Made by a program: the position numbers and the translations under genes | Notes under the pieces: generated by a model | Told to the model about the DNA's origin: nothing | Seen by the model: only the letters and a program-made list of their open reading frames with translations | Database searches by the model: none | NCBI GenBank assembly: GCA_038227105.1 | Contig: JBBRQB010000003.1 | Location: 1,054 to 65,053, forward strand | From: Candidatus Limnocylindria bacterium | GTDB lineage: Bacteria; Chloroflexota; Limnocylindria; P2-11E | Direction of reading: 5' to 3' | DNA length: 64,000 nucleotides | Shown here: one piece after another, positions 1 to 64,000 of the stretch | Position numbering within the stretch: the stretch's first letter is position 1 | How the letters are laid out: each line of letters starts with the position of its first letter

Positions 1-548
1 TCACGGCGGTCCTCGTTGCCGTCGGTCCGCTCCTGACTCGAGCCTCCGTCGCGGCTGATTCGGCCGGCGATTCCCTCGCCGCGGCCGCCACCGCGCTCGA
101 TCACACGGCGACGGCCTTCGACGGCTTCGGGCACAGCCTGGATGACGCAAAGACATCATCGGCCCACGCGTCGCAGCTCTTGAAGGACGCTTCGAACACG
201 AGCGCGCAGCTCGCGGACGCGATGTCCATCAACATCCTGGGCTCGCAGCCGCTCCTGTCCATCTCGCAGAGCTTCCGCCGCACCACCGACGAGCTCCGCG
301 GCGTGTCCGAGGACGTGAGCACGATGAGCGACGCGATCGGCCGCAACGCAGGCGATGTCACGGCCGTCCGGGACGATCTGAAGGTGCTTCGCGACCGGGT
401 CACGCAGCTCGCGCGCGACGCCTCGGCATCGAAGGACGGCCCGCGGGTCGAGCCCGCGCTCAGCGTGATCGTCTACGGGCTCGCGATCTGGCTTGGGCTC
501 CTCGCGACCGCCTCATTCGTGGCGGGGGCGGTGCTTCTCCGCCTGTAG
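1..548 (+). CDS. 5'-partial ORF (frame open to window start; TTG at 180 is only an internal candidate start). Helical repeat protein ending in a C-terminal TM anchor.
   Basis: The frame starting at nt 3 has no stop until 546-548. Repeated Ala/Ser/Asp/Leu-rich helical segments are followed by the hydrophobic tail SVIVYGLAIWLGLLATASFVAGAVLL. Confidence 0.4.
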   Translation, partial: TAVLVAVGPLLTRASVAADSAGDSLAAAATALDHTATAFDGFGHSLDDAKTSSAHASQLLKDASNTSAQLADAMSINILGSQPLLSISQSFRRTTDELRGVSEDVSTMSDAIGRNAGDVTAVRDDLKVLRDRVTQLARDASASKDGPRVEPALSVIVYGLAIWLGLLATASFVAGAVLLRL

Positions 549-605
549 AACGGTGCTGCCTCCGCCGCGACACCCGCTCGCCTGCCTGCCCGTATTACCC
601 TCCGG

Positions 606-3600
606 ATGCCCGTGCGGTGTGCTTCCTGCGGCTATGGCAACCCGGCCGGTATGCGCTTCTGTGGCCAGTGCGGCACCGAGCTCGTCTCGGTCTGCCCGCG
701 GTGCTCGGAGACGCTGCCGGCAGGCTTCGTGTTCTGCGGAAAATGCGGCGCCCGCATTGGCGCCGAGCCGGAGGAGCGCGTCGGCGAGACGCGCCAGATC
801 ACCGTCCTCTTCGCCGATATTTCGGGGTTCACCGCGCTCGCCGAGCGGCTCGATCCAGGTGAGCTGCACGAGACCATGCGCACGGTCTGGGATCTGATCG
901 CGGCGGACATCCGCGCGAACGAGGGCATCATCGAGAAGTACATCGGTGATGCCGTCGTCGCCACATTCGGCGCGATGGGCGGCGAGACCGCCATGCATCC
1001 CGAGCAGGCACAGCGCGCGGCGCTCGCGATACTTGCCGCCCTCGAACGCGCGAACGAACGGATCGGCGAGCGGACGGCCCGGCGGCTGGCGCTCCGTGTC
1101 GGCGTGAATACCGGTGTCGCTTCGCTCGGGACGATCGGCGATCGCGAGAGCGAGTTCGGTGTCCTCGGCGACGCCGTGAACGTCGCGGCCCGACTCGAGC
1201 AGGCCGCCGAGCCCGGCGAGGTGCTCGTCGGCGACGCGACCTACCGCCGCACGCCCGGCCTCTTCACCTACGAGCCGCATCCACCGGTCGTCGCACGCGG
1301 CAAGAGCACGCCGGTCGTTGCGTGGCGGTTCGTCGGCGCGGCCCTCGAGGAGAGCGCACCGCAGCAACGCTCGCCGCTCGTCGGCCGGGACGCGGAGATG
1401 GGCACGCTCCTTGGCGCTCTGGACGATGCGCTCGCCGGGCGCGGTCGGCTCGTGTCGATCGTTGGCGAGAGCGGGCTCGGCAAGTCGCGGCTGATCGACG
1501 AGCTGATCGCCGACCCGCGGCTCCGCGGCGCGCGCGTCGCCCGCGTCCGCTGCACGTCATACGACCAGCACCGGGGGTATGGGACGATCGGTGACCTGCT
1601 GCGCCGGGTCATCGGCATCCGGCGCTCGGCATCGGCCGATCACGCGCAGCGGCTGATCAATGAGACGCAGCCTGACATCGAGCCGGACACACGCTCGCTC
1701 ATCCTCGCCGCGCTCGGATACGGCGTCGACATGCCGGCGATGGCCGGCGAGACCAAGCGCAGGCTCCTCGGGCGCGGCTTCGCGACGCTGCTCGCACGGG
1801 TCGCTTCGTCGCAGGGCCTCGTGATCGCGGTCGACGATCTCCAGTGGATCGACACGCCGTCGCTCGCGGCGCTCGGCCATCTCGCACAGGGCCTTGGATC
1901 CGCGCGGACGCTCGCGATCGTGGCATACCGTCCGGAGTTCACGGCGCCGTGGGCGACGACGAGGGAGCACCTCCAGCTGCGACTGCGACCCCTGGACACG
2001 ACGACGGCCGAGGCGCTCGTGCGCACGCTCGTGCCGAACGGCGGCGTCGACCGCGACATCGCCGAGCGCGCCCAGGGCAACCCCGCGTACTGCGAGGAGG
2101 CGGTCCGCTTCCTGACCTTCACCGGGGTCATCGTCGAGCGGGAGGGGTCCGGCCCGCTCGTCGACCTCTCGGAGCGGCCGGCCCTCCCCGATTCCCTGCA
2201 GCAGCTCCTGCTCCGGCGCGTGGATGCGATCGCCTCGCCCGAGCGTCGCGTCCTGCATGCGGCCGCGATCGTCGGTCGCACGTTCGATGCGGCGATGCTT
2301 CGCGCGATCTTCACGCAGGAGGTCGATGTCGACGGCGCGCTCGAGCGGCTGACGGCCGCGGGGATCGTCGAACCGGAGGGCGACCTGCACCGCTTCAAGC
2401 AGACCGGGCTCCGCGAGGTCGTGTACGGCGCGATGCTCGCGCGGCACCGCGAGGAGCTGCATGGCCGCGTCGGCCTCGCCATCGAATCGGGCCGGCCCGA
2501 GATCGCAGTGCAGCAGCCCGCGCTTCTCGCGCAGCACTTCGCGGCCTCGACGCACACGATGCGCGCCATCGAGTACGCGTCACGCGCCGCGGAGCGCGCG
2601 TCCTCGCTCCACGACCTCGAGAGCGCGTTGCACCATTACCGGCTCGCGGCTTCGCTGTCGTTGCGCCTCCCTGATGGGACGCTCGAGCGGGCGGGCGCGC
2701 TGCTCGCCGCATCGGACGCAGCAGCCGGACTCGGGCACCGCGACGATGCGCTCCTCGCCGTCGAAGAAGCGCTCGCGACGGGCCTTCCCGAGAGCGACCT
2801 GCGCGCCGCGCTGCGCCGCCGGGCGGGCAAGATCGCCGCACGCGCCGGCATGATCGAGCGGGCCGCTGAGCACCTGGCGGACGCGGAGCGTCTCACGCCG
2901 TCGTTCGGCAGCGAGCGCGCCGAGCTGACGCTGGCGAAGGCCGCGCTGGCGCGCGCCGACGACCGCCCATCCGAAGCGCTGACGATCGCCCGGATCGCCG
3001 TGCGGGAGGCACAGGGGGCCGGTGACGGCGTGCGTGAGCTCGAGGCCGAGGCCGCGATCGTCGCGTGCGCCACGGACTGCGGCCTGCCAGAAGAGGCCCG
3101 CCGGTCGCTCGTACGGTGCGCGGAGCTCGCGACTCGCCTCGGCGATCTGTCGGCGCTGTCGCGGACGCTCGCCGCGCAGGCCGTCGCGGCCCTCGACCGT
3201 GGCGCCGCGGAGGAGGCTGAGCCGCTGGCCCTCGAGCTCCTTGCGACGTCCGCCCGGGTCGGCGACATCGGAGGCCAGGCCCGGGCGCTGCGCGCGCTCG
3301 CGAAGGCCCAGGAGCTCCTCGGCCGCGAGTCCGAGGCGCATCGCGCGCTACAGCGCGCGCTCGCGCTCGCGGACCCGAACGTGCCCGACGCGCCGGCCGA
3401 GGCCGACGCCGCGCGTACGTTGCTCGCGCTCGGGCGGCTCGCGCTGCGGCAACCCGATCTCGCGCTCGCCGCAACGACGCTCGAGGAAGCGCGGGTCGTC
3501 GCGCCGCGCTCGGGCGATGAGATCCATCTCGCCGCGCTCATCTCGGCGGAGCTCGCGCGTGTCGCGATCTCGCGGGGCGCGATCGACGAGGCCCGGCAGC

Positions 3601-3950
3601 ACGCGGCGGCTGCGGCATCGGCGCAGCGCGCACACAAGTGCAGGCGGTGCGCCGCGGAGATCGGGCCCGCGCTGGTCGAGGCCGCGATCGCGGGTGACGA
3701 TCTGGCAGAGGCCGATGCCGCGCGCTCGACGGCACTTGAAGCGGCGTACCGGCTCAATCTTCCGATCGCGATCGCGTCCATGCGCCTCGCGGCCGGCCGG
3801 CTCCTGACGGCACGTGGCGACGCTGCCGGGGCGACCACGGAATACGGCGCCGCACTGGCGACGTTCGAGCGGCTCGGGCCGCGGCATCTCGTCGCCGAGA
3901 CCCGCGCGGCCCTCGTCGAAGTGGCGATCGCGCGACCGGAGTCGGCCTAG
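606..3950 (+). CDS. Multidomain signalling protein: N-terminal double zinc ribbon, class III adenylate/guanylate cyclase domain, P-loop (STAND/AAA-like) NTPase, C-terminal TPR-like helical repeats
   Basis: Zinc ribbons: CASCGYGN...CGQCG...CPRCS...CGKCG. Cyclase core: ITVLFADISGFTALAERL...IGDAVVATFG. Walker A: VGESGLGKSRL. Long Ala/Leu-rich repeat tail. 1114 aa, ATG start. Confidence 0.85.
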   Translation: MPVRCASCGYGNPAGMRFCGQCGTELVSVCPRCSETLPAGFVFCGKCGARIGAEPEERVGETRQITVLFADISGFTALAERLDPGELHETMRTVWDLIAADIRANEGIIEKYIGDAVVATFGAMGGETAMHPEQAQRAALAILAALERANERIGERTARRLALRVGVNTGVASLGTIGDRESEFGVLGDAVNVAARLEQAAEPGEVLVGDATYRRTPGLFTYEPHPPVVARGKSTPVVAWRFVGAALEESAPQQRSPLVGRDAEMGTLLGALDDALAGRGRLVSIVGESGLGKSRLIDELIADPRLRGARVARVRCTSYDQHRGYGTIGDLLRRVIGIRRSASADHAQRLINETQPDIEPDTRSLILAALGYGVDMPAMAGETKRRLLGRGFATLLARVASSQGLVIAVDDLQWIDTPSLAALGHLAQGLGSARTLAIVAYRPEFTAPWATTREHLQLRLRPLDTTTAEALVRTLVPNGGVDRDIAERAQGNPAYCEEAVRFLTFTGVIVEREGSGPLVDLSERPALPDSLQQLLLRRVDAIASPERRVLHAAAIVGRTFDAAMLRAIFTQEVDVDGALERLTAAGIVEPEGDLHRFKQTGLREVVYGAMLARHREELHGRVGLAIESGRPEIAVQQPALLAQHFAASTHTMRAIEYASRAAERASSLHDLESALHHYRLAASLSLRLPDGTLERAGALLAASDAAAGLGHRDDALLAVEEALATGLPESDLRAALRRRAGKIAARAGMIERAAEHLADAERLTPSFGSERAELTLAKAALARADDRPSEALTIARIAVREAQGAGDGVRELEAEAAIVACATDCGLPEEARRSLVRCAELATRLGDLSALSRTLAAQAVAALDRGAAEEAEPLALELLATSARVGDIGGQARALRALAKAQELLGRESEAHRALQRALALADPNVPDAPAEADAARTLLALGRLALRQPDLALAATTLEEARVVAPRSGDEIHLAALISAELARVAISRGAIDEARQHAAAAASAQRAHKCRRCAAEIGPALVEAAIAGDDLAEADAARSTALEAAYRLNLPIAIASMRLAAGRLLTARGDAAGATTEYGAALATFERLGPRHLVAETRAALVEVAIARPESA

Positions 3951-3952
3951 CC

Positions 3953-5212
3953 CTACGCGAACTCGCCTGGCGCGATGCGCTCGCGACCGTGCAGGTATGG
4001 CCGAAGCACTGACGGGATCACCAGCGAGCCGTCGGCCTGCTGGTAGTTCTCCATGATCGCGATCATCAGACGCGGGAGAGCGACGCCCGACGCATTGAGG
4101 ATGTGCGGGCGCTCCACCGTGCCCTTGGGGTCGCGCTTGAAGCGGATGTTCGCGCGCTCGGCCTGGAGCGAGCCGCCATCGCTGCACGATGAGACCTCGA
4201 GCCACTCGCCCATGACCGGGCCCCAGGCCTGGATGTCGAAGCCCTTCTTCGCGACGAAGCCGAGATCGCCCGAGCACCGCTCGGTCACCTGGACCGGGAT
4301 CTCGAGCCGCTCGATGATCATGGTCGCGCGCGCGGTGAGCTCCTCGAGCATCTTCCGCGACTCCTCGGGTGCCGTAAGGACGACCATCTCGACCTTGTCG
4401 AACCAGTGGACGCGCTTGATGCCTCGCACGTCGCGGCCGGCGCTCATCTTCTCCCGCCGGAAGCACGGCGTGTACGCGACATAGCGGATCGGCAGCTTCG
4501 CAAAGTCCACGGTCTCGTCGCGGTGAATGGACACGAGCTGCGGCTCCGCGGTCGGGATCAGCCAGATGTCGTCGTCCTCGTCGCGGTACAGGTTCTCGTC
4601 GAAGTGCGGCAGGTGCGCGCTCGCGATGAGCGTCTCCCGCTTCGTGACCGAGGGCGGGTAGATCTCGGTGAAGCCATCCTGCACGTGCAGGTCGAGCATC
4701 CAGGTGATGAGCGCGCGCTGCAGCGCCGCGCCGGCACCGCGGAGCAGGTAGAACCGCGAGCCGGAGAGCTTCGTGCCTCGCGGGATGTCCAGGATCCCGA
4801 GCCGCTCGCCGACGTCCCAGTGCGGCAGCCCGGGGAACGGCAGGGGTTTCGGCGCGTCCTCGCGGATGACCGGATTGTCCGCCTCGCCGGCGCCGATCGG
4901 CACGTCGGGATCGATGACGTTCGGGATCCAGAGCAGCGCCTCGTCGCGCTCGCCCTCGACGACCGATAGCTCCTTGTCGATGGCGGCGATGCGGTCTCCC
5001 ACCTCGCGCATCCGGGCCTTCACTTCGTCGCTCGGCGGACCGCCCTTGCTCGCCTTGTTGCGCTCGCCCCGGAGCGCCTCGACCTCGGAGCGAAGCTTCT
5101 TCGCGATCGCGTCCAGCTCGACGATACGGTCGAGCGGCGCGTCCGAGCCGCGCGCCTCGAGCATGGCGCGCACGCGGTCGGGATCCTCACGGATGAGATC
5201 GATGGGTCGCAC
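3953..5212 (-). CDS. serS: Seryl-tRNA synthetase
   Basis: N-terminus IDLIREDPDRVRAMLEARG aligns to the SerRS coiled-coil start. The class II core (FRREKMSAGRDVRGIKRVHWFDKVEMV, GDLGFVAKKGFDIQAWGP) is present. GTG start at 5212; the 673-aa ORF upstream of it is a GC-driven extension. Confidence 0.9.
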   Translation of the reverse strand: MRPIDLIREDPDRVRAMLEARGSDAPLDRIVELDAIAKKLRSEVEALRGERNKASKGGPPSDEVKARMREVGDRIAAIDKELSVVEGERDEALLWIPNVIDPDVPIGAGEADNPVIREDAPKPLPFPGLPHWDVGERLGILDIPRGTKLSGSRFYLLRGAGAALQRALITWMLDLHVQDGFTEIYPPSVTKRETLIASAHLPHFDENLYRDEDDDIWLIPTAEPQLVSIHRDETVDFAKLPIRYVAYTPCFRREKMSAGRDVRGIKRVHWFDKVEMVVLTAPEESRKMLEELTARATMIIERLEIPVQVTERCSGDLGFVAKKGFDIQAWGPVMGEWLEVSSCSDGGSLQAERANIRFKRDPKGTVERPHILNASGVALPRLMIAIMENYQQADGSLVIPSVLRPYLHGRERIAPGEFA

Positions 5213-5245
5213 GGGGCAAGTATCGGGCTCGCCTACGATGCCCGC

Positions 5246-6517
5246 ATGGGAGCGGACATCAGCGAGGTCGTCCTCGTCGCGTTCGAGGGCCCCGACCGCT
5301 ACTCCCTCGTCGGCGGCCTGGCCACCCGGATGAACGACCTGGCCGAGGCGCTCATCGCCCGCGGCCACCGGGTCCGGCACCTCTTCGTCGGCGACCCGTC
5401 CCTCGCGGCATTTGAAGAGCGGTCCGGTGGAATGCTCAGACTGGAGCGCTGGGGCCAGTGGATCTCGCGCTACCACCCAAAGGACGTCTATGACGGCGAG
5501 GACGGGAAGTGGCGCGACTTCACCCGCACGGTCCCGCCGCACCTGCTCGAAGAGGTCATCGTTCCGGCAGCCCGCGCGGGCAAGCGCGCTGTCCTCATGT
5601 TCGAGGACTGGCAGACCGCGGATGCCGCGATCAACACGTCCGCGCTCGCGACGCGCGCCGGTCTGCGTCACGCGATGACGTCGTTCTGGAACGCGAACAA
5701 CACCTACGGCTTCGGCTCGATCGACTTCGGTCTGCTCGAGAGCGCGGCGACGATCACGACGATCTCCCGCTTCATGCGCGCCGAGATGGTGAAGGACGCC
5801 GGCGTCGAGCCCGAGATCCTGCCCAACGGGATCGCCGAGCGCTTCGCGGTGCCGGTGCCGCCGGCCGACGCTCGCGCGATGCGTGCCGGCCTCGCCGGCC
5901 GGCCGAGCCTGGTGAAGGTCGCGCGGTTCGACGCGGACAAACGGTGGCTGTGGGCGATCGACGCGATCGCGCATCTACGCGACCTGGGTATGCACCCGCG
6001 CTTCATCATGCGCGGCAGCCGCAGCGACTACGCCGACGTCGTGGGCGAGCGGATCCGCGACCACGGCCTCACGATGGAGCGCGTGACGTTGGGCGCCGAC
6101 ACGGCGCCGAAGGACCTGGCCGCGGCGTTGCGATCCGTCGAAGCGGACGTCGCCTTCCTCGATTTCTTCGTCAGCGAGCGGTCGCTCCGGGCGCTGTACG
6201 CGGCTGCCGATGGCGTGCTCGCGAACTCGGAGAAGGAGCCGTTCGGCCTGGTCGGCCTCGAGGTCATGGGTGCCGGCGGCCTCGCGTTCGTCGGCCGCAC
6301 CGGCGAGGACTACGCGGTGCCGTACGGCAACTCCGTGGTCGTGCAGACCGACGATCCGCGCGAGCTCATGACGCACCTTGTGACGCTCGGGTCACGGCCG
6401 GAGCTCGAAGAGCGGATCCGCGCGGACGGCCAGCGCACCGCGGAACGCTATGTGTGGCCGCGGATCCTCGACGGCATCGAGGCCGCCTGGGAGGCCGCTG
6501 CCGCGCTCGCGTCCTAG
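5246..6517 (+). CDS. GT4-family glycosyltransferase (Rv3032-like alpha-glucosyltransferase candidate)
   Basis: C-terminal E-x7-E motif EPFGLVGLEVMGAGG. N-terminal Rossmann start VVLVAFEGPDRYSLVGGLA. 423 aa. Confidence 0.75.
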   Translation: MGADISEVVLVAFEGPDRYSLVGGLATRMNDLAEALIARGHRVRHLFVGDPSLAAFEERSGGMLRLERWGQWISRYHPKDVYDGEDGKWRDFTRTVPPHLLEEVIVPAARAGKRAVLMFEDWQTADAAINTSALATRAGLRHAMTSFWNANNTYGFGSIDFGLLESAATITTISRFMRAEMVKDAGVEPEILPNGIAERFAVPVPPADARAMRAGLAGRPSLVKVARFDADKRWLWAIDAIAHLRDLGMHPRFIMRGSRSDYADVVGERIRDHGLTMERVTLGADTAPKDLAAALRSVEADVAFLDFFVSERSLRALYAAADGVLANSEKEPFGLVGLEVMGAGGLAFVGRTGEDYAVPYGNSVVVQTDDPRELMTHLVTLGSRPELEERIRADGQRTAERYVWPRILDGIEAAWEAAAALAS

Positions 6518-7269
6518 AGACGCTCGTAGATCCCATACACGAGCGGCCGCCGGATCACGATCGGCTTGAGCGGATCGCGCGCGAGCACCGCGTGCGTGCC
6601 GCGGGTGTAGCCCTGGATACGCCGCGACTGCGAGACCCAGTCGTCGAGCGCCGGAAGGTCCATCGTGGGCAGCGAGTAGAAGAAGTGGCCCGAGCGGATC
6701 CGCTTCAGCTGGCCTTCACGGACGAGGCGCGCGACGGCGCGGTCACTGTGATGGTTGTCGACGACCGCGTCGCGGCGCTCGTAGAGCGCGCCAATGGTCC
6801 GCCCTCCGCGCACCACGCGCGGCTGGTGACCGGAGTCCGGTCGCAGATCGATGATCGTCCCGCCCAAACGCACCGCCGCGTGGGCCTGTCGGAGGGCATC
6901 GACCATGCCCGTTCTCCTGATGCATCAGAGGGACCATGAGAAGAGCGCGGTGTCGAAACGCTCACGGCCGACGCCGAGATCCTGTCCGGCCGATACCGTG
7001 AACGTGACGTTGCGCAGGCCGCGCCGTCGCGCTTCGCGGCGCGCGCCGCGGATCGCCTCCGTGTCGGGATCCACACCGACGGCGGACCGCGCGATCGGCG
7101 CGATGAGCCAGGCGAGCCGTCCGGTGCCGGTACCGATGTCGAGCACGTCCTTGCCGCGGAAGTAGCGATCGGCTCGAAGCTGGCGCAGCTCGATGTCGTC
7201 GGAGGGACGGACCGCGCTGGCGCAGCCGATGCGGCCGACCTCACCCACGTCACCGACCGGCTCAGCCAT
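6514..7269 (-). pseudogene. Class I SAM-dependent methyltransferase interrupted by an in-frame TGA at 6925-6927 (N-terminal 7269..6928, C-terminal 6906..6514)
   Basis: Motif I VLDIGTGTGRLA and motif II ERFDTALFSWSL lie before the TGA. Motif III LRQAHAAVRLGGTIIDL lies after it, in the same frame. ATG at 7269 sits 2 nt after the GH57 stop. Confidence 0.6.
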
Positions 7270-8941
7270 ACCCCTCGCTCGCTCCCCGGAGCATCGCACC
7301 GCCCTGGCCGGTCACAGCCGCGAGCCGCGACGGGTCGAGCAGCGGCTGCTTCAGCTCCGCCGGAGGCTCCGCGCCCGCATACCACCAGATGACCTCGCAG
7401 TTGGCCCGGAAGAGCTCGTCGAACACCCGGTCCTCGGGGCTCGAATTGCGGCTCGAATACCACCAGAACCAGTCGCTGCCCTCCGCGACCATGAGCGGCG
7501 TGCGGACCGACGCGGGCATCTCACGCAGCGAGCCCCACTGCTCCTGCGCGAACCGGCGCGTGCGCTCGAGCATCTGCCATGCGCGCTGGTGCGCGGGCTC
7601 GCCGGACCAGACCTTGAGGTTCGCGTCGATCCACGACCCGGTGTGGAGCGACGGCAGCGTGATCTTCGCCGGATGCGCGTCCAGGAAGTCGGAGACGCGG
7701 ACCGTCTCGAAGCGCTCGTCGGCTTCGAGCGTCCCATAGAGCGTCCGCAGGAAGTCGTTGCCGTTGTTCGGGTACGACTCCCACGCGTTCTCCCCGTCCA
7801 GGATGATCGACGCGATGTACGGACCGCCATCGTCCGGCAGGCGGTCGCGTGCGGCCTCGAGCTTCCAGATCAGGTCGCCGACCGCGTCGTTCGGCGTCAT
7901 CGATCCATAGGTGAAGCCGATGCGGTCCGAGATCTCGCGGTCGCGGAACAACGCGGTCACCCCGTTTTGCAGCCGGTATGGCTGATACAGCAGCTCGGGG
8001 TGCACGAGCGCGCCGATGTCGTCGCGCTCGAACGTGATGTTCGCGGATCGGCCGAGCACTCCTTCATCCGACGCGAACCACTCGATCCGGGCCTGCTTGA
8101 TCGCGTCGGCCGCCTCCGGCGAGACCGCACCCTCGGACGGCCACACGCCGCGCGGCTTTACGCCGAAGCCGCGAACGTGCGAGACGACCGCCTCCTCCAG
8201 CTGGTACAGCGCGTCGTCCGGGTACGCGAACGGCGGATCGGGCAGCAGCGCGCCGGGGTCCGTTCGCAGCGCCGAGCGGGTGTCGATGATGAGCGGGAGG
8301 ATCGGGTGGTAGTACGGGGTCGTGAGGATCTCGACTCGTCCGTCGCGCTCGAGGCTCCGATAGAGGTGGGGCGCACCCGACGCCATGAACCGCTGGCGGC
8401 CGATGACGTAGTGCACGTCCTCGCGGGTGAACCGGCGCGCGCGGTCGCGCAGATCGCGCAGCCGCTCGTCGGACGCGATGTCCTCGGGATCGATCCACGC
8501 GAGGTTGAACCAGAGCGCGAGATCGACGAAATAATCGTCGGACAGGAGCTCGGGCCGGCCCTTGGTCGCCAGCGCGAGCTGCAGCAGCCGGCGATATTCG
8601 TCGTGCTGCGCGATCACGTTGCCGTGATGGATGGAGAAGAAGCGCGCGAGCATGTGCTCCTTCTCATCCGGTGAGAGCGTGCCTTCGACGGTGCGCATCG
8701 TCACCCGCGTGTCCTCGTCGTCCGCGCCGCGCGCGTAGTCCTCGAGCTGGTCGCGCAGCGACGGAACCATGGTGAAGCTCGCCTTCACCTTCGGGAACTC
8801 GTTCAGCAGCCGCGCCATGTGGAGGTAGTCCTTCGAGGCGTGGAGCCGGACCCAGGGAAGGACGAACTCGCTCGTCTGCGGATGCTTGTAGTAGGGCTGG
8901 TGCATATGCCAGATGATCGCGACGGCCAGCTTCCCGTTCAT
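7262..8941 (-). CDS. GH57-family glycoside hydrolase (alpha-amylase / branching-enzyme family)
   Basis: Hallmark GH57 N-terminus AVAIIWHMHQPYY. 559 aa. 4-nt overlap with the lysK stop. Confidence 0.9.
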   Translation of the reverse strand: MNGKLAVAIIWHMHQPYYKHPQTSEFVLPWVRLHASKDYLHMARLLNEFPKVKASFTMVPSLRDQLEDYARGADDEDTRVTMRTVEGTLSPDEKEHMLARFFSIHHGNVIAQHDEYRRLLQLALATKGRPELLSDDYFVDLALWFNLAWIDPEDIASDERLRDLRDRARRFTREDVHYVIGRQRFMASGAPHLYRSLERDGRVEILTTPYYHPILPLIIDTRSALRTDPGALLPDPPFAYPDDALYQLEEAVVSHVRGFGVKPRGVWPSEGAVSPEAADAIKQARIEWFASDEGVLGRSANITFERDDIGALVHPELLYQPYRLQNGVTALFRDREISDRIGFTYGSMTPNDAVGDLIWKLEAARDRLPDDGGPYIASIILDGENAWESYPNNGNDFLRTLYGTLEADERFETVRVSDFLDAHPAKITLPSLHTGSWIDANLKVWSGEPAHQRAWQMLERTRRFAQEQWGSLREMPASVRTPLMVAEGSDWFWWYSSRNSSPEDRVFDELFRANCEVIWWYAGAEPPAELKQPLLDPSRLAAVTGQGGAMLRGASEGYG

Positions 8942-10542
8942 GTCGCGCGCGCGGCCTCGCTGAGTCGGCGCCTGACGAATATCGGATCCAGAGTGGTCAA
9001 CATCCAGGCAGCCCTGGGCCCGGCGGCCTTCCCGATGAACGAGTAGTAGAGCGCCTCGAACGCGGCCTTCGTCACCTTGCCCTCGGGGGTCGTGAGGCCG
9101 ACCTCTTTCGCGATCTCGTAGAGGCGCTCCTGCATCTGCTCCGGATCCGTGATCTTCCCCACCTCGGCGGCCGCACGCTCGAGGAAGGCTCGCTGCTGAT
9201 CGGTGAGCGTCGCGGCGACCGGTGGAAGCTCGGGGGCGACCGCGAAGCGCGCCTCGTCAGGAGCCCAGCGTTCGAGCCAGATCTTCGCGAGGGCGATGCG
9301 CTTCTCGAGGTCAGCGCTCTCGCCGTCCGTGAGCGGCGCCTTCTTGCGCTTCTCGGCCTCGGCGTGCGGTTCGATGCTCGGGATCTGCAGCCAGTCCGCA
9401 ACGGTGCCGAACCGCACGCGGAAGATGACCGGCTCCACGAAGTCCGTCACTTGCGAGAGGTGCCACACCTTTCCCAGATCGCTCAGCGGATCCTCGAGAT
9501 ACGCATCGGCGCAGCGGTCGTACTCGTCGTACAGCCGCGGAAGTGTGTTGCCGGCCGGATCGAACTCGACGGCCCGCTTCGGGTGCGTGCGCAGCATGAG
9601 GAAGCGGACGATCTCGCCGGGATAGATCTCGACGAGCTCCACCGCCGAAGCGCCGATGCCCTTTGAGGTCGCCATCTTCTTGCCGCCGATCGTGAGGAAC
9701 TCGTGCTGCAGACCCGCTGGTGGCTCGCGCTTCCACACCGCCCGGTAGATCTCGTTCGCGCGGTCCCGCGATCCGCCAGCGGTCAGGAGATCCTTGCCGC
9801 CCTCCTCATATGTGACGTCGAAGAGATCCCACATCGCGCACCACTGGAGGTTCCAGGGGAGCTTGCCATTGCCCTTGAACGGCGAGATACGCCCGGTGTG
9901 CCCGCAACCCTCCGCCCACGTCACGTACTCCCTGCGGCACTCGTACGCCACGGTGGTGCCGTCGAAGTCCGTCGCGTGCGTCGTCCCGATCTTCCCGCAG
10001 CTCTCGCAGATGATCCAGATGGGGACCCAGTTCGGGTCCTTCTGAACGTTCGAGACCTCGGCGTAGACCCGTCGCACATCGTCGGCGTGGCGCAGCACGA
10101 GATCGATCTCGTGGTCGAGCTTCCCCGACTGGTACAGATCGCGCAGCCAGTGGATCTCCTCTGGATGGATCCCGACGCGCTCGAACGTCGAGAGGAACCG
10201 CTGCGCGTGATAACGGGCGAAGTCGCTCGCGACCGCCGGATCGGGAGACGGGATCTTGAAGAACGGCTTCCCCATGTGCTCGGCCATCCCGGCCTGCTGC
10301 CGCATCGACTGCGAGTCCATCGGGTCGTAGTCGTCGATGGTGAAGACATAGCGCACGTTCAGCCCGTGGTCGCGGAACGTCCGGTAGAGGGCGTCGGTGA
10401 TCACGGGCCCGCGGAGGCTCGAGATCGGCACCGGGCCGGACGGCGTCTTCGAGTCGCGGATGACGTGTGGGATGTCCTTCGACAGCGACGCGGCGACCGC
10501 GTCGGCCCAGAAGAGCTCCCGGTCGGTCGGCGTCAGGGTCAT
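8938..10542 (-). CDS. lysK: Class I lysyl-tRNA synthetase homolog (LysK-like) with a divergent HIGH region
   Basis: Aligns end-to-end with archaeal/spirochaete class I LysRS: TPSG...DDYD, CESCGK...GCGH zinc knuckle, KMATSKG (KMSKS-like) and the C-terminal LYYSFIGKAAGPR. The HIGH position reads PISS instead of HVGN. Confidence 0.75.
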   Translation of the reverse strand: MTLTPTDRELFWADAVAASLSKDIPHVIRDSKTPSGPVPISSLRGPVITDALYRTFRDHGLNVRYVFTIDDYDPMDSQSMRQQAGMAEHMGKPFFKIPSPDPAVASDFARYHAQRFLSTFERVGIHPEEIHWLRDLYQSGKLDHEIDLVLRHADDVRRVYAEVSNVQKDPNWVPIWIICESCGKIGTTHATDFDGTTVAYECRREYVTWAEGCGHTGRISPFKGNGKLPWNLQWCAMWDLFDVTYEEGGKDLLTAGGSRDRANEIYRAVWKREPPAGLQHEFLTIGGKKMATSKGIGASAVELVEIYPGEIVRFLMLRTHPKRAVEFDPAGNTLPRLYDEYDRCADAYLEDPLSDLGKVWHLSQVTDFVEPVIFRVRFGTVADWLQIPSIEPHAEAEKRKKAPLTDGESADLEKRIALAKIWLERWAPDEARFAVAPELPPVAATLTDQQRAFLERAAAEVGKITDPEQMQERLYEIAKEVGLTTPEGKVTKAAFEALYYSFIGKAAGPRAAWMLTTLDPIFVRRRLSEAARAT

Positions 10543-10546
10543 CGCG

Positions 10547-11014
10547 CTAACGGACGGCGACGATCTTGAGCTCCACTTCGCCGCGCGGCACCGACGCGCG
10601 AACGAGGTCACCCTTTTTGTGGCCGATGAGGGCCTTTCCGACCGGCGACTCGTTGCTTATACGTCCTTCGGCCGGTGCCGCCTCGGCGGAGCCGACGATG
10701 ACGTACTGATCGCGCTCGCCGTTCGATTCGATCGTGACGTGGCTGCCGATCTCGACGATATCGTGATGCTCGTTCTCGTCGATGATCGTCGCGTTCTTGA
10801 CCATGCTCTCGAGCGTCATGATCCGCCCCTCGAGAAAGGCCTGATCGTTCTTCGCCTGCTCGAGCTCGGAGTTCTCCGAGTAATCGCCGAACTGCATGGC
10901 CGCGTGGATGCGCTCCGCGACCTCCTGCCGCTTGGCGGTGCGAAGCTCCTCGAGCTCCGCTTCGATCTTCTTCAGGCCGTCCGCTGAGATCGGGACCGGT
11001 TTGTCAGGGCTCAT
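10547..11014 (-). CDS. greA: Transcription elongation factor GreA
   Basis: LKKIEAELEELR coiled coil and GDYSENSE motif, followed by the C-terminal FKBP-like domain. ATG at 11014. Confidence 0.9.
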   Translation of the reverse strand: MSPDKPVPISADGLKKIEAELEELRTAKRQEVAERIHAAMQFGDYSENSELEQAKNDQAFLEGRIMTLESMVKNATIIDENEHHDIVEIGSHVTIESNGERDQYVIVGSAEAAPAEGRISNESPVGKALIGHKKGDLVRASVPRGEVELKIVAVR

Positions 11015-11103
11015 CTGAGCTGCCTCCGAAATGCGTAGCGGCCTAAAAAAAGAACACTGAAGGCCGCCTTGGCCCTCAGCGCTTCGCCGCGTACGGTGGA
11101 TGT

Positions 11104-12027
11104 GTGGGGGAATCATACACGGTCAGCCGCCGCCTTTTGGCCCACTACCAGGCCACGAAGCGGGATCTGCCATGGCGGAAGACCCGCGAACCGTACGCCG
11201 TGCTCGTGTCCGAAAAGATGCTGCAGCAGACGCAGGCCGCTCGCGTCGCGCCGCGTTTCGAGCGCTTCATGGATCGTTTCCCGACACTTGGATCGCTCGC
11301 CGCCGCGCCGCTCGCGGCTGTGCTTCGGGAGTGGTCCGGTCTCGGCTACAACCGCAGAGCCAGAGATCTGCATCGGATCGCACGCGCATGCACGAACGGC
11401 CTGCCCACCGACGTCGCCGCGCTCGATGCCCTGCCAGGAATCGGCGCGTACACAGCGGGAGCCATCGCGTCGTTCGCATACCGCCAGCGGGTCGCGTTCG
11501 CTGATGTGAACATCCGCCGCGTTCTGGGACGCATCTTTCTCGGACGGCCGGGGACGCCCCAGGAGGGTGTGGAGCTGGACGCGCGCGCGATGCCCGAACA
11601 CAACTCCGATCAATGGCATCACGCCTTGATGGATCTCGGCGCGACGATCTGCACCTCAAGAGATCCGAAGTGCGAGGTGTGTCCGTTGCGCAGGCAGTGC
11701 CTGTTCGTTCGCTCCCCGGCGGTCGGCGGCCCCCTGCGCTTCCCGCCGTCGGGCCCCTCTGCGGAGGGAACCCCCGACGGCGCCGCGCAGGGGACTCGCC
11801 GACCGCCCAGCAGGACCGCGCACGTGGCACGGCCCGCAGCATTCGCGTCCAGTGATCGGCGCGTTCGCGGCGCGATCGTGCGAGCACTCGTCGTGGCCGA
11901 GTCGGGCATGACCGTGCGAGCGCTCGGGAAGTCGATCGGCGATGCACGGGTGCCGCGACTCGTTGAAAAGCTGACGGCCGACGGGCTCATCGAGCGCGCC
12001 GGCCGGCGGGTGCGTCTCGCGAGCTAG
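11104..12027 (+). CDS. HhH-GPD base-excision DNA glycosylase, MutY-like adenine glycosylase without a NUDIX domain
   Basis: N-terminus YQATKRDLPWRKTREPYAVLVSEKMLQQT. HhH motif LPGIGAYTAGAI. 4Fe-4S loop CTSRDPKCEVCPLRRQC. GTG start. Confidence 0.8.
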   Translation: MGESYTVSRRLLAHYQATKRDLPWRKTREPYAVLVSEKMLQQTQAARVAPRFERFMDRFPTLGSLAAAPLAAVLREWSGLGYNRRARDLHRIARACTNGLPTDVAALDALPGIGAYTAGAIASFAYRQRVAFADVNIRRVLGRIFLGRPGTPQEGVELDARAMPEHNSDQWHHALMDLGATICTSRDPKCEVCPLRRQCLFVRSPAVGGPLRFPPSGPSAEGTPDGAAQGTRRPPSRTAHVARPAAFASSDRRVRGAIVRALVVAESGMTVRALGKSIGDARVPRLVEKLTADGLIERAGRRVRLAS

Positions 12028-12032
12028 CCGCG

Positions 12033-13286
12033 CTAGCCCTTCGGCAGCTCCGGACCGGCGATCGCGAGCGCGTACCGGTCGCTCGGGAGGAGCTCGGATG
12101 CGATCGCGACGACGTCGTCCTTCGTAACTGCGCGGATCTCGCGCGGGTAGCGCTCGAGGTGGTCGTCCCCGAGCCGGAACAGCTCCGCGTCCAGGACCAT
12201 CGCCGCCACGCCGCCGGGACTCTCGCGTCCCACCTCGAGCTCGCCGACGAGCTTGTCGCGCGCGAGCGCGAGGTCATCGTCGGCGATCTCGCCGTCGCGG
12301 ATCTTCTTGAGCTCGGCGAAGGTCACGCTGATCGCGCGCTCGACGTTCTCAGGGTTCACGCCCATTCGGACGGTCCACGGACCCTGGCTCGCGGTCCCGG
12401 AGAGGGTGCTGAAGACGTAATAGGCGAGGCCGAGCTGGTCGCGGACGACCTGCCCTGCGCGGCTCGCGAACGTGTCGGCGGCGAACACCATGTTCGTGAC
12501 CTGGGCCTTCGTGAATCGCGGGTCGGTGCGCGGCAGGCCGAGCCAGCCAAGGACCACGTCGGACTGGGTCTTGTCGGGCACGACCAGAGCCTGGCGCATC
12601 GGACCTTCGAGACGGGCAGGCGGTACGACGCGGGCCGACCGGTCCTTCGAGGTCCACCCACCGAAGGCGCGCTCGGCAGCGTCGAACGCGCGCTTCGCGT
12701 CGAGCGCGCCGGCGAGGACGATCACCGAGCCGCCGGGCCGAATGGCGTTCTGGTGATGCGAGCGGACCTCCGCGAGCGTCGCGGTCCGCACGACCTCCTC
12801 GTCGCCGAGCGAGCGCGTCCGGAATGGATGGCCCGGTGGGTAGGCGAGCCCGCGCCAGGCCTTGTCCGCGACGGCGCGGGTGTCTTTCTTTGCTTCCTCG
12901 AATTCAGCAAGAGCCTGCTGTCTGACGAACTCGAGTCCTGCCGTCCCCAGTGCCGGCGTGACGACCGTTTCGGCCACGAGATCGAGGAACACGCCGAGGT
13001 CATCGGCCAGGCACTGCCCGGAGAACACGGCGGCGTGTGAACCGACGTCGAGTCGGGCGGAGGCACCCAGCCCATCGAGGGCATCCGACCACGCGCTCGC
13101 ATCGCGCATCTGCGTCCCCCGGAGCAGGGCCTGCGCCGTGAGGCGCGCGACGCCTGGCCGGCCAGCCGGCTCGAAGTACTGACCCGCCTCCATCGCGAGG
13201 AGCGCCGCGACCGAGCGCAGCCCGGCGATCGGCACGACCGCGACCTTCAGCCCGTTCGTCAGCGTCCGGCGCTCGATGCCGATCAT
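12033..13286 (-). CDS. M16-family peptidase-like protein, probable inactive subunit (no HxxEH)
   Basis: M16 fold similarity throughout (LKVAVVP...GQYFEP...LLRGT). The zinc motif is absent. ATGA overlap with the upstream M16 gene. Confidence 0.7.
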   Translation of the reverse strand: MIGIERRTLTNGLKVAVVPIAGLRSVAALLAMEAGQYFEPAGRPGVARLTAQALLRGTQMRDASAWSDALDGLGASARLDVGSHAAVFSGQCLADDLGVFLDLVAETVVTPALGTAGLEFVRQQALAEFEEAKKDTRAVADKAWRGLAYPPGHPFRTRSLGDEEVVRTATLAEVRSHHQNAIRPGGSVIVLAGALDAKRAFDAAERAFGGWTSKDRSARVVPPARLEGPMRQALVVPDKTQSDVVLGWLGLPRTDPRFTKAQVTNMVFAADTFASRAGQVVRDQLGLAYYVFSTLSGTASQGPWTVRMGVNPENVERAISVTFAELKKIRDGEIADDDLALARDKLVGELEVGRESPGGVAAMVLDAELFRLGDDHLERYPREIRAVTKDDVVAIASELLPSDRYALAIAGPELPKG

Positions 13287-14656
13287 GCCGTGCGGCCTGC
13301 TTCGGGGATGAAGTGTCCGACGGTCCGCGAGCGCTCGACGAACGTCTCTCCTGCGGCCTGCTGCACGTCGAACGGTGTCACCGCCGCGAGCGCGTCGTAC
13401 CACGCGCCGATCGATGGCGCAGCCGCCGTCGAGAGCAGGCTCCCGAGGCGGTACGCGCGCCAGGTGACCGTGTCGCTCGGGAATGCGACGCTCGCTAGTA
13501 GGCCGCGCCGAACGCGCCCGAACTCCTGCTCGTCGAGCGGCTGATCGGCGAGGCGCTGCAGCTCGTGCAGCAACACGTCCTCGACGGTGCGGTGCGCCAC
13601 ACCTGGACGGAGCGTCGCCTCGAGCGTGAACAGATACGGATCCTTCGTCAGCCCGAAGCTCGCGTCCACATCGGTCGCGAGCTCCTTCTCGACGAGCGCC
13701 CGGTACAACCGCGACGAGCGGCCCGATGCCGAATCGCCGCCGCCACCACCGGCGAGAGCGACGGCGACCGCGCTGAGCGCCGCCGCGCGCGGGTCGGACG
13801 CCGCGACGGTGTGGAAGCCGGCCTGGACGATCGGCAGCGCGCCACCGGCACGGTGCACGACGAGTCGCTTCTCGCCCATCTGCGGCGGCTCCGGCGCGAG
13901 CGGCGGCGCGACCACCGGCTCTTCGCCGACCCTGCCGAACGCGGCGGCCGCCTTCTCGATCAGCGTCTCCGCGCGATCGTCACCGACCACGACCACGTAC
14001 GCGTTGTTCGGTGCGTAGTGCGTGCGGTAGTGCGCGTAGAGGCCGTCGCGCGTCATGAGCTTGATCTCGAACTTGCTGCCGATGACACCCTGCCCGTAGG
14101 GATGCCGGTCGAACGCGACCGCCTGGAGCGACTCGCCGAGGAGGAACGATGGATCGTTCTCGAGACCTTCGCGCTCGCTCACGATCACCGTCCGCTCGGC
14201 TTCGACCTCTTCGGTCGCGAGGAGCGCGTTCCGCATGCGATCGGCCTCGAGCTCGAGGGCCACGTCGTAGCGGTCGCGCGGAACGGTCTCGAAATAGCAC
14301 GTGACGTCCTCGTTCGTGAACGCGTTCCACTGCGCGCCGTAGCGCGCGAGCAGCCGGTCGAGGTCGCCCTTCGGATGGGTCGGCGTGCCCTTGAACAGCA
14401 TGTGCTCGAGGAAATGCGACATGCCGGTCGTGCCAGGGACCTCGTTGCGGCCGCCCACGTGGTACCAGACCCAGAGCGAGACGACGGGTGCGTGACGCGC
14501 CTCCAGGGCGTGGATCACGAGGCCGTTGTCGAGCCGCCGGGTCGCGGGGACGTCGATGAATGCGGTCTGCTCGGGGATACCTAGAACGTTACGGCGTTCC
14601 CCCGAACTGCGCGGCGAACACCGCCCGTGCGGCCGCTCCGGCGTCCTGGCTGCCAA
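13283..14656 (-). CDS. M16-family zinc metallopeptidase (active-site HxxEH)
   Basis: HFLEHMLFKGT motif and downstream E. Start uncertain: the ATG at 14656 overlaps the PBP 3' end by 68 nt. Confidence 0.75.
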   Translation of the reverse strand: MAARTPERPHGRCSPRSSGERRNVLGIPEQTAFIDVPATRRLDNGLVIHALEARHAPVVSLWVWYHVGGRNEVPGTTGMSHFLEHMLFKGTPTHPKGDLDRLLARYGAQWNAFTNEDVTCYFETVPRDRYDVALELEADRMRNALLATEEVEAERTVIVSEREGLENDPSFLLGESLQAVAFDRHPYGQGVIGSKFEIKLMTRDGLYAHYRTHYAPNNAYVVVVGDDRAETLIEKAAAAFGRVGEEPVVAPPLAPEPPQMGEKRLVVHRAGGALPIVQAGFHTVAASDPRAAALSAVAVALAGGGGGDSASGRSSRLYRALVEKELATDVDASFGLTKDPYLFTLEATLRPGVAHRTVEDVLLHELQRLADQPLDEQEFGRVRRGLLASVAFPSDTVTWRAYRLGSLLSTAAAPSIGAWYDALAAVTPFDVQQAAGETFVERSRTVGHFIPEAGRTA

Positions 14657-16658
14657 GCAAGCCGGGCTTCTCCTCGAAGATCACGGCCATCGCGAGCTTC
14701 GGACCGTCATACGGCGCGAACCCGATGAACCACGCGTCGGGATTCCCCGACGGCGTCTCGGCGGTGCCGGACTTCCCGGCCACGGCCGTCGGGAAGTTGA
14801 GGAACTTGAAGTACACGGTCCCGTTCGGGTCGTTGACCACCGCGCGCATGCCGTCACGGATGAGCGAGAGATCCGTGGGCGTGGTCGTCGCGGTGCGCAG
14901 CTGCGTGGCGGCGTACGTCTTGACCACAACACCGGCCCGCGTGCGGATCTCGGTGACGAGCCGGGGCTTCCACACGACGCCGTCATTCGCCAGCGCGGCC
15001 GTGTAGTTCGCCATCTGCAGCGGTGTCGCGAGGAGATCGCCCTGGCCGATCGCGAGGTTCGTTGCGTCGCCAGGGTTCCAGGGACGGTTCGCCGGGCTCG
15101 GCACATTGCCGTCGGCCTCGATGACGAAGTCGATGTCCGTCGCCTTCCCCAGGCCGAAGCTCAGCGCCTCCTCCGGCAGGAGGCGCGTGTTCGTGTCGTT
15201 GAGCCGCTTGCCCAGCTCGTAGAAGAACGTGTTGCACGAGCGCGCGAGCGCGGTGCGTAGATCGATCGGTCCAAGGTTCCCGGTCTCGTGATTGAGCTGG
15301 ACGATGCCGTAGCCGTTCCACGAAGCCGGGCAGTCGATCCGCTGACCGGCCTTGTACAGGCCGTTCTTCAGCGCGGCCGCCGCGGTGATCGGCTTGAACG
15401 AGGACCCGGTGGGGTACGTGCCTGAGACCGCGCGGTTCACCAGCGGCCGCTTCGGATCGCTGTTGAGGGCGGCGATCGTCGCGCTGTCGCCGCTGACGAA
15501 CACGTTCGCGTCGAAGGATGGACGGCTCGCGAGCACGAGCACCTCGCCCGACCACGGATCCTCGGCCACGATCGCGCCCTTCTGATCACCGAGCGCCTTC
15601 TCCGCGGCGGCCTGCAGCTTTGGATCGAGCGACAGCACGGCATCGTTCCCGGGAATGGCGGCCGTCTCGCCGAGCAGCTCGACCGGACGCTCGTCGGGAT
15701 CCACGATCGAGAGCCGCCAGCCGAAGCTGCCGCCGAGGACGTCGTCGAGCTGCTGCTCGAGCCCGTTCTTCCCGATGAGGTCGCCGGCCGAGTAGCCACG
15801 CGAGGCGCGCTTCTGCGCATCGGCGTCGCTCGCTTCGCCCATGAAGCCAAGCAGCTGCGACGCGAGACCCGTCGGGTAGCTGCGCACGCGCTGGGCCTGG
15901 AGCTGCACGCCCTCGATGACGGTGAGGCGCGCCCGCAGCGCCGTGAAGGCGTCGCCGGTCAGCGTCCGTATGGGAACGAAGCTATCCGGCCGCACCCACG
16001 ATGCGTTGTACTTCGCTTTGATGTCGTCGGTCTTGAGACCGAGGACGCTCGAGAGGCTCGCCAGCATGCCCGCCTCGTTCTTGATCTGCTCGGGCACGAC
16101 GCCGACCACGGCCGCGTCGCTGAACGTCGCGAGCTCGGTCCCTTCGCGCGCGATGATCCGGCCGCGGCTCGTGGGGAGGCGCGTCATGCGCACCAGCCGT
16201 CCGCTGATGAGGCGCGGGAGGATGGCCTCGGGCGTCCAGTCGATCTTCCAGACCGCCTTGTCCTTGTCGCCGGTCATCACGAGGTTCAGGAACGTGTCGC
16301 GGCGGAGGTCGCCGACACGCTGTGTGTGGAACGTGACCGCGAGCGGCACCGTCGCGCGGCGTGGATCGGGAGAGCCGTTGGCGCCGGCCGGATGCGCAGC
16401 GACACCCGAGGTCGCCTCGAGCGAGGTGAGCGTCATCTCCTGCGCGATGCGCGGGAGCCGCGCGATGAAGCCGTCCTCGCCGACCGTGGCCTTGCTCTCG
16501 TCCGCGAGCAGCGCCCACATCGCCGGGTAGTCACCCTTCACCCACGCGGCGGCATAGGCCTTCGCGACGGGCTCGGCCGCGGGCGGCTGCGGCTCGCACG
16601 CGGCGAAGATCGACGCAATGACCGCGAGCACGGAGAGGGCGATCGCGCTGCGCGTCAT
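14589..16658 (-). CDS. Penicillin-binding lipoprotein (class B transpeptidase with an NTF2-like MecA_N domain, Rv2864c-like)
   Basis: Lipoprotein signal LAVIASIFAAC. Transpeptidase motifs SSFKP (SxxK), SCN (SxN) and KSGT (KTG). Confidence 0.85.
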   Translation of the reverse strand: MTRSAIALSVLAVIASIFAACEPQPPAAEPVAKAYAAAWVKGDYPAMWALLADESKATVGEDGFIARLPRIAQEMTLTSLEATSGVAAHPAGANGSPDPRRATVPLAVTFHTQRVGDLRRDTFLNLVMTGDKDKAVWKIDWTPEAILPRLISGRLVRMTRLPTSRGRIIAREGTELATFSDAAVVGVVPEQIKNEAGMLASLSSVLGLKTDDIKAKYNASWVRPDSFVPIRTLTGDAFTALRARLTVIEGVQLQAQRVRSYPTGLASQLLGFMGEASDADAQKRASRGYSAGDLIGKNGLEQQLDDVLGGSFGWRLSIVDPDERPVELLGETAAIPGNDAVLSLDPKLQAAAEKALGDQKGAIVAEDPWSGEVLVLASRPSFDANVFVSGDSATIAALNSDPKRPLVNRAVSGTYPTGSSFKPITAAAALKNGLYKAGQRIDCPASWNGYGIVQLNHETGNLGPIDLRTALARSCNTFFYELGKRLNDTNTRLLPEEALSFGLGKATDIDFVIEADGNVPSPANRPWNPGDATNLAIGQGDLLATPLQMANYTAALANDGVVWKPRLVTEIRTRAGVVVKTYAATQLRTATTTPTDLSLIRDGMRAVVNDPNGTVYFKFLNFPTAVAGKSGTAETPSGNPDAWFIGFAPYDGPKLAMAVIFEEKPGLLGSQDAGAAARAVFAAQFGGTP

Positions 16659-16661
16659 CCG

Positions 16662-18224
16662 CTAGTAGCCGGCCGCGTAGCCCTCGCGCCGCGGATCCGC
16701 TCCGCCGGAGAAGACGCCGTTGCCGTCGATCGCGATCGCCTGCGCGCCACCCGTGATCTCGGCCCAGTCGCCAAGGACCTGCAGGTCATGTCCCCTCGCC
16801 GCCAACGCCTTGCGCACCTGCTCAGGGAAACGGGCCTCGAGCTGCAATGTTCTGCCTGTGTCGTGATACCAGCGCGGCGACTCGATCGCCTCCTGGACAT
16901 CGAGCCCGTGGTCGATGAGCCCGACCGCGAGCTGGAAGTTCGTCTGCACCTGCGCGTGGCGCCCGGGGGTCCCGAAGACGAAGCGCGGCGACTGGCCGTC
17001 GAGGACGATGACGGTGTTGAGCGTGTGCACCGGCCGCTTGCCGGGTGCGAGCGCGTTCGGCGACCGCGGGTCGAGTGAGAACCCGGAGAGCCGGTTATTT
17101 AACAGGATGCCGGTGCCCGGCACGATCGTCGCCGCGCCGAACGCGCTGAACACGCTCTCGATGAGCGAGACGGCGTTCCCGTCGCGGTCCACGACCGCCA
17201 GATAGGTCGTGTCGGCGGGTAACGCGGCCGGCTCGACGCGGTCGGCGGCCCTCGCCCCCACAGCGCGGCGGCGCTGCGCGACGAATGCGTCCGCGTACAG
17301 CTCCTGGGCGTCGAAGCGGACCATGCGCGGATCGCCGGCCATCGCGTCGCGATCGGCGAACGCGAGCTTCTTGATCTCGACCATCGTGTGGATCTGATCG
17401 GCGCTCCCCCAGCCCATACCGCGCAGATCGAGACCCTCCGCGATGGCGAGTTCCTCGAGCAGCACGTGACCCTGCGACACCGGCGGCTGACCCACGACCC
17501 GGAGGCCGCGGTATGCGGTCTCGATCGGGTCACGGCGATCCGTGCCGTGCGCGGCGAGGTCGGCGATGCCGATCCAGCCGCCGAGGCTCGCGATGCCGAC
17601 CGCGAGGCGCTCGGCGAGATCCCCACGGTAGAAGGCCTCGGTGCCATCGGACGCGATCGCGCGCAAGGACCCGGCGAGCTCGGGCTGCTGGAGCATCTCG
17701 CCCGGTCGCGGGCGCCTCCCGAGCGGGCTGTATGTGCGGGCCGCGGTCGGATCGGCGCCCAGGCGCGCGACCTCCTCGCCGATCGCCTCGGAGAGCAGGT
17801 CGCTCACCGGGAAACCTTCGGCCGCGTAGGCGATCGCGGGCGCGAGAGCCCGGTCGATCCCGAGCCTGCCGTGATCGTTCAGCATGTCGCCCCACGCGGC
17901 GACCGCGCCGGGCACCGTCGCGAGCCGTGCGCCGCGGTCGCCGTAGCCCTGCGCGAAGGCCGCGTCGTCCACGGTCGCGGGTGCCGCCCCCGAGCCGTTG
18001 TACGCAGTGACGGTGCGGCTCCGCGCGTCGTAGACGAGGGCGAACACGTCACCGCCGATCGAGCAGCGCTGCGGCAGGACGACGGCACAGACCGCAGCCG
18101 CTGCGATCGCCGCGTCGACCGCGCTTCCGCCGTCGCGCAGTGCCGCGAGGCCGGCCGCCGTCGCGAGGTGATGCCCGCTCGCGACGATGCCGTTGGCGGA
18201 TCGCACGGTGGGGCGATGGGACAT
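16662..18224 (-). CDS. ggt: Gamma-glutamyltranspeptidase
   Basis: Catalytic threonine region TTYLAVVDRDGNAVSLIES...GILLNNRLSGF. 520 aa. Confidence 0.85.
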   Translation of the reverse strand: MSHRPTVRSANGIVASGHHLATAAGLAALRDGGSAVDAAIAAAAVCAVVLPQRCSIGGDVFALVYDARSRTVTAYNGSGAAPATVDDAAFAQGYGDRGARLATVPGAVAAWGDMLNDHGRLGIDRALAPAIAYAAEGFPVSDLLSEAIGEEVARLGADPTAARTYSPLGRRPRPGEMLQQPELAGSLRAIASDGTEAFYRGDLAERLAVGIASLGGWIGIADLAAHGTDRRDPIETAYRGLRVVGQPPVSQGHVLLEELAIAEGLDLRGMGWGSADQIHTMVEIKKLAFADRDAMAGDPRMVRFDAQELYADAFVAQRRRAVGARAADRVEPAALPADTTYLAVVDRDGNAVSLIESVFSAFGAATIVPGTGILLNNRLSGFSLDPRSPNALAPGKRPVHTLNTVIVLDGQSPRFVFGTPGRHAQVQTNFQLAVGLIDHGLDVQEAIESPRWYHDTGRTLQLEARFPEQVRKALAARGHDLQVLGDWAEITGGAQAIAIDGNGVFSGGADPRREGYAAGY

Positions 18225-18234
18225 CGAGCGGATG

Positions 18235-18612
18235 CTAAATGCCTGAGCGGAGGAACAGCATGAAGAGGAATAGCCACGCGAATGCCGCGACCGCAGCGAC
18301 GACGATCCCCATCGCGAGCGAGCCGCGCGGCCGCTGCACGACCGGCATGAGCGCGACCGCGAGGGCGATGAGGATCAGCTCAGGCCCGGTCACGAGCAGG
18401 CCCGCGAAGAGGATGTAGCCAATGGCGATCCACCCGAGGACGGCGGGGCCGTTGACCGACACGACGAACGCGGCGATGGCCGCGGCCGCGGCCGAGCCCC
18501 AGAGCAGCAGATCGGTCCCGAGGTTCCCGAACCCGCCGGTCGCGACGTAGGCGTATACGGCCATTGCGACCGCGTCGAAGGCGGCCACACCGGCACGCAC
18601 GGTGTTGCTCAC
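18235..18612 (-). CDS. Small membrane protein with 4 predicted TM helices
   Basis: Four hydrophobic helices. Its start overlaps the argA stop by 4 nt, which suggests coupling. No recognisable domain. Confidence 0.45.
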   Translation of the reverse strand: MSNTVRAGVAAFDAVAMAVYAYVATGGFGNLGTDLLLWGSAAAAAIAAFVVSVNGPAVLGWIAIGYILFAGLLVTGPELILIALAVALMPVVQRPRGSLAMGIVVAAVAAFAWLFLFMLFLRSGI

Positions 18613-19136
18613 GACGGCTCAGTGTGCAGGAAGAGGCGGGTGTAGCCGACCGGCTCCCCGGGCAGCAGCGCCTGCGGGGAGGTCCCGTCCAGGTGCATGA
18701 GCATCGCCTGCTCGTCGCAGGCGGACCGCTTGGGGCACACCGGACACTCCGAGGCGCTCTTCTCGGGCAGCCGCCCGAGGCTCGTCAGCGTGAAACCGCA
18801 CGTGGTGAAGAACTCGGGGACCAGCGTGAGCGCAAAGACACGTCGCAGGCCCCGCTCGCGCGCGCGCTGGACGCAAGCCTCGACGATCGCCTTGCCGACG
18901 CCGCGTCCCGCGGCCTCGGGCGCGACGGCGAGCGATCGCAGCTCGGCGAGATCGCTCGTCAGGGTCGCGAGGGCCCCGCACCCGAGGAAGCCATCATCGT
19001 CGGCAACGAGGAAGTCGGCGAGATTGGTCTCGAGGAAGGTCTCGGTGCGCTCGAGCATCCGGTCCTCGGCGGCGTAGCGATCGATGAGCGCCTTCATCGG
19101 AGCGATGTCCGATGTTCGAGCCGCGCGGACGATCAC
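18609..19136 (-). CDS. argA: Short single-domain GNAT N-acetylglutamate synthase (M. tuberculosis Rv2747-type)
   Basis: VRAARTSDIAPMKALIDRYAA ... GCGALATLTSDLAELRSLAV ... RRVFALT matches the short mycobacterial ArgA. 175 aa. Overlaps the argH stop. Confidence 0.75.
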   Translation of the reverse strand: MIVRAARTSDIAPMKALIDRYAAEDRMLERTETFLETNLADFLVADDDGFLGCGALATLTSDLAELRSLAVAPEAAGRGVGKAIVEACVQRARERGLRRVFALTLVPEFFTTCGFTLTSLGRLPEKSASECPVCPKRSACDEQAMLMHLDGTSPQALLPGEPVGYTRLFLHTEPS

Positions 19137-20509
19137 GACCCGAACGCGGCCTTTGCCTCCGCGAGCTCCTCGCGGACCCGCTCCGGCGCGGTCCCACCCG
19201 GTGACCGGCGGGCCGCGAGCGACCGCGCGACGGACGCATCCGCCGCGGCGTCGTCACCGAACCGTGCGTCATAGCCCCGAAGCTCGGACGTGGTCAGGGA
19301 GACCAGATCCGTTCCTTTCGTGAGCTGATCACGGACGATCCTGCCGACGACCTCGTGCGCCTCACGGAACGGGACGCCCCGCGCCACGAGGTGATCCGCG
19401 AGATCGGTCGCCGTGAGCATGCCCCGCTCGGTGGCACGCCGCATCGCATCGCGATCGACATGCAGGTCCTTGATGACGAGCGCGAGGACGGCGAGGCCCG
19501 GCGCCGCCTGCGCAGCGTCGTACAGGGGCACGCGCTGCTCCTGAAGATCGCTGCCGTACGCGAGCGGCAGGCCTTTCAGCGTCGTCAGCACCGCGACGAG
19601 GTCACCGATGATCCGCCCGGCACGCCCGCGCACGAGCTCGGCCACATCGGGGTTCTTCTTCTGCGGCATGATGCTCGAGCCGGTCGCATGCCGATCGTCG
19701 AACGCGACGAAACCGAACTCCGCCGACGTCCAGAGGACCAGCTCCTCCGCGAGCCGCGACGCGTGGACGGCCGCCAGGGCCGCGACGAAGACGTACTCGA
19801 CGACGAAGTCGCGGTCGCTTACCGCATCGATGCTGTTGCGGAACGTCGCAGGGAGTCCAAGCTCGCGAGCAGTGACCCGCGGGTCGACCGCGTACGGCGA
19901 CCCGGCGAGCGCCGCGGCCCCCAGCGGCGACACCGCGGCGCGCGCGCGGGCCTGGCCGACGCGGGCGCGGTCCCGGCGGAACGCCTCGACGTGCGCGAGC
20001 AGGTGATGCGCGAGCGAGACCGGCTGCGCGCGCGGGAGGTGGGTGTAGCCAGGGAGGACGGTCTCCACCTCGCCCGCGGCGCGATCGATGAGCGCTCGCC
20101 CGAGCGCGAGAAGCGAACCGTCGAGCTCGTCGAGGAGGTCGAGCGTGAAGAGGCGCAGGTCCAGCGCGACCTGGTCGTTCCGGCTGCGCGCGGTGTGCAG
20201 CTTCCCGGCGACGGCGCCGATGCGCTGGCCGAGGACCGACTCGATGACGCTGTGCACGTCCTCGTGGCCGGTGGGCCACGCGAAGGAGCCCTCCGCCAGC
20301 TCGGTGGCGATCTGCTCCAGACCCCCGACGATCGCGCGCGCCTCGTCCGCCGTCAGGATGCGCTGCGCGCCGAGCATCCGCGCGTGCGCGATGCTGCCAC
20401 GCACGTCATGCGCCGCGATCCGCTTGTCGAGCTCGAGCGAGCTCGTGAAGCCGAGGATCGCAGGGTCGAGACCGCCCTCGAACCGGCCGCTCCAAAGCGG
20501 GCTGCTCAC
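19133..20509 (-). CDS. argH: Argininosuccinate lyase
   Basis: Fumarate-lyase signature GSSIMPQKKNPD. N-terminus MSSPLWSGRFEGG. Confidence 0.95.
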   Translation of the reverse strand: MSSPLWSGRFEGGLDPAILGFTSSLELDKRIAAHDVRGSIAHARMLGAQRILTADEARAIVGGLEQIATELAEGSFAWPTGHEDVHSVIESVLGQRIGAVAGKLHTARSRNDQVALDLRLFTLDLLDELDGSLLALGRALIDRAAGEVETVLPGYTHLPRAQPVSLAHHLLAHVEAFRRDRARVGQARARAAVSPLGAAALAGSPYAVDPRVTARELGLPATFRNSIDAVSDRDFVVEYVFVAALAAVHASRLAEELVLWTSAEFGFVAFDDRHATGSSIMPQKKNPDVAELVRGRAGRIIGDLVAVLTTLKGLPLAYGSDLQEQRVPLYDAAQAAPGLAVLALVIKDLHVDRDAMRRATERGMLTATDLADHLVARGVPFREAHEVVGRIVRDQLTKGTDLVSLTTSELRGYDARFGDDAAADASVARSLAARRSPGGTAPERVREELAEAKAAFGS

Positions 20510-21834
20510 GTCCGCTTGCCCGGCTTGTGCCTGGGAGCGCGCTTCGCAGCGGGCTTCTCCGTTGCGACGTTCTTGGGGATCGCGAGCGTCGCCTCGCTAT
20601 CCGGACCCCAGAGCGCCTGGATGCGCGACTGGTTGCGCAGCGGCAGGCCGAAGACGTTGATGAAGCCCTCGGCGGCCTTGTGATCGAAGGTATCGCCTTT
20701 CCCATAGGTCGCGAGAGACGTCGAGTAGAGGGAATGTTCCGAGCGGCGACCGACGACGGTCGCCGTGCCCTTGTGCAGCTTCACCCGGATCTCGCCGGTG
20801 ACGAAGCGCTGCGTGCTGTGTACGTACGACGCGAGGTCCTGGTGGTGCGCCGAGAACCAGAGGCCGTTGTAGACGAGGTCCGCGTACTCGTCGGCGACCC
20901 GCTGCTTGAACCGCAGCGTCTCCTTCGACAGGACCATGTCCTCGAGGGCGCGATGCGCAAGATGCAGCACCACTGCCGCCGGCGCCTCGTAGATCTCACG
21001 TGACTTGATGCCCACGAGGCGGTTCTCGATCTGGTCGATGCGGCCGACGCCGTGCTTGCCGGCAAGCGTGTTGAGGCGCTCGATCAGCTCGACGCCCTCT
21101 ACGGCCTCGCCGTCGAGCGTGACCGGGATCCCCTCGCGGAAGCCGATGACGAGCTCCTTCGCGCGCTCGGGCGCCTCGTCCGGATCGACGGTCCACTGGA
21201 AGACGTCGCGGGGCGGCGCGCCCCACGGGTCCTCGAGCACGCCGGCCTCGATCGAACGGCCCCAAAGATTCATGTCGACGCTGTACGGGCTCTTCTTCGT
21301 GACCGGCACGGGGATGCCGCGAGCCTTCGCGTAGTCGATCTCATCGTCGCGGGTCATGTTCATGCCGCTCCGCAGGGGCGCGACGACCGTCATCTCGGGT
21401 GCGAGCGCAGCGACCGCGAGGTCGAAGCGCACCTGGTCGTTGCCCTTCCCCGTCGAGCCGTGCGCGACGAACCGCGCGCCTTCCTCGCGGGCCGCGTCGA
21501 CGAGCAGCTTTGCGAGCAGCGGCCGCCCGAGCGCCGTCGCGAGCGGGTACCGCCCCTCATAGAGCGCACCCGCTTGCAATGCGGGCCAGAGGAAGAACCG
21601 AACGAACGTGTCGCGCGCGTCGTGGACGATCGCCTTGCGCGCGCCGCTCTGGATCGCCTTCTTCTGGATCTCCGGGAGGTCCTTGACCGACCCGAGGTCG
21701 CCGGTGCAGGTGACGACCTCGAAGCCGTACGTCTCCCGCAGCCATGCGACCGCGACGGACGTATCGAGCCCGCCCGAATATGCGAGCACGATCGTCTGCC
21801 CCTTGGTCGCCTGCGCCGCCTTGTCTTTTGTCAT
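20506..21834 (-). CDS. argG: Argininosuccinate synthase
   Basis: PP-loop AYSGGLDTS... Confidence 0.95.
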   Translation of the reverse strand: MTKDKAAQATKGQTIVLAYSGGLDTSVAVAWLRETYGFEVVTCTGDLGSVKDLPEIQKKAIQSGARKAIVHDARDTFVRFFLWPALQAGALYEGRYPLATALGRPLLAKLLVDAAREEGARFVAHGSTGKGNDQVRFDLAVAALAPEMTVVAPLRSGMNMTRDDEIDYAKARGIPVPVTKKSPYSVDMNLWGRSIEAGVLEDPWGAPPRDVFQWTVDPDEAPERAKELVIGFREGIPVTLDGEAVEGVELIERLNTLAGKHGVGRIDQIENRLVGIKSREIYEAPAAVVLHLAHRALEDMVLSKETLRFKQRVADEYADLVYNGLWFSAHHQDLASYVHSTQRFVTGEIRVKLHKGTATVVGRRSEHSLYSTSLATYGKGDTFDHKAAEGFINVFGLPLRNQSRIQALWGPDSEATLAIPKNVATEKPAAKRAPRHKPGKRT

Positions 21835-22310
21835 ACGGGCTTTCCCACTCCATATTCAGCGAGCCGCTTGTTGATCCCGCGCGCGCGCGCCGGATCGTGT
21901 GCGGCGACGAACACCGTGTCGTCGCCGGCGATCGTCCCGATGACATCATTGAAAGCCGACGTGTCGAGCGCGATGGCCAGCGCGTTGGCCGTGCCCGGCG
22001 GCGTCTTCAGGATCACGAGGTTCCCCGCGACCGCACTCGACACCGGGTATTCGTCGCAGAACCTGCGGAGCCGCTCGAGACCGCCGGACAATGGCACCAC
22101 CGCCGGCGGGGCATACACGTGCGCTCCGTCGCGCGGCACCTTCACCAGGCCGATCTCGACGATATCGCGCGACACCGTCGCCTGCGTCGCAGCGAAGCCG
22201 GCCGCGCGCAGCGCGCGGACGACGTCCTGCTGCGTCGCGAGGCGCTTCTCGCTGACGAGACGCACGAGCGTCTGCTGGCGGTGCTGCTTGCGCGCGTTGA
22301 GCTCGTTCAT
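21831..22310 (-). CDS. argR: Arginine repressor
   Basis: N-terminal winged helix (SRDIVEIGL). C-terminal oligomerisation/arginine-binding motif GTIAGDDTVFV. Confidence 0.9.
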   Translation of the reverse strand: MNELNARKQHRQQTLVRLVSEKRLATQQDVVRALRAAGFAATQATVSRDIVEIGLVKVPRDGAHVYAPPAVVPLSGGLERLRRFCDEYPVSSAVAGNLVILKTPPGTANALAIALDTSAFNDVIGTIAGDDTVFVAAHDPARARGINKRLAEYGVGKPV

Positions 22311-23125
22311 GCGGCCTCGAACACGGTGCCGGCCGACCCGCCCGCGAGCAGGGCCTCGATGGCATCGATGTCGCGCGCCGAGACGATCGCCGCCCGGCAG
22401 CCCGCCTGCGCCGCGACGAGGCAGGCTTCGACCTTCGGCAGCATCCCGCCCTCGATGGTCCCGTCGTCGACGAGCGCTTTCGCGCCGTCGCGGTCGAGAT
22501 GCGCCAGCACCTTCCCGTCCTTGCCCCGCACGCCGGGGACGTCCGTGACGAACGCGAGCAGCCGCGCGGCGACGCTCGCCGCGATCGCGCCCGCTGCGGT
22601 GTCGCCGTTCACATTGAGGATCGTGCCGTCCGTGTCGAGCGCGGCCGGCGCGATGACCGGGACGCGAAGCGCCTCGAGCAGCTCTTCGAGCAGCGAGCTG
22701 TCGACCATCGACACCCGGCCGACGAGCCCGAGGGCCGCGTCCTCGCGCTCGGCGCGGAGCATGCCGCCGTCGACGCCGGAGAGCCCGGTCGCCGGCACGC
22801 CCTTCTTGATCAGCCGAGCGACAAGGGTCTTGTTCACGAGGCCGGCGAGCACGCCGAGGGCGACGTCGCGCGTGGGCTCATCGGTGACGCGGAGGCCGCG
22901 TTCGAACCGCGTCTCGAGGCCGAGCTTCTTGGACCACTCGCCGATGAGCGGGCCGCCGCCGTGCACCGCGATGACCGGCCGGCCGGCATCGTTGAGCGCC
23001 GCGACCAGATCGAGGGCCGCATCGTCCTCACCGGAGACGCTCCCTCCGATCTTGAGGACCACGACCTCGCGTGCGCGCTCGGTCGTGGGGGTACGGCCCG
23101 AAGGCCTAGGTGGTGTAGTCGGCAT
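22307..23125 (-). CDS. argB: Acetylglutamate kinase
   Basis: VLKIGGS...AVHGGGP... amino-acid kinase motifs. An alternative GTG start at 23062 would remove the 20-nt overlap with argJ. Confidence 0.85.
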   Translation of the reverse strand: MPTTPPRPSGRTPTTERAREVVVLKIGGSVSGEDDAALDLVAALNDAGRPVIAVHGGGPLIGEWSKKLGLETRFERGLRVTDEPTRDVALGVLAGLVNKTLVARLIKKGVPATGLSGVDGGMLRAEREDAALGLVGRVSMVDSSLLEELLEALRVPVIAPAALDTDGTILNVNGDTAAGAIAASVAARLLAFVTDVPGVRGKDGKVLAHLDRDGAKALVDDGTIEGGMLPKVEACLVAAQAGCRAAIVSARDIDAIEALLAGGSAGTVFEAA

Positions 23126-24299
23126 TGATCCGCACGTACTCGGCCGAGAGATCGGTGCCCCAGGCTCGGGCCGTCGAGTCGCCCAGACCGAGGTCCACCT
23201 CGATCACGATCTCCGGCATCGCGAAGAGCGCTCGCACCGTGTTCGCGTCGAACGCCCGGGGCGCACCGCTCGCATACACGGCGACGTCACCGATGCGCAC
23301 CGACGCCTTCGCCGCCTCGACCTTCGCCCCAGACCGGCCGGCCGCCGCGAGGATCCGGCCCCAGTTCGGGTCAGCTCCGTGGATCGCGGTCTTCACGAGG
23401 TTGGAGGTGGTGATCGTCCGGGCGGCCGCGCGCGCGTCCGACTCCGACGCCGCACCGACAAGCCGCACCTCGAACACCTTCGTCACGCCCTCGCCGTCGG
23501 CGACGACCGCTCGCGCGAGATCGAGACACACGGCCGTGAGGGCGTCCAGGAACTTCGATCCGTCGGACGTGCCGACGCGCACGCCGGACGCGCCGTTCGC
23601 CAGGACGAGGAGCGTGTCGTTCGTGCTCGTATCCCCATCCACCGATACCGCGTTGAACGTGTCGTCCGCGGCGGAGCGGAGCATCGGCCGCAGCGCGGCG
23701 CCGTCGATGTGGGCGTCCGTGGTCACGAAGGTCAGGAGCGTCGCCATGTTCGGATGGATCATCCCGGCGCCCTTCGCGATGCCGCCGATGCGGACGGTGC
23801 CGTCCGCGAGCACCACCTCGCGCTGCGCGACCTTCGGCCGGGTGTCGGTGGTCATGATGGCCCGCGAAACATCGTCCCAGCCGGACTCGGTCAGCGTGAT
23901 CCGGCCGATCGCGGGAATGATCCGATCCATCGGTAGCGGCACACCGATGACACCCGTGCTCGCGACCCCGATCTCGTGGGGGTCGACGTGCAGGAGCTCA
24001 GCGCCCGCGGTCGCCATCGCGACCGCGTCGCGCTCTCCCTGCGGGCCGGTGCACGCGTTCGCGTTGCCGGAGTTCACGACGACGCCGCGGAGATGCCCTT
24101 TGGCGAGATGCTTACGCGTGATGAGGCATGGCGCGGCGATCACCTGGTTGGTCGTGAAGACGCCCGCCGCGTGGACGTGCGCGGCCGTCGAAGCGATGAC
24201 CGCGACATCGAGCCTCGTCGCGTCCGCGTGCTTCACGCCGGCCGCGACCGCGCCGGCGACGAACCCCTTCGCGAAGGTGACGCCCTGTCCCTCGGTCAT
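23106..24299 (-). CDS. argJ: Bifunctional ornithine acetyltransferase / N-acetylglutamate synthase
   Basis: Autoprocessing site ATLLTFVTTDA. ATGA overlap with the argC stop. Confidence 0.9.
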   Translation of the reverse strand: MTEGQGVTFAKGFVAGAVAAGVKHADATRLDVAVIASTAAHVHAAGVFTTNQVIAAPCLITRKHLAKGHLRGVVVNSGNANACTGPQGERDAVAMATAGAELLHVDPHEIGVASTGVIGVPLPMDRIIPAIGRITLTESGWDDVSRAIMTTDTRPKVAQREVVLADGTVRIGGIAKGAGMIHPNMATLLTFVTTDAHIDGAALRPMLRSAADDTFNAVSVDGDTSTNDTLLVLANGASGVRVGTSDGSKFLDALTAVCLDLARAVVADGEGVTKVFEVRLVGAASESDARAAARTITTSNLVKTAIHGADPNWGRILAAAGRSGAKVEAAKASVRIGDVAVYASGAPRAFDANTVRALFAMPEIVIEVDLGLGDSTARAWGTDLSAEYVRINADYTT

Positions 24300-25318
24300 G
24301 GCCATAGCGGCATCGCCTCGAGACCGGTCGTCTCCGGCAGGCCGCACATCACGTTCAGGTTCTGGATCGCCTGTCCGGCTGCGCCCTTCACAAGGTTGTC
24401 GAGGACGCCGACCGCGACCAGACGCCGGTTGTCCTCGTCAACGACCGCGTGCACGAGGCACCAGTTGCTGCCGAGGGTCGCCTTGGTCGGCGGGAACGCG
24501 TTGACCCACCGGACGAACGGCTCGCCAACGTAGGTCGCGGCGTAGGCCTCAGCCACCTGCGCAGCGGTGACCCCTGCACGGAGCGGCGCGTAGCACGTCG
24601 CGATGAGTCCGCGCGTCATCGGGATGAGGTGCGGCGTGAACGTGAGCCCAGCCTCCGCGCGGCCGAGGACAGCGAGCCCTTGCGCGATCTCGGGCGTGTG
24701 ACGGTGCGTCGGCACGCCGTACGTGCGGACGCTCTCGTCGATGGTGCCGTAGAGGTACGCGTCGTCGACGATGTGGCCCGCGCCCGAGACGCCGGACTTG
24801 GCGTCGACGATCACGCCACTGTCGATGAGGCCGTGCTTCGCCGCCGGCGCGAGCGCCAGCAGCGACGCCGTCGGGTAGCAGCCGGGGTTGGCGACGACGC
24901 GCGCCTGGGGCAGGGCCGCACGCGCGAACTCCGTCAGTCCGTAGACCGACTCCGCGAGCAGCTGCGGCGCGGGATGGGTGTAGCCGTACCAGCGCTCGTA
25001 GGCTGCGGGGTCCTTCAGCCGGAAGTCCGAGCCGATGTCGATGATCCGTCGGCCTTCACTCAGCCACTGCGGCGCCTGCTTCGCGGCCTCACCCGCCGGG
25101 AGCGCCGTGAACACGACCTCCGCGTCCCCGATGCCGCTTCCGACGACGAGGTCGTCGGGCGCGTCGTGGAGGTGCGGAAGCACCGCGCGGAGCATCTCGC
25201 CCTGGCGCGAGCGCGCGACGGTCGCAACCAGCTTCACTCCACTGTGCCGCAGCAGCAGGCGCGCGAGCTCGCCACCGGCGTAGCCCGTGGCCCCGACGAT
25301 CGCGACGGTGATCGGCAT
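24296..25318 (-). CDS. argC: N-acetyl-gamma-glutamyl-phosphate reductase
   Basis: NAD-binding start IVGATGYAGGEL. Active-site NPGCYPTA. Confidence 0.95.
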   Translation of the reverse strand: MPITVAIVGATGYAGGELARLLLRHSGVKLVATVARSRQGEMLRAVLPHLHDAPDDLVVGSGIGDAEVVFTALPAGEAAKQAPQWLSEGRRIIDIGSDFRLKDPAAYERWYGYTHPAPQLLAESVYGLTEFARAALPQARVVANPGCYPTASLLALAPAAKHGLIDSGVIVDAKSGVSGAGHIVDDAYLYGTIDESVRTYGVPTHRHTPEIAQGLAVLGRAEAGLTFTPHLIPMTRGLIATCYAPLRAGVTAAQVAEAYAATYVGEPFVRWVNAFPPTKATLGSNWCLVHAVVDEDNRRLVAVGVLDNLVKGAAGQAIQNLNVMCGLPETTGLEAMPLWP

Positions 25319-25320
25319 CG

Positions 25321-25360
25321 CTAGATTATGCAGACTGGTGGATATTTATGCAAGGACGGC
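25321..25360 (-). promoter_or_regulatory. AT-rich island upstream of argC with two TATGCA-containing repeats about 19 bp apart. Candidate tandem ARG boxes / arg promoter.
   Basis: ctagATTATGCAGActggtggatatTTATGCAAGg is the only AT-rich patch in a roughly 70% GC region. It lies immediately 5' of the argC start. Confidence 0.35.
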
Positions 25361-25579
25361 CACGCGGCCGATCACGTCGGCCCGACCGACGGCGTCCCGA
25401 GATCCATCGACGCAGCTACACGAACCGCTCCTCGCGGGGATTCGCGACGTTCGGCATCTGCGTCAGGTCACAACGTCGACGCTGACGATGAGGCCGATCG
25501 AGACGGCTGTCGCGCCGAGCGCGCGTCGCAGGACCGTGAGTGAAGAGAAAAGGCCCTTCCCGAACGCGGTCCTCCGAGT

Positions 25580-26626
25580 TTAGCGGGCGTGTGCGCGGGA
25601 AAAGTCGTACAGCGCCCGCTCCGAGCCACCGAGGAGGTCTCGACCTCGTGTCGACACGCGCGAGCCGCCGGCGAGCACCAGGGTCGTCGCGAAGCCTTCC
25701 TGCCGCTCGCTGAATCCGACCGCGACGGGAATGACCTCGGTCACATCGGACCACGACACGTCCGTCGATAGGAGCGGCAGCCCCGACGCCAGGTGGAGGC
25801 CCTTGGCGTCGACGACGGTACGGGCGAACGCCGGCTGCAGCGTGAGGACCAGTCCGACAGCGGCGACCGCCAACAGGATGCGCGGGTAGAGGACGACGTG
25901 TGCGACAGCGCGCCGGGCGAGATCCTCGGCCGCGCCGGCGTTGCGGTGCCAGTGCCGCAGCGTGCCCCGCGCCCACCCGGGCGCCGACGAGCCGAGGGCG
26001 ACGCGCGCGATGGCGGCCGCGAGGGCCGCGCCGCCGGCGAACGCCGCGAGCAGAACGCGCGGGTCGAACACGGAGACGTGTGGAAGGATCGCGAAGGTGC
26101 CGGGCACGGGTGTGATGCGCGCCGCGAGCTGCGCGGCGAACGGAATGGCTGCCAGGAGGATCACCCCCACCATCACGGCGAAGCCGCCGATAGCGAGCGG
26201 GACGACCGGGTCGTCGCTGTCGGTGAATCCCTCGGTCGTCGCGTCGATCGCGCGCGTGAGCTCGTGCAGCGCGCCGGCGCTGCTCAATGTGCCGCGGCGG
26301 CCATCGGCGAGGACCGTGGCGAAGAACGGAGCGAGCTCGGGATCGACAACGCCGTCGAGCGCGATGGAGAGATCGAGCGTTCCGCGCGGCGACACGATGC
26401 GGACGCGGCCATGTTCGGCGGTGACCGACCGCGCGTCCGGCCACGCGATCTCGCGCGTTCCGGTGGTGTCGGAGATGCGGATCGCGCTACCGTCGAGCTC
26501 GCAGATCGCGGCATGCGAGCGGAATCCCTCGTGCACCCGCACTGCCTGCGTGAGGATCGACCTCGGGCGCGCGAGCTTGACCGGATCCGCCGGCTGGGTC
26601 CGCGGAAGGGTCGCGAGGCGCTCCAC
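25580..26626 (-). CDS. Membrane protein with two soluble beta-rich (PH-like?) modules flanking a 3-TM core
   Basis: Hydrophobic core LAIGGFAVMVGVILLAAIPFAAQLA / VLLAAFAGGAALAAAIA / ILLAVAAVGLVLTL. No assignable family. Confidence 0.5.
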   Translation of the reverse strand: MERLATLPRTQPADPVKLARPRSILTQAVRVHEGFRSHAAICELDGSAIRISDTTGTREIAWPDARSVTAEHGRVRIVSPRGTLDLSIALDGVVDPELAPFFATVLADGRRGTLSSAGALHELTRAIDATTEGFTDSDDPVVPLAIGGFAVMVGVILLAAIPFAAQLAARITPVPGTFAILPHVSVFDPRVLLAAFAGGAALAAAIARVALGSSAPGWARGTLRHWHRNAGAAEDLARRAVAHVVLYPRILLAVAAVGLVLTLQPAFARTVVDAKGLHLASGLPLLSTDVSWSDVTEVIPVAVGFSERQEGFATTLVLAGGSRVSTRGRDLLGGSERALYDFSRAHAR

Positions 26627-27499
26627 CTACGTAGAACGCGCGGCATCCTCAGGCGTCACGCGCTCGAACCGAATGGCCTCCCCAGGCGCCGCCTGGGCGA
26701 CGAACCCGAGATCGGCCACGATGACGGTCGCGATGATCGGGTAACCGCCGGTCGTCCCATGGTCGGCGAGCAGGACGATCGGCGCGCCGCCGCGCGGCAC
26801 CTGGATCGCGCCGGTGACGAGACCGAAGCTCAGCAGCTCGCGCTCGGCCGGATCCATCGTGGGGCCCGCGAGACGCACGCCCATCCGATCGCTCTCTGGC
26901 AGCACCGTGAACGCCGACGCGAAGAACCGGTCGACGGTCCCCGTCGGGAACGATGCGTCGTGCGGTCCGGCGATCGCGCGGACCGGCGTCCCATACGCGG
27001 GCACGGCAGCACGCCGACCGGCGCCCTCCATCCCCGCACCCGATGCGCCGAGCTCGACCGCGTCCCCGGCGGCAAGCGCGCGAGGCACCGGACCCAGCGC
27101 GGCCGACAGGTACGTGGCACGCGAGCCGAGCACGGGATCGAGCGCGAGGCCGCCGCTCACGGCAACGTACGCGTAGCGGGTGCGGTCCGAGCCCTCCACG
27201 ACCACCTCTTCCCCTGCTCGCGCGAGGACACTGGTCCATCCGGGCACGCGCGCGCGTGTGCGGATCCGCACGTCACGACCAGTGGCCGCGACCACCCGCC
27301 GGTCATCGCAGCGGAACGCGAACGGCAATCCGATGATCTCGATGGCCGCCGCGTCGTCCGCACAGCCCGCGAGCGCGAGGGCAGCGGCGAAAGCCTGCGG
27401 GTCCGCCGGCCCGGACGGTGGGATCCCCGCCCGTGCGCCGCCGGCGCGCCCGCGGTCCTGCACGGTCGCGCGGAGCCCGGGCTTCGCGATCCGCATCAT
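26627..27499 (-). CDS. pxpC: 5-oxoprolinase subunit C (KipA / allophanate hydrolase subunit 2 family)
   Basis: Family-typical N-terminus GLRATVQDRGR. Operon context with pxpA/B. Confidence 0.8.
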   Translation of the reverse strand: MMRIAKPGLRATVQDRGRAGGARAGIPPSGPADPQAFAAALALAGCADDAAAIEIIGLPFAFRCDDRRVVAATGRDVRIRTRARVPGWTSVLARAGEEVVVEGSDRTRYAYVAVSGGLALDPVLGSRATYLSAALGPVPRALAAGDAVELGASGAGMEGAGRRAAVPAYGTPVRAIAGPHDASFPTGTVDRFFASAFTVLPESDRMGVRLAGPTMDPAERELLSFGLVTGAIQVPRGGAPIVLLADHGTTGGYPIIATVIVADLGFVAQAAPGEAIRFERVTPEDAARST

Positions 27500-28119
27500 C
27501 GCGGCACGAACCGCACGCGATCGCCCGCACCGATGAGCGCCGCAGGGTCGCGCCGGGGATCGAACATGACGAGCACTGTCCGTCCGATGAGGTGCCAGCC
27601 GCCCGGTGATTCGAACGGGTACACGAGGGTCTGACCATTCGCGACCCCGACCGAACCCGCCGGGACGCGTGCCCGCGGCGTGTCAAGGCGCGGCACGTCG
27701 ATCCGTGGGTCGAGCGTTCCGAGATATGCGAGCCCGGGCATGAAGCCCAGGAAGAACGCCTCGTACTCGCGCCCGGTGTGCGCGTCGATGAGCTCGCGCG
27801 GTGTCAGCCCGGACCGCGCGGCGGCGATCGCGAGGTCAGGACCGTCATAGCTGGTCGGGATCTCGATGAGGCGCCCGGCCGTCGCGGGCCGCGGCGCGGG
27901 CGGATGCGCCGCGAGCGCTTCGGCCACCGCGAGCGCGGCGGCGCGCGCGGTGGGAGGGTCGAATCGCAGCACGACCGACGCGTACGCCGGGATCGCCTCG
28001 CCGAGGCCTCGGGCCTCCCAGGCGTCCGCGATGGCGCGGGCGCGGGCGGCGATCCCAGGGTCGATGCGCTGCTCGAGCTCGAGGAGGAACGCGCGATCGC
28101 CGAACGCGCGAAGGCTCAT
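27496..28119 (-). CDS. pxpB: 5-oxoprolinase subunit B (KipI / allophanate hydrolase subunit 1 family)
   Basis: Cyclophilin-like KipI fold residues (GWHLIGRT). ATGA overlap with the pxpA stop. Confidence 0.8.
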   Translation of the reverse strand: MSLRAFGDRAFLLELEQRIDPGIAARARAIADAWEARGLGEAIPAYASVVLRFDPPTARAAALAVAEALAAHPPAPRPATAGRLIEIPTSYDGPDLAIAAARSGLTPRELIDAHTGREYEAFFLGFMPGLAYLGTLDPRIDVPRLDTPRARVPAGSVGVANGQTLVYPFESPGGWHLIGRTVLVMFDPRRDPAALIGAGDRVRFVPR

Positions 28120-28865
28120 GCCGCGCGCAGCCGCTCCACGCGGATGTCCGCCGCGACGAGCGCCGCCCGGGCGGCGTGCAGGATGTTCGGCGCCCCGGGC
28201 GTATCGCCGTGGACGCACAGCGTATCGACCGCCTGCTCCAGGAAGGTACCGTCGTGCGCGCGCACCCCGCCGTCGAGCATGAACGACACGGCCTGCGCCG
28301 CCGCGCGCGCGGGATCGGTGATCAGGGAGTGCTCGAGCGTGCGCAAGCGCAGCGCGCCGTTCGGCTCGTAAGCGCGATCGATGAACCCCTCACGAGCGAC
28401 GCGGATGCCCGCCGCGCGGCCGGCCCGCTCGAGCGCGGAACCTGGGAAGACGAACAGGATGAGGTCGCGCGCGCTCCGCTCCATCGCGCGCACGATCGCG
28501 GCCGCAACGACCTCGTCGTGCTGCGCCGCGTTGTAGAGCGCGCCATGCCCCTTCACGTGGGTGACCGGTACGCCTTCGGAGCCAGCGATGGCGGTCAGTG
28601 TCTCGATCTGCGCGACCAGATCGGCGACGAGCTCAGCGGCCGGAACGTCGAGCGGCTTGCGCCCGAAGTTCGCCGGGTCGCGGTAGCCGGGATGCGCACC
28701 GACGCCGACGCCGCTGGCCTTCGCGAGCACGATCGCCTCGCGCATCGATCGCTCGTCGCCGGCGTGTGCTCCGCAGGCGATGTTCGCCGACGTGATGAGC
28801 GGCATGATCGCGGCCTCGGTGCCGGCGCCTTCGCCGAGATCGGAGTTCAGGTCGATGGTCACCAC
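28116..28865 (-). CDS. pxpA: 5-oxoprolinase subunit A (LamB/YcsF family)
   Basis: IDLNSDLGEG...NIACGAHAGD signature. GTG start. Confidence 0.85.
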   Translation of the reverse strand: MVTIDLNSDLGEGAGTEAAIMPLITSANIACGAHAGDERSMREAIVLAKASGVGVGAHPGYRDPANFGRKPLDVPAAELVADLVAQIETLTAIAGSEGVPVTHVKGHGALYNAAQHDEVVAAAIVRAMERSARDLILFVFPGSALERAGRAAGIRVAREGFIDRAYEPNGALRLRTLEHSLITDPARAAAQAVSFMLDGGVRAHDGTFLEQAVDTLCVHGDTPGAPNILHAARAALVAADIRVERLRAA

Positions 28866-28874
28866 GGCAGGACG

Positions 28875-28915
28875 CTAGAGGAAAACGAGCGGCCCGGGGT
28901 TCATCCCCGGGCCGC
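28875..28915 (-). terminator. Intrinsic terminator of hppA: 11-bp GC stem (GCGGCCCGGGG/CCCCGGGCCGC), 5-nt loop, then TCGTTTTCC on the transcribed strand
   Basis: Perfect inverted repeat 28889-28899 / 28905-28915. T-tract downstream with respect to the minus-strand gene. Confidence 0.6.
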
Positions 28916-28967
28916 GAGAACCACCAGTCTTGAGCCCTGCCAGCGAGGCCGAAGGCCGAGCTTGCAG

Positions 28968-31121
28968 TTAAACGAACAAGGGGGCGAGAACGAGGGTGAT
29001 CGTCGCGAGGAGCTTGATGAGGACGTGCAGGCTCGGGCCGGCGGTGTCCTTGAACGGGTCGCCGACCGTGTCGCCGACGACCGCCGCCGCGTGCGCCAGG
29101 GTGCCCTTACCGAGGACGTTCCCGGCGTCATCCTTCAGCATGCCCGACTCGATGTACTTCTTGGCGTTGTCCCACGCGCCACCACCGTTGTTGAGGACGG
29201 TGGCGAGGATCACGCCGGCCATGGTGCCGACCATGAGCAGGGCCGCCTCGGCCTCCGCCTTCAGGAGCACGCCGACGATGATCGGGGTGATGATCGCGAT
29301 GACCCCCGGCGGGATCATGTTCCTGAGCGCGGACTGCGTGGTCAGGTCCACGACGCGCGCGTAGTCCGGGCGGGTCGTGCCGGCCATGATGCCGGGGTCC
29401 TCGCGGAACTGGCGGCGGACCTCTTCGATGATCGCGCTGGCGGACTTGCCGACCGCGCGGATCGCGAGCGACGAGAAGAAGTAGACGAGCATCGCGCCGA
29501 TGAGGCCGCCGATGAAGACGTCGACCTTGGCGAGGTTGACCGTATCGAACGGCTTGCCGGTGATCTGCGCGACCTTGTCCAGGTAGGCGGAGAACAGGAG
29601 GAACGCGGCAAGGGCCGCGGATGCGACCGCGTAGCCCTTGGTGAGCGCCTTCGTGGTGTTGCCGACCGCGTCGAGGCGGTCGGTGCGCTCGCGGGTCTCC
29701 TCGGACGCGCCGGACATCGAGGCGACGCCACCGGCGTTGTCGGTGATCGGGCCGAAGGTGTCCATCGCGAGGATGAACGCCGCGCTCATGAGCATGCCCA
29801 TGGTCGCGACGGCCGTGCCGTAGATGCCACCGTGCGGCAGGCCGGTCTCGGTGCCCCAGCGGTCACCGAGCCAGTGCGACGCGAACAGCGCGATGGCGAT
29901 CGTGATGACCGAGGAGAACGTGGTCTCGAAGCCGACCGCGAGGCCGGAGATGATCGTGGTCGCTGGGCCGGTCTTGGCCGCCTCAGCGATCTCCTTGACC
30001 GGACGCCACGAGCCCGACGTGTAGTACTGGGTGATGAAGACGAACGCGACGCTCGTCAGGATGCCGACGATGCCGGCGCCGGCGAAGTAGTACCAGCCGC
30101 CCTTCTCGTTGAGCATCAGGTAGGTCACGAGGATCATGGCGAGCGCCGAGAGGCTCGCGGTGATGTAGTAGCCGATGTTGAGCGAGCCCATCGGGTCGCG
30201 CGTCTCGCTGCCGCGCACGGTGAAGATGCCGATGACGCTCGCGACGAGGCCGAAGCCACGCACAACGAGCGGGAAGAGGATCCAGGCGACGTTGTGCGTG
30301 ACCGCGAAGATCGCGACGCCGAGGATCATCGCGCCGATGTTCTCGGCCGCGGTGGACTCGAAGAGGTCCGCGCCACGACCGGCGCAGTCACCGACGTTGT
30401 CGCCGACGAGGTCGGCGATGACGCCCGCGTTCCGCGGGTCGTCCTCGGGAATGCCCGCCTCGATCTTGCCGACGAGGTCGGATCCGACGTCTGCCGCTTT
30501 CGTGTAGATACCGCCGCCGAGCTGTGCGAACAGCGCGACGAACGACGCGCCGAAGCCGAAGCCGACGATCGTGAACGGTGCCTGCTCGGGGTGCGCGAAG
30601 CCGCCGTAGGCGACGAACATCACGAACACACCGATGAGCGAGAGACCGACGACGAGGATGCCGGAGACCGCTCCGCCACGGAGCGAGATGCGCAGTGCGT
30701 CCGCGACGCTGTGCTGAGCCGCCGCAGCCGTGCGGAGGTTGGACTTCACCGCGACGAACATGCCGACGATCCCTGAGGCCATCGAGCAGGCCGCGCCCAC
30801 GAGGAACGCGATGCCCGTCTTGATCGCGAGCTCCGCCGGGCTCGTGCCGGGTGCCGTTTCGAAGAAGTAGATGACGAGCGAGATGACGACGGTGCCGCCG
30901 ACCGCGAGGATCGCGATGGTGCGGTACTGGCGGTTGATGAAGGCGACCGCGCCTTCGTAGATGGCGCCGGCGACTTCCTGCATCGCGGGGGTGCCGGTGT
31001 CGGAGCCAAGAACGTCGTACGCGAAGTAGGCGGCCACCGCGACGGCGACCAGACCGGAGATCGGGACGATCCAGAGAAGCGGGTTGGCGGCAAAGGCGTC
31101 CAAGGGCGCGCGTCCTCCCAT
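28968..31121 (-). CDS. hppA: Membrane-bound H+-translocating pyrophosphatase, K+-independent type
   Basis: GDNVGDCAGRGADLFES motif. GNTTKA has Lys at the A/K position, which marks K+ independence. About 16 TM helices. Confidence 0.9.
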   Translation of the reverse strand: MGGRAPLDAFAANPLLWIVPISGLVAVAVAAYFAYDVLGSDTGTPAMQEVAGAIYEGAVAFINRQYRTIAILAVGGTVVISLVIYFFETAPGTSPAELAIKTGIAFLVGAACSMASGIVGMFVAVKSNLRTAAAAQHSVADALRISLRGGAVSGILVVGLSLIGVFVMFVAYGGFAHPEQAPFTIVGFGFGASFVALFAQLGGGIYTKAADVGSDLVGKIEAGIPEDDPRNAGVIADLVGDNVGDCAGRGADLFESTAAENIGAMILGVAIFAVTHNVAWILFPLVVRGFGLVASVIGIFTVRGSETRDPMGSLNIGYYITASLSALAMILVTYLMLNEKGGWYYFAGAGIVGILTSVAFVFITQYYTSGSWRPVKEIAEAAKTGPATTIISGLAVGFETTFSSVITIAIALFASHWLGDRWGTETGLPHGGIYGTAVATMGMLMSAAFILAMDTFGPITDNAGGVASMSGASEETRERTDRLDAVGNTTKALTKGYAVASAALAAFLLFSAYLDKVAQITGKPFDTVNLAKVDVFIGGLIGAMLVYFFSSLAIRAVGKSASAIIEEVRRQFREDPGIMAGTTRPDYARVVDLTTQSALRNMIPPGVIAIITPIIVGVLLKAEAEAALLMVGTMAGVILATVLNNGGGAWDNAKKYIESGMLKDDAGNVLGKGTLAHAAAVVGDTVGDPFKDTAGPSLHVLIKLLATITLVLAPLFV

Positions 31122-31271
31122 TGAGCGTTAGGTCACCAGGCGTTCGACCACAAAAAGAGAGCGCCCGCCCCGACGGAGGGGGCTGCAGCGCTGCCACGAA
31201 TAGTAGCCAGGGCCTGCCGGGCGCGCAAATCTGACCGAGACCGATGAACGGCGCGAGCCAGAGCGGGTATC

Positions 31272-31565
31272 GTGGGATCGATGCCACCGCAGAAAGCCTC
31301 CAAGTCAGCCCCGAAGGCGGATGCCAGCGAGAAGGCGAAGAGCGCCGACCGCGACTGGCTGACGACCGCCGAGCTCGCCGCGAAGATCGGCTGGCGGGAG
31401 CACGCGCTGCGGGACGCCCTCCGTGGCAAGGACCTGCCGGGCGTGCGGCGCACCTCGTTCGGCTACCACATCGACGCGAGCGCCGTGGACCAGATCAAGA
31501 CCACCCTCGGCCCACCGCCCCCCAAGGGGAACAGCAGCCTCAAGAAGGAAGCGAAGCCGAACTAG
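31272..31565 (+). CDS. Small Lys/Ala/Pro-rich hypothetical protein (histone-tail-like termini). Possible nucleic-acid-binding protein.
   Basis: KASKSAPKADASEKAKSA N-terminus and KKEAKPN C-terminus. Central DWLTTAELAAKIGW. ATG start. Confidence 0.4.
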   Translation: MGSMPPQKASKSAPKADASEKAKSADRDWLTTAELAAKIGWREHALRDALRGKDLPGVRRTSFGYHIDASAVDQIKTTLGPPPPKGNSSLKKEAKPN

Positions 31566-31575
31566 TCGCTTCCTT

Positions 31576-31992
31576 CTAGAGCTTCACCACCCCGAGCTGC
31601 TGCATCTGGCCGAGCGTGTCGTAGCTCGCGTGGATCTCGGTGATCTTCCCGTCCTGCACCCGGAACGTGTCGATGCCGGTGACCGCGAACGCCTCGCCCG
31701 TCGGCAGCAGACCCATGACCGTGCTCTGGAACGTTCCGCGCATCACGAACCGGACAGCGACCCGCTCGCCGTCGGTGAACAGCTCCTGAAGATCGAACCG
31801 GAGATCGGGGAAGGCTTCACCGAGCTGCACGGCAAAGTTCTGGAATTCCCGCTTCCCGCGCAGGACGTCGCCGTTGGCAGTGGTGAACACCACGTCGGGC
31901 GCGAGGATCTCGTCGGCGGCCGCCACGTCGACCTTGACCATGATGTCGTCGAAGCAGCGGCGCGCGATCGCGATCGGGTCCTGACTGATCAA
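31576..31992 (-). CDS. SnoaL-like / NTF2-like (ester cyclase family) protein
   Basis: IARRCFDDIM...APDVVFTTANGDV...TFRVQDGKITEIHASYD. TTG start assumed 17 nt after the rpoN stop. Confidence 0.55.
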   Translation of the reverse strand: MISQDPIAIARRCFDDIMVKVDVAAADEILAPDVVFTTANGDVLRGKREFQNFAVQLGEAFPDLRFDLQELFTDGERVAVRFVMRGTFQSTVMGLLPTGEAFAVTGIDTFRVQDGKITEIHASYDTLGQMQQLGVVKL

Positions 31993-32008
31993 GGCGAGCC
32001 GGAGGTCG

Positions 32009-33451
32009 TCAGGCGCGCTTGCGCAGCCTGGCGGGCAGGATCTGCAGCTCCTCGCGGTACTTCGCGACGGTCCGGCGCGCGAGGATGATCCCGTGGTCGT
32101 TGCGTAGCTTTTCGACGATCTCCTGATCGGAGTGCGGATGGCCGCGGTCCTCGGCATCGATGATGTTCTTGATCACGTCCTTCGTGCCGAGCGAGGCGGT
32201 GAAGAACAGGGAGAACGGGACGACCTGGCCGGCAGGAAGCAGCACGTACTTGCCGGCGGTCGCGCGGCTCACGGTGGACTCGTGCATGCCGATCCGCTCG
32301 CCGACCTCGGCGCGCGTGAGCGGGCGCAGGCTCTGGATGCCCTTCTCGAGGAAGTCGTTCTGGCATTCGACGATGACCTGGGTGATGCGCGCCATCGTCT
32401 GGCGGCGCTGGTTGATGTTGTCGATGAAGAACTTGGCGCGCGTGACGTACTCGCGGATGTGCTGCTTCTCTTTGTCGTCCATCGTCGGCGCTTCGATCTT
32501 CGCACTTCGGGCGGCCTGGATCTGGCCGACGAGCTGGCGGTAGACGGGGTTGACCTTGAGCGAGAAGCGGCGTGACTCGATGACCTCGACCTCGAACGCG
32601 TTCTGCTCGTTCTTGACGATGATCACGTCGGGTCGCAGCGCGACCTGCCTACCCCCGATGCTGGTCCCGTCCGGTCCGGCCGCGAACGCCTGCGCCGGGT
32701 ACGGGTTCAGGTTGTCCTTGATGTAGTCCCACGCGGCCTGGACCTCTTCGCGCGAGATCCGCAACGCCTGCGCGACGTCACCGAACTTGTGCTCGCCGAG
32801 CGCGCGGAAGTGCTCGGCGACGATCGCCCGCGCGTGCGGCGGGACGGGCTCCCCCGCCTCCGCGAGATGCGTCATCTGGATGAGCAGGCACTCCTGGATG
32901 TCGCGCGCGCCGAGGCCCCAGGGCTCGATGGACTGGATCGTCCGCAGCACGCGGTCGGCGTCCTCGACCGATACCTGGCAGGCCTTGGCCGCGTCCTCGA
33001 GGGTGCCCTCGAGGTAGCCGTTGTCGTTGAGGTTCCCGATCAGGTACTCCGCGGTGAAATGGAGCCGTTTGGGCAGCAGCACTCGGACGTTCCAGGAGAG
33101 GTACTCCGCGAGGGTCTGCTCGGCTTCGGCCCGCACGATCGGGTCGAACTCGTCGCCCTCCTCCTCGTCACGCGCGAGGAGGCTGGTGCCTTCGAGCGGC
33201 TCGGCGTCGCTGTATTGCTCCGCGGCACCGGCCTTCCCGGCGCCGAAGCAGTTGAGGCACACGCGCCCGGTCAGCGGCAGGCCGCACAACGGGCAGACCT
33301 GCGCTTCCTCCAGATCGAGTGCCGGGTTCTCCTCGAGCTCCTGATTGATGACGTCCTGGAGCTCCAGCGAAGACAGCTGGAGGATGTAGTTGGCGGCGAT
33401 CTGCTTCGGTGTGACCTTGAGCGTCTGTTGTGGGAGGAGCCGCAGATCCAC
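32009..33451 (-). CDS. rpoN: RNA polymerase sigma-54 factor
   Basis: RpoN box ARRTVAKYRE. N-terminal Gln/Leu-rich region VDLRLLPQQTLKVTPKQ. GTG start at 33451 chosen to match the canonical N-terminus. Confidence 0.85.
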   Translation of the reverse strand: MDLRLLPQQTLKVTPKQIAANYILQLSSLELQDVINQELEENPALDLEEAQVCPLCGLPLTGRVCLNCFGAGKAGAAEQYSDAEPLEGTSLLARDEEEGDEFDPIVRAEAEQTLAEYLSWNVRVLLPKRLHFTAEYLIGNLNDNGYLEGTLEDAAKACQVSVEDADRVLRTIQSIEPWGLGARDIQECLLIQMTHLAEAGEPVPPHARAIVAEHFRALGEHKFGDVAQALRISREEVQAAWDYIKDNLNPYPAQAFAAGPDGTSIGGRQVALRPDVIIVKNEQNAFEVEVIESRRFSLKVNPVYRQLVGQIQAARSAKIEAPTMDDKEKQHIREYVTRAKFFIDNINQRRQTMARITQVIVECQNDFLEKGIQSLRPLTRAEVGERIGMHESTVSRATAGKYVLLPAGQVVPFSLFFTASLGTKDVIKNIIDAEDRGHPHSDQEIVEKLRNDHGIILARRTVAKYREELQILPARLRKRA

Positions 33452-33470
33452 GTGTCTTACGTTACCGCAG

Positions 33471-35246
33471 ATGGTCGTGACGGCTGAGCTTCCGCTCATC
33501 GCTGCCGCCGCGGGGCTGGCTCTCGTCGCGCTGTCGCTGTTCCTCGGGCCGCGCTCGGCGACTGCGCGGCGCATCGCCGTGTTCTTCGCGGTGGCCGCGA
33601 CGGTGACGCCGCTGCTCCTCGCCGCGCTGATCGACCCGGCGCATGCGGCGGGACAGGCGCTCTGGGAGTGGTCGGCGGCGGGCGGACCGACCGTCCAAGC
33701 GAGCTACCGGTTCGACGGGATCGCCGCGGTGGCTGTCGCGGTCGGCGCGGCGTACGGCGGCGCGGGGCTCTTCGGCGCCGCTCGGGCGGCAGAACGTCAT
33801 CCCCTGCTGCCCGGAGCGATCCTCGCGCTGAGCCTCGTGTTCGTCGCGCTCGCGGTGACAGAGGATCTCATCGCCGGAGCCGTCGTCCTCGGACTGCTCG
33901 CCGCCATCACCATCCTCGCAACGCTCGCCGTCTCACCGCTGCCGGCATCGACGCGGCTGGCGGCGTACCTCGCCGTCGGGATCCAGTTCTTCGTGCTCGC
34001 GGCCCTGCTCATCTCGCGCCATGGCGGTGCCTCGTTCCGGTTCGACACGATCGTCCCTGGAGCGATCAGCCCGGGCTCCATCCTCGCCGCCTCCATCGGC
34101 GCGGCATTGTTCGCCGGCCTCTATCCATTCATCCCCTGGCGTTTCCGGTCGCAGCTTCGCGCACCGTCGCTCGAGCGTCTGCGCGGGGTGGTGACGATGC
34201 CCGCGGGCGTCGCGGCGACGCTGCTGCTGCTCCGCTTGCTGGGTACCACCCGCGATGACGTCGCGGCCATCGCACTGCCGGACCTCCCGCTCGCTCTTCG
34301 TCTGGCGATCGCGCTCCTCGCGATCGCGACCGCCGGCTGGATCGGATACCGGCGGCGCGGGCTGCCACCGCGCGCAACGTCGATCGCGGGGATCATCGTG
34401 CTGCTGCTGTTCGCGTATCCCGCCCTGCACTGGTCGCACCTGATCCTTGTCGCGGCCCTGCTCAGCGTCCTCTACGCGGCGGTCGTGTCGCTCGGGCTTC
34501 CCGAGCAGTGGGACGTGGTGCGCTACGACGTCACCCTCAGTGCGTTCTGGATCGCCCTCGCGATCGGGACACCGGCGGCGATCGCGGGTGGCCTTTTCAT
34601 CCTCGTCGCGGACGCGGCGACCGCGCTCGCGGAGGCGGTGTGGGAGCCTCCGCACGGGGGCTTCGTGCTCGTCATCGCGGGGTCCGCTGCCACCGTGACC
34701 GGACTGGTCGTCATCTTCGCAGGGTCGCTCGAGGCGACGGACCGCGGCGCACAGGGCCTCGCGATCGCCGGCCTGCTCACGATCGCGGCGCTCGTGCTGG
34801 TGCACGTCGGGCGACGCATCGACCTCACCGAGGTGCCGCTCTACCTCGACGGTCTCTCGGCGGCCGTCGCCGCCGGTACCTGCGCCCTCCTCGGGCTCCT
34901 CGTGTCGGTACCCGTGTACCAGGGCGTGACCGCGACGTTCGGCCGGCCGTTCGCGCCCGCGATCGCGACGCCCCTGGGATTCCCCGCCGCGATCGCGATC
35001 GCGACGCTGCTCGTGATCGTCGCGCGCTCGCTGCGACCATTCGTGCCGGAGCTCGCGCCGTTCGCGGAGCGGCTGCGCTCGTTCATCGCGATCGCGGATC
35101 CGGTGCCCGCGGGACACGCCGCCTTCGGCGCGCTCGACGCGGTCGCGTCGCGGACCACGTCGACGTTCAACCTGTTCGAACAGCGCGCCGGCATCTGGCT
35201 CGCGACCATCCTCATCATCGCGCTGCTCGTCTGGTCCGTCCGCTAA
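33471..35246 (+). CDS. NuoL/MrpA-like proton-conducting-membrane-transporter family protein (degenerate, lysine-free)
   Basis: N-terminal domain QALWEWSAAGGPTVQASYRFDGIAAV matches NuoL PLWTWMSVGDF...LDGLS. At least 14 TM helices. No Lys at all, and no GWEG Glu. Confidence 0.6.
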   Translation: MVVTAELPLIAAAAGLALVALSLFLGPRSATARRIAVFFAVAATVTPLLLAALIDPAHAAGQALWEWSAAGGPTVQASYRFDGIAAVAVAVGAAYGGAGLFGAARAAERHPLLPGAILALSLVFVALAVTEDLIAGAVVLGLLAAITILATLAVSPLPASTRLAAYLAVGIQFFVLAALLISRHGGASFRFDTIVPGAISPGSILAASIGAALFAGLYPFIPWRFRSQLRAPSLERLRGVVTMPAGVAATLLLLRLLGTTRDDVAAIALPDLPLALRLAIALLAIATAGWIGYRRRGLPPRATSIAGIIVLLLFAYPALHWSHLILVAALLSVLYAAVVSLGLPEQWDVVRYDVTLSAFWIALAIGTPAAIAGGLFILVADAATALAEAVWEPPHGGFVLVIAGSAATVTGLVVIFAGSLEATDRGAQGLAIAGLLTIAALVLVHVGRRIDLTEVPLYLDGLSAAVAAGTCALLGLLVSVPVYQGVTATFGRPFAPAIATPLGFPAAIAIATLLVIVARSLRPFVPELAPFAERLRSFIAIADPVPAGHAAFGALDAVASRTTSTFNLFEQRAGIWLATILIIALLVWSVR

Positions 35247-35830
35247 TGGTCTACCTCGGGCTCATCGCGCTCACAACGCTTCTGGCGAACGGCGCCACGC
35301 GCCTCCGCTATATCGCCGTCGCGTTCGTTGGCGTCGCGGCGATCGCATCCCTCATCGTGTCCGCGTCAGCGAGCGCGCCACAGGTCGCGGTGACCGCCGC
35401 GGCTGGCCTCGCGTCGGCCGGGATCCTGTTCGTCGCGGCGCGCGACCGCAGCTATGGCGAGGATCCGGGATGGCGCCTGTGGCTGGGCACGTTCACCGCC
35501 GCGATCGTCACGCCGATCGCCTACGCATCGTTCCGCACGATCACCGGCGAGACCGCGACGCTGCCCCTGTTCCAGGACGGCTCCGGGATCATCGCCGAGG
35601 TCTCGGGCGTGTGGCTCCTCTCGAGCGGCGTCGCCGTGATGCTCACCGCACGGAGCGCGGTCCGGGTCTCGCTCGCGGCCCTCCTGCTCGTCACCGGCGT
35701 GCAAATCCTCGCGCGCCTGGTTCCCGAACAGCACCTCGCCATCACGCTCGCGATCTCGTGGCTCGAGGTCGTCGTCGCGCTCGCGGGCGCGTTCCTGATC
35801 ATCAACGAGCGCGCCGTGCTCGACGGATGA
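35246..35830 (+). CDS. Small polytopic membrane protein, NuoJ/NuoK (MrpC)-like
   Basis: TAATG overlap with the upstream gene. N-terminus resembles NuoJ. C-terminus ISWLEVVVALAGAFLI resembles the NuoK TM3 Glu helix. Confidence 0.45.
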   Translation: MVYLGLIALTTLLANGATRLRYIAVAFVGVAAIASLIVSASASAPQVAVTAAAGLASAGILFVAARDRSYGEDPGWRLWLGTFTAAIVTPIAYASFRTITGETATLPLFQDGSGIIAEVSGVWLLSSGVAVMLTARSAVRVSLAALLLVTGVQILARLVPEQHLAITLAISWLEVVVALAGAFLIINERAVLDG

Positions 35831-37185
35831 CCGTCGCCGCGCCCGCGATCCTGCTCGCGATCGCCGCCGTCGCGTCCTTCGGCCTGCGCAAGCGGCTCGC
35901 CGAGGTCGCCTGGCTCAGCCTGGCCGCACTGTTCGTGGCCTTCGTCCTGGTGAGCGTCACGCCCGTCGACACGACCGCGCGGCTGTTCGACCTCGATCTC
36001 CGCGCGACCGCTCTCGGCCGGCTCGCCGGACTGTTCGTCCTCCTGATCGTTGCGGCGCTGCTGCTCGACGTGTATGTGAGCGAGCCGGCGTACAACTTCT
36101 TCCCGACCGCGCTCGCCGTCGGGAGCGTGTCGCTCGCAGCGCTCGTCGTGACCTCGCCGGTGATCATCTTCGCGCTGGTGCTGGCCGGCCTCTTGTTCCC
36201 CGTCGGGTCCTTCACCTACCAGGTCCATCGCAACCGCAGCGTCGAGGCGGCGGTCCGGCACTTCTCCTTCGTCGTCCTGGGCGGCTGCCTCGGCCTCGGC
36301 GCGCTGGCGCTCGCCGCGAGCCTGCCGAAGGATCAGCCCGCCAACACGCTCGTCCTGCTGGTGGTCCTCCTGTTCGTCGCCTTCGCGTTGATGCTCGCCG
36401 CCATCCCGTTCCACAGCCATGCCGCACTGCTCGCCGGCGAGGCGCCCGCGGCCGCGCTCGCGCTGTACTTCGGGGTCCTCGTCCCGATCACGTTCATTGC
36501 GTTCGCCGAGATCCTCGCCGGGAGCGGCCTCCTGCCCGCGATCGTGCAGGTCGCAAAGGTCCAGGACCTCCTGCTGGGCATCGGGCTCACCTCGGCACTC
36601 GGCGGCGCGCTGCTCGCGGCAGGCGCGAACGATCTTCGCCGGCTCGTCGTCTACGCGGTGATCTCGAACCTCGGGTCGGCGCTCGTCGGCATTGCGACAT
36701 TGTCCGGACCGGGGATCATCGGCGGCATCGCGATCGCTCTCGTCACCGGCGCCTGCGCCACCCAGCAGCTCCTCGCGGCCGGCACGCTCGAGCGCCGCGC
36801 GGCCGGCGCACGTCCGAACGTGACGCACGCCCCGCTCGCGGCGGGTGCGTTCATCGCCGGCGGCATCGCGATGATCGGCGCACCGCCGCTGGTGAGCTTC
36901 CCCGGGCACTTCTTCGTCGACCTCATCGCCTATTCCGTATCGGGGGCCGCCGGCAGCGTCCTCGTCGCGGCCGCGGTGCTCCTCCTCATCGCGCAGCTGC
37001 GCGCGGGTGTCAGCCTTTTCGCGGGATCGCCCGAAGGCTGGCGCATCGAGCCACGGCCCGTGGCGGGTATCCTCGGCGGGATCATCTTCCTGGCGCTGCT
37101 CGCGGGAGGCATCACGCCCGACGCGTTCCTGCAGCCGATCGCGGCGTTCGCGGACGAGTTCCTGAAGGCGCTGCGCCCCCTCTAG
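35827..37185 (+). CDS. NuoN/MrpD-like antiporter-family membrane protein (degenerate)
   Basis: PF00361-like VVYAVISNLGSALVGIA (compare AYSSISHLGY) and AAIPFHSH (compare LVPFHLW). The TM5 Glu and TM7/TM12 Lys are replaced by Ala, Met or His. ATGA overlap. Confidence 0.6.
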   Translation: MTVAAPAILLAIAAVASFGLRKRLAEVAWLSLAALFVAFVLVSVTPVDTTARLFDLDLRATALGRLAGLFVLLIVAALLLDVYVSEPAYNFFPTALAVGSVSLAALVVTSPVIIFALVLAGLLFPVGSFTYQVHRNRSVEAAVRHFSFVVLGGCLGLGALALAASLPKDQPANTLVLLVVLLFVAFALMLAAIPFHSHAALLAGEAPAAALALYFGVLVPITFIAFAEILAGSGLLPAIVQVAKVQDLLLGIGLTSALGGALLAAGANDLRRLVVYAVISNLGSALVGIATLSGPGIIGGIAIALVTGACATQQLLAAGTLERRAAGARPNVTHAPLAAGAFIAGGIAMIGAPPLVSFPGHFFVDLIAYSVSGAAGSVLVAAAVLLLIAQLRAGVSLFAGSPEGWRIEPRPVAGILGGIIFLALLAGGITPDAFLQPIAAFADEFLKALRPL

Positions 37186-37203
37186 AGCGCCGCACGTACG
37201 CCG

Positions 37204-37677
37204 CTACTGGGGCGCGCCCTCGTCGGTCATCCAGCGCTCCACGTCGCGGGTGTAGGCGACCGGACCCTCCGGGAACCAGAGCGCGATCTCGGCCGCGGCC
37301 GTCTCGGGCGCGTCGCTGGCGTGCACGAGGTTCCGCAGTCCGACGAGCGCGTAGTCGCCACGGATCGTGCCCGGGGCTGCCTCATGCGGGCGCGTCGCGC
37401 CGACCATCAGCCGCACGACCGCGATCGCGTTCGGGCCCTCGAGCACGGCAGCGATGACGGGCGAGGCGCTGATGGTCTTGACCAGGTCCTCGTAGAAGAA
37501 CTTCCCCTTGTGCACCGCGTAGTGCTGCTCCGCGTGCGCGCGCTCGACCTTCATCAGGCGCAGGGCGGCGAAGCGCAGGCCGCGTTTCTCGAACCGGGCG
37601 AGCAGCTCGCCGGCGATGCCGCGCTGCACCGCGTCGGGCTTGAGGACGATCAGGGTGCGCTGGATCATCTCGGTCAC
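37204..37677 (-). CDS. ndk: Nucleoside diphosphate kinase
   Basis: RTLIVLKPDAVQRG...NLVHASD active-site His. Confidence 0.95.
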   Translation of the reverse strand: MTEMIQRTLIVLKPDAVQRGIAGELLARFEKRGLRFAALRLMKVERAHAEQHYAVHKGKFFYEDLVKTISASPVIAAVLEGPNAIAVVRLMVGATRPHEAAPGTIRGDYALVGLRNLVHASDAPETAAAEIALWFPEGPVAYTRDVERWMTDEGAPQ

Positions 37678-38963
37678 GAAGCCTTCTCCATCGTCAATTC
37701 TTCGGCTTGGGGCGCGGCCAGCTCCGCGACGGTCGCGCGCGGCCCGACGGCCGCGAGGTATGCGAGCTCGGGTCGGAGGTATCGCTGCGCCACACGCTGC
37801 AGATCCGCGGCGCCGATCCCGTCGATGATCGCGATGAGCTCCTCGACGCTGCGGATCCGGTCGAGGAACAGCTCCTGACCAGCGAGCCAGCTGGACACGC
37901 CGCGCGAGTGCTCGAGTCGAAGCTCGATGCGGCCCTTCACGAAGTCACGGACGCGGGTGAGCTCGGCCTCGGTCACCGGCTCCGCGCGCAGGCGCGCGAC
38001 CTCGGCGAGCGCGGCGTCGACCGCTTCGCGCGCGCGCGTGGGCGCGACGCCGGCATAGATGACGATGTGGCCGGCGTCCGCGTAGTTCGAGATGTACGAG
38101 TGCACGTCGTACGTCAACGCGCGCTTCTCGCGAAGCTCCAGGAACAGGCGGCTCGACATCCCCTCGCCGAGGATCGCATTGAGCATGTCGATCGCGAACT
38201 TGTCCGGATGCAGCTGCGGCACGCCGCGCCACCCGATGCAGACGTGGGCCTGCTCGCCGCGCTTGGCGAGCGTCTTCGTGCGGGTGCGTCCGGCGTTCGG
38301 CGCCGCCTTGCCGACGATCGCCGGACGCGCCGGCAGGTCGCCGAAACGCGACGTCACCGCGGCGATGGCCTCGGCCTCGTCGATACGGCCCGCGATCGCG
38401 ACCACGATCCGCGACGGCGCGTACTGCGTGTCCATGAACTCGCGAAGCCCGGCCGCGGTCAGGCCGAGGACGACCGGCTCGCGGCCCGCGATCTCCCATC
38501 CCAGCGGATGGTTCGGGTACAGGAGCTCGTCGATGAGGGTGTGGACGCGATCCTGTGCCTGGTCGCGATACATTCGGATCTCTTCGACGATCACGTTGCG
38601 CTCCGACTCGACATCGCTCTCCCGCAGGAGCGGCGCGCGGACCATGTCCGAGACGATGTCCAGCGCGAGCAGGTAGTGGCGCGCCGGGACGAACGACGAG
38701 AAGACCGTGGCCTCCTTGTCGGTGGCCGCGTTCACCGTTCCGCCGACACCCTCGATCTGCTGGCTGATCTCGGACGCGCTCGGCCGGTTCGCGGTGCCCT
38801 TGAACACCATGTGCTCGAGGAAATGGCTCGTGCCCGCGTTGATCTTCGTCTCGGAGCGCGAGCCCACACCGACGTAGACGGCGATCGACGCCGACCGTGC
38901 TTCCGGCATGTCCTTGACCAGCACACGGACGCCGTTGGGAAGTTCCACGCGCTCGTATCGCAT
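37674..38963 (-). CDS. M16-family zinc metallopeptidase
   Basis: HFLEHMVFKGT (HxxEH). ATG at 38963. Confidence 0.8.
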   Translation of the reverse strand: MRYERVELPNGVRVLVKDMPEARSASIAVYVGVGSRSETKINAGTSHFLEHMVFKGTANRPSASEISQQIEGVGGTVNAATDKEATVFSSFVPARHYLLALDIVSDMVRAPLLRESDVESERNVIVEEIRMYRDQAQDRVHTLIDELLYPNHPLGWEIAGREPVVLGLTAAGLREFMDTQYAPSRIVVAIAGRIDEAEAIAAVTSRFGDLPARPAIVGKAAPNAGRTRTKTLAKRGEQAHVCIGWRGVPQLHPDKFAIDMLNAILGEGMSSRLFLELREKRALTYDVHSYISNYADAGHIVIYAGVAPTRAREAVDAALAEVARLRAEPVTEAELTRVRDFVKGRIELRLEHSRGVSSWLAGQELFLDRIRSVEELIAIIDGIGAADLQRVAQRYLRPELAYLAAVGPRATVAELAAPQAEELTMEKAS

Positions 38964-38986
38964 GATGAAGACGCTAGCAGGCGGGC

Positions 38987-39934
38987 TCAGTCGGCCGCGT
39001 GCCACGCTCCGTAGCTGATGATCAGATCCGCGCCCGCGCGACGTGACGCCGCGAGTGTCTCCCGCTCGGAGGCGGCGGCGTCATCAAGCTCTTCGGCCGC
39101 GATGACGAACGCGGCGTGCTCGTTCGCGGTATGGAACGAGATCACCGGGCGTCCGACCAGCGGACGCAGCGTCGCGACGATATCCAGCGCCGCGGTGCCC
39201 GGCTTCACGACCACGGCGTCCGCGCCCTCGGCAACGTCGCGCATCGCGCGGTTGCGCGACGCGCTGGGTTCGTCCGCGGCCAGCAGGGGCACGGCGCGCT
39301 CGCGGATCGGCGACGAACCAACGAGCACCCGGTGCATGCCGTAGAGGCTGCTCTCGAGCTTGGCCATCGCCGCGACCGGCACGGCCTCGTGCCGCTCCGC
39401 CAACGCCGAACGGACGGCCGCGACACTGCCGTCGAGCATGCCGGAGGGGATCACAAGGTCGGCGCCGGCGTCGGCGTTCGCGACGGCGATCTCACCGAGG
39501 CGCTCGAGCGTGCCGGCGACGTCCGCCCCGCCCTCGCGGAACAGGACGCATTGCCCGTGGTCGGTGTACGCGCAGACGCACACGTCGGTCGCGATACCCA
39601 GCTCGGGCACCGCTTCCTTCACCGCCCGGATCGCGCGCTGGACGATGTGGTCGCGCTCGCTCGCGATGAACGCCCGCGCATCCTTGCGATCCGTCGCGCC
39701 GTAGATCAACAGGCCGGCGAAGCCGGCGGACGCCGCGGCGCGCGCATCGCGCACGAGCTCGGTGATGGAGAGCCGCTCGAGATGCCCGGTGCCTTCGACG
39801 CGCTCGCGGTCCTCGACCGACGTCGACACGACGACCGGAAGGATCATCCGTGCGGCCAGATCGTCGCGACCGAGAGCCCGGGACCACGCGGGATGGTCCG
39901 CGAGATGGGGCCGGGAAACGGTGCCGTTGCCCAT
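38987..39934 (-). CDS. hemB: Porphobilinogen synthase (delta-aminolevulinate dehydratase), Zn-type
   Basis: Cys-rich metal site DVCVCAYTDHGQC. Schiff-base Lys in AVVVKPG. Confidence 0.85.
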   Translation of the reverse strand: MGNGTVSRPHLADHPAWSRALGRDDLAARMILPVVVSTSVEDRERVEGTGHLERLSITELVRDARAAASAGFAGLLIYGATDRKDARAFIASERDHIVQRAIRAVKEAVPELGIATDVCVCAYTDHGQCVLFREGGADVAGTLERLGEIAVANADAGADLVIPSGMLDGSVAAVRSALAERHEAVPVAAMAKLESSLYGMHRVLVGSSPIRERAVPLLAADEPSASRNRAMRDVAEGADAVVVKPGTAALDIVATLRPLVGRPVISFHTANEHAAFVIAAEELDDAAASERETLAASRRAGADLIISYGAWHAAD

Positions 39935-40002
39935 CTGCTCATCTTACTCACGGGGGACTAGCATTCCGGGCGGTGGGTACGTTCCGAGCCGCATTCAGGG
40001 CG

Positions 40003-40956
40003 ATGGGCGCGGTCCTCGTCGCGGCGTCACTCCTCGCCGCGTTCCCGCACGCCGCCCGAGCGGACGACACCACGTCACCGCTCCCGGCGCACGCGGACCT
40101 CGGCCCGATGCGCCACATCTGGCAATCGCTCAACAACTGCGGGCCGGCGTCCGTCGTCATGGCCCTCTCGGTGTTCGGCATCGACGCGGACCAGGAGGTC
40201 GCGCGGCTCGCACTGCGCGGGCCGGACGTCCGCCGCGGCATGGGTCCGGGACCCGTCGACCCGTGGGTGAATCAGCTGTACGGGCTGCGCTCCATCTCGC
40301 GGTTGAACGGCACGAATGACCTCATCAAGCGGCTCGTCGCGAACGGCTTCGCGCCGATGGTCACCCAGTGGATGCAGGACCCCTCGATCTCGCGCATCGC
40401 GCACTGGCGAACGGTCCGCGGGTACGACGACGACGCGAAGGCCTTCTACGTGAACGACCCGATGCTCGGCAACAACGTCGCGCTGTCCTATGAATGGTTC
40501 AACGCGAACTGGCAGCCATTCAGCTACCGCTGGATGGTCCTCTACGAGCCGAAGGATCAGCAGCGGCTGCAGCAGCTCATCGGCGCCGATTGGACCGAGG
40601 CCGGCATGCGCGACGCGTTCTACGCGCGCGCGAAGGCCGACGCGTACGCGCAGGAGACGAGCGCCGCGTGGCTCGCTTACGGCGAAGCCGCGTACCAGGA
40701 CGGCTGGTTCGCCGAGGCGGTCGCGGCGTTCGACCGCGGGATGCAGCTCGGCTCGGCGACGGGTGTGTTCACGGTGCGCAGCAGCTATCCGCAGGCCCTC
40801 CGGGCGCTCGGCCGCCAGAACGACGCCGAGCGGGCCGCCGCGAGCCTCGCGAACCTGACGACGACGCCCGCCGCAGTCGTGCAGTCGCCCGACCGGTACG
40901 CGACGTTCATGGCCTACAAGCGCGCGAACTCGGACGGCATCACGCTCGTCGAGTAG
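40003..40956 (+). CDS. Secreted C39-like (papain-fold) peptidase-domain protein with a C-terminal TPR-like region
   Basis: Signal peptide. Catalytic-Cys motif LNNCGPASVVMAL. Alternative GTG start at 39973. Confidence 0.6.
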   Translation: MGAVLVAASLLAAFPHAARADDTTSPLPAHADLGPMRHIWQSLNNCGPASVVMALSVFGIDADQEVARLALRGPDVRRGMGPGPVDPWVNQLYGLRSISRLNGTNDLIKRLVANGFAPMVTQWMQDPSISRIAHWRTVRGYDDDAKAFYVNDPMLGNNVALSYEWFNANWQPFSYRWMVLYEPKDQQRLQQLIGADWTEAGMRDAFYARAKADAYAQETSAAWLAYGEAAYQDGWFAEAVAAFDRGMQLGSATGVFTVRSSYPQALRALGRQNDAERAAASLANLTTTPAAVVQSPDRYATFMAYKRANSDGITLVE

Positions 40957-42132
40957 CTAGCCGAGCAGGTCCCTGGCGCGCGCGAGCCGCTCACCCGCCT
41001 CACGCAGCACGTCGTCCGTCTTGCAGAACGTGAACCGGATCAGGCCTCGCCCGAGCTCCGGCTGGGAGAAGAACGAAGAGCCCGGCACCGCCGCGACACC
41101 GACCTCGGCGACCAGCCGGCGCGAGAACGTCACGTCGTCACTCAGGCCGAAGTCGGAGATGTCGCAGAGGATGTAGTACGCGCCCTCCGGCAGGCGCGGC
41201 TTGAAACCGGCACGATCGAGCGACTCGAAGAGCGTGTCGCGACGGACCTTGTAGTGCGCGGAGAGATCGCGGTAATAGGGCAGACCGAGCGTCAACCCGG
41301 CCGCGACGGCCTCCTGCAGGGGCGCGGGCGCCCCGACCGTCACGAAGTCGTGGACCTTTCGGATCCCGGCCGTGAGGTGCGGCGCCGCGACGATCCAGCC
41401 GACGCGCCAGCCCGTGACCGAGAACGTCTTCGAGGCTCCGGAGATCGTGACGGTCCGGTCGGCCATCCCGTCGAGCGTCGCCAGCGGAATGTGCTCGCCG
41501 CTATAGCGGATGTGCTCGTAGATCTCGTCGGTGACGGCGATGACATCGTGCTCCCGGCACAGCGATGCGATGAGCTCGAGCTCCACGCGGGTGAACACGC
41601 GGCCGCTCGGGTTGTTCGGCGTGTTCACGATGATCGCCTTCGTCCGCGCGGTGAACGCCGCGCGCAGCTCGTCGGGATCGAACGTGTAGTCGGGCGCGCG
41701 CAGGGGCACGAAGACCGGCTTGGCGCCGCAGATCGCCGCATCGGGGCCGTAGTTCTCGTAGAACGGCTCGAGGGCGACGATCTCGTCACCGGGGTCGACG
41801 ATCGCGAGGAGCGTTGAGACCATCGCCTCGGTCGATCCGCAGGTGACCGTCAGCATCGTCTCGGGGTCGACGGTCATCCCATAGAGGTCCTGATAGCTCT
41901 TCGCGAGCCCGTCGCGCAGCGATGTGCTTCCCCACGTGATCGCGTACTGGTTGATGTCCGCGTCGATCGCGCGCTTGGCCGCATCCTTCAGCAGCGCCGG
42001 CGCGGGGAAGTTCGGGAAGCCTTGCGCGAGGTTGATACCGCCGTGCGCCGCGCAGAGCCTGGTCATCTCGCGGATGACGGATTCCGTGAACCCTTCGGTC
42101 CGGGCCGCGAGCGCACGCTTGGACACCTTCAA
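40957..42132 (-). CDS. PLP-dependent class I/II aminotransferase
   Basis: PLP-Lys motif SGASKTFSVTGWRVGW. Confidence 0.85.
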   Translation of the reverse strand: MKVSKRALAARTEGFTESVIREMTRLCAAHGGINLAQGFPNFPAPALLKDAAKRAIDADINQYAITWGSTSLRDGLAKSYQDLYGMTVDPETMLTVTCGSTEAMVSTLLAIVDPGDEIVALEPFYENYGPDAAICGAKPVFVPLRAPDYTFDPDELRAAFTARTKAIIVNTPNNPSGRVFTRVELELIASLCREHDVIAVTDEIYEHIRYSGEHIPLATLDGMADRTVTISGASKTFSVTGWRVGWIVAAPHLTAGIRKVHDFVTVGAPAPLQEAVAAGLTLGLPYYRDLSAHYKVRRDTLFESLDRAGFKPRLPEGAYYILCDISDFGLSDDVTFSRRLVAEVGVAAVPGSSFFSQPELGRGLIRFTFCKTDDVLREAGERLARARDLLG

Positions 42133-43082
42133 TAGCCGATGGAACGGTCCACGAGGTTGAGGAGAGGCTCGCCCGCCTTGAAGCGTCGGACGTTCTCGAC
42201 CAACAGCGCGAGGCTCCGCTCACCCACCCGCGGCGACGAGTTCGACACATGCGGCGTGAGGATGGCGTTGTCGAGCTTCCAGAGCGGACTCGCCGCCGGG
42301 AGCGGCTCCGTCTCGAACACGTCGAGCGCCGCACCGGCGATGCGGCGCTCGGTCAGTGCCTCGATGAGGGCCGGCTCGTCGATGAGCGGACCGCGGGCGA
42401 TGTTGATGACCCAAGCCGATGACTTGAGCCCGCGCAGGATCGCCGCGGACACCATGCCGCGGGTCTGCGGCGTGAGCGCGGCGGTGACGGCGAGGTAGTC
42501 GGCCTCCCTGGTGACCTCCGCGAACCGTTCTGGCGGCACGATCCGCTCGGCGCCGGGCGCCGGCCGGCTCGCGTCGCGGCGGACCCCGACGACCCGCATG
42601 CCGACACCCGACGCGATGCGCGCGAGCTCGGTGCCGATGCTGCCCATGCCCAGGATCACGAGCCTGGCGTCGCGGACCTCCGTGTGCGGGACGCCGCGCT
42701 GCCACTCGCTGCGGCCCTGGGCCGCGAGGTGCTCGGGCACGCGCTTCGCGGCAGCGAAGATCATCGCGAGCACGTGCTCCGCGATCGGCACGTCGTAGGC
42801 GCCGGTGTTGTTCGTCAGCTGGATGCCGTCGCGGCCGGCAAGGAGCGGCACGTGCCCGTCGACGCCCGCCGAGAACGTGTGGACCCAGCGCAGCTTCGGC
42901 ATCGTGACCAGCGCGTCACGGAGCCGGTCGAGCGAGATACCGCCGAGGAGCGCGTCCGCGCCGGCTGCCGGTCCGAGGTCGCCCTTTTCCACACCGATCA
43001 CGCGGTCGCCGGGTACGGCGGCCCTGAATGTCTCGAGGGATGGGTGCTGCCCCCAGTCGCCGATGAACGCCAGCGTGCTCAC
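42129..43082 (-). CDS. D-isomer-specific 2-hydroxyacid dehydrogenase (NAD-binding)
   Basis: GMGSIGTELA Rossmann motif, RGPLIDEPAL, catalytic His TPHVS. Confidence 0.85.
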   Translation of the reverse strand: MSTLAFIGDWGQHPSLETFRAAVPGDRVIGVEKGDLGPAAGADALLGGISLDRLRDALVTMPKLRWVHTFSAGVDGHVPLLAGRDGIQLTNNTGAYDVPIAEHVLAMIFAAAKRVPEHLAAQGRSEWQRGVPHTEVRDARLVILGMGSIGTELARIASGVGMRVVGVRRDASRPAPGAERIVPPERFAEVTREADYLAVTAALTPQTRGMVSAAILRGLKSSAWVINIARGPLIDEPALIEALTERRIAGAALDVFETEPLPAASPLWKLDNAILTPHVSNSSPRVGERSLALLVENVRRFKAGEPLLNLVDRSIGY

Positions 43083-43105
43083 TCGCCTCGCATACTAGCC
43101 AGCCG

Positions 43106-43816
43106 ATGTGGTTCACCGGCACGACGCTCAACTTCGCGACCGTCCTCGTTGGCGGCCTGCTCGGCCTCTTCCTCGGCGATCACCTGCCGCGGCGGCTCCG
43201 GGAGAACGTCATTTCGGGCGTCGGACTGTTCACGCTCGTGATGGGCGTGAAGTTCGCGGTCGACACCGCGAGCCTCCTCTACCTCTTCGGTGCGATGGTC
43301 ATCGGCGGCATCATCGGGTCCCTGGCCGGGATCGAGCAGCGGCTCAATGGCCTCGGCGCCGCGATCCAGAGCCGGCTCGCGGCGCCAGGAAGCCCGAGCA
43401 CGGTCGCCGAGGGGTTCGTCACCGCGAGCATCGTGTTCTGCGTGGGGCCGCTCACGTTCCTGGGCGCGATCCGCAACGGCCTCACCGGCGACGCGTCGCT
43501 GCTCGCGATCAAGAGCGTGCTCGACGGCTTCACGGCGATCGCCTTTGCCGCGACCCTCGGCTGGGGCGTGCTGCTGTCGCTCGTCGTGATCCTCGTCTAC
43601 CAGGGCGGCCTTGCGGCCGGCGCCTCTATCTTCGCCGGCCTCCTGTCGGACGCCCAGCTTCGCGAGATGAGCGCGGTCGGCGGCCTGCTGATCGTCGGCG
43701 TAGGGTTGAAGCTGCTGAAGATCCGCGACGTCCAGGTCGCCGATTACCTGCCGGCGATCGGGGTCGCGCCGCTGCTCGTCGCCGCGGCAACCGCTGTGGG
43801 AGGGCTCGTGAAATGA
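43106..43816 (+). CDS. DUF554-family membrane protein
   Basis: Polytopic, Gly/Leu-rich. Family-like N-terminus. Confidence 0.6.
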   Translation: MWFTGTTLNFATVLVGGLLGLFLGDHLPRRLRENVISGVGLFTLVMGVKFAVDTASLLYLFGAMVIGGIIGSLAGIEQRLNGLGAAIQSRLAAPGSPSTVAEGFVTASIVFCVGPLTFLGAIRNGLTGDASLLAIKSVLDGFTAIAFAATLGWGVLLSLVVILVYQGGLAAGASIFAGLLSDAQLREMSAVGGLLIVGVGLKLLKIRDVQVADYLPAIGVAPLLVAAATAVGGLVK

Positions 43817-44880
43817 AGATCCTGGAATTCCGGAGTGACACTTTCACCCTGCCGACGCCGGCGATGCGCAAGGCGATGGCCGACGCCGAGGTCGGTGACG
43901 ACCAGTACGGCGAGGACCCGACGGTGAACCGGCTTGAGGAGCGCGCGGCCGAGATCGTGGGCAAGGAGGCCGGCCTCTACGTCGCGAGCGGCATGCTCGG
44001 GAACCTCGTCGGCGTGCTCTCGCAGGCCCAGCGCGGGGACGAAGTGATCCTCGGCGACCTCGCCCACATCTACCAGAACGAGATGGGCGCCTTCACGGTC
44101 CTCGGTGGCCTTCACGGCCGCGTGGTGCCGAACCGCGACGGGCTGCCGTCGCTCGAGGACATCGAGGCGGCGATCCGTCCGGCGACCGGGGCGTTCCCCC
44201 GCTCCGCGCTCCTCTGCCTCGAGAACTCGCACAACAACTGCGGCGGATCGGTGATCACCGGTGCCGAGACAGCAGCCGTTGCGGCGCTGGCGCACGAGCG
44301 CGGGATGAAGGTCCACCTCGACGGTGCGCGCATCTTCAACGCGGCCGCAGCGCTCGGGGTCGACGTGAAGGACCTCACCGTTCCCGTCGACACCGTGCAG
44401 TTCTGCTTCTCGAAGGGCCTCTCGGCTCCCGTCGGCTCGATCCTCTGCGGGCCCCGGGACACCGTGGCGCGGGCCCGCAAGGTGCGCAAGCTCCTCGGCG
44501 GCGCGATGCGCCAGGCCGGCGTCATCGCGGCGGCCGCCCTTGTCGGGCTCGAGACCATGCGCGAGCGGCTCGTCGAGGACCATGTGAACGCGCGGGCGCT
44601 CGCCGACGGGCTCTCCGCGATACGCGGGCTGAAGATCGATGCGGCCAAAGTCGTCACGAACATCGTCTCGTTCGAAGTGGAGCGCGGCGCGATGGACGCC
44701 GGCGACTTCCAGAAGGCCTGCGCGGAGCGAGGCCTGCGGATCTCGCGCTATCTCGGCAACTCACCGCGCCTTCGCATGGTCACGCACGCGAATGTGAGCA
44801 ATGCGGACGTCGACGCGGCGCTCGCGATCATGAGCGGGGTCCTCGCCCAGATGCGACAGCCGGTGACGGCCGCCGACTGA
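43813..44880 (+). CDS. ltaE: Low-specificity L-threonine aldolase
   Basis: FRSDTFTLPTPAM, ENSHNNCGG, PLP-Lys FSKGLSAPVGS. ATGA overlap with the DUF554 gene. Confidence 0.8.
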   Translation: MKILEFRSDTFTLPTPAMRKAMADAEVGDDQYGEDPTVNRLEERAAEIVGKEAGLYVASGMLGNLVGVLSQAQRGDEVILGDLAHIYQNEMGAFTVLGGLHGRVVPNRDGLPSLEDIEAAIRPATGAFPRSALLCLENSHNNCGGSVITGAETAAVAALAHERGMKVHLDGARIFNAAAALGVDVKDLTVPVDTVQFCFSKGLSAPVGSILCGPRDTVARARKVRKLLGGAMRQAGVIAAAALVGLETMRERLVEDHVNARALADGLSAIRGLKIDAAKVVTNIVSFEVERGAMDAGDFQKACAERGLRISRYLGNSPRLRMVTHANVSNADVDAALAIMSGVLAQMRQPVTAAD

Positions 44881-45816
44881 TCAGCGCTTCTCGGTGCCCC
44901 GGAGCCGCGGATCGAGCGCATCCCGCAGGCCGTCCCCGACGAGATAGAGGCAGAGCACCGTGATGAAGATCATCACGCCGGGCGGGTAGATCAGCCACGG
45001 ACCGTGCGTCGTGAACTGTGTCGCGCGCGTGAGCATGTTCCCCCACGAGGCGACCGGCGGCTGGATGCCGAACCCGATGAACGAGAGCGCGGACTCCGTG
45101 AGGATGAGGCCGGCCACATCGACGGCGGCGACAATGATCATGAGCGGCAGAATGTTCGGCAGGACGTGCCGGAACATGATCCGGGCCGGCGTCGCGCCGA
45201 TGGTCCGCGCCGCGGTCGTGTACTCGCGCTCGCGGATCGAGAACGTCAGCCCGCGAGCCTGCAGCTGGATCCCGAGCCACCCGAGGAGACCGAGGAGGAG
45301 CGTGAACGCGACCGGCTCCGGACGGAAGTACGCGAAGATGAACAGGAACAGGAACAGCCCGGGGATGTTCGCGATCGTGTTGACCACCCACTGCACCAGG
45401 TCGTCCCACCAGCCACGGAAGTAGCCGGCGGAGATCCCGAGGCTGACCCCGACGAACATCGACACGAGCGCGCCGAACACGCCCACCGCGAGAGACACGC
45501 GCGCGCCGTACATGAGCCGGACGATCTGGCTCCGGCCGAGGTCGTCGGTCCCGAGCCACAGATACGGCTCGTCGAAGGACGGCGACGTGTAGCTGTCCAG
45601 CAGCGACTGCTGGGTGAAGCTGCGGTGGAAGAAGTTCTGCGCCAGGAGGTCCGCGGCGAGCGCGATGGCCGCGATGACGGCGAGCGCGACCAGTGCCGCG
45701 ATCGTCGTCGGGTCGCGCCGGATACGCCAGAGAGCGTCGGTCCAGATGCCGGCGCTGGCCATGCGCTTTTCGGCCGTCGAGGCGGGGCTCGGCGCCACGA
45801 TCTCGGCCGTGCTCAC
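44881..45816 (-). CDS. ABC peptide/nickel transporter permease (DppC/OppC-like)
   Basis: EAA-loop region TAARTIGATPARIMFRHVLPN. Confidence 0.85.
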   Translation of the reverse strand: MSTAEIVAPSPASTAEKRMASAGIWTDALWRIRRDPTTIAALVALAVIAAIALAADLLAQNFFHRSFTQQSLLDSYTSPSFDEPYLWLGTDDLGRSQIVRLMYGARVSLAVGVFGALVSMFVGVSLGISAGYFRGWWDDLVQWVVNTIANIPGLFLFLFIFAYFRPEPVAFTLLLGLLGWLGIQLQARGLTFSIREREYTTAARTIGATPARIMFRHVLPNILPLMIIVAAVDVAGLILTESALSFIGFGIQPPVASWGNMLTRATQFTTHGPWLIYPPGVMIFITVLCLYLVGDGLRDALDPRLRGTEKR

Positions 45817-46784
45817 GCACTCACCTTTATCCGCGGGTCGACCCAGGCATAGGCGATGTCACGGATGATGAAGGAGACCAACAGGAGCAGCGATCCCGCG
45901 AGGACGTCGGCCTGGATCACCGGGAAGTCCTTGTTCGTGATCGCTTCGAAGAACAGCCGGCCGATACCCGGCCAGTTGAAGACCTGCTCGATCACGAACG
46001 ACCCGGCCAGCACGATCGTGAGGATGCCTCCGAGCAGCGTCACCATCGGGATGAGGCAGTTCCGGAGCACGTGGATCCAACGGACCGTGCGCTCGGCGAG
46101 GCCCTTGGCCTCCGCGGTGCGGACGTAGTCCTGGCGGATGACCTCGAGCACCTCGGTGCGTAGATACCGCGGGTACAGCGCGATGCCGGCAAGCGCGGCC
46201 GTCAGGACCGGACCGGCGAGGTGCCACAGCCGGTCGAGGACGTCGCCTTCCTTGCCGATCGCGTTCATGCTCCCGATGGGGAACCACCGGAGCTCGACGC
46301 CGAGCACCGTGACGAAGATCAGGCCGAACCAGAATGACGGGATCGCGTGTCCGGCCGTCGAGAACACCCGGATGACGTGGTCGACCCAACGGCCGCGGTT
46401 GTAGGCGGAGATCACGCCGAGCGGCACCCCGATGACGATCGCGACCAGCAGGGCGCTGACCGACAGCTGCAGCGAGTTGGGGATCCGCTCGGCGATCATC
46501 TGGATCGCCGGGCGGTGGTAGTAGAAGGAGTTGCCGAAATTGAGGGTCAGCGCGTTCGCCATATACCGCGCGAACTGCACCGGCACCGGGTCGTTGAGCC
46601 CGAGGCTTTCCGTGAGTGCGGTGCGTTCCTCCGGCGTGATGTCGAACTGACCGGCGAGCATGAGGTGCACGGGATCGCCAGGCGAGTAGTGCTGAAGCAG
46701 GAACGTGAGCAACAGGATCCCGAAGATCGTCGGGATCGCCAGAAGCAACCTGCGGATGATGAATCTGAGCACGACCGTCACCAC
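45813..46784 (-). CDS. ABC peptide/nickel transporter permease (DppB/OppB-like)
   Basis: EAA loop YVRTAEAKGLAERTVRWIHVLRN. Confidence 0.85.
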   Translation of the reverse strand: MVTVVLRFIIRRLLLAIPTIFGILLLTFLLQHYSPGDPVHLMLAGQFDITPEERTALTESLGLNDPVPVQFARYMANALTLNFGNSFYYHRPAIQMIAERIPNSLQLSVSALLVAIVIGVPLGVISAYNRGRWVDHVIRVFSTAGHAIPSFWFGLIFVTVLGVELRWFPIGSMNAIGKEGDVLDRLWHLAGPVLTAALAGIALYPRYLRTEVLEVIRQDYVRTAEAKGLAERTVRWIHVLRNCLIPMVTLLGGILTIVLAGSFVIEQVFNWPGIGRLFFEAITNKDFPVIQADVLAGSLLLLVSFIIRDIAYAWVDPRIKVSA

Positions 46785-46832
46785 CTAGCGGCCCGGGCGG
46801 GATCGCTCCCGCCCGGGCCAACGACTACGCGA

Positions 46833-48533
46833 TTACTTCTTGAACCACCACTGCTCGATGTTCCACTCGCGGGAGAACGTGAACGCCTGGAAGTTCTGCA
46901 GCGACTTCTGGTTGTAGCCCAGCGTGTCCGCCGAGAACAGGAAGGTATACGGCGCGTCCTGGTTCAGGTTGAGGTCGACCGTGTGGTTCGCCGTCTTGCG
47001 GGCAGCCTTGCTGCAATCCGGTCCCTCGCGGTTGGCCTTGAGGGCCGCGTCCACCGCGGGGTTGCTGTAGAAGACGTTGTTGAACTGGTCCTTGCCCGTC
47101 TGGCTCGAATCCCAGATCGAGAACGGGTCCGGGTCCGCGCCGAGGCTCCACCCGAGGATGTTGCCCTCCCAGTCGGTGCCGGGGACGGTGCGGTCGAGGA
47201 GCTGATTGAACGACTCGAGCAGCGGATCGATCTGGATGCCGATCGCCTTGTACTGCTCCTGCGCGACCGACAGGATCGTCTCGCGGGTGTTGTTGCCCTG
47301 GTTGGTCTCGATGCGCATCTTCATCGGCGAGCCGTCGGTCCACCGGTAGATGCCATCCGAGCCCATCTTCGCGCCGGCCTTCTCGAGGAGCGCCTTGGAC
47401 TTGGCCGGATCGAGCTTGTAGTCGGTCAGTCCCGAGCCGTCGTAGGCCCACGAGACCGGCGGGTTGTGCGCGAGCGACTTGGTGCCGTAGCCGAAGAGCA
47501 CCTTCTTGACGATCGAGTCGACGTCGATGCCGTACCAGAGGGCCTGGCGGACGTCCTTATTGGCGAGCCACGGCGCCTTGGTCGCATGCGCGTTCCAGGC
47601 GATGTAGTTGTAGCTGAGCGACTTGAAGCGGTACGGGCTCAGGGTCGCCGTCTTGCCGACATCGTCGTAGTCCTTCGCGTCGACGCCGCCGTAGGTGATC
47701 TCACCCGTGATGAGGGCGTTCTTGATGGCAGTCGTGTCCGCATAGGTCTTGATGATGTATTGGTCCGCGTGCGGAGCGCCGCGGAAGTATTTGGGGTTCT
47801 TGTCCAGCACGACCTGCTGGCCGGGGGTGAAGCTCTTGAAGATGAACGGCCCCATCGAGGCCGGCGGGTTGTTGTTGAGCGCGTTGTCGTCGATGTTCTT
47901 GCTCGTGTCGGTCGTCTTGTTGTCCCACACGGTCTTGAACTTCGCGCTCGGGAGGATGCCGCCGGCGCCCGCGCCGCCGAGAGCGGCGATGCCCGGACAG
48001 AAGGTCTTCGTGAGCTTGACGGTGATCACCTTGCCGTTGACGGTGATCCCGCTGATCGAGTCGGTCTTGCCGTCGCCGTACTCGACCGCGCCCTCGATCA
48101 GGTTGACCTGGGACTTGCGGACGGTCTTCTTGGACCGCATGACCGCTTCGACGGTGTACTTGTAGTCGTCGCCGCTGAAGGCGGTCCCGTCGCTCCAGGT
48201 CAGACCGTCCCGGAGCGTGAAGGTGACGGTCTTTCCGTCGGCGCTGACGTCGAACTTCTCGGCCAGGTTCGGCTCGATCTCACCGCTCTCGCGGTTCGTC
48301 CGGACCAGACCGAAGTAGAACTCGCCCCAGACGCCGCTCGACGCGGTGTCGGTCGAGATGACCGGCTGGAACGTCTTCGGGTCCGAGATCGAGCCCACGA
48401 CGATCGTGCCACCGTCGACCGGCTTTTCGGACGCGGCCGCTGACGCCGTCGCGGCTGGGCCCGTGGACGTGCTCGAACTACACGAAATGGCCACCAACAT
48501 GGCCGCGCCAAGGATCGCGACAAGTCGCCGCAT
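46833..48533 (-). CDS. ABC transporter substrate-binding lipoprotein, family 5 (peptide/nickel)
   Basis: Lipobox LVAISC. SBP_bac_5 fold. An 8-nt poly-C run lies in the 5' leader. Confidence 0.85.
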   Translation of the reverse strand: MRRLVAILGAAMLVAISCSSSTSTGPAATASAAASEKPVDGGTIVVGSISDPKTFQPVISTDTASSGVWGEFYFGLVRTNRESGEIEPNLAEKFDVSADGKTVTFTLRDGLTWSDGTAFSGDDYKYTVEAVMRSKKTVRKSQVNLIEGAVEYGDGKTDSISGITVNGKVITVKLTKTFCPGIAALGGAGAGGILPSAKFKTVWDNKTTDTSKNIDDNALNNNPPASMGPFIFKSFTPGQQVVLDKNPKYFRGAPHADQYIIKTYADTTAIKNALITGEITYGGVDAKDYDDVGKTATLSPYRFKSLSYNYIAWNAHATKAPWLANKDVRQALWYGIDVDSIVKKVLFGYGTKSLAHNPPVSWAYDGSGLTDYKLDPAKSKALLEKAGAKMGSDGIYRWTDGSPMKMRIETNQGNNTRETILSVAQEQYKAIGIQIDPLLESFNQLLDRTVPGTDWEGNILGWSLGADPDPFSIWDSSQTGKDQFNNVFYSNPAVDAALKANREGPDCSKAARKTANHTVDLNLNQDAPYTFLFSADTLGYNQKSLQNFQAFTFSREWNIEQWWFKK

Positions 48534-48779
48534 CTGCGCCAACCCCCCCCATGCCCGTATTTCTGTGACCTGCGATACAGAGTTGTACGCGGGACAGTAG
48601 CGGAGCGTTCACTGAGCGCCCATGCGGCTGAGGCCGCTCGCACCTGTCGCCAACGCTCACCATCGACCTGACCGCTTTTCGCACACCCGTTACCCGGCGT
48701 CACAGCTGGATCCCCTAGGACGAAATCACCACGTCTGGGGGGAGTAACAAGGACGCTCCAGCCGCCAGACTTTGGGGCG

Positions 48780-49214
48780 ATGCGTGGATTCCTTCGCCGC
48801 GAGAGCGGCCAGTCGATGGTCGAACTCGCACTGACCCTGCCGCTGCTCGTGTTCGCCATCCTCGGTGGCGCTGATATGGCGCGCGCGTTCGCCCTTCAGA
48901 TCGCGGTCGAGAACGGCTCGCGCGCGGGGGCGGAGTCCTACGCCATCGATCAGACGCCGACCAACGCCGAGGCGCAGGCCGCGGTGGTCAATGAGATCAA
49001 CCGCACCCCAACGGCCAATGCCCTGTCCTCGAATGTGACGGTCACGAAAGCGCAGGCTGACGGGGTCACCGCCTGCGTGAGCCCGCCGACGGTCGCCACC
49101 CCCTGTTTCGTCTCGGTGCGCGTCGTGTACGGCTGGTCGACCATCATTGCCTGGCCGTTCGTCCCGAATGGCGGGACCTTCGACCGGACGACGGTCATGC
49201 GGACGTTCTATTGA
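48780..49214 (+). CDS. TadE-like pilus assembly / pseudopilin protein
   Basis: TadE N-terminal motif ESGQSMVELALTLPLLVFAILG. Confidence 0.7.
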   Translation: MRGFLRRESGQSMVELALTLPLLVFAILGGADMARAFALQIAVENGSRAGAESYAIDQTPTNAEAQAAVVNEINRTPTANALSSNVTVTKAQADGVTACVSPPTVATPCFVSVRVVYGWSTIIAWPFVPNGGTFDRTTVMRTFY

Positions 49215-49669
49215 TGCGACCGTTCCGACGCTTCGCCCGGGACGACCACGCCCAGGCACTCGTTGAGTTCGCCTTCGTACTGCCGATCTTCCTGCTCGTC
49301 GTGACCGGGATCTTCGACGTGGCCCGCGCGGTCTGGCAGGAGAACACGCTCGCGTACGCCGCGCGCGAGGGCACGCGCTACGCCATCGTCCATGGGGCGT
49401 CCGGGGTGCCGGCCGCCGGTCCGTGCACGAACTGCCTGAACCCGGTGAGCAACAACCTGGGCAACGTCGTCAGCGCCGTCACCAACAATGCCGTCGGTGT
49501 CTACGGGATCGATGTCACGATCGACTACCCCGATGGCGGCAACCAGCGGAATCAGCGGGTGACGGTAGACGCGACCGCTCCGTTCGTTCCGCTTCCGTCC
49601 CAATACCTCCTCGGCAACGCCTTCCAGATCACGCTCCGCGGCGGATCGCAGCTGGTGATCCAGCGATGA
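49211..49669 (+). CDS. TadE-like pilus assembly / pseudopilin protein
   Basis: DDHAQALVEFAFVLPIFLLVVTGIFDV. Confidence 0.7.
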   Translation: MMRPFRRFARDDHAQALVEFAFVLPIFLLVVTGIFDVARAVWQENTLAYAAREGTRYAIVHGASGVPAAGPCTNCLNPVSNNLGNVVSAVTNNAVGVYGIDVTIDYPDGGNQRNQRVTVDATAPFVPLPSQYLLGNAFQITLRGGSQLVIQR

Positions 49670-50997
49670 TCCGCCTGCGGCGGCACTTCGCCCGGGACGA
49701 GGACGGCCAGGCCCTCGTCATGGTGGCGATCGTGTTCATGGCCCTGCTCTTCGTGGTCGGCCTCGCGATCGACGCCGGGCAGCTCTTCGCGGCCAAACGA
49801 ACGCAGCAGGAGGCCGCCGATGCCGCGGCCTTCGCCGGAGCGGTCGTGCTGTACCAGGGCGGCACGGTGGGCCAGGCGACCCAGGCCGCGATCGATGACG
49901 CCTCGAAGAACGGCTTCGTCGATGGCGTCAATAGCACCACGGTCACGGTGAACGGTTCGAACGTCGCATCGAGCAACGCACCGACGACCGGCCTGTACGC
50001 GGGTGAGAGCCCGGTCATGCACGTCGAGGTCGTCGTCGTCCGGCAGGTCAAGACGACACTCGTTCCGGCGGAGGCCGCCTTCAACCCGGTCCGGGCCCGC
50101 GGGGTGGCGGGATCGGAGACGCTCAACAACGGCTATCCGATCATGGCGCTCGGCACCGGATGCGGATCACCGGGTGTCACCGTCTCGTCGAATGAGGACA
50201 TCCACGTCTACGGCGGAGGCATCGTCACCAACTCCTGCGCCGGCTCCGCGGTGACCGGATTCGCGAGCGGGCAGGACCTCCAGATCTGTGCGTCTCCGCC
50301 AGCGGCGTGCACGCCGAACAGCTATGGCTTCCAGACCGTCGGCGGCACCACGGGCAACAGCTTCCCCGCCGGAGTCACGGTCACGACCGGGATCGCACCG
50401 GTCGCGGATCCGTTCGCCGGGTTCCCGAAGCCAGGCGGCAGGAGCTACAACGGCGTCGCCTATCTGCCGACGAATCCCGCGAACATCAGCGGCACGAGCA
50501 CCCACCCCGAAGGGATCTACACGTCCGCGCTCAGCGGGGCGCTGTGCCACGGGATCTACATCCTGAAGGGCGGAGGCTTCAGCGGCATCAGCAAGGACAC
50601 CAACGGCGCGCATGTCGATCCCAACACGGGCACCGCGTGCGATGGGAAGGTCATGATCTACAACACGATGACCAACTGGCCCCTCGCGACGGGCACATGT
50701 TCTGGGATGAGCGGCGACTCGACCATCACCCCGATGACCACCGGAACATACGCGAATATGGCGATCTACCAGGACCCAGCGTGCACGGCGAGCCTGTCGG
50801 AAAGCGGCAGCACGACCCTCAACGCCACCGGGACGATCTACATGCCGAACGGCACGATCGACCTGAACGGCAACCCCGCGACCATCGTGGGTGGGCAGCT
50901 CATCGCGAGCCGGATCAACGTCCAGAACGGCAACCTGACGATCACCTACACCTCGAGCACGACCGCGTCGCCGATCCTTCCCCGCCTCTCGGAATAG
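49666..50997 (+). CDS. TadG-like pilus-assembly protein (Tad_N domain) with a Ser/Thr/Gly/Asn-rich extracellular region
   Basis: DEDGQALVMVAIVFMALLFVVGLAIDAGQLF...QQEAADAAAFAGA matches the TadG N-terminal domain. Confidence 0.7.
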   Translation: MIRLRRHFARDEDGQALVMVAIVFMALLFVVGLAIDAGQLFAAKRTQQEAADAAAFAGAVVLYQGGTVGQATQAAIDDASKNGFVDGVNSTTVTVNGSNVASSNAPTTGLYAGESPVMHVEVVVVRQVKTTLVPAEAAFNPVRARGVAGSETLNNGYPIMALGTGCGSPGVTVSSNEDIHVYGGGIVTNSCAGSAVTGFASGQDLQICASPPAACTPNSYGFQTVGGTTGNSFPAGVTVTTGIAPVADPFAGFPKPGGRSYNGVAYLPTNPANISGTSTHPEGIYTSALSGALCHGIYILKGGGFSGISKDTNGAHVDPNTGTACDGKVMIYNTMTNWPLATGTCSGMSGDSTITPMTTGTYANMAIYQDPACTASLSESGSTTLNATGTIYMPNGTIDLNGNPATIVGGQLIASRINVQNGNLTITYTSSTTASPILPRLSE

Positions 50998-52620
50998 CTA
51001 GAGCCCGAGCTCCGCGGCCACAAGCGCCGGCGGGATCGATGCACAACCGAGCAGCGCGTCGTGGAACGTACGCATCCCGTAGCCCTTCTTCTGGGCGCGC
51101 GAGCGCAGATCGAGGATCGCCGCGCGGCCGAGCGCGTAGCTAGACGGCTGCAGCGGGTAGAGCGTGTACCGCCGGCACTCACCCACCGCGTTCGGCCGCT
51201 CGAGCTTCGGCCCATCCATCATGAAGCGGACCGCCTGCTCGAAGCCGAGCTCTCCGGTGGAGAGCCCGACGTCGACCGTGACCCGCGCCGCACGCCACAG
51301 CAGATCCTTGAGGCGGAGCAGCCGCGTCTCCGGATCGTCGAGGAAGCCGAGCTCGGTCATGAGCTCCTCGACATAAAGACCCCAGCCCTCGATGAACACG
51401 TTCGAGCGGAGCGCCTTCCGCGCGAGCGAGGGATGGTCCGCGGCGATGGACAGCTGCAGGTGGTGGCCCGGGTAACCCTCGTGACACGCGATGACAGCGA
51501 TCCCCTTGCGCGGATGACCCGAGAGACGCTCCTCCTTCACCGCGGCCGGCTCGCCTGCGGCCGGCAGCGTGACCCAGAAGCGCCCACGACGCGATCGCTC
51601 GAACGGACCTGGCTGCACGTACGCCGCGTAAGGCAGCGTCGGGCGCGCGAAGTCGGGCATCGCCTCGACCGTGAGCGACTCGCCCGCCGGGACCGTCGCG
51701 ATCTCGGCGACGTGCGTCGCGTCACGCGAGCGCTCCATGTCCGTCCGGTACGCGGCGACCAGCTCGTCCTCGGCGGGATGCTCCGTGCGGAGACGCTCGA
51801 CCGAGTCGCGCCAGTCGGTGTCGCCGAGATCCTTCGCCGCCACCTGCAGCTTCCCCGCGGTCTCCGCGTACAACTCCTCGCCCCATGCCTTCAGCGATGT
51901 TGCGTCGTACGGGAGCAGCTCTTTGTCATGCAGGAGCGCGTCGAAGGCATCACGGCCGATCGCGAACGTGCCCTTCGCGCGGCGCATGAGGTCGTCGCGG
52001 AGCCACGACGCGTACTGGTCGAGCGCGTCGCCGGCGCGCTTCCCCGCCCCGGTCAGGGCCGCCTTCGCCTTCGACCCATCGGGCGCGAGCGACGGCAGGA
52101 CCGCGCGGACGAACGTCGCGCCCGCGGTCGCGGACTCGCCGGCAACGACAACGTAGACCGGTGGCACACGCTCGGGATCGAGGTTCACGATCGCGTGCCG
52201 CAGCGCGGCGGGCGCCTGCTCGAGCCGCTCCGCGAGGGCCAGCAAGCGCGTCTCGGGGTCGCCCTCCTCGCGGATGAGCGCGTAGTACGCACCGCGCGTG
52301 ATGGCGTCCGAATAGAGCGACGGCTGCCGCACGTGGCGCTGGAACGGCCGGAGCGCGCGCTCGCCGCGGAGCTCTCCAAGGATGAGCGCGAGGTCGGTGC
52401 GATCCGTCGGACCCAGCGGCGAAGGGTCATGGGACTCGAACACGTGCAGCCAGCGATCGGTGAACGCGTCGCGGTCGGCGAAGCCCTCCGCGCTCAGGTC
52501 GGCGAGCCGATCGTCGAAGTCGTGGAGCCCGGCGATCGTCGCAGCCGTCGGATCCAACGCATATCGGTCATGGACAAAGAGATCGATCTGCTGTCGAAGC
52601 ACGCTCGGCTCACCTACCAT
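50998..52620 (-). CDS. DUF885-family metallopeptidase-like protein
   Basis: HEGYPGHHLQ (HExxPGHH). 540 aa. No signal peptide. Confidence 0.7.
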   Translation of the reverse strand: MVGEPSVLRQQIDLFVHDRYALDPTAATIAGLHDFDDRLADLSAEGFADRDAFTDRWLHVFESHDPSPLGPTDRTDLALILGELRGERALRPFQRHVRQPSLYSDAITRGAYYALIREEGDPETRLLALAERLEQAPAALRHAIVNLDPERVPPVYVVVAGESATAGATFVRAVLPSLAPDGSKAKAALTGAGKRAGDALDQYASWLRDDLMRRAKGTFAIGRDAFDALLHDKELLPYDATSLKAWGEELYAETAGKLQVAAKDLGDTDWRDSVERLRTEHPAEDELVAAYRTDMERSRDATHVAEIATVPAGESLTVEAMPDFARPTLPYAAYVQPGPFERSRRGRFWVTLPAAGEPAAVKEERLSGHPRKGIAVIACHEGYPGHHLQLSIAADHPSLARKALRSNVFIEGWGLYVEELMTELGFLDDPETRLLRLKDLLWRAARVTVDVGLSTGELGFEQAVRFMMDGPKLERPNAVGECRRYTLYPLQPSSYALGRAAILDLRSRAQKKGYGMRTFHDALLGCASIPPALVAAELGL

Positions 52621-52661
52621 CGAACCAGCAGTCTTTCACGCTGCAGGGGAGTTCGTCCGTC

Positions 52662-53015
52662 ATGGCCGTCAAAGAGAAGTTTCCCGATTGCGAACATTGC
52701 GAAGCACCGTGCTGCCGTCGCCAGTTCATGGAGGACGAGGATGGCTGGTTCAAGCTGGCCGACATCCGGCCCATCTACCTCGCCGCCGGTACGGACATCA
52801 AGGTCGTCGGATGGGGCCAGCAGCCTGACGGGCGGCAGCCGATGATCCAGTGCAACGCCTACGACGTCGATCACTCCGCGTGCACGATCTACCAGAGCCG
52901 GCCGGAGCACTGCCGCACCTACGACTGCCGGGACGATGACCCGGACGAATGGGAAGCACGCGCGCACTGCGACCTTGACCGTCACCGCAAGCTTGCCCTC
53001 ATGCGCAAGCCGTGA
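52662..53015 (+). CDS. YkgJ/UPF0153-family Cys-cluster protein (CxxCxxCC)
   Basis: FPDCEHCEAPCCRRQF. Confidence 0.7.
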   Translation: MAVKEKFPDCEHCEAPCCRRQFMEDEDGWFKLADIRPIYLAAGTDIKVVGWGQQPDGRQPMIQCNAYDVDHSACTIYQSRPEHCRTYDCRDDDPDEWEARAHCDLDRHRKLALMRKP

Positions 53016-53139
53016 AGCACACGCGCGCCGCACAGCAACGCTCCGCTCAGTGGCCCTTCGGATGCGGTGGGCCACCTCGCGGAGCATCGCCGCAAGCACC
53101 TCGATACGGTGCTCGCCGTCAAGCGTGGAGCGCGATCCG

Positions 53140-53565
53140 CTAGTTGACCGTGAAGGTCATGTGCATGCCACTGGCGTAGTGGCCGACCTCGTTGCAGATC
53201 AGCACGTAGTGGCCCGCGGCCAGGGCAACGGTGAAGGTCTTGGACGCGCCGGCCTCGATCTCACCCGTCTCGCCGAGGTTCCCGGTCTCGTCCATCTTGC
53301 CGACGGTCTCGGTGCCGGCGGGGATCTTGTCCTGGGCGACGTCCGTCTTGAGGACGACGAGCTCGTGCACGACCGCGCCGGTGTTCTTGACCACGAACGT
53401 GACCGGACCGGCGGCGATGGAGGTCTTGTCCACCTGGATCGTCATGTCGTTCAGGTTCGCCTTGACCGTTCCGGCCGGGGCCGTTGCCGGTGAGACTGCG
53501 GCACCGCAGCCTGCGAGCAGGACCGCGGTGAGCCCGACGATGGCGATGGAGTTCAGCTTGATCAT
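53140..53565 (-). CDS. Cupredoxin (type-1 blue copper) lipoprotein
   Basis: Lipobox LLAGC. Copper ligands: His (VVHEL), CNEVGHYASGMHM (Cys-x4-His-x4-Met). AAGGAAGTGA RBS 8 nt upstream. Confidence 0.75.
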   Translation of the reverse strand: MIKLNSIAIVGLTAVLLAGCGAAVSPATAPAGTVKANLNDMTIQVDKTSIAAGPVTFVVKNTGAVVHELVVLKTDVAQDKIPAGTETVGKMDETGNLGETGEIEAGASKTFTVALAAGHYVLICNEVGHYASGMHMTFTVN

Positions 53566-53668
53566 GTTGTTGTCACTTCCTTTGCGGCCATCCTGTGCCT
53601 CGCGGGGGCGCCTGGGGTGTGCCGTGAGGCCCCGAAACAGGTGCCGAAGGTCCCGTCCTGCGCCCGGT

Positions 53669-54247
53669 CTACGAGCGCTGGAGGGCGGCCGCGAGCTCCT
53701 CCGGGGTGTTCACGTTCGTGAACGACCGGAGCGTTGGATCCACCTCGCGGAGCTCGCGCTCCTCGACCGGCTGCACGCGGACCTCGTCGAAGAAGCTGAT
53801 CACGCGCATCTTGCCCGCAGCAAGCGCTCGTTCCATCGGAGCGACGCAGGCCTTCGTGTACACAGCGTGCAGCGTCTCGAATTCGCCACCGACCTTCGGG
53901 ATGACGACGTCGGCCTCGAAGCGATGCTCCAGCAGCACGCGCCAGACCTCGGCTGACAGGAACGGCAAGTCGCACGCGGCGACGAGTACGCGCTCATGCG
54001 CCGCCGCGCTCACGCCGGTCGCGATCCCACCGAGCGCGCCGCCCTCGGGGAACCGGTCCGGCACGACGCGGAGACCGAGCGACCCGTACCTCGGGTCGTT
54101 TGCCACGACGATGACCTCATCCGCGACCTGCGCCAGCACCATCGCGACGCGCGCGATGAGCGGCTCGCCGTCGAGCTCGATCCAAGCCTTGTCCTGCCCC
54201 ATGCGCCGGCTCTTGCCGCCGGCCATGATCGCCGCCGACACGCTCAC
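53669..54247 (-). CDS. mobA: Molybdenum cofactor guanylyltransferase
   Basis: IMAGGKSRRMGQDK signature. Confidence 0.85.
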   Translation of the reverse strand: MSVSAAIMAGGKSRRMGQDKAWIELDGEPLIARVAMVLAQVADEVIVVANDPRYGSLGLRVVPDRFPEGGALGGIATGVSAAAHERVLVAACDLPFLSAEVWRVLLEHRFEADVVIPKVGGEFETLHAVYTKACVAPMERALAAGKMRVISFFDEVRVQPVEERELREVDPTLRSFTNVNTPEELAAALQRS

Positions 54248-54747
54248 GCCGTCGCTCCGATGCGCGCGAGGATGAATGCCGCGATCGCGGGCGCATCGTT
54301 CAGACCGAAGTGCGTCACGTCCGGGCGGGCCTCGAAGTCGGTCACGGTCGCGATGAGGTTCCGGTCGTTGAGACAGAGCAGATCCGTCGAGAGTGCGGCG
54401 CGCGCGACCTCGATCTTCGGGATGGGCTCGGCCTTGAATCCCTCGACGACGAGCAGGTCGAGATCGTGCCGGACGTACCGCTCGATGACCGCCTCGAGCC
54501 CGGCAGCAGGGTCGCCATCATCGATCACCGCGGTCTGCCCGCCGCCGGTCACGATCGTCTGCACGATGCCGGTCCGGCGCGCGCGGTAGCTGTCCTTCTC
54601 CGGGCGGTCGATCTCGAACCCGGCATGGGCGTGCTTCAGGTAGCCGACCCGGCGGCCGCCGGAGGCCAGGAGCGGCAGGACCGCCAGCAGCAGCGTCGTC
54701 TTCCCGCTGTTGTGCCGGCCGACAAAGGCGATCCGCGGAGCGTTCAC
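54244..54747 (-). CDS. mobB: Molybdopterin-guanine dinucleotide biosynthesis adaptor protein
   Basis: P-loop VGRHNSGKTTLL. GTG start. Confidence 0.8.
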   Translation of the reverse strand: MNAPRIAFVGRHNSGKTTLLLAVLPLLASGGRRVGYLKHAHAGFEIDRPEKDSYRARRTGIVQTIVTGGGQTAVIDDGDPAAGLEAVIERYVRHDLDLLVVEGFKAEPIPKIEVARAALSTDLLCLNDRNLIATVTDFEARPDVTHFGLNDAPAIAAFILARIGATA

Positions 54748-54830
54748 GCGGGCGGAGTGTACGGTCCGCACACATCTCCTCCACTCAGGTGATACCGGCA
54801 TCGGGCGCGTGGTGGATACCGTGGACGGTC

Positions 54831-55562
54831 GTGAAGCTCTTCGACAAGGTCCAGGCTGTCCAGGCGTCGGCCCACACCGGCCGGGCGCTGAAGGCAGCCA
54901 AGGTCCTGAACCTCATCGGCACGGTGCGGGGCGCGGTCACGACCGTGCTGCTGGCCTCGAGCGCCATCGGCGGCGCCGTGACCGTCAACAACGTTCGCCA
55001 GGACATCGCGGCCGATCATCCCGCGGCCATCGCGACCGCCAAGCCCGCGGCGCGCACCACGCCCCCTCCGACGCCGACGCCGCTCACGGCGACCGGCCTC
55101 CGCGCCGACGCCGACCGGCGCCTGCAGCTCCAGCTCACGGCGAATGCGCAGGCGGCCGAGGATCTCCGCAAGGTGACCGTGTTGAGTCCCGCCGCGATCG
55201 ATGCGCTCGTGCAACAGACGCGCCAGAAGCTCCAGACGCGCTACGAGCTCGCGATGTCGCAGATCGACGAGCTGCTGAAGCCGGCGCCGGCGGCGAGCCC
55301 GACCGCGAGCGCGACGCCACAGCCCTCGCCCAGTCTCAGCGTGGTAGCGGTCAACGCGCTCGTGCAGGTCGCGCTCGGTGACATGAGCGGGATCGTGTTC
55401 GTCGCGACGAAGACCGCGACGACCGAGCCGCCGGTCCAGACAGTCCGTCAGACCGCCGCGCCGACGGCGGTACCGACGCCCGCTCCGACGATCGCGCGGA
55501 CGCCCGCGCCGACGCCGGTGCACACGCCCTCGCCGACCGTGAAGCCGACCGCGACGCGCTAG
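54831..55562 (+). CDS. Membrane-anchored Pro/Thr/Ala-rich hypothetical protein with a central coiled coil
   Basis: Signal-anchor AAKVLNLIGTVRGAVTTVLLASSAIGGA. PT linkers. Rare ATA codons upstream support the GTG at 54831. Confidence 0.4.
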   Translation: MKLFDKVQAVQASAHTGRALKAAKVLNLIGTVRGAVTTVLLASSAIGGAVTVNNVRQDIAADHPAAIATAKPAARTTPPPTPTPLTATGLRADADRRLQLQLTANAQAAEDLRKVTVLSPAAIDALVQQTRQKLQTRYELAMSQIDELLKPAPAASPTASATPQPSPSLSVVAVNALVQVALGDMSGIVFVATKTATTEPPVQTVRQTAAPTAVPTPAPTIARTPAPTPVHTPSPTVKPTATR

Positions 55563-55565
55563 GGA

Positions 55566-55838
55566 CTAGGCCGCGAGCGGGGTCCCACAGCTGGCGCAGA
55601 ACTTCGCGCTCTCGTTGTTCGGCTTCCCGCAGCTCGAGCAGTACCTGCCTGCGGCAGCGGCGGTCGCGGTCGTCGCGGCGACGGGCTTCGAGACATCCTT
55701 CTCCGCTTCCTCGCGGAAGCTCCGGATGCCCTTGCCGACCTGACCGAAGACGGTGGGGAGCTTCCCCGCCCCGAAGACGATCAGGACGACGACGACGACC
55801 AGGATGAGCTCGGGACCACCAATACTCGGCATGATCAC
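55566..55838 (-). CDS. tatA: TatA/E-family twin-arginine translocase subunit fused to a C-terminal zinc ribbon
   Basis: TatA core MPSIGGPELILVVVVVLIVFGAGKLP plus amphipathic helix, then YCSSCGKPNNESAKFCASCGTPL. Confidence 0.7.
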   Translation of the reverse strand: MIMPSIGGPELILVVVVVLIVFGAGKLPTVFGQVGKGIRSFREEAEKDVSKPVAATTATAAAAGRYCSSCGKPNNESAKFCASCGTPLAA

Positions 55839-55890
55839 TCCCCGTCCGCGCCACTGCGCGAAATCTCGTGCTCAGTGTACGGGGCCGATG

Positions 55891-56700
55891 TCAACCAAAG
55901 AGGCCATCGAGAAGAGTGAGGAACAACGGGACGACGATGAGCAAGAGGAGCGCCGGGAGGTAGCACAGGACGAGGGTGAGCATCAGCTTTCCCTCGACCT
56001 TCGCCGCAGCCTCGAGCGAGCATGCACGGCGACGCGTGCGTGCTGCGTCGCGGGCGTCTCGTATCACGGAGAGCGAGCCTTGACCGAGATCCCGAGACCG
56101 TTCGAGATCGGCTGCGAGCACGGCGAGCTGATCCAGACCCTGCACCTGCGCTCGAATGCCCAAGGACTTGAACAGCGGAGCACCCAGCGCATAGGCATCG
56201 GCGGCACCGCGCATGGTCAGGTCCAGCAACGGAGATCCGCTCACCGTACGCGCGAGTGCCGACAGGGCTGTCTCGACAGGCCGGCCTGCCGCGGCCAGCG
56301 CTTCGAGGCGCTCGAACATGGTCACCATCGGCCGATCGGCCGCTCGCCGGCACGCCGCCGCCCGACGGCCGACGACCAACGATGGCAGCACGAACCCGCT
56401 GTACGCGCACAGGATCGCGGCGATCCCGCCCATCCCGAGGAAGGTGCCGGCGAGGCCGCCGGTCGCACCGCCGGCGAGCAAGCCGAGGATCTTCACGGCG
56501 ACGATCTCGGTCTGCGTGCAGCGGATGCCGGACTGCTCGAGGTCACGGTCGATCACCGGCCGCCAACGAGCACGAGATCGCGCTACCGGCCTTCCCGAAA
56601 GCAACAGTGCGAGGCGCTGCTCGATCTCCGGCTCCCGCCGCAACCCGACCATGGCGGCGCAGATCGCCACCGCGGCGCAGAGCGCACCGATCTGGATCAT
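55891..56700 (-). CDS. tadC: Flp pilus assembly inner-membrane protein TadC (T2SS-F domain)
   Basis: GspF-like helical domain between TM segments. Operon position. Confidence 0.75.
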   Translation of the reverse strand: MIQIGALCAAVAICAAMVGLRREPEIEQRLALLLSGRPVARSRARWRPVIDRDLEQSGIRCTQTEIVAVKILGLLAGGATGGLAGTFLGMGGIAAILCAYSGFVLPSLVVGRRAAACRRAADRPMVTMFERLEALAAAGRPVETALSALARTVSGSPLLDLTMRGAADAYALGAPLFKSLGIRAQVQGLDQLAVLAADLERSRDLGQGSLSVIRDARDAARTRRRACSLEAAAKVEGKLMLTLVLCYLPALLLLIVVPLFLTLLDGLFG

Positions 56701-57536
56701 GCCACGACGTTCCGAATGAGCTGGCGGCTGACGGCGATCCCCGCGACCTCGAGCACCACCGCGCCCGGCACCAGCACGGTCCTCCCCAGCGGGCTTCCGA
56801 GCGTTGCCGCGAGTCCCGGCATGGTGATGAAGAGATACAACGCGAGGACCGGCACGACCGCGGCGAGCATGTATATCTGGAACCGGATGCCGGCCGATCG
56901 CGCGCGAACCTCGCTCTCCACGCTCTCGTCGTACCGCACGAGCTCCGCGACCGCGTTCAGGAGTGCCGCAGCGCGCTCGACGGGCATGCGCTCCGAGACG
57001 CCGAGGGCAAGGGTCCGCATCGCATCCGCGACCCGCGGGTCCTGGGTATTGCTCGCCCCGAACGTGAGTGCGCTGTCCAGGGGATCTCCCAGATCGAATC
57101 GCGCCAGCGCGTCCTCGAACGGCCGCCGGGCGATCCGGTCATCGCACGCCGCCGCCGCGCGACGCAAGGCTTCCGGTAGCGCAAGACCGGATCGGAGTCC
57201 CGCATGCGTCGTCACGATCAAAGGTGCGAGTGCAGCGCGTGCGCGATCGCGGGCCGCTGCGGCACGCACACGAGCAGCGATGGATGGTGCGGCTGCAAGG
57301 ACACCAGCACCGGCGATGGCACTGCCCAAAGCGGATCCGACGATGGCCCCGAACACGATCGCCGCCGCGCGGCTGGCTTCCCACCGGCGGAGCGAGATGC
57401 GCATGCCCGCGTCACGGAGTGCCAACAGATCCGGATGCGTCGGTGCCGCGAGGCGCCACCGGGCGGCCATCGGAAGAAGCCCGGTCGCGACGATCGCGGC
57501 CGCGAGTCCCAACGCGCCGACGATACTGGCGCTCAA
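56697..57536 (-). CDS. tadB: Flp pilus assembly inner-membrane protein TadB (T2SS-F domain)
   Basis: TTG start overlapping the tadA TGA (TTGA). N-terminal TM followed by a T2SSF-like domain. Confidence 0.7.
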   Translation of the reverse strand: MSASIVGALGLAAAIVATGLLPMAARWRLAAPTHPDLLALRDAGMRISLRRWEASRAAAIVFGAIVGSALGSAIAGAGVLAAAPSIAARVRAAAARDRARAALAPLIVTTHAGLRSGLALPEALRRAAAACDDRIARRPFEDALARFDLGDPLDSALTFGASNTQDPRVADAMRTLALGVSERMPVERAAALLNAVAELVRYDESVESEVRARSAGIRFQIYMLAAVVPVLALYLFITMPGLAATLGSPLGRTVLVPGAVVLEVAGIAVSRQLIRNVVA

Positions 57537-58633
57537 CGATCCTCCCGCTGCCAGACGATCGTCGCCAGCTCGTCCTCGACGCGGGCGATCTCCCGGACGA
57601 CGCGCCGGCCGTCCGACCGGCGGTCGAGGTGCACCACGATGTCGACGGCGCGCGCGACGTGCCGCGTGATGGCCGCGGCCGAAAGCTCGCCGGCCCGCGC
57701 CAGCAGGAGCTCGAGGCGCCCGAGCGCATCGCGTGCGGAGCCGGCGTGCAACGTGGTGAGCGAGCCTGCGTGGCCCGTGCTCAGCGCCTCCAGCAGTGCC
57801 GACGCATCTCGCGGCGAGCGGACCTCGCCGACGATGATCCGGTCGGGTCGCATGCGGAGTGCATTGACGACGAGATCCGCAACCCCGATCCCACCATCTC
57901 TCGAGGGCACGCACTCGAGGTGCAGCGCGTGGTGGTGCGGGAGCACAAGCTCGGTCGTGTCCTCGATCACGATGATCCGCTCGTCGGCCGGTATCGCGGA
58001 GGCGAGCGATCGCAGCAACGTACTCTTGCCAGAGCCAGTCGCTCCGCTTACGAGGATGTTCCGGCGGCGCCGCACCGCGTCGATCAACATTGCCGCTGCC
58101 TCCCCGCTCAGCGCACCACCGGCGACCCAGGACGACGGGCCTGCGAGAGGCACCGAAAGCGGACGGAACTTTCGGATCGAAAGCGATGGCCCGCCGACGG
58201 GCTCGATCACCGCGTTCGCCCGTGAGCCGTCGCGCATCCTCGCGTCGACGAACGGATGCTCGATCGTGAGCTCGCGCCCGACACTGGCCGCGATCCGGTA
58301 GGCCAGGTCCGATAGCTCGGCCTGGTCGCGGAACGCGATCGCGACACGCTCCAGCCGGCCGTCGCGCTCCACGAATATCTGATCCGGTGCGTTCACCAGC
58401 ACATCGGTCACACGTGGGTCGTCGAGCAGCGGTTGCAGGCAGCCGAAACCGAACAGATCAGCGCACAGACGCTCGAGCTCCGGCTCCGCAAGGCGCGCGC
58501 CGGCCGCGGTGCGGACGCGCTCGCGGATGAGCCGCCGCCGCGCCGGGTCGGCGTACAGGGCGAGGAGGGTAGCCGGGTCGAGACCCGCCGCGACCTCGTT
58601 GCGCACGCGAGCGACGATCGCCGGGTCGATCAT
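57533..58633 (-). CDS. tadA: CpaF/TadA-family pilus assembly ATPase
   Basis: Walker A VSGATGSGKSTLL. Asp box IIVGEVR. His box TLHAGS. Confidence 0.9.
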   Translation of the reverse strand: MIDPAIVARVRNEVAAGLDPATLLALYADPARRRLIRERVRTAAGARLAEPELERLCADLFGFGCLQPLLDDPRVTDVLVNAPDQIFVERDGRLERVAIAFRDQAELSDLAYRIAASVGRELTIEHPFVDARMRDGSRANAVIEPVGGPSLSIRKFRPLSVPLAGPSSWVAGGALSGEAAAMLIDAVRRRRNILVSGATGSGKSTLLRSLASAIPADERIIVIEDTTELVLPHHHALHLECVPSRDGGIGVADLVVNALRMRPDRIIVGEVRSPRDASALLEALSTGHAGSLTTLHAGSARDALGRLELLLARAGELSAAAITRHVARAVDIVVHLDRRSDGRRVVREIARVEDELATIVWQREDR

Positions 58634-59397
58634 GTAAGCCGCCGGATGAGGGCATCGACGGACCGCACGGTCGGCGCGCGTGTCGCGAAGTCGTCCGCCG
58701 CGAGGAACGGATCGCGTGGGATCGACGCGAGGAGCTGCCACGGAAGTCTGCCGGCGATGCGCGACGCATCATCGTCGCTCGCGCCGACAACGACCGACCC
58801 GGCAACGCGTTGGCCTTCGAGGACGGTCGCCGAGCAAAAGGCCGCTTGCAGCAGTGCCACGGTCGGTCCGATGACGACACACAACCGGTCGACGATGCTC
58901 AGCACCGCGCTATCCAGCGCCTCGGCTCCCGTGCCGAGATCGAGGACGACCGGCCGTGTTTCCCGCAGCTGGTCGATGAGCTGGGCGATCCGCGGTCCAT
59001 CCCACGTTCGGTGGAGCTCCGGCGTACCCGGCAGGAAGGGAACGTCTCCCCAGCGGGACACCAGCTCGCCGACTTTTCCGGGACGCAGGAGGGCGTCGGC
59101 GACGGTGGCGCCGCCGCTGCGCGCACGCAGCGCCAGCGTCGGGACCCGTCGGTCCAGATCGACGAGCACGGCTGGCCGGCGGGCGGCCGCGGACCGGTGC
59201 GCCACGAGCGCGGACAACGTCGACGTGCCGGCGCCCGCGGACAGCGACCAGAACGCGACCACCTGTCGCTCGGGGAGCCCCGCGGGCCGCACGGGTGTCA
59301 GCGTTTCAAGCGGCTGTTCGTTGCCAGTCGCATCCCGCATCAATGCGAGGGCGAGCTGCGCGATCGGGGAGGCGTCGAGCAGTGCGCGCCAGCTCAT
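58630..59397 (-). CDS. tadZ: TadZ/CpaE-like ParA/MinD-family protein with a deviant Walker A
   Basis: VVAFWSLSAGAGTSTLSALVA in place of GGKGGVGKTT. ATGA overlaps on both sides. Confidence 0.6.
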   Translation of the reverse strand: MSWRALLDASPIAQLALALMRDATGNEQPLETLTPVRPAGLPERQVVAFWSLSAGAGTSTLSALVAHRSAAARRPAVLVDLDRRVPTLALRARSGGATVADALLRPGKVGELVSRWGDVPFLPGTPELHRTWDGPRIAQLIDQLRETRPVVLDLGTGAEALDSAVLSIVDRLCVVIGPTVALLQAAFCSATVLEGQRVAGSVVVGASDDDASRIAGRLPWQLLASIPRDPFLAADDFATRAPTVRSVDALIRRLT

Positions 59398-59945
59398 CCG
59401 TTGATCCAGCGGGTGAGAACGCCATCTGCTGCGTAGGCGTGCAGTGCCGATGGCGTCGCGGTCAGGTCGAACAGGACCGGCCGAAGTACGCGTCGCGAAG
59501 CACCGAGCGTCGAACGAGCGCACCACGCCGAACGATGGATCTCGAGAAGCGCATCGGTCTCGCGAAGAAGTCCCCGGCAGCGGGTGCGCCTCCGGCCACC
59601 CAGCGGCGATACGCCCATGAAGCGGCGGGTCAGGCGCGCCGTCGCATCGGACAGCGGCACGACCCGAACATCCAGGACATCGATCTCGTCCGGCCCGCTG
59701 AGCCGAGCGGGCGCCAGCCCGATCCCGATGGCGGCCACAAGACCGGTCGGTTCGGGCACGCCGCCATCGCGCGGCGCCGTACGGACCCCTCGCAACGCAA
59801 GCGCTCTGCGCACGGAAAGATCGTGACGGTCATCGACCGTCAGGCACACCGCACCGGCCCTCCGCCACAAACGGAACGTGCCGGCCACAGCACACGCGAG
59901 GTCAAGGTCCAGGTGGCCATCGGAGCCCAGCTGCAGCGTCGTCAC
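59394..59945 (-). CDS. Hypothetical protein embedded in the tad operon (translationally coupled to cpaB and tadZ)
   Basis: No motif recognised. Overlapping stop/start codons on both ends. Confidence 0.4.
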   Translation of the reverse strand: MTTLQLGSDGHLDLDLACAVAGTFRLWRRAGAVCLTVDDRHDLSVRRALALRGVRTAPRDGGVPEPTGLVAAIGIGLAPARLSGPDEIDVLDVRVVPLSDATARLTRRFMGVSPLGGRRRTRCRGLLRETDALLEIHRSAWCARSTLGASRRVLRPVLFDLTATPSALHAYAADGVLTRWING

Positions 59946-60592
59946 TCGTGCACCGGAATGAAGACGAGGACGAAGGTGCTCGTTGCGATCCGGTCGGCTA
60001 CCCGCAGCTCATCGCTCGGTGGGAGCGACACGACGACGCTCCCAAGCCGTTCGAGTGCCGCTGCGCCGGGGCGACTGGACGCACCCGGCTGCATCGGTCC
60101 GCCGTTCTCACCACGCACGTCCAGGACGGTCACGTTGGAGGCGATGAGCTCCGTGGTCCGCCCGGCCGGTGCGCGGCCGCTCACCGGAATGGCGATCACG
60201 TCGACGTGGGCGCCGGCAACGAGGGCGCCGCCGACCGCTTGTGACGCGGTCACGGGGATCGCGAGGGCTCGCTGACCAGCCGGCGGCATGAGGCCGCTGT
60301 GGAACGCCGCGGCACCCGCGCCAAGTGCCGGTGCGATCAAGATCTGACCCGGCCAGAGCGGCGCACGCGGCACTCGTCCGATTGCGTCATCGATCGACCG
60401 GACTGATCCAGGTGGAGCGACGTCGGGCGGGAGCTCGCGGACCTCAAGGTCGGCGGCGGCGATCGGACGATCGGCATCCAGGCCGTGCGCCGCGACGACG
60501 ACGCTCACCCGCTGCAAGCCCGAGTAGTAGATCCACCCAGCTATCGACCCGCAGATGAGGGCGAGGGCCAGCAGGCCGCGCTGTCCTATCAC
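59942..60592 (-). CDS. cpaB: Flp pilus assembly protein CpaB/RcpC (SAF domain)
   Basis: N-terminal TM LLALALICGSIAGWIYY. SAF-like VSVVVAAHGLDADRPIAAADL. C-terminal VGGALVAGAHVDVIA. Confidence 0.7.
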   Translation of the reverse strand: MIGQRGLLALALICGSIAGWIYYSGLQRVSVVVAAHGLDADRPIAAADLEVRELPPDVAPPGSVRSIDDAIGRVPRAPLWPGQILIAPALGAGAAAFHSGLMPPAGQRALAIPVTASQAVGGALVAGAHVDVIAIPVSGRAPAGRTTELIASNVTVLDVRGENGGPMQPGASSRPGAAALERLGSVVVSLPPSDELRVADRIATSTFVLVFIPVHE

Positions 60593-61494
60593 TCGACGAG
60601 ACCTGGCGCGCGCACGCTGACGCGGATGGTGAGATCACGGGCGATGCCGTCGACGAATTCGAGCGTGAACGTCGTGACCCACACGCTCCCGGTCGGTGGC
60701 AGGCGATCCCAGCGGGCGACGAATCGTTGCGAGGCGTCGCCGCCGGCCGGCCCGAGGAGGACGGTCTCTCCACCGGTGAATCGCCAGCGAACGACCCCCG
60801 GATCGGCGAACGAGATCGCGATGCGCCTCCCGCGCAGGACTTCCATGGCACGGTCGGGCAGCGGGCCGGGCGCCGGCCGCCTGGGAGCGACCGGCTCCGA
60901 TGTCTCACGGGCCGAGGGAGGACCGGTCCGATCCGCCGGCAGATCGATCACAGGGGTGACCGCTCCCTTCGGCGCGGCCGACGCCGCTGCAGGTGCGGCA
61001 CGCTCGGTACGCGCCGGTTCGACGACGGGCGTGCTCCCCTGGCTCGCGCGCGCGATCTCGAGATCGTCCTGGAAGAAGACGACGCTCACTGGAATGAAGC
61101 CCGCCTCGGTGCGGATGTAGTTCTCGTAGTACGTGCCCGCGACGGATCGACCATCGGCCATCGCGGCTCGCCCGTTGAAGGCCGCACCGTCGAAGTCGCT
61201 GCGGCTGCCTGTCACGACGGTCTCGAGGACCCGGGCGTATGAGCCGGTGGTCTCGTGGACGGTCTCGGTCGAGTAGACGGTGGCTGGGCCGCTCCGGGTG
61301 ACGACATCGTCGACGTATGTCTCGGTCACCAGGTAGATCCCGGCAGGAGGCTCGATCGGCTCGGGCGTGGACCACTGGACCGGAGGTTCAGGTTCCGGGT
61401 ACCACTCCTCCCCGTCCGGATCCCAGGCACGTGCGGGCGACGACGTGCCAAGGATCGCGAGGATCGAAACGACGGCGACCAGTGAACGTTTCAA
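60589..61494 (-). CDS. Secreted hypothetical protein (signal peptide, Pro/Glu-rich N-terminus) within the tad operon
   Basis: MKRSLVAVVSILAILGTSSPARA signal. No known domain. Confidence 0.5.
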   Translation of the reverse strand: MKRSLVAVVSILAILGTSSPARAWDPDGEEWYPEPEPPVQWSTPEPIEPPAGIYLVTETYVDDVVTRSGPATVYSTETVHETTGSYARVLETVVTGSRSDFDGAAFNGRAAMADGRSVAGTYYENYIRTEAGFIPVSVVFFQDDLEIARASQGSTPVVEPARTERAAPAAASAAPKGAVTPVIDLPADRTGPPSARETSEPVAPRRPAPGPLPDRAMEVLRGRRIAISFADPGVVRWRFTGGETVLLGPAGGDASQRFVARWDRLPPTGSVWVTTFTLEFVDGIARDLTIRVSVRAPGLVE

Positions 61495-61910
61495 CGAGCG
61501 CCTCCAGCGGTCTTGATCGCGATATCAGTGACGGGATGAAGGAACAGGGCACCGAACACCGGTGTGCGCACCGGGACCGTCGCCGAGATGCGCACGGTCG
61601 GTAAATCTGGATCGACGCGCACCGAGGCGTTCGCGGCGATCGCGGACGGACTGATCGCGAGCGCCGCAGCGACGCTCTCGAGGTTGTCGGCGAACACCGA
61701 GCGCGCGATCGCTGACGCATCGGACGCGAGCTGCAATCGCCCGGTGCGGGCAAGCTCGGCGTCGTCCTGATCGTTCACCGCGACGAGCACGGCGAGATCC
61801 GCGGCCGAGTGCACACGTGCTTCGACGATCCGAAGGGCCCCGAGCTCGAGCGCGCTTGCCAGGATGACCAGCAGGACCGGCAGCAGACCGATCGTCGTGA
61901 TCGCCGTCAT
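61491..61910 (-). CDS. TadE/TadG-like pseudopilin candidate
   Basis: N-terminal hydrophobic segment with Glu (LLPVLLVILASALELG). ATGA overlap with the upstream tadE-like gene. Confidence 0.5.
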   Translation of the reverse strand: MTAITTIGLLPVLLVILASALELGALRIVEARVHSAADLAVLVAVNDQDDAELARTGRLQLASDASAIARSVFADNLESVAAALAISPSAIAANASVRVDPDLPTVRISATVPVRTPVFGALFLHPVTDIAIKTAGGAR

Positions 61911-62293
61911 CGGTCGAGCTCGCCTCGCACCACCGCCGTCGTGCGGAGGGGAATGTCGGCGCCGAAAAGAAAGGGGATCTGGATGGACGCGGTGCTGCGA
62001 ACGGTGACGGTCAACGGCTGCCGCCATCCGACGCGCGATGGCGCGATGTCGAGGATGGCATCGGCTGCCGAAGCGCCGGTCGAACGAAGGGTGTCGGCGA
62101 ACAGTGCGCGCACCTCGGGCGTATCGCCGCCGACCTCGGCGGCGTAGCGAGCGACTTGAATGGTCGCGCTCTCCTGCGCGAGCCAACGCTGGAACAGGCC
62201 GCCGAACTCGATGATCGAGAACAGCATCGGCACGAGCATGGTGACCATGAGCACCGTCTCGAGGGTCGCGAGCCCGCGGTCGTCTCGAACCAC
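61907..62293 (-). CDS. TadE-like pseudopilin
   Basis: DRGLATLETVLMVTMLVPMLFSIIEFG. GTG start 2 nt after the flp stop. Confidence 0.65.
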   Translation of the reverse strand: MVRDDRGLATLETVLMVTMLVPMLFSIIEFGGLFQRWLAQESATIQVARYAAEVGGDTPEVRALFADTLRSTGASAADAILDIAPSRVGWRQPLTVTVRSTASIQIPFLFGADIPLRTTAVVRGELDR

Positions 62294-62295
62294 GC

Positions 62296-62466
62296 TTAGC
62301 GGACCGCACCCATCTGCGTGACGAGGCTCTGCAGGCGCACGACGAGACCGTTGTTCCACGCTTGGACACCCACAACGAGCGTGCCCAGGACCACCGCCGC
62401 GCCGATGATGTACTCGATCGTTGCCAGGCCCTCTTCTCGGACAGCGAACCGCCTGATGCGTGTCAC
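62296..62466 (-). CDS. flp: Flp-family type IVb pilin
   Basis: VTRIRRFAVREEG|LATIEYIIGAAVVLG matches the Flp motif (G/xxxxEY). 56 aa. GTG start with an AAGGAGGTG RBS 4 nt upstream. Confidence 0.8.
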   Translation of the reverse strand: MTRIRRFAVREEGLATIEYIIGAAVVLGTLVVGVQAWNNGLVVRLQSLVTQMGAVR

Positions 62467-62517
62467 GCGACACCTCCTTGAGGAGCGGAGGGTGCGTGCC
62501 GGCGCGTACTCGCCGCG

Positions 62518-62793
62518 ATGGGACGTCCGACCAGTACCTCCGTACCGCGACCGGGCCCTGCGGCTAGTCTTCCCGCCGTGGACGGCGTCCTGTATCCACT
62601 CGGCATCCTCGCGGCCCTCGTCCTCGGGGCCTTCGGTCTCGGCACCCGGCTGCCCCTCGCGCATGTGGCAACACGCACGAGGCGGCTTCTGGCACGGCCC
62701 GGGATCATCAGGGGCCTCATCAACGACCCGGTCGCGACGAAGGGCTGGGGCGGCGACACGAAGACCGAGGTCGTCGAGCGCGCGATCACCTGA
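62518..62793 (+). CDS. Small single-TM hypothetical protein
   Basis: TM VLYPLGILAALVLGAFGL. TGATG overlap with the downstream DinB_2 gene. Confidence 0.4.
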   Translation: MGRPTSTSVPRPGPAASLPAVDGVLYPLGILAALVLGAFGLGTRLPLAHVATRTRRLLARPGIIRGLINDPVATKGWGGDTKTEVVERAIT

Positions 62794-63245
62794 TGAGCAG
62801 GGCCGACTTTCTCGCCGGCGTGCGGGCCGCACGCGCCGAGCTCCTCGAGATCATCGGGCGCTCAGACGAGCGGACCCTCGCGACCGCCACGGTCCCCGGA
62901 ATGGACTGGACCGCGAAGGACGTGCTCTCCCACCTCATCGGGTACGACCTCGCGATCCTCCAGGCGGCCAAGGACGTCCGCGAGGGCCGTCCGTTCAGCT
63001 GGCCATGGGCGTCGTCGACGTTCGACGTCGTGAACGCCGGGACTGTCGGCGCGCGCCGGTCGCGGCCGCTCGCAGCGGTCCTCGGGGAGCTGGAGACGAC
63101 GCGCGCCGCGCTCCTCCGCGAGCTCGAGGGCTGGCCCGACGACATGGGTCCATTCGGTCCGGATTCCTGGGATCTGAACACGAGCGAGATCAGCTGGCTC
63201 ACGCCGCACGAGCGCGAGCACGCGGAGATGCTCGCCAAGCTCTAG
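62793..63245 (+). CDS. DinB_2 / DinB-YfiT-like metal-dependent four-helix-bundle protein
   Basis: WTAKDVLSHL...HEREHAEML His triad-type motifs. Confidence 0.65.
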   Translation: MSRADFLAGVRAARAELLEIIGRSDERTLATATVPGMDWTAKDVLSHLIGYDLAILQAAKDVREGRPFSWPWASSTFDVVNAGTVGARRSRPLAAVLGELETTRAALLRELEGWPDDMGPFGPDSWDLNTSEISWLTPHEREHAEMLAKL

Positions 63246-63520
63246 GTCAGGAAGACGACCCCGGCGAGGATCGCGACGACGAGCCCGACCTGCAGCGCAA
63301 GTACCGCGAGGGCGGCCCGCGGTGAGCGCGGCAGCCAGGTGAACGCGAAGATCGCGATGAGCACGAGCTCCAGCGGTATGAGGATCTGGAAGAGGTGCGC
63401 CGCCGTCCCCTCATCCGGCTGGCGCAGGCCGACCGTCACGGCCTCCTGGATCCCGAACGCGACGATGACGAGCGACACAAGGATCGGCAGGAACGCGGTC
63501 GGATGCCGGAGCAGGCTCAC
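63242..63520 (-). CDS. Small membrane protein (3 TM)
   Basis: GTG start overlapping the upstream DinB_2 stop (GTGA). Hydrophobic throughout. Confidence 0.4.
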   Translation of the reverse strand: MSLLRHPTAFLPILVSLVIVAFGIQEAVTVGLRQPDEGTAAHLFQILIPLELVLIAIFAFTWLPRSPRAALAVLALQVGLVVAILAGVVFLT

Positions 63521-63981
63521 GGTCGCAGGCCTCGCAGCTGGCTCGCCAGGCGCTCGAGCTGCTTCAGGTGCGGACACTCGTGGCGCGCCAGCCACTGCGC
63601 GTAGAACAGCACGGAGCGGTCGAGCGCCGCTCCCGCTCCGGTCACCGTCGCGGAACGCGACCAGCCCCTTCGCGGCAACGGCTCCAGGAGCTTCAGCAGC
63701 CGAGCGCGCTGCCTCGTGAACGCGCGGAACGAGGTCCTGAAGTCCAGCTCGACGTAGTCCGTCTCGAGCATCCAGGCGCGCGGATCGATCGCCCGGAACG
63801 TCGGCCGGTCCTTGTTGACGATGGTGAAGATCGCGGCGTCGCCACGGACGTCGGCGCAGGCGCGGACGTGCGCGAGCACCTCGACGGCGGACCAGGCGTC
63901 GCGCGCGGGTCGCTTGCGCAGCTGCGCGGGCGTGAGCGCCGCGGTCGCAGCGGCGATGCGCTTCGGCGCCGATGCGAGCAT
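63517..63981 (-). CDS. DinB_2-family protein
   Basis: WSAVEVLAHV...YAQWLARHECPHL motifs. Confidence 0.6.
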   Translation of the reverse strand: MLASAPKRIAAATAALTPAQLRKRPARDAWSAVEVLAHVRACADVRGDAAIFTIVNKDRPTFRAIDPRAWMLETDYVELDFRTSFRAFTRQRARLLKLLEPLPRRGWSRSATVTGAGAALDRSVLFYAQWLARHECPHLKQLERLASQLRGLRP

Positions 63982-64000
63982 CGGGAGCGTTTCCTCGATG

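What the first reader, a model, noticed from the sequence alone, without database searches (positions are those of the whole stretch)
8938..10542. Class I LysRS homolog with the HIGH signature replaced (PISS instead of HVGN) while the KMSKS-like motif is retained
The protein aligns across its whole length with class I lysyl-tRNA synthetases. However, the ATP-binding HIGH motif position reads P-I-S-S-L, with no His. Either this lineage tolerates an unusual motif, or this is a non-canonical paralog alongside a class II LysRS elsewhere in the genome. Candidate roles include a tRNA-independent lysine-adenylating or lysyl-transfer function. It is translationally coupled (ATGA) to the GH57 gene.
Basis: partly seen in the sequence, partly recalled or inferred. 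Interest (0 to 1): 0.6.

Follow-up and report, generated by a model that had tools for sequence, protein, structure and literature searches.

The report
Lysyl-tRNA synthetase without its HIGH motif
A whole branch of soil and freshwater Chloroflexota (Candidatus Limnocylindria) carries, in the normal housekeeping position, a well-conserved class I lysyl-tRNA synthetase gene that has replaced the near-universal ATP-site signature H-x-G-x with P-I-S-G/S; this is either the first natural class I synthetase that works without that signature or an enzyme that has changed its job.

Summary
Window 8938-10542 (-) encodes a 534-aa, full-length class I LysRS homologue. It scores 291 bits on TIGR00467 (cut-off 148), and its AlphaFold model matches 1IRX with TM 0.80-0.84. 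P-I-S-S sits exactly where P. horikoshii LysRS has H-V-G-N.

This is not a shift and not an artefact. All ~118 database clusters and 74 GTDB species of one Limnocylindria branch have [P/L/T]-[I/V]-[S]-[G/S/A/N/H]. The sister branch (119 sequences) and 90+ other LysRS-I representatives keep His and Gly.

The gene is the positional orthologue of canonical lysK in an old greA-lysK-serS operon. It is single at that locus and under purifying selection (omega about 0.09). It evolves at the same rate relative to the adjacent SerRS as its HIGH-bearing sister (ratios 1.12 and 1.09).

The ATP site nevertheless looks rebuilt. Twelve of 15 polarisable fixed changes lie on this branch's stem, and the second Lys of the KMSKS-like loop is no longer constrained (78% against 99%).

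I could not determine whether these genomes also hold a class II LysRS. My best reading (0.5) is that this is still the housekeeping LysRS, with a non-canonical ATP site. The main rival (0.33) is a neofunctionalised enzyme working beside an unseen second LysRS.

The parts
8938..10542 (-). lysK-like CDS: 534-aa full-length class I LysRS homologue (Rossmann catalytic domain, Zn-binding insertion, helical anticodon-binding domain)
   Evidence: AlphaFold2 model has pLDDT 90.4 and pTM 0.84. Best Foldseek match is 1IRX with TM 0.80/0.84. Omega about 0.09.
10417..10428 (-). P39-I40-S41-S42, at the position of the HIGH signature (HVGN in 1IRX; HVGS/HLGS in the sister clade)
   Evidence: The model places it at the N-terminus of helix 40-58, directly after strand 26-32.
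10435..10446 (-). T33-P-S-G36 loop preceding the motif, invariant in this clade and in the family
9658..9678 (-). K289-M-A-T-S-K294-G: KMSKS-like mobile loop. The first Lys is invariant. The second Lys is K in only 74-78% of the clade against 99% in the sister clade.
   Evidence: Low pLDDT for residues 290-298, as expected for a mobile loop.
9787..9798 (-). G249-K-D-L252: the family's GKDH motif with His replaced by Leu (shared with the sister clade)
9703..9705 (-). H280, replacing the family's conserved Tyr (Tyr268 of 1IRX); fixed in the clade
9841..9855 (-). W230-N-L-Q233-W234: the family motif W-[KR]-x-[ED]-W with both charges lost. The E->Q change is specific to this clade.
9904..10008 (-). 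Four family-invariant Cys residues (C179, C182, C202, C213) of the presumed Zn-binding insertion, all retained
10547..11014 (-). greA, ending 4 nt before the lysK start; a conserved upstream partner
7262..8941 (-). GH57 glycoside hydrolase gene. Its ATG overlaps the lysK TGA (ATGA). It is the first gene of a cassette inserted between lysK and serS.
5246..7269 (.). Rest of the inserted cassette: methyltransferase (6925-7269, -), 130-aa hypothetical (6514-6906, -), GT4 glycosyltransferase (5246-6517, +)
3953..5212 (-). serS (seryl-tRNA synthetase, probable GTG start at 5212): the ancestral downstream partner of lysK
   Evidence: It directly overlaps the lysK stop in 8 sister loci.

Best explanation
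This is the housekeeping lysyl-tRNA synthetase of one branch of the class Candidatus Limnocylindria. That branch includes the MAG the window comes from. The enzyme is inherited vertically at the ancestral greA-lysK-serS locus, and its ATP site has been rebuilt.

Shown:
- It is a full-length LysRS-I.
- It is single at the canonical locus.
- It is present in every member examined.
- It is under strong purifying selection.
- His and Gly of HIGH are replaced by a newly conserved P-I-S-[G/S/A].

Inferred:
- It still binds tRNA(Lys), Zn and lysine, and still makes Lys-tRNA(Lys).
- ATP is held by backbone contacts and the invariant first Lys of the KMSKS-like loop.
- Transition-state stabilisation normally given by the HIGH His is either dispensable in this tRNA-dependent activating enzyme, tolerated at lower rate by slow-growing oligotrophs, or taken over by clade-specific invariant residues such as Arg29 and His280.
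For: 1. Family and architecture. TIGR00467 scores 291 bits against a cut-off of 148. There is an end-to-end match to 1IRX in sequence and in the model (TM 0.80/0.84). Forty-three family-invariant positions are kept, including four Cys, W230/W234/W238, G-K-D, G-G-S, E281, M290, S293 and C-terminal-domain residues Q386, W422, F495, Y499, G508, P509.

2. Locus.
- greA-lysK is conserved in 70+ loci of the clade.
- It is also conserved in 8 sister loci that keep HVGS/HLGS and have serS overlapping the lysK stop.
- It is conserved in Patescibacteria as well.
- serS is still downstream in the clade, behind an inserted cassette.
- greA directly precedes class II lysS in 40 of 90 testable metagenomic loci. 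The slot is therefore the general housekeeping LysRS slot.

3. Constraint.
- Omega is 0.09 (median of 11 close pairs), like the M16 peptidase (0.10) and GT4 (0.08) genes next to it.
- The LysK/SerRS distance ratio is 1.12 in the clade and 1.09 in the sister.
- Between the two clades LysK is 45% identical, SerRS 43% and GreA 57%, so there is no LysK-specific burst.
- NJ root-to-tip lengths are similar.

4. Constraint on the new motif. Position 3 is Ser in 72 of 74 species, with four synonymous TCN codons. Position 4 uses the same small residues as canonical LysRS-I.

5. Precedent for flexibility.
- Rare T or N occurs at the first His in other LysRS-I representatives.
- A TIGS variant occurs inside the clade.
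- Ground-state ATP binding in class I is mainly by backbone atoms, and HIGH acts on the transition state (PMC5919687).
- TrpRS naturally has TIGN (my own knowledge).

6. No second LysRS was seen in the window or in 1.1 Mb of related loci.
Against: - The Gly of HIGH is invariant in 92/92 other LysRS-I representatives. To my knowledge it is invariant in all active class I synthetases. No enzyme with Pro and Ser at these positions has been shown to work.
- The second Lys of the KMSKS-like loop lost constraint together with HIGH. It is K in 36/46 clade sequences against 118/119 in the sister at similar diversity (Fisher p = 1e-5). That would be unexpected if ATP chemistry had to be rescued.
- Of 15 polarisable fixed differences, 12 arose on this clade's stem and 3 on the sister's (p = 0.035). 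Nine of the 12 lie in the catalytic domain, including E233Q and Y280H at near-invariant positions.
- At matched SerRS divergence LysK is 15-24% more diverged than in the sister.
- Whether a class II LysRS exists elsewhere in these genomes was not determined.
Confidence: 0.5

Rival explanations
1. Neofunctionalised or catalytically silenced synthetase. After this branch acquired another LysRS (most likely class II, by transfer), the resident lysK lost ATP-dependent lysine activation. It was kept for a new, strongly selected role that still uses its tRNA(Lys)- and ligand-binding surfaces. Candidate roles are a tRNA(Lys) or lysine sensor or regulator, or an enzyme acting on pre-made Lys-tRNA.
For: - Both transition-state elements changed together. 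HIGH His and Gly were replaced, and the second loop Lys was released from constraint.
- There is an excess of fixed changes at family-conserved catalytic positions on this stem (12 against 3).
- Fourteen clade-specific invariant residues surround the pocket: R29, T49, Q233, C235, D239, Y245, E247, N263, Y266, W270, G277, H280 and others.
- The operon partner directly downstream changed from serS to a glycan-metabolism cassette.
- Precedents exist for synthetase-derived proteins that lost HIGH, such as cyclodipeptide synthases, which gained a conserved Ser there (PMC2922099).
Against: - No second LysRS has been seen. The directed search found none, though it was weak.
- The gene stays in the housekeeping slot, single, full-length, and with a rate equal to SerRS.
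- Known synthetase-derived paralogues are usually truncated, sit at other loci and coexist with the canonical gene.
- Ser41 is Gly in 2 of 74 species (L059, L062), and also in database cluster P0119 (PIGS). This argues against Ser41 being a catalytic nucleophile as in cyclodipeptide synthases.
Confidence: 0.33
2. Redundant low-activity LysRS. The enzyme still charges tRNA(Lys), but poorly, and coexists with a class II LysRS that does most of the work, as LysRS1 and LysRS2 coexist in Bacillus cereus.
For: Coexistence of both classes is documented in a few bacteria (PMC2916919). The weakened constraint on the loop Lys would fit a backup enzyme.
Against: - A backup enzyme would be expected to be lost in many lineages, or to be regulated (for example by a T-box). 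Here it is universal in the clade. No Rfam element is present, and it is separated from greA by only 4 nt.
- Its rate equals that of SerRS.
Confidence: 0.12
3. A decaying pseudogene, or a sequencing or assembly artefact.
For: None beyond the unusual motif.
Against: - There is an intact 530-545-aa reading frame in more than 118 independent clusters and 74 species from many studies and assemblers.
- Omega is about 0.09.
- Codons under the new motif vary synonymously.
Confidence: 0.01

Closest known systems
Canonical class I lysyl-tRNA synthetase (LysK; P. horikoshii 1IRX, Borrelia burgdorferi LysRS1; TIGR00467 / PF01921)
   Same: Length, domain order and fold (TM 0.80-0.84). TPSG loop, four Cys, W-x-x-x-W-x-x-x-W segment, G-K-D, G-G-S, E281, K-M-S-x-S loop start and anticodon-binding domain.
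   Different: HIGH is P-I-S-[G/S/A] instead of H-x-G-x. GKDH is GKDL. The Tyr268 equivalent is His. The acidic residue of W-[KR]-x-[ED]-W is Gln. The second loop Lys is not constrained.
Sister-clade LysK of 'Candidatus Limnocylindrales' MAGs (e.g. L077, L203-L209)
   Same: About 45% identity and the same class of organisms. Same greA-lysK-serS locus. GKDL, W-N-L-x-W and LRGP features are shared.
   Different: It keeps H (100%), G (100%), Tyr280, Glu233 and the second loop Lys (99%). serS overlaps the lysK stop, with no GH57 cassette.
Tryptophanyl-tRNA synthetase with natural TIGN, and the rare LysRS-I with T or N at the first His (P0129, P0154, P0160, P0233)
   Same: The first His of HIGH is replaced in enzymes that are (TrpRS) or are presumed to be active. 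One clade member (L059) reads TIGS (the TrpRS motif is from my own knowledge).
   Different: All of these keep the Gly. The Limnocylindria branch has Ser there in 72 of 74 species.
Synthetase-derived proteins with lost or altered catalytic motifs (cyclodipeptide synthases, Glu-Q-RS/YadB, HisZ, EpmA/PoxA)
   Same: They derive from an aminoacyl-tRNA synthetase catalytic core. Cyclodipeptide synthases lost HIGH and gained a conserved Ser at that place (PMC2922099).
   Different: Those proteins lack the anticodon-binding domain, or sit at separate loci beside the canonical synthetase. This one is full-length and occupies the canonical locus, and no canonical partner has been seen.
Bacteria with both LysRS classes (Bacillus cereus lysK with T-box, Symbiobacterium)
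   Same: A class I LysRS in a bacterium whose phylum mostly uses class II (the distribution is from my own knowledge; PMC2916919).
   Different: There the class I gene has an intact HIGH, lies at a separate regulated locus and is dispensable. Here there is no T-box, and the gene sits in the greA-serS housekeeping operon.

Membership tests
Class I lysyl-tRNA synthetase (TIGR00467 / PF01921) | Profile score above the curated cut-offs over the whole length | tested here: met
   TIGR00467 scores 290.8 bits against 147.55, covering profile positions 2-513 of 515. PF01921 scores 250 bits against 27.
Class I lysyl-tRNA synthetase (TIGR00467 / PF01921) | Rossmann catalytic domain plus C-terminal helical anticodon-binding domain, as in 1IRX | tested here: met
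   Model pLDDT is 90.4. Foldseek to 1IRX_A gives TM 0.80/0.84 over 535 columns.
Class I lysyl-tRNA synthetase (TIGR00467 / PF01921) | HIGH signature (H-x-G-[N/S/A/H]) after strand 1 | tested here: not met
   The window protein reads P-I-S-S. In the clade, position 1 is P114/L3 and position 3 is S117/G1. Other representatives read H88/T2/N2 and G92/92.
Class I lysyl-tRNA synthetase (TIGR00467 / PF01921) | KMSKS-like loop (K-M-S-x-S-K-G) | tested here: inconclusive
   The window protein has KMATSKG, and the first Lys is 100% conserved. The second Lys is K in 74-78% of the clade against 99% in the sister, but only 56% in diverse LysRS-I representatives.
Class I lysyl-tRNA synthetase (TIGR00467 / PF01921) | Lysine-pocket residues (1IRX Trp218, His240, Tyr268; their roles are recalled from Terada et al. 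2002 and Ibba-lab mutagenesis and were not verifiable in the held library) | tested here: inconclusive
   Trp is kept (W230). His is replaced by Leu (L252, also in the sister). Tyr is replaced by His (H280, also seen in 6 canonical representatives).
Class I lysyl-tRNA synthetase (TIGR00467 / PF01921) | Charges tRNA(Lys) with lysine | not testable with these tools
   Needs a biochemical assay or genetic complementation.
Class I lysyl-tRNA synthetase (TIGR00467 / PF01921) | Orthology to a bona fide lysK (same locus, vertical descent) | tested here: met
   The greA-lysK-(cassette)-serS arrangement is shared with the HIGH-bearing sister clade and with Patescibacteria. The clade is monophyletic next to the sister.
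Synthetase-like paralogue / pseudoenzyme | Coexists with a canonical synthetase of the same specificity in the same genome | tested here: inconclusive
   No class II LysRS is present in the window or in 1.1 Mb of loci. The best candidate from a metagenome scan was Planctomycetota. Whole genomes could not be scanned.
Synthetase-like paralogue / pseudoenzyme | Loss of catalytic signature residues | tested here: met
   HIGH His and Gly are lost, and constraint on the second loop Lys is relaxed.
Synthetase-like paralogue / pseudoenzyme | Separate locus, truncated architecture or accelerated evolution after duplication | tested here: not met
   The gene is at the canonical locus and full-length. 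The LysK/SerRS rate ratio is 1.12 against 1.09 in the sister. Only a stem excess of changes at conserved sites was seen (12 against 3).
Cyclodipeptide-synthase-like aminoacyl-tRNA-using enzyme | Invariant catalytic Ser at the former HIGH position | tested here: not met
   Ser41 is replaced by Gly in two species representatives (L059 TIGS, L062 PIGH) and in the database cluster P0119 (PIGS).

The most novel reading that the evidence does not exclude
The protein is no longer a lysine-activating synthetase. After an unseen second LysRS took over translation, this full-length LysK kept its tRNA(Lys)-, zinc- and ligand-binding parts. Its nucleotide site was rebuilt (P-I-S-G, Arg29, Gln233, His280, free loop Lys), and it now performs a different, strongly selected function from inside the greA operon. 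That function could be sensing tRNA(Lys) or lysine, or using pre-made Lys-tRNA.
Probability: 0.3. Interest if true: 0.8.

Novelty: new variant of a known kind. Interest (0 to 1): 0.6.

Why it matters
HIGH is one of the two signatures that define class I aminoacyl-tRNA synthetases. Its Gly is essentially universal.

If this enzyme is the only LysRS of an abundant soil and freshwater bacterial lineage, the signature is not indispensable for a natural class I enzyme. A close HIGH-bearing sister enzyme (45% identity, same locus) would then provide a ready-made pair for dissecting what HIGH contributes, and which residues can substitute for it.

If instead a class II LysRS is present, this would be a rare case of a full-length synthetase recruited to a new role without duplication, truncation or relocation.

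In either case, automatic annotation currently calls it 'lysine--tRNA ligase' without noting the anomaly. The question can be answered directly with genome scans and a standard charging assay.

Tried and rejected
1. Shifted or misaligned HIGH. Rejected: there is a gap-free alignment to 1IRX and to 98 representatives.

2. Artefact or pseudogene. Rejected.

3. Class II LysRS in the window or in fetched loci.

4. Hunt for a Limnocylindria class II LysRS.
- I scanned metagenome contigs with a GC-rich FRNEG....HNPEFT codon pattern (120 loci).
- I ranked the loci by tetranucleotide distance and by a 6-mer likelihood classifier trained on 1.1 Mb of Limnocylindria DNA.
- I excluded loci with their own greA (at most 52% identical to the window GreA).
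- The top candidate, L198, proved to be Planctomycetota/Phycisphaerae.
- This was a dead end.

5. Literature and supplements. I searched for KO/COG tables of Limnocylindria genomes and found nothing. I found no described HIGH-less LysRS-I. Primary papers on LysRS1 active-site residues are not held, so residue roles rest on my memory.

6. Domain-wise entropy and catalytic-versus-C-terminal identity comparison. This suggested extra divergence of the catalytic domain. It is confounded by different clade depths and by a fast C-terminal domain in the sister. I replaced it with the SerRS-calibrated test.

7. dN/dS for deep pairs. dS plateaus near 0.6-0.7 in these GC-rich genomes, so only close pairs were used.

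8. Ser41 as an acyl-accepting nucleophile (analogy with cyclodipeptide synthases). Disfavoured, because Gly occurs there in 2 of 74 species.

9. T-box or other leader RNA. No Rfam match and no tRNA gene in the window.

10. Glu41 of 1IRX replaced by Gly. I first took this as a clade-specific loss. It is in fact general to the whole bacterial 'HVGS-LRG' subfamily.


Full report
WHAT IS THERE

The finding's coordinates are right. On the minus strand an ORF runs 10611->8938. The biologically used start is the ATG at 10542, four bases after the TAG of the upstream greA. The same 534-aa product is called on two independent contigs.

The product is a full-length class I lysyl-tRNA synthetase homologue.
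- Pfam PF01921 matches with E 4.5e-74.
- NCBIfam equivalog TIGR00467 scores 290.8 bits against a cut-off of 147.55.
- It aligns end to end with P. horikoshii LysRS 1IRX (E 1.6e-49).
- An AlphaFold2 model built on 71 relatives has pLDDT 90.4 and pTM 0.84. Its best structural match by far is 1IRX, with TM 0.80/0.84.

In the gap-free alignment, 'TPSGyvHVGNfRE' of 1IRX lies opposite 'TPSGpvPISSlRG'. The model puts P39-I40-S41-S42 at the start of the first helix after strand 1, exactly where HIGH belongs. The lysK TGA overlaps the ATG of the GH57 gene (ATGA at 8938-8941).

HOW WIDESPREAD

The window comes from a Candidatus Limnocylindria (Chloroflexota) MAG.
- The 120 best database clusters (65-100% identity) all lack His at the first motif position.
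- In a family alignment, the 118 full-length clade members read P114/L3 at position 1 and S117/G1 at position 3. Ninety-eight other LysRS-I representatives read H88/T2/N2 and G92/92.
- A scan of GTDB species genomes returned 74 loci of this clade, with the same result.
- The Ser is always TCN, with four synonymous codons, and Pro is CCG/CCC/CCT. The new residues are therefore themselves under purifying selection. Gly->Ser(TCN) needs two base changes.
- A few nested variants exist: L059 TIGS, L062 PIGH, and L030/L033/L068 LISN. None has regained His, although Pro->His is a single change.

THE SISTER CLADE AND THE LOCUS

The closest relatives, at about 45% identity, form a second large clade. 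NCBI names them 'Candidatus Limnocylindrales bacterium'. In 119 full-length sequences they keep H (100%) and G (100%).

In nine loci of that clade the order is greA-lysK-serS, with serS overlapping the lysK stop.

In the HIGH-less clade greA-lysK is equally conserved, and serS is still downstream on the same strand (window 3953-5212). It is separated from lysK by an inserted cassette: GH57, a methyltransferase, a 130-aa protein and a divergent GT4 glycosyltransferase. greA-lysK with serS nearby is also found in two Patescibacteria loci.

While hunting for class II enzymes I found that greA sits directly upstream of class II lysS, on the same strand with a median gap of 37 nt, in 40 of 90 testable high-GC metagenomic loci. 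greA-lysX is therefore the usual home of the housekeeping LysRS of either class. The gene studied here is the positional orthologue of a bona fide lysK, not an extra copy at a new place.

SELECTION AND RATES

For 11 close species pairs (dS 0.12-0.55), median omega values are as follows.

| Gene | Median omega |
|---|---|
| lysK | 0.09 |
| GH57 | 0.05 |
| greA | 0.05 |
| GT4 | 0.08 |
| M16 peptidase | 0.10 |
| mutY-like | 0.20 |

I used the adjacent SerRS as an internal clock. The LysK/SerRS amino-acid distance ratio is 1.12 in the HIGH-less clade (528 pairs) and 1.09 in the sister clade (28 pairs). At matched SerRS divergence LysK is 15-24% more diverged than in the sister. GreA is elevated even more, so the excess is not specific to LysK.

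Between the two clades LysK (45%) has diverged no more than SerRS (43%). Bit scores to outgroup enzymes are only 7-10% lower than for the sister. NJ root-to-tip lengths are similar. There is no sign of decay and no general acceleration.

WHAT CHANGED IN THE ACTIVE SITE

Forty-three positions that are near-invariant in the family are kept. They include the four Cys, three Trp, G-K-D, G-G-S, E281, M290, S293 and six residues of the anticodon-binding domain.

Only four near-invariant family positions differ radically.
- H39P and G41S, in the HIGH signature.
- H252L, in GKDH. This change is shared with the sister.
- Y280H, the Tyr268 equivalent of 1IRX. This change also occurs in six canonical representatives.

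Between the two clades there are 34 fixed differences. Of the 15 that can be polarised with outgroups, 12 arose on the HIGH-less stem and 3 on the sister stem (p = 0.035). Nine of the 12 are in the catalytic domain, including E233Q in the W-[KR]-x-[ED]-W segment.

Clade-specific invariant residues surround the pocket. Among them is Arg29 on strand 1, four residues before TPSG.

The second Lys of the K-M-S-x-S-K-G loop is K in 36/46 clade sequences of comparable diversity, against 118/119 in the sister (p = 1e-5). The replacements are several different residues. The first Lys is invariant in both clades. In the family at large this second Lys is only 56% K, so its loss alone is not proof of inactivity.

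INTERPRETATION

Two readings remain.

(A) It is still the housekeeping LysRS, with a non-canonical ATP site. This reading is favoured by the locus, the single-copy full-length architecture, the retained tRNA- and ligand-binding residues, the rate parity with SerRS and the absence of any other LysRS in the sequence I could see. It is mechanistically conceivable for three reasons.
- Class I enzymes hold ground-state ATP mainly through backbone contacts, and use HIGH for the transition state (PMC5919687).
- TrpRS naturally has TIGN (my own knowledge).
- Rare LysRS-I have T or N at the first His.

(B) It has changed function beside an unseen second LysRS. This reading is favoured by the unprecedented loss of the HIGH Gly, the simultaneous release of the loop Lys and the stem burst at conserved catalytic sites. 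Cyclodipeptide synthases show that a class I core can lose HIGH, gain a Ser there and use aminoacyl-tRNA instead of ATP (PMC2922099). Here, however, Ser41 is Gly in two species, which argues against a nucleophile role.

I put (A) at 0.5, (B) at about 0.33, and a redundant weak LysRS at about 0.12.

WHAT I COULD NOT DO

The decisive test is whether these genomes also encode a class II LysRS.

I then tried a codon-pattern scan of metagenome contigs, followed by compositional classification. It led to a Planctomycetota gene. No paper or supplement in the held library lists LysRS genes for Limnocylindria.

The roles of Trp218, His240 and Tyr268 in 1IRX are from my memory of Terada et al. 2002 and of Ibba-lab mutagenesis. 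Those papers are not held.

COMPARISON AND NOVELTY

By profile, fold and orthology the protein is a class I LysRS, but it fails one defining feature, the HIGH signature. I found no description of such a variant. I rate it a new variant of a known kind. It is lineage-wide, old and under strong selection, and a close HIGH-bearing sister is available for direct comparison. A genome scan and a charging assay would settle which reading is right.

Noticed in passing
L083-L202 (metagenome loci); window 10547-11014 with 8938-10542; L077, L081, L082, L203-L209: greA lies directly upstream of class II lysS, on the same strand with a median gap of 37 nt, in 40 of 90 testable high-GC metagenomic loci. The unrelated class I lysK occupies the same position after greA in Limnocylindria and Patescibacteria. 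This looks like an in-place non-orthologous displacement of one LysRS class by the other.
   Followed up: partly
window 5246-8941: A cassette (GH57 hydrolase, small SAM-methyltransferase, 130-aa protein, divergent GT4 glycosyltransferase) is inserted between lysK and serS in the HIGH-less clade only. GH57 + methyltransferase + GT4 resembles the mycobacterial methylglucose-lipopolysaccharide genes Rv3030-Rv3032. That resemblance is from my recollection and was not tested.
   Followed up: partly
L059, L062, L030, L033, L068 (LysK motif region): Inside the HIGH-less clade the motif keeps drifting within limits: TIGS (L059), PIGH (L062) and LISN (three species). These variants are nested in the tree, not basal. 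Two of them have Gly back at position 3, and none has His back at position 1.
   Followed up: partly
L010, L017, L037, L048, L057: Contigs carrying this typical Limnocylindria locus (63-83% LysK identity, same synteny) belong to GTDB representative MAGs named Saccharimonadales, Acidiferrales, Udaeobacter and Bathyarchaeia. They are probably mis-binned contigs in those assemblies.
   Followed up: no
P0140, P0165, P0175, P0182, P0254, P0270-P0273: Many sister-clade 50%-cluster representatives are fragments or fusions (333-740 aa) from very long ENA contigs. This is consistent with frameshift errors in long-read assemblies, not with real truncated genes.
   Followed up: no
L003-L076 versus L077, L203-L209 (greA): GreA is much more diverged in the HIGH-less clade than in the sister at the same SerRS divergence (0.162 against 0.067 p-distance for SerRS 0.15-0.25). 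This is unexplained.
   Followed up: no
window 19133-25318: Arginine biosynthesis genes lie in a row on the minus strand: argH-like lyase (19133-20509), argG (20506-21834), argJ (23106-24347) and argC (24296-25318). Nearby are a penicillin-binding transpeptidase (14589-16658) and a gamma-glutamyltranspeptidase (16662-18224). These are ordinary housekeeping content.
   Followed up: no
window 606-3950: A large 1114-aa protein combines a double zinc ribbon, an adenylate/guanylate cyclase domain and an AAA_16 ATPase domain. It ends 2 nt before the convergent serS stop.
   Followed up: no
window 1-64000: There is no tRNA gene and no Rfam family at gathering threshold anywhere in the 64 kb. In particular, no T-box leader lies near lysK or serS.
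   Followed up: yes

What the first reader, a model, noticed from the sequence alone, without database searches (positions are those of the whole stretch)
33471..37185. Stand-alone three-gene antiporter-like module (NuoL-like, NuoJ/K-like, NuoN-like) whose proton-path Lys/Glu residues are all substituted
Three overlapping genes (TAATG and ATGA coupling) encode about 590-, 194- and 452-aa polytopic proteins. They are homologous to complex I / Mrp antiporter-type subunits (NuoL N-terminal domain; PF00361-like VVYAVISNLG and AAIPFH helices). No other Nuo/Mrp/hydrogenase/DabA partners are nearby. The first protein contains zero lysines. The NuoN-like protein has Ala, Met or His where the TM5 Glu and TM7/TM12 Lys normally sit. 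This looks like a degenerate, possibly non-pumping membrane scaffold or a transporter of different specificity. It is not a described complex.
Basis: partly seen in the sequence, partly recalled or inferred. Interest (0 to 1): 0.7.

Follow-up and report, generated by a model that had tools for sequence, protein, structure and literature searches.

The report
Charge-stripped three-gene antiporter-like membrane module
A three-gene operon found throughout one group of uncultured soil and lake bacteria (Limnocylindria) encodes two proteins built like the proton-pumping subunits of respiratory complex I and Mrp antiporters; they have lost almost all the charged residues those pumps need yet are still kept by selection, so they probably do something other than ordinary proton pumping.

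Summary
Three translationally coupled genes (33471-35246, 35246-35830, 35827-37185, + strand) encode polytopic proteins of 591, 194 and 452 aa.

- **g3 (third gene):** a true but very divergent PF00361 (NuoM/MrpD-type) protein.
- **g2 (middle gene):** no detectable relative. The "NuoJ/K-like" label is unsupported.

In the window, the canonical TM5 Glu, TM7 Lys, TM8 Lys and TM10/TM11 His of g3 are Ala, Met, Phe, Asn and Thr, and the TM12 site is His. In g1 the TM7 Lys is Phe and TM5 and TM12b hold no charge. Two caveats apply: 24 of 55 orthologues keep the TM7 Lys in g3, and the TM12 site is always His or Arg.

The module and its flanks are conserved in 75 Limnocylindria species, and dN/dS is 0.09-0.28. 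No Nuo, Mrp, hydrogenase or DabA partner lies in the 64 kb.

Best reading: a lineage-specific, Mrp/complex-I-derived mini-complex that no longer pumps protons by the canonical relay. Its function is unknown. It is a new variant of a known kind, of moderate interest.

The parts
33471..35246 (+). g1: 591-aa NuoL/MrpA-type antiporter-like subunit, recognisable by fold only; public annotation is 'hypothetical protein'
   Evidence: - ORF and 0 Lys.
- No Pfam or NCBIfam hit.
- AF2 pLDDT 80, pTM 0.85.
- Foldseek: strongest hits are mostly NuoL/ND5 chains, E about 1e-7, prob 1.0.
- dN/dS 0.16-0.28.
33663..33722 (+). g1 residues 65-84: beta-hairpin and 'WEWSAAGG...RFDGIA' motif of the antiporter-like N-terminal region
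   Evidence: - AF2 strands at residues 65-68 and 74-77.
- hhalign pairs this stretch with E. coli NuoL 'WTWMSVGD...LDGLS'.
- W65, W67, S68, G71, G72, P73, D82 and G83 are invariant.
34095..34142 (+). g1 residues 209-224: the TM7 break motif GAALFAGLYPF(I/V)PW(R). F214 sits where NuoL has the TM7 Lys (K229)
   Evidence: - This is the most conserved stretch of g1 (64 orthologues; F214 in 62 of 64).
- It aligns with NuoL GAVGKSAQLPLQTW.
- The AF2 helix ends at residue 215, followed by a low-confidence break at 219-231.
34428..34439 (+). g1 residues 320-323: HWSH, probable counterpart of the NuoL/MrpA TM11 His pair
   Evidence: - H320 in 59 of 64 orthologues and H323 in 45 of 64.
- hhalign pairs this with NuoL 'FHLMTHAFFK'.
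- The alignment itself is weak (E about 0.03).
35055..35240 (+). g1 residues 529-590: C-terminal amphipathic helix followed by a terminal TM anchor, resembling a short lateral helix HL plus last TM of NuoL/MrpA
   Evidence: - AF2 helices at 529-541 and 545-590, pLDDT only 56-66.
- About 70-80 more residues align to L/A-type chains (453-460) than to M/N-type chains (360-386).
- R534, D543, E570, R572, W576 and W588 are conserved.
35246..35830 (+). g2: 194-aa, roughly 7-helix small membrane subunit of unknown family, translationally coupled to both neighbours
   Evidence: - ORF with TAATG and ATGA overlaps.
- 612 homologues, all 'hypothetical' and all from Limnocylindria.
- No Pfam hits in 24 orthologues and no PDB sequence hit.
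- Invariant YGE(D/E)xGWRxW loop; R136 and R140; Q/E153 and E/Q174 in the last two helices.
- dN/dS 0.09-0.22.
35827..37185 (+). g3: 452-aa NuoM/MrpD-type antiporter-like subunit (PF00361), very divergent
   Evidence: - Pfam PF00361 at 35.5 bits, E 8e-9.
- NCBIfam NuoM at 48 bits against a cut-off of 264.
- PDB profile hits to NuoM, Nqo13, NdhD, MbhH and MrpD.
- hhalign 98% against the set of E. coli antiporter-like subunits.
- dN/dS 0.09-0.17.
36184..36186 (+). g3 A120: position of the TM5 Glu (Nqo13 E123)
   Evidence: - Mapped through the alignment to 4he8_M.
- Orthologues: L40, V5, A4, F3, I2, P1; never acidic.
36391..36414 (+). g3 M189 to H196: M189 is at the position of the TM7 Lys (Nqo13 K204), followed by the retained PFH motif
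   Evidence: - Anchored on P194/H196 = Nqo13 P209/H211.
- Position 189 is K in 24, L in 19 and M in 12 of 55 orthologues.
- H196 is invariant.
36469..36471 (+). g3 F215: position of the TM8 Lys (Nqo13 K235)
   Evidence: Y214-F215 aligns with Y234-K235. Phe in 55 of 55 orthologues.
36667..36669 (+). g3 N281: position of the TM10 His (Nqo13 H292), within VYAVISNLG
   Evidence: Mapped through the alignment. Asn in 54 of 55 orthologues.
36907..36909 (+). g3 H361: position of the TM12 Glu/Lys (Nqo13 E377), within PPLVSFPGHFF
   Evidence: Mapped through the alignment. His in 38 and Arg in 17 of 55 orthologues; position 365 is E/D in 51 of 55.

Best explanation
g1, g2 and g3 form one translationally coupled operon. 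It most likely encodes a lineage-specific, three-subunit inner-membrane complex descended from the MrpA-(MrpB/C)-MrpD / NuoL-NuoM part of Mrp antiporters and complex I.

Components:
- g1 is the L/MrpA-type subunit. It has the broken TM7 and TM12 and a short C-terminal lateral helix plus anchor that could clamp a neighbouring subunit.
- g3 is the M/MrpD-type subunit.
- g2 is a small, roughly 7-helix subunit of unresolved ancestry.

Shown:
- The fold or family of g1 and g3.
- Operon structure and class-wide conservation.
- Purifying selection on all three genes.
- The fold-defining motifs are kept (PFH, EAP, the TM12 PPLxxFPG break, DxRR, and the TM7 break in g1).
- The ionisable residues of the central charged axis are replaced by apolar or non-titratable residues. 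In g3: Glu-TM5, Lys-TM8, His-TM10 and His-TM11 in every orthologue, and Lys-TM7 in 31 of 55. In g1: the helices carrying Glu-TM5, Lys-TM7 and Lys-TM12.

Inferred: the complex no longer translocates protons by the canonical Lys/Glu relay. It is kept for another membrane role, most likely structural or scaffolding, possibly alongside an energy-converting complex encoded elsewhere. The residual His/Arg at TM12 then serves structure rather than transport.
For: Identity:
- Pfam PF00361 for g3.
- PDB profile hits to NuoM, Nqo13, NdhD and MrpD; hhalign 98%.
- g1 AF2 pTM 0.85.
- In Foldseek the strongest hits are mostly NuoL/ND5 chains.
- g1 motif anchors WxW...DG and G.A..PF.PW.

One unit:
- TAATG and ATGA overlaps.
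- g1-g2-g3 are contiguous in every one of 75 species-level loci that reaches far enough.
- The most distant members keep the order: L077 (g1 30% identical) and the P0367 contig.

Functional genes:
- dN/dS 0.09-0.28, close to the housekeeping neighbours at 0.03-0.17.
- g3 is exactly 452 aa in almost all of the 120 best hits.

Dismantled relay:
- Residue mapping.
- Predicted TM5 (133-154) and TM12b (397-419) of g1 contain no charged residue before E419, and g1 orthologues hold 0-2 Lys, none conserved.
- The TM7 Lys of g3 was lost in at least three lineages. Within-clade dN/dS is not higher in the Lys-less clades (0.14 and 0.09) than in the Lys-bearing one (0.28). Selection therefore does not depend on that Lys.

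Why these residues define the mechanism: PMC8165549 lists two half-channels, broken TM7 and TM12, and a charged axis E/K/K/H/K as highly conserved features, with helix HL holding one or two subunits in MBH, MBS and Mrp.
Against: - No experiment and no complex model exist. Assembly of the three proteins is inferred from operon structure only.
- g2 is unassigned.
- An ionisable or cationic residue persists at the TM12 site of g3 (His/Arg) and near the TM12 break of g1 (H/R395). 44% of g3 orthologues keep the TM7 Lys. H196 and H198 of g3 and HWSH of g1 are conserved. A re-wired ion path is therefore not excluded.
- g1 residue mapping rests on a statistically weak alignment (hhalign E 0.02-0.03) plus AF2 secondary structure. 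I could not inspect model coordinates.
- I could not check whether these genomes carry canonical nuo or mrp operons elsewhere.
- NG86 dS values are partly saturated in the most divergent clade.
Confidence: 0.5

Rival explanations
1. The module is still an active secondary transporter or ion channel (H+, Na+, K+ or another ion) of the Mrp lineage. It would use a re-wired polar network (His/Arg at TM12, His in TM7b and TM11, Asp/Glu near helix ends, and Lys-TM7 where present) instead of the canonical Lys/Glu axis.
For: - The TM12 site of g3 is always His or Arg, with an acidic residue one helical turn later in 51 of 55 orthologues.
- g1 has H/R395 at the TM12 break plus HWSH.
- The broken-helix motifs that create half-channels are the best-conserved parts.
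- Lys-TM7 is kept in 24 of 55 orthologues.
- Purifying selection is strong.
Against: - The connecting residues of the axis (TM8 Lys -> Phe, TM10 His -> Asn, TM11 His -> Thr, TM5 Glu -> Leu/Ala) are apolar or non-titratable in all orthologues.
- Arg is a poor proton carrier (general knowledge).
- Lys-TM7 was lost repeatedly without relaxed selection.
- MrpE, F, G and recognisable MrpB/C/NuoK-type subunits are absent. These subunits are thought to hold the Na+ path (general knowledge plus PMC8165549; absence shown).
Confidence: 0.25
2. The module is not autonomous. It would be an accessory or replacement distal membrane module that docks onto a complex I, Mrp or membrane-bound hydrogenase-type enzyme encoded elsewhere in the genome.
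For: - L-type plus M-type is exactly the composition of the distal module of complex I and the MrpA-MrpD pair (general knowledge).
- g1 has a lateral-helix-like C-terminus of the kind used to tie subunits together.
Against: - No partner gene lies in the 64 kb window or within the flanks of up to 8-10 kb held for the 75 related loci. The same housekeeping neighbours recur instead.
- A pump module without a charged axis could not transmit the electrostatic wave that couples canonical modules (inference from PMC8165549).
Confidence: 0.15
3. The hydrophobic cores have been repurposed as a conduit for a non-ionic small molecule such as a gas. This would be analogous to the CO2 channel proposed for NdhF3 in cyanobacterial NDH-1MS.
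For: - Wholesale replacement of charged by apolar residues along the former hydrophilic axis.
- The NdhF3 precedent is from my own knowledge and was not checked here.
Against: - No catalytic partner (CupA, DabA or a carbonic anhydrase) lies nearby.
- There is no direct evidence for a tunnel, because model coordinates could not be analysed.
Confidence: 0.05
4. The ORFs are decaying pseudogenes or spurious high-GC ORFs.
For: High-GC genomes produce long spurious ORFs; many are visible on other frames here. g1 and g2 have no family annotation.
Against: - Intact genes of the same length occur in 75 species down to 30-46% identity.
- dN/dS is 0.09-0.28.
- GC3 is 0.83-0.88.
- g1 gives a confident antiporter-like fold.
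Confidence: 0.01

Closest known systems
Mrp (CPA3) multisubunit cation/H+ antiporter: MrpA-MrpB-MrpC-MrpD part
   Same: - Gene order is large L-type subunit, then small subunit(s), then M/D-type subunit.
- g3 hits MrpD in NCBIfam and PDB.
- Broken TM7 and TM12 motifs, and a short lateral-helix-like C-terminus in g1.
   Different: - Only three genes. MrpE, F and G are absent, and no recognisable MrpB/MrpC domains or MrpA C-terminal domain are found.
- The charged axis is largely gone.
- g1 and g2 are not detectable by Mrp HMMs.
Distal membrane module of respiratory complex I (NuoL/ND5 + NuoM/ND4)
   Same: - In Foldseek the strongest hits for g1 are mostly NuoL/ND5 chains.
- g3 is closest to NuoM/Nqo13/NdhD by sequence.
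- It is an L-type plus M-type pair with a lateral helix.
   Different: - No NuoN, H, J, K or A, and no redox arm, in the window.
- TM5 Glu, TM8 Lys and the TM10/TM11 His are replaced in every orthologue, TM7 Lys in 31 of 55, and the TM12 Lys/Glu site is His or Arg.
- The lateral helix is far shorter than in NuoL.
Stand-alone antiporter-like proteins with a soluble partner (DabB-DabA / MpsA-MpsB CO2-hydration systems)
   Same: A PF00361-type protein operating outside complex I, Mrp and hydrogenases, in a small operon.
   Different: - No DabA/DUF2309-type gene lies in the operon or flanks.
- There are two antiporter-like subunits plus a small membrane subunit, rather than one.
HyfE-type small membrane subunit of hydrogenase-4 (N-terminal helices plus a NuoK-like C-terminal three-helix unit)
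   Same: - g2 aligns colinearly with E. coli HyfE over 161 columns.
- Matching anchors are AAR[D/N], R136/R140 against QRNILR, G151, and E174 against LVEIG.
- Size and helix count are similar.
   Different: - The alignment is not significant (E 0.22, probability 0.3%).
- No PF00420 or PF00499 hit in any of 24 g2 orthologues.
- This is a lead only.

Membership tests
Pfam PF00361 (Proton_antipo_M) - g3 | Score above the Pfam gathering threshold | tested here: met
   35.5 bits against a cut-off of 21.5, E 8e-9, covering profile positions 75-291 of 294. All 120 listed homologues carry PF00361.
Pfam PF00361 / PF00662 - g1 | Significant HMM match to the antiporter-like core or to the NuoL N-terminal domain | tested here: not met
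   - No Pfam or NCBIfam hit at E <= 1.
- Among 20 homologues, only one PF00662 hit, at E 0.8.
- Profile against PDB: nothing.
- hhalign to g3: nothing.
- hhalign to E. coli NuoL and HyfB: E 0.008-0.03.
- An exhaustive HMM search of 1.84 billion representatives returned only 74 family members.
Antiporter-like subunit fold (NuoL/M/N, MrpA/D) - g1 | 14-TM core with the characteristic fold; the L/A-type adds extra C-terminal helices | tested here: met
   - AF2 pLDDT 80, pTM 0.85.
- Foldseek prob 1.0 and TM-score 0.5-0.57 to NuoL.
Functional proton-translocating antiporter-like subunit (type I path, as defined in PMC8165549) | Charged axis: TM5 Glu, TM7 Lys, TM8 Lys, TM10/TM11 His, TM12 Lys/Glu | tested here: not met
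   - g3 in the window has A120, M189, F215, N281, T307 and H361.
- Family-wide, TM5 is never acidic, TM8 is always Phe and TM10 is Asn. TM7 is Lys in only 24 of 55. TM12 is His or Arg.
- In g1, TM7 Lys -> F214 (62 of 64), TM5 Glu -> G141/A, and predicted TM5 and TM12b carry no charge before E419.
Functional proton-translocating antiporter-like subunit | Discontinuous TM7 and TM12 helices | tested here: met
   - g3 keeps the PFH (194-196) and PPLVSFPG (353-360) break motifs, which are invariant.
- In the g1 AF2 model the helix ends at 215 with a break at 219-231, and the WxPP(H/R) break lies at 391-396 between helices 368-390 and 397-419.
- For g3 this rests on sequence homology only; no model was built.
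Mrp antiporter system (CPA3) | Six or seven subunits, MrpA-G, including MrpE, F, G and the NuoK-like MrpC | tested here: not met
   - The operon has exactly three genes in 75 loci, flanked by opposite-strand rpoN and, in most loci, ndk.
- g2 has no PF00420, PF04039 or other Mrp-family hit in 24 orthologues.
Respiratory complex I / NDH-1 / membrane-bound hydrogenase | NuoH/B/D-type Q-module or hydrogenase module, and NuoA/J/K-type subunits, encoded with the antiporter-like subunits | tested here: not met
   - None among the 30 larger ORFs of the 64 kb window scanned with Pfam.
- The flanks of up to 8-10 kb in related loci carry the same housekeeping genes as the window.
- Whether such operons exist elsewhere in these genomes could not be tested with the tools left.
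DAB / MpsAB CO2-hydration system | DabA (DUF2309-type) partner adjacent to the PF00361 protein | tested here: not met
   No such gene lies in the operon or window.
NuoJ (PF00499) / NuoK-MrpC (PF00420) - g2 | HMM or fold match; membrane-embedded carboxylates in TM2 and TM3 of the NuoK unit | tested here: inconclusive
   - No HMM hit and no PDB sequence hit.
- hhalign to NuoJ, NuoK and HyfE gives E 0.09-0.39.
- Q/E153 and E/Q174 in the last two helices are suggestive only.

The most novel reading that the evidence does not exclude
This is a previously unrecognised three-subunit membrane complex, conserved across the class Limnocylindria. It descends from the Mrp/complex I antiporter module but has dismantled the charged proton-relay axis in both large subunits. 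It is maintained for a new role that does not involve proton pumping: a natural 'pseudo-antiporter' acting as a scaffold, a conformational module or a conduit.
Probability: 0.45. Interest if true: 0.7.

Novelty: new variant of a known kind. Interest (0 to 1): 0.55.

Why it matters
Antiporter-like subunits are the ion-moving engines of complex I, Mrp, NDH-1 and membrane-bound hydrogenases, and their Lys/Glu/His axis is treated as near-universal (PMC8165549). This module is a naturally occurring L-type/M-type pair with three useful properties:
- It keeps the fold, the broken helices and a lateral-helix-like clamp.
- It has replaced most of the axis.
- It has stayed under purifying selection across a whole bacterial class, with the last canonical Lys (TM7 of g3) lost several times independently.

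If the complex is inactive as a pump, it shows that the fold has a second, selectable function. If it still moves ions, it would revise what is considered the minimal residue requirement.

The case also shows that a 591-aa antiporter-like protein can be invisible to Pfam and NCBIfam, annotated as 'hypothetical', and recoverable only by structure prediction. The practical limit is that the hosts are uncultured, so testing needs heterologous expression.

Tried and rejected
1. **A nuo operon at 12-25 kb (- strand).** The gene sizes suggested one, but Pfam shows argC/J/B/R/G/H, a GNAT, a gamma-glutamyltranspeptidase, a PBP and M16 peptidases. Rejected.
2. **Sequence homology of g1 to anything.** Tried Pfam, NCBIfam, a PDB profile search, hhalign to g3 and to E. 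coli NuoL/M/N/HyfB/D/F/HycC, and an exhaustive HMM search of 1.84 billion representatives. Only family members or non-significant alignments came back. The fold search settled the question.
4. **Zero lysines as independent evidence.** Downgraded. Some neighbouring soluble genes reach K/(K+R) = 0.08, and all 75 loci are 67-74% GC, so GC bias cannot be separated from selection.
5. **Promoters upstream of g1.** The sigma-54 consensus occurs no more often than chance, and no sigma-70-like site was found.
6. **Functional inference from neighbours (rpoN, H+-PPase, ndk).** Rejected as evidence, because the entire roughly 12 kb block is syntenic throughout the class.
7. **Literature.** Searches on Limnocylindria respiration and on orphan or degenerate PF00361 proteins found no description of this module and no statement about canonical complex I in the class.
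8. **The afdb50 fold library** was unavailable.

Full report
**1. What is in the sequence**

Three + strand ORFs occupy 33471-37185:
- g1: 33471-35246, ATG start, 591 aa.
- g2: 35246-35830, 194 aa.
- g3: 35827-37185, 452 aa.

The junctions are TAATG (the g1 stop overlaps the g2 start by one base) and ATGA (the g2 stop overlaps the g3 start by four bases), which is typical of translational coupling. The window is about 70% GC, and the three frames have GC3 of 0.83-0.88.

g1 and g2 contain no lysine and g3 contains four.

**2. The genes are real and constrained**

Each protein has hundreds of homologues of the same length in public data. Where named, they come from Candidatus Limnocylindria (Chloroflexota). 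g1 and g2 are annotated only as 'hypothetical protein'.

A scan of one genome per species found 75 loci. In every locus that extends far enough, g1, g2 and g3 are contiguous and in the same order. The surrounding block is also conserved: H+-pyrophosphatase (-), sigma-54 rpoN (-), then g1 g2 g3 (+), then ndk (-), M16 peptidase (-) and hemB (-). Five loci labelled as other phyla carry the same block and are probably mis-binned contigs.

Selection was measured in two ways:
- Nei-Gojobori dN/dS against four orthologues is 0.16-0.28 (g1), 0.09-0.22 (g2) and 0.09-0.17 (g3). The neighbouring housekeeping genes give 0.03-0.17.
- The pseudogene or spurious-ORF explanation is therefore excluded.

**3. 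What the proteins are**

*g3.* It passes the Pfam gathering threshold for PF00361 (35.5 bits against 21.5). It hits NuoM and MnhD models in NCBIfam far below their cut-offs. A profile of the family finds NuoM, Nqo13, NdhD, MbhH and MrpD in the PDB at E 4e-9 to 3e-4. hhalign against E. coli NuoL/M/N/HyfB/D/F/HycC gives 98% probability. g3 is a genuine but very divergent M/D-type antiporter-like subunit.

*g1.* No sequence method recognises it:
- No Pfam or NCBIfam hit.
- PF00662 appears in 1 of 20 homologues, at E 0.8.
- No PDB hit with a family profile.
- No similarity to g3 by hhalign.
- An exhaustive HMM search of 1.84 billion cluster representatives returned only 74 proteins, about ten of them full-length clusters. 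None was a canonical PF00361 protein.

Foldseek independently puts mostly NuoL/ND5 chains among its strongest hits (E about 1e-7, probability 1.0, TM-score 0.5-0.57).

A statistically weak hhalign alignment to E. coli NuoL (E 0.02-0.03) is nevertheless colinear and hits recognisable anchors:
- WEWSAAGG...RFDGIA against WTWMSVGD...LDGLS, which is the beta-hairpin. AF2 also predicts strands there.
- GAALFAGLYPFIPW against GAVGKSAQLPLQTW, which is the TM7 break.
- HWSH against HLMTH in TM11.

The model ends with a helix at 529-541 and a 46-residue helix at 545-590. The first half of the long helix is amphipathic and the last 17 residues are hydrophobic, resembling a short lateral helix plus terminal anchor. 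Confidence is only moderate there (pLDDT 56-66).

*g2.* It has about seven predicted helices and highly conserved motifs (YGE(D/E)xGWRxW, R136, R140, N187-E-R), but no detectable relative:
- No Pfam hits in 24 orthologues at E <= 10.
- Nothing in two PDB profile searches.
- hhalign to NuoJ, NuoK, NuoH, HyfC, HyfE and HycD gives E 0.09-0.43.

The one lead is a colinear, non-significant alignment to E. coli HyfE over 161 columns. Matching anchors are AAR[D/N], R136/R140 against QRNILR, G151, and E174 against LVEIG. Two positions in the last two helices toggle between Glu and Gln (153: Q46/E18; 174: E39/Q25). This fits a NuoK/MrpC-like C-terminal unit but does not establish one.

**4. The charged residues**

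PMC8165549 summarises the defining elements of the proton path in antiporter-like subunits. They are two half-channels, broken TM7 and TM12, and a charged axis (Glu-TM5, Lys-TM7, Lys-TM8, His, Lys/Glu-TM12) that is highly conserved across complex I, NDH, MBH, MBS and Mrp.

Mapping g3 through the HMM alignment to T. thermophilus Nqo13, with counts over 55 orthologues:

| Canonical site (Nqo13) | g3 in the window | Across orthologues |
|---|---|---|
| TM5 Glu (E123) | A120 | L/V/A/F/I/P, never acidic |
| TM7 Lys (K204) | M189 | K 24, L 19, M 12 |
| TM8 Lys (K235) | F215 | F 55/55 |
| TM10 His (H292) | N281 | N 54/55 |
| TM11 His | T307 | T, nearly invariant |
| TM12 Glu/Lys (E377) | H361 | H 38, R 17 |

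By contrast, the structural motifs are invariant: PFH, EAP, Y214, D/E269-x-RR, ISNLG and PPLVSFPG.

In g1 the position of the TM7 Lys is F214 (62 of 64), and the TM5 Glu position is G141 or Ala. The predicted TM5 (133-154) and TM12b (397-419) helices have no charged residue before E419. The orthologues hold only 0-2 lysines, none of them conserved. Most conserved charged residues of g1 lie at helix ends: D132, R162, E235/R238, R255, H320, D424, H445/R448/R449. H/R395 sits in the TM12 break.

- The TM12 site keeps a His or Arg.
- The TM7 Lys of g3 survives in 44% of species.

A neighbour-joining tree of the concatenated proteins was rooted on the most divergent member, L077 (g1 30% and g3 46% identical, same gene order). 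It places the Lys-bearing lineages deep and paraphyletic, with the Lys-less clades nested among them. That implies at least three independent losses (a crude tree).

Within-clade dN/dS for g3 is 0.14 and 0.09 in the two large Lys-less clades, against 0.28 in the Lys-bearing assemblage. The last value is inflated by dS saturation. Losing the Lys was therefore not followed by relaxed constraint.

The zero-Lys count itself is weak evidence. K/(K+R) is 0.02 in g1 and g2 orthologues against 0.26 in the window overall, but 0.08 in some neighbouring genes, and all loci are 67-74% GC.

**5. Context**

Thirty larger ORFs of the window were scanned with Pfam, and none is a Nuo, Mrp, hydrogenase or DabA/Cup gene. 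A run of minus-strand genes at 12-25 kb that looked like a nuo operon by size turned out to be an arginine biosynthesis cluster with peptidases and a PBP.

Because the whole neighbourhood is syntenic across the class, adjacency to rpoN and the H+-PPase carries no functional information. No sigma-54 or sigma-70 consensus stands out upstream of g1. The probable rpoN start (GTG at 33451) and the g1 start are only about 19 bp apart, so the two promoters must lie inside each other's coding regions.

I could not determine whether these genomes also carry canonical nuo or mrp operons.

**6. Interpretation**

The anatomy best fits a reduced derivative of the MrpA-(MrpB/C)-MrpD block, or equivalently of the NuoL-NuoM distal module. 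It consists of an L/A-type subunit with a short clamp helix, a small subunit, and an M/D-type subunit, all made from one coupled transcript.

What selection preserves is the fold, the helix breaks, the loops and the helix-end salt-bridge residues. What it has let go is the mid-membrane titratable axis. I therefore think the complex most likely no longer pumps protons by the canonical mechanism and has a different membrane role, structural or scaffolding, possibly beside another complex.

My confidence:
- About 0.85 for the identity and the dismantled relay.
- About 0.4 for the non-transporting function.
- 0.5 is given as the overall confidence.

The main rival, at 0.25, is a still-active transporter with a re-wired His/Arg/Asp network. 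An add-on module for a complex encoded elsewhere gets 0.15, and a gas or apolar conduit like the one proposed for NdhF3 gets 0.05.

**7. Novelty and score**

I found no description of this module. It is not a member of the Mrp, complex I, hydrogenase or DAB systems by their defining features, but it clearly descends from the same antiporter-like stock. It is a new variant of a known kind.

It would interest complex I and Mrp specialists as a natural 'axis-less' L/M pair. It is also an example of an antiporter-like protein invisible to HMM annotation. The function is unknown and the hosts are uncultured. Interest 0.55.

Noticed in passing
window 32009-33574 (-) and 33471 (+): The sigma-54 gene rpoN (Pfam AID+CBD+DBD) is transcribed divergently from g1. 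Only about 19 bp separate the likely GTG start at 33451 from the g1 ATG, and the longest rpoN ORF would even overlap the 5' end of g1. The arrangement is conserved in nearly all related loci that reach upstream and in the most divergent member, L077. Both promoters must lie inside the other gene.
   Followed up: partly
L024, L025, L039, L034, L056: Contigs from MAGs labelled Acidiferrales, Saccharimonadales (two), Udaeobacter and Bathyarchaeia carry the same Limnocylindria synteny block (PPase-rpoN-g1-g2-g3-ndk...) at 45-70% g1 identity. They are very likely binning contamination in those public MAGs.
   Followed up: no
window 8938-10611 (-): A class I lysyl-tRNA synthetase (PF01921, E 4.5e-74). 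To my knowledge this is the less common type of LysRS in bacteria.
   Followed up: no
window 19133-25318 (-): A compact arginine biosynthesis cluster: argC-like semialdehyde dehydrogenase, ArgJ, amino-acid kinase, ArgR repressor, argininosuccinate synthase and lyase. The repressor gene is embedded in the middle. By gene sizes the cluster mimics a nuo operon.
   Followed up: yes
window 26627-31121 (-): Genes of the 5-oxoprolinase type (LamB/YcsF PxpA and a CT_A_B carboxyltransferase subunit) lie next to a 717-aa H+-pyrophosphatase. The same neighbours appear beside the most distant g1 relative, P0367.
   Followed up: partly
window 606-3950 (+): A 1114-aa protein with a double zinc ribbon, an adenylate/guanylate cyclase domain and an AAA_16 ATPase domain. 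It holds 10 Lys against 119 Arg, showing how strong the Lys-to-Arg bias is in this genome.
   Followed up: no
g3 orthologues (P0001-P0120; L001-L077): g3 is exactly 452 aa in almost all of the 120 best database hits, down to 68% identity. That is unusually strict length conservation for a polytopic protein.
   Followed up: no
window 35246-35830 (g2), residues 153 and 174: Two positions in the last two predicted helices of g2 toggle only between Glu and Gln across 64 orthologues (Q46/E18 and E39/Q25). This recalls the two membrane carboxylates of NuoK/MrpC, but no homology could be shown.
   Followed up: partly

What the first reader, a model, noticed from the sequence alone, without database searches (positions are those of the whole stretch)
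48780..62466. Secretin-less Tad/Flp pilus locus split into two pseudopilin blocks around an island of unrelated genes
The minus-strand operon runs flp, two tadE-like genes, a secreted unknown, cpaB, an unknown, a tadZ-like gene, tadA, tadB and tadC, all stop/start coupled. It lacks a prepilin peptidase (TadV) and a secretin (RcpA), as expected for a monoderm. About 4.5 kb away, an island of DUF885, YkgJ, cupredoxin, mobA, mobB, a PT-rich protein and a tatA fusion separates it from a second plus-strand block of two TadE-like proteins and one TadG-like protein with a long S/T/G/N-rich tail. This is five TadE/G-type minor pilins for a single Flp gene. The architecture is more elaborate than the mycobacterial Rv3654c-Rv3660c locus.
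Basis: partly seen in the sequence, partly recalled or inferred. Interest (0 to 1): 0.6.

Follow-up and report, generated by a model that had tools for sequence, protein, structure and literature searches.

The report
Split Tad pilus locus, soil Chloroflexota
This is a real but fairly ordinary gene set for a Tad (Flp) adhesive pilus in an uncultured soil bacterium of the Chloroflexota class Limnocylindria, and the genes that appear to split it are conserved housekeeping neighbours, not an inserted island.

Summary
On the minus strand, ten genes run flp, TadE, a small TadG-type protein, a secreted unknown, CpaB, an unknown, a TadZ-like gene, TadA, TadB and TadC; nine of the ten are linked by 4-nt overlaps. 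About 4.9 kb away, a plus-strand TadE-TadE-TadG triplet converges on it. There is no secretin in the operon, no prepilin peptidase in the 64-kb window, and only one Flp gene.

The interpretation needs correcting in three ways.
- The organism is Limnocylindria (Chloroflexota), not an actinobacterium.
- The "island" is conserved backbone. The same order recurs in about 10 related contigs, and distant relatives keep a TatA-Zn-ribbon/YkgJ/DUF885 core. The pilus blocks are the variable parts: one lineage lacks the operon but keeps the triplet, one shows the reverse, and many carry a fourth TadG-like gene.
- A missing TadV is not a monoderm trait. The leader motifs imply an unlinked peptidase, as in Micrococcus luteus.

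The triplet most likely forms a CpaJ/K/L-like tip complex, but its TadG carries a predicted beta-solenoid head rather than a vWA domain. TadZ lacks the receiver domain and the P-loop lysines. Two operon genes are clade-specific unknowns.

Verdict: a new member of a known kind, of modest interest.

The parts
48780..49214 (+). TadE_p1, a TadE-like minor pilin of 144 aa. Its leader is MRGFLRRESG|QSMVELAL.
   Evidence: PF07811, E 1.3e-9. The G-X4-E leader is conserved in orthologues. Identity to relatives is 76-97%. The public gene call starts at 48816 and so cuts off the leader.
49214..49669 (+). TadE_p2, a TadE-like minor pilin of 151 aa. Its leader is ...DDHA|QALVEF, with G or A at position -1 in orthologues.
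   Evidence: PF07811, E 8.8e-15. Leader motif shown. Its ATG overlaps the stop codon of TadE_p1.
49666..50997 (+). TadG_p3, a TadG-related modular minor pilin of 443 aa. It has an N-terminal pilin-like module (leader EDG|QALVM, no Glu5) and a C-terminal beta-solenoid domain.
   Evidence: PF13400, E 9e-8, with a weak DUF7305 hit. It has 688 homologues, which sources name 'pilus assembly protein TadG-related'. The AF2 model has pLDDT 86.5. The best fold matches are DUF3494 ice-binding beta-solenoids (E about 2e-3, TM 0.45), with no vWA match.
50998..52620 (-). DUF885 protein, cytoplasmic, with an HEGYPGHH motif. It is a conserved backbone gene and probably not part of the pilus system.
   Evidence: PF05960, E 1e-90. 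It lies next to the TadG block in most relatives. It is not found within 10 kb of TadA in 78 loci from other lineages.
52662..53015 (+). CxxCxxCC (YkgJ-like) Fe/Zn-cluster protein, a backbone gene.
   Evidence: PF03692, E 2.4e-4. It is conserved between DUF885 and TatA_Zn, including in L001 and L108.
53140..53565 (-). Cupredoxin lipoprotein, a variable backbone gene.
   Evidence: PF13473 and PF00127. Among the relatives it is present only in L083, L098 and L118.
53669..54247 (-). MobA (molybdenum cofactor guanylyltransferase), a backbone gene.
   Evidence: PF12804, E 5e-39. It is absent from the equivalent position in L001 and L108.
54244..54771 (-). MobB, a backbone gene.
   Evidence: PF03205, E 7e-37. 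Start taken from the public gene call.
54831..55562 (+). Pro/Thr-rich protein with two hydrophobic segments and no family assignment. Its presence varies between relatives.
   Evidence: No Pfam hit. It is 55-88% identical in L083-L086 and L093, and was not detected in L081, L087 or L090. TM-like segments.
55566..55832 (-). TatA fused to a C-terminal zinc ribbon. It lies 58 nt downstream of tadC on the same strand and may be co-transcribed with the operon.
   Evidence: PF02416, E 1e-12, plus PF13240, E 2e-8. It is directly downstream of tadC in every relative that has the operon. It is also present in L081/L082, which lack the operon.
55891..56700 (-). TadC, a platform protein of 269 aa.
   Evidence: PF00482 at 22.7 bits, just under the cutoff. 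It has four TM-like segments and conserved synteny.
56697..57536 (-). TadB, a platform protein of 279 aa with a TTG start.
   Evidence: PF00482, E 1e-8. It overlaps the TadA stop by 4 nt. The orthologue is called at the same length in L083.
57533..58633 (-). TadA/CpaF secretion ATPase of 366 aa.
   Evidence: PF00437, E 5e-46. Walker A is GATGSGKST; the Asp box, Walker B and His box are also intact. Sources name it 'pilus assembly protein CpaF'.
58630..59397 (-). TadZ-like protein of 255 aa. It consists of the ParA/MinD-like domain only, with no N-terminal receiver domain, and its P-loop is SAGAGTST without lysines.
   Evidence: No Pfam hit. Weak TIGR03815 Ssd match at 26.6 bits against a cutoff of 154. 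hhalign against 64 TadZ proteins gives probability 97.8%, E 1.3e-12, aligned to the C-terminal domain only. P-loop sequence.
59394..59945 (-). unk183, a clade-specific protein of 183 aa, Arg-rich with conserved Cys and Trp residues and no TM segment. Function unknown.
   Evidence: No Pfam, NCBIfam, PDB or TadZ similarity. It is conserved in the same position in L001, L083, L086, L090 and L093 at 37-85% identity.
59942..60592 (-). CpaB/RcpC of 216 aa, with an N-terminal anchor, a SAF domain and an RcpC domain.
   Evidence: TIGR03177 at 89.2 bits, above the cutoff of 71. PF16976, E 7e-12, and PF08666.
60589..61494 (-). sec301, a clade-specific secreted protein of 301 aa. It has a signal peptide and two beta-rich domains joined by a Pro-rich disordered linker.
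   Evidence: No Pfam or NCBIfam hit. It has 252 unnamed homologues. Only 107 representative clusters match among 1.84 billion proteins. The AF2 model has pLDDT 68 and has no significant PDB fold match.
61491..61910 (-). TadE_m2, a small TadG/TadF-type pseudopilin of 139 aa. In this genome it starts directly at M-TAITT with no Gly-containing leader.
   Evidence: PF13400, E 1e-5. Weak TIGR03816 match. The orthologues in L001 and L002 have the leaders DDGG|TAAV and EDEG|TAAI.
61907..62293 (-). TadE_m1, a TadE-like pseudopilin of 128 aa with the leader DDRG|LATLE.
   Evidence: PF07811, E 7e-5. Conserved leader shown.
62296..62466 (-). Flp-type major prepilin of 56 aa, with the leader ...REEG|LATIEY and a mature length of 43 aa. 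It is the only one in the window.
   Evidence: The AAGGAGG ribosome-binding site and the sequence are. It is 72-85% identical in L001, L002 and L090. The only Pfam hit is a weak DUF4244 match, and Flp_Fap does not match. It is the only Flp-like prepilin in the window.

Best explanation
**What it is.** The region encodes the Tad (Flp, type IVc) pilus machinery of an uncultured Limnocylindria (Chloroflexota) bacterium, presumably a monoderm.

**How the operon works (inferred from homology).**
- The minus-strand operon makes the filament and the motor.
- Flp is the major pilin.
- TadE_m1 and TadE_m2 are operon-encoded pseudopilins, equivalent to TadE/TadF.
- TadA is the hexameric ATPase, and TadB/TadC form the membrane platform.
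- A receiver-less TadZ with a degenerate P-loop probably acts as a scaffold.
- CpaB is the membrane-anchored alignment ring.
- Two clade-specific proteins, secreted sec301 and cytoplasmic unk183, are probably accessory parts adapted to this cell envelope.
- No secretin is needed.

**The plus-strand triplet (inferred).** By analogy with Caulobacter CpaJ/CpaK/CpaL, TadE_p1, TadE_p2 and TadG_p3 most likely form the tripartite complex that primes assembly and ends up at the pilus tip. There the beta-solenoid head of TadG_p3 would serve as the adhesive or sensing module.

**The peptidase (inferred).** A prepilin peptidase encoded elsewhere in the genome removes the short leaders.

**The genes in between (shown by synteny).** These are ordinary housekeeping genes whose order is ancestral to the clade. 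The "split" is a stable, inherited arrangement, not an insertion.
For: **Domain assignments.** Pfam and NCBIfam assign all the core parts, and the TadA motifs are intact.

**Translational coupling.** The operon genes from TadE_m1 to TadC are joined by 4-nt overlaps.

**Leader motifs.** G/A-X4-E leaders are conserved in Flp, TadE_m1, TadE_p1 and TadE_p2 and in their orthologues.

**Taxonomy.** The nearest TadA relatives are a Chloroflexota MAG and a Ca. Limnocylindria MAG, at 69% and 65% identity. TadG and sec301 homologues are also labelled Limnocylindria.

**Linkage of the two blocks.**
- Ten loci show both blocks flanking the same backbone: the window, L083-L087, L090, L093, L098 and L108.
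- TadG_p3 and sec301 homologues appear on contigs of identical length: 65505, 19093, 32718, 27455 and 98250 bp.

**Tad association of the triplet type.** In other phyla, TadE/TadE/TadG(about 400 aa) sets lie within tad loci.

**Tip-complex model.** The CpaJ/K/L model comes from the literature.

**TadG_p3 structure.** The model shows a pilin-like module plus a beta-solenoid.

**Precedent in monoderms.** An unlinked tadV and two separate tad clusters serving one Flp are documented in the monoderm M. luteus. rcpC-tadZABC clusters are already known in Chloroflexota.
Against: - No prepilin peptidase was found in the window or in any of about 35 related loci, each covering up to +/-10 kb. Processing is therefore assumed, not shown.
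- L081/L082 keep a well-conserved triplet (87%, 81% and 72% identity) with no tad operon at the site.
- L106 keeps the operon with no triplet next to DUF885, and L094 has only the larger TadG2 gene. The two blocks are therefore separable.
- TadG_p3 has no vWA/MIDAS domain, so the CpaL analogy is partial.
- TadZ lacks the P-loop lysines and the receiver domain.
- TadE_m2 in this genome has no recognisable cleavage site.
- No expression or structural data exist for this uncultured lineage.
Confidence: 0.7

Rival explanations
1. The plus-strand TadE-TadE-TadG triplet is a separate module. It would work with another type IV filament machine elsewhere in the genome, or on its own as a membrane-anchored surface adhesin. 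It would sit near the tad operon only because of inherited gene order.
For: - L081/L082 retain the triplet at high identity, but the neighbouring tad operon is replaced by a cyclase/AAA_16 gene.
- L106 has the operon without the triplet beside DUF885.
- The triplet sits on the opposite strand, with its own conserved upstream elements.
- The operon already carries its own two pseudopilins.
Against: - Both blocks flank the same backbone in 10 of 13 loci where both sides can be seen.
- The same kind of triplet lies inside tad loci in other phyla.
- The window holds no other filament ATPase, platform or pilin gene.
- The leaders fit the same G/A-X4-E peptidase motif as Flp.
Confidence: 0.2
2. The locus is a decaying, non-functional remnant. 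It has no peptidase or secretin, its TadZ has lost its catalytic lysines and receiver domain, and one pseudopilin has lost its leader.
For: - No A24 peptidase in the window.
- TadZ P-loop is SAGAGTST.
- TadE_m2 lacks the Gly cleavage site here.
- The operon is absent from one related lineage.
Against: - All 13 pilus genes are intact open reading frames with coding-type GC3.
- The TadA catalytic motifs are intact.
- Orthologues are conserved in many relatives. TadA is 80-96% identical within the close set, and the degenerate TadZ P-loop is itself conserved.
- An unlinked tadV is normal in actinobacteria.
Confidence: 0.06
3. The conserved TatA-Zn-ribbon/YkgJ/DUF885 core between the two blocks is functionally part of the pilus system. 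For example, the cytoplasmic DUF885 metalloprotease-like protein could remove prepilin leaders in place of a TadV.
For: - The three-gene core sits between the two tad blocks in all relatives, including the most distant ones, L001 and L108.
- TatA_Zn always follows tadC on the same strand.
- No A24 motif was found in any Limnocylindria locus or in the Chloroflexota TadA loci sampled.
Against: - The core persists where the operon is absent (L081/L082) or the triplet is absent (L102, L106).
- DUF885 was not found within 10 kb of TadA in 78 loci from other lineages.
- DUF885 has no membrane segment, whereas all known prepilin peptidases are polytopic aspartic proteases. This last point rests on established knowledge.
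Confidence: 0.04

Closest known systems
Canonical Tad/Flp (type IVc) pilus loci: Aggregatibacter actinomycetemcomitans flp-tad and Caulobacter crescentus pilA-cpa
   Same: - Flp-type prepilin with a G/XXXXEY site.
- TadE-type pseudopilins and a PF13400 TadG-type protein.
- CpaB/RcpC, a TadZ/CpaE-like protein, the TadA/CpaF ATPase and the TadB/TadC platform.
- A two-TadE plus one-large-TadG set matching the CpaJ/CpaK/CpaL tip-complex model.
   Different: - No secretin, pilotin or TadD, and no linked TadV.
- TadZ lacks the receiver domain and the P-loop lysines.
- TadG carries a beta-solenoid head instead of vWA/MIDAS.
- There are two extra clade-specific proteins.
- The minor-pilin triplet lies on the opposite strand, 4.9 kb away.
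Micrococcus luteus tad-1/tad-2 clusters (a monoderm actinobacterium; PMC4322843)
   Same: - A monoderm with no secretin.
- tadV is unlinked from the tad genes.
- The Tad genes are spread over two separate clusters that serve a single Flp.
- PF13400-type TadG-like proteins are present.
   Different: - M. luteus duplicates tadA/B/C in both clusters and lacks TadZ. Here the second block holds only minor pilins, and a TadZ-like gene is present.
- CpaB, sec301 and unk183 are not described there.
- The role in M. luteus is DNA uptake; the role here is unknown.
Mycobacterium tuberculosis Rv3654c-Rv3660c Flp locus
   Same: A secretin-less set of tadZ(ssd)-tadA-tadB-tadC-flp-tadE-tadF. The TadZ-like protein, TadE_m2 and the N-terminus of TadG_p3 give weak hits to the Ssd (TIGR03815) and Rv3654c (TIGR03816) models.
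   Different: - The scores are far below the equivalog cutoffs (26.6 against 154, and 22.7 and 16.7 against 51).
- The gene order differs: here flp comes first.
- There are additional CpaB, sec301, unk183 and triplet genes.
- The phylum is different.
Chloroflexota tad clusters (rcpC-tadZABC of Roseiflexus and Ca. Viridilinea; the Litorilinea aerophila tad operon)
   Same: The same phylum, with rcpC/cpaB retained without a secretin, and with pili observed by EM or cryo-ET in those species.
   Different: - The TadA proteins of the other Chloroflexota classes sampled are only about 41-47% identical.
- No TadE/G-type genes were detected within 10 kb of TadA in the Anaerolineae loci sampled.
- sec301 and unk183 are restricted to the Limnocylindria clade.

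Membership tests
Tad/Flp (type IVc) pilus system | TadA/CpaF-type ATPase with Walker A, Asp box, Walker B and His box | tested here: met
   PF00437, E 5e-46. The motifs are GATGSGKST, IIVIED, RMRPDRIIVGE and GHAGSLTTLH.
Tad/Flp (type IVc) pilus system | Two paralogous platform proteins, TadB and TadC (T2SSF domain) | tested here: met
   TadB matches PF00482 at 35.6 bits, above the cutoff. TadC scores 22.7 bits, just below the 25.2 cutoff. Both have four TM-like segments.
Tad/Flp (type IVc) pilus system | Short Flp prepilin (50-80 aa) with a G/XXXXEY processing site followed by about 20 hydrophobic residues | tested here: met
   The protein is 56 aa, with REEG|LATIEYIIGAAVVLGTLVVGV. The Pfam Flp_Fap model does not match; the only hit is a weak DUF4244 match. 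Membership therefore rests on the motif, the size and the genomic position.
Tad/Flp (type IVc) pilus system | TadE/TadF pseudopilins (PF07811) and a TadG-type protein (PF13400) | tested here: met
   Three PF07811 proteins and two PF13400 proteins score above their cutoffs.
Tad/Flp (type IVc) pilus system | TadZ/CpaE: an N-terminal receiver-like domain plus a ParA/MinD-type ATPase domain | tested here: inconclusive
   Only the C-terminal domain is present (hhalign 97.8%, template columns 115-408 of 440). The P-loop lacks lysines. The upstream unk183 shows no similarity to the TadZ N-terminal domain.
Tad/Flp (type IVc) pilus system | Dedicated prepilin peptidase TadV/CpaA (A24 family, without a methyltransferase domain) | tested here: not met
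   None was found in the 64-kb window by motif scan or by Pfam scan of the membrane-protein candidates. None was found in the related loci. The rest of the genome could not be searched. Unlinked tadV genes are known in monoderms.
Tad/Flp (type IVc) pilus system | RcpA/CpaC secretin (diderm systems only) | tested here: not met
   No secretin domain was found in any operon protein. This is expected if the cell has no outer membrane. Chloroflexota are regarded as monoderm.
Tad/Flp (type IVc) pilus system | RcpC/CpaB alignment protein | tested here: met
   TIGR03177 at 89.2 bits, above the cutoff of 71. PF16976 and PF08666 also match.
CpaJ/CpaK/CpaL-type tripartite tip (initiation) complex | Two small TadE-like minor pilins plus one large protein that has an N-terminal pilin-like module | tested here: met
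   The gene triplet spans 48780-50997. The TadG_p3 model shows a long N-terminal helix, a beta-sheet and a large C-terminal domain.
CpaJ/CpaK/CpaL-type tripartite tip (initiation) complex | vWA domain with a MIDAS motif in the large subunit | tested here: not met
   There is no vWA Pfam hit. The fold search returns only beta-solenoid (ice-binding-protein-like) matches.
CpaJ/CpaK/CpaL-type tripartite tip (initiation) complex | The three proteins form a complex that caps the Flp filament | not testable with these tools
   No multimer prediction or experiment was available.
Actinobacterial Rv3654c-Rv3660c-type Flp locus (NCBIfam equivalogs TIGR03815 and TIGR03816) | Scores above the equivalog cutoffs for Ssd (TadZ homologue) and for the Rv3654c-family TadE-like protein | tested here: not met
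   TIGR03815 scores 26.6 bits against a cutoff of 154.45. TIGR03816 scores 22.7 and 16.7 bits against a cutoff of 50.95.

The most novel reading that the evidence does not exclude
Limnocylindria carry a distinct monoderm subtype of the Tad machine, with three unusual features.
- The clade-specific secreted two-domain protein sec301 and the cytoplasmic protein unk183 would be structural parts. They would take over envelope-crossing and TadZ-receiver functions.
- The pilus would be capped by a beta-solenoid (ice-binding-protein-like) TadG head.
- The always-interposed TatA-Zn/YkgJ/DUF885 core would be functionally tied to the system, at the extreme with DUF885 acting as a non-A24 leader peptidase.

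The probability given applies to the whole package, including a functional role for the interposed core. The narrower claim that sec301 and unk183 are true Tad components is much more likely, at about 0.5.
Probability: 0.05. Interest if true: 0.7.

Novelty: new member of a known kind. Interest (0 to 1): 0.3.

Why it matters
**Why it could matter.** Tad pili of single-membrane bacteria are poorly understood. It is unclear how the fibre crosses the wall without a secretin, what CpaB does there, and what sits at the tip. This locus shows that an abundant, uncultured soil lineage keeps a complete-looking, well-conserved Tad gene set with:
- a receiver-less TadZ;
- two lineage-specific operon proteins;
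- a TadG whose head is a predicted beta-solenoid rather than a vWA domain.

It also gives a clear natural experiment. Relatives that lost one block but kept the other could show whether the minor-pilin triplet depends on the neighbouring machine.

**Limits.** Split tad loci, unlinked peptidases and multiple TadE/G genes are all already documented, and the organism is not cultured. The practical value is therefore mainly better annotation and a few testable hypotheses.

Tried and rejected
1. **unk183 as the missing N-terminal receiver domain of a split TadZ.** Rejected as undetectable. hhalign against 64 TadZ proteins gave probability 0.04%. There was no PDB sequence hit and no Pfam hit in any of six orthologues.

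2. **sec301 as a secretin substitute or a known adhesin fold.**
   - The AF2 model has only moderate confidence (pLDDT 68).
   - Foldseek against the PDB gave nothing below E 0.07, only generic Ig-like or cadherin-like sandwiches.
   - A profile search of 1.84 billion representatives found only 107 clusters, so there is no link to a wider family.

3. **A riboswitch or other known RNA upstream of either block.** No Rfam match at E <= 1 in 48000-63500.

4. **Sigma-70 promoters and terminators.** No promoter-like site was found, and terminator-like sites were at the chance level.

5. **A shared regulatory motif between the two upstream regions.** Each has its own conserved blocks, but none is obviously shared.

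6. **Locating the prepilin peptidase.**
   - A motif scan of the window and all 118 loci and a Pfam scan of the window's membrane proteins found none in this clade.
The rest of the genome could therefore not be searched.

7. **A second tad locus continuing beyond the plus block.** Rejected. Upstream lie the opp ABC transporter, an aminotransferase and DUF554, both here and in relatives.

8. **An actinobacterial origin.** Rejected on the basis of the nearest relatives.

Full report

The window has about 70% G+C, so raw ORF lists are useless. I called genes from codon-position GC and checked them with Pfam and NCBIfam.

- **Plus strand.** Two TadE proteins (PF07811, E 1.3e-9 and 8.8e-15) and a 443-aa TadG-type protein (PF13400, E 9e-8, with a weak DUF7305 hit) occupy 48780-50997.
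- **Minus strand.** A ten-gene run occupies 62466-55891: Flp, TadE, a small PF13400 protein, a secreted 301-aa unknown, CpaB (TIGR03177, 89 bits against a cutoff of 71), a 183-aa unknown, a 255-aa TadZ-like protein, TadA (PF00437, E 5e-46), TadB and TadC.
- **In between.** DUF885, a CxxCxxCC protein, a cupredoxin lipoprotein, MobA, MobB, a Pro/Thr-rich protein and a TatA + zinc-ribbon fusion.

Further points confirmed:
- Every junction from TadE_m1 to TadC is a 4-nt overlap, and TadA keeps all four ATPase motifs.
- Flp has a strong AAGGAGG ribosome-binding site.
- No operon protein is a secretin.
- The whole window holds no A24 peptidase motif, and no A24 Pfam hit among its membrane proteins.
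- Only five TadE/G-type genes and one Flp-like prepilin are present.
- Public gene calls for the same contig agree on TadA, Flp, TadG_p3 and sec301.

**2. Whose genome is it?**

- The closest TadA relatives in one-genome-per-species GTDB are a Chloroflexota MAG (69% identity) and a Candidatus Limnocylindria MAG (65%). Everything else is at or below 48%.
- Homologues of TadG_p3 and sec301 are labelled Limnocylindria where a name exists. A few carry labels from other phyla, such as Actinobacteria or Ca. Saccharimonadales.
The actinobacterial equivalog models for Ssd and Rv3654c score far below their cutoffs.
- Chloroflexota are generally regarded as monoderm. rcpC-tadZABC clusters, and pili seen by EM, are already reported in other classes of the phylum.

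**3. Is the "island" an island?**

No. I looked at neighbourhoods in two ways: through homologues of TadG_p3, and through a metagenome scan anchored on the neutral backbone gene DUF885. Both sets were compared with all window proteins.

The recurring order is:
- opp ABC;
- TadE-TadE-TadG, often followed by a fourth PF13400 gene of about 415 or 680-740 aa;
- DUF885, YkgJ, some variable genes, MobA, MobB, the PT-rich gene and TatA-Zn;
- TadC back to Flp.

Ten loci show both pilus blocks around this backbone: the window, L083-L087, L090, L093, L098 and L108. In the most distant members (L001, with TadA 69% identical, and L108, with DUF885 59% identical), the spacer shrinks to TatA-Zn, YkgJ and DUF885. 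The Mob genes, the PT-rich gene and the cupredoxin are therefore later additions to an old arrangement.

The variable elements are the pilus blocks themselves.
- **L081/L082** keep the backbone and a well-conserved triplet (87%, 81% and 72% identity). Between TatA-Zn and the DinB gene that flanks flp in the window, they carry a guanylate-cyclase/AAA_16 gene and an SRPBCC gene instead of the tad operon.
- **L106** keeps tadC-TatA-Zn but has no triplet next to DUF885.
- **L102** likewise has no triplet next to DUF885, but its contig starts at YkgJ, so the operon side cannot be seen.
- **L094** has only the large TadG2 gene between opp and DUF885.

**4. Do the two blocks belong together?**

*For:*
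- The linkage described above.
- Apparent co-occurrence of TadG_p3 and sec301 homologues on contigs of the same length.
- TadE/TadE/TadG(about 400 aa) sets lie inside TadA-centred loci in Acidobacteriota, Gemmatimonadota, Firmicutes, Actinomycetota, Proteobacteria and Thermoflexus.
- The leaders are compatible with the published peptidase consensus G/A-X4-E/F. They read Flp EEG|LATIEY, TadE_m1 G|LATLE, TadE_p1 G|QSMVE and TadE_p2 A|QALVEF. TadG_p3 has Gly but Met or Leu at position +5.

*Against:*
- The two blocks can be lost independently (section 3).
- The triplet has its own conserved upstream elements.

I put about two-to-one odds on a shared system.

**5. What the parts look like.**

- **TadG_p3** models confidently (pLDDT 86.5, pTM 0.74). 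It has a long N-terminal helix, a small sheet (the pilin-like module) and a C-terminal beta-solenoid. The only PDB fold matches are DUF3494-type ice-binding beta-solenoids (E about 2e-3, target TM about 0.45). No vWA domain matches. It therefore resembles CpaL/TadG in its pilin module but not in its head.
- **The TadZ-like protein** aligns to the ParA/MinD-like C-terminal domain of 64 TadZ proteins (probability 97.8%, E 1.3e-12). It lacks the N-terminal receiver-like domain, and its P-loop reads SAGAGTST with no lysine.
- **unk183**, just upstream, is not detectably that missing domain.
- **sec301** has a signal peptide and two beta-rich domains joined by a Pro-rich disordered linker (pLDDT 68). 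It has no significant fold match. Its family is tiny: 107 representative clusters among 1.84 billion proteins.
- **TadE_m2** in this genome starts directly at M-TAITT, whereas its orthologues in L001 and L002 have DDGG|TAAV-type leaders.

**6. Mechanism.**

*Shown:* gene content, gene order, translational coupling, conservation, leader motifs and intact ATPase motifs.

*Inferred from homology with characterised Tad systems:*
- TadA powers extension and retraction on a TadB/TadC platform.
- CpaB forms a membrane-anchored alignment cage.
- TadZ acts as a scaffold.
- Flp polymerises.
- The minor pilins prime assembly and cap the fibre, with the TadG_p3 beta-solenoid exposed at the tip.
- An unlinked TadV processes the leaders. 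This is typical of actinobacteria, and in M. luteus two separate tad clusters serve a single Flp.

*Speculative:* sec301 and unk183 are envelope and cytoplasmic accessories specific to this clade.

**7. Novelty and verdict.**

Each individual oddity has a precedent: no secretin, an unlinked peptidase, split clusters, several TadE/G genes, and CpaB in Chloroflexota. Public annotations already call these proteins CpaF and TadG-related.

The new points are:
- the lineage itself, since no paper was found linking Limnocylindria with Tad pili;
- the beta-solenoid TadG head;
- the receiver-less TadZ;
- two clade-specific operon genes;
- the stable arrangement around a TatA-Zn/YkgJ/DUF885 core.

This makes it a new member of a known kind, with a few variant features. 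Interest is 0.3.

Noticed in passing
window 48669-48684, 48717-48721 and 48737-48748 (upstream of TadE_p1): Three non-coding blocks are conserved across six relatives: TGnCCGCTTTyCrsAC, AGGAC and GGGGGnnGTnAC. They lie about 100, 60 and 35 nt before the start codon. They may be a promoter or operator for the triplet. No Rfam family matches.
   Followed up: partly
window about 62528-62569, minus strand (upstream of flp): A CTAGCC...CGGTAC(C)-N3-5-GGTAC(C/T)GG...CATCGCG element lies about 60-105 nt upstream of flp. It recurs in L001, L002 and L090 and contains repeated GGTACC-like half sites, so it is a candidate operator. It is not obviously shared with the region upstream of the triplet.
   Followed up: partly
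window 55566-55832 (-): A TatA fused to a C-terminal zinc ribbon lies directly downstream of tadC on the same strand in every relative that has the operon. It is still present where the operon is missing. Whether it is the cell's only TatA, and what the zinc ribbon does, is unknown.
   Followed up: partly
L084 11449-13536; L085 9728-11773; also L089, L093, L094, L098, L100, L103, L108, L109, L112, L113, L115: Many relatives carry a fourth gene in the plus block, between TadG and DUF885. It is a second PF13400 protein of about 415 or 680-740 aa. The window lineage lacks it: the stop codons of TadG_p3 and DUF885 abut at 50997/50998. L094 has only this large gene and no TadE/TadE/TadG.
   Followed up: partly
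L081 15426-18845 and L082 13150-16569, compared with window 55891-62466: One lineage has a 995-aa guanylate-cyclase/AAA_16 protein plus an SRPBCC protein exactly where the ten-gene tad operon sits in the window, between TatA-Zn and a DinB homologue. The window has a 1114-aa protein with an N-terminal zinc ribbon at 606-3950; it was not run through any domain scan, so any similarity to that protein is untested.
   Followed up: no
window 48780-48816; L083 2577; L118 3908: Public gene calls start TadE_p1 at an internal Met, giving 132 aa. This removes the conserved class III leader (RESG|QS.VEL). The upstream ATG at 48780 fits the conservation across orthologues.
   Followed up: yes
loci L003-L077 with Chloroflexota labels: The A24 peptidase motif G[GA]GD[VA]K was not found within 10 kb of TadA in any Chloroflexota locus sampled. 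It is present in many proteobacterial, acidobacterial and firmicute loci. An unlinked tadV may therefore be a phylum-wide habit. This rests on a regex scan only.
   Followed up: partly
window 62578-62793 (+): A possible 71-aa hydrophobic ORF ends at the start of the DinB gene, inside the flp-DinB intergenic region. It has high GC3 but an ambiguous frame signal, and no Pfam hit.
   Followed up: no
window 61491-61910 (-), also L090: TadE_m2 has Pro-Met or Pro-Leu where orthologues have Gly-Gly or Glu-Gly before the hydrophobic segment. In the window the start codon itself sits at that position. This pseudopilin may therefore be made without a cleavable leader.
   Followed up: partly
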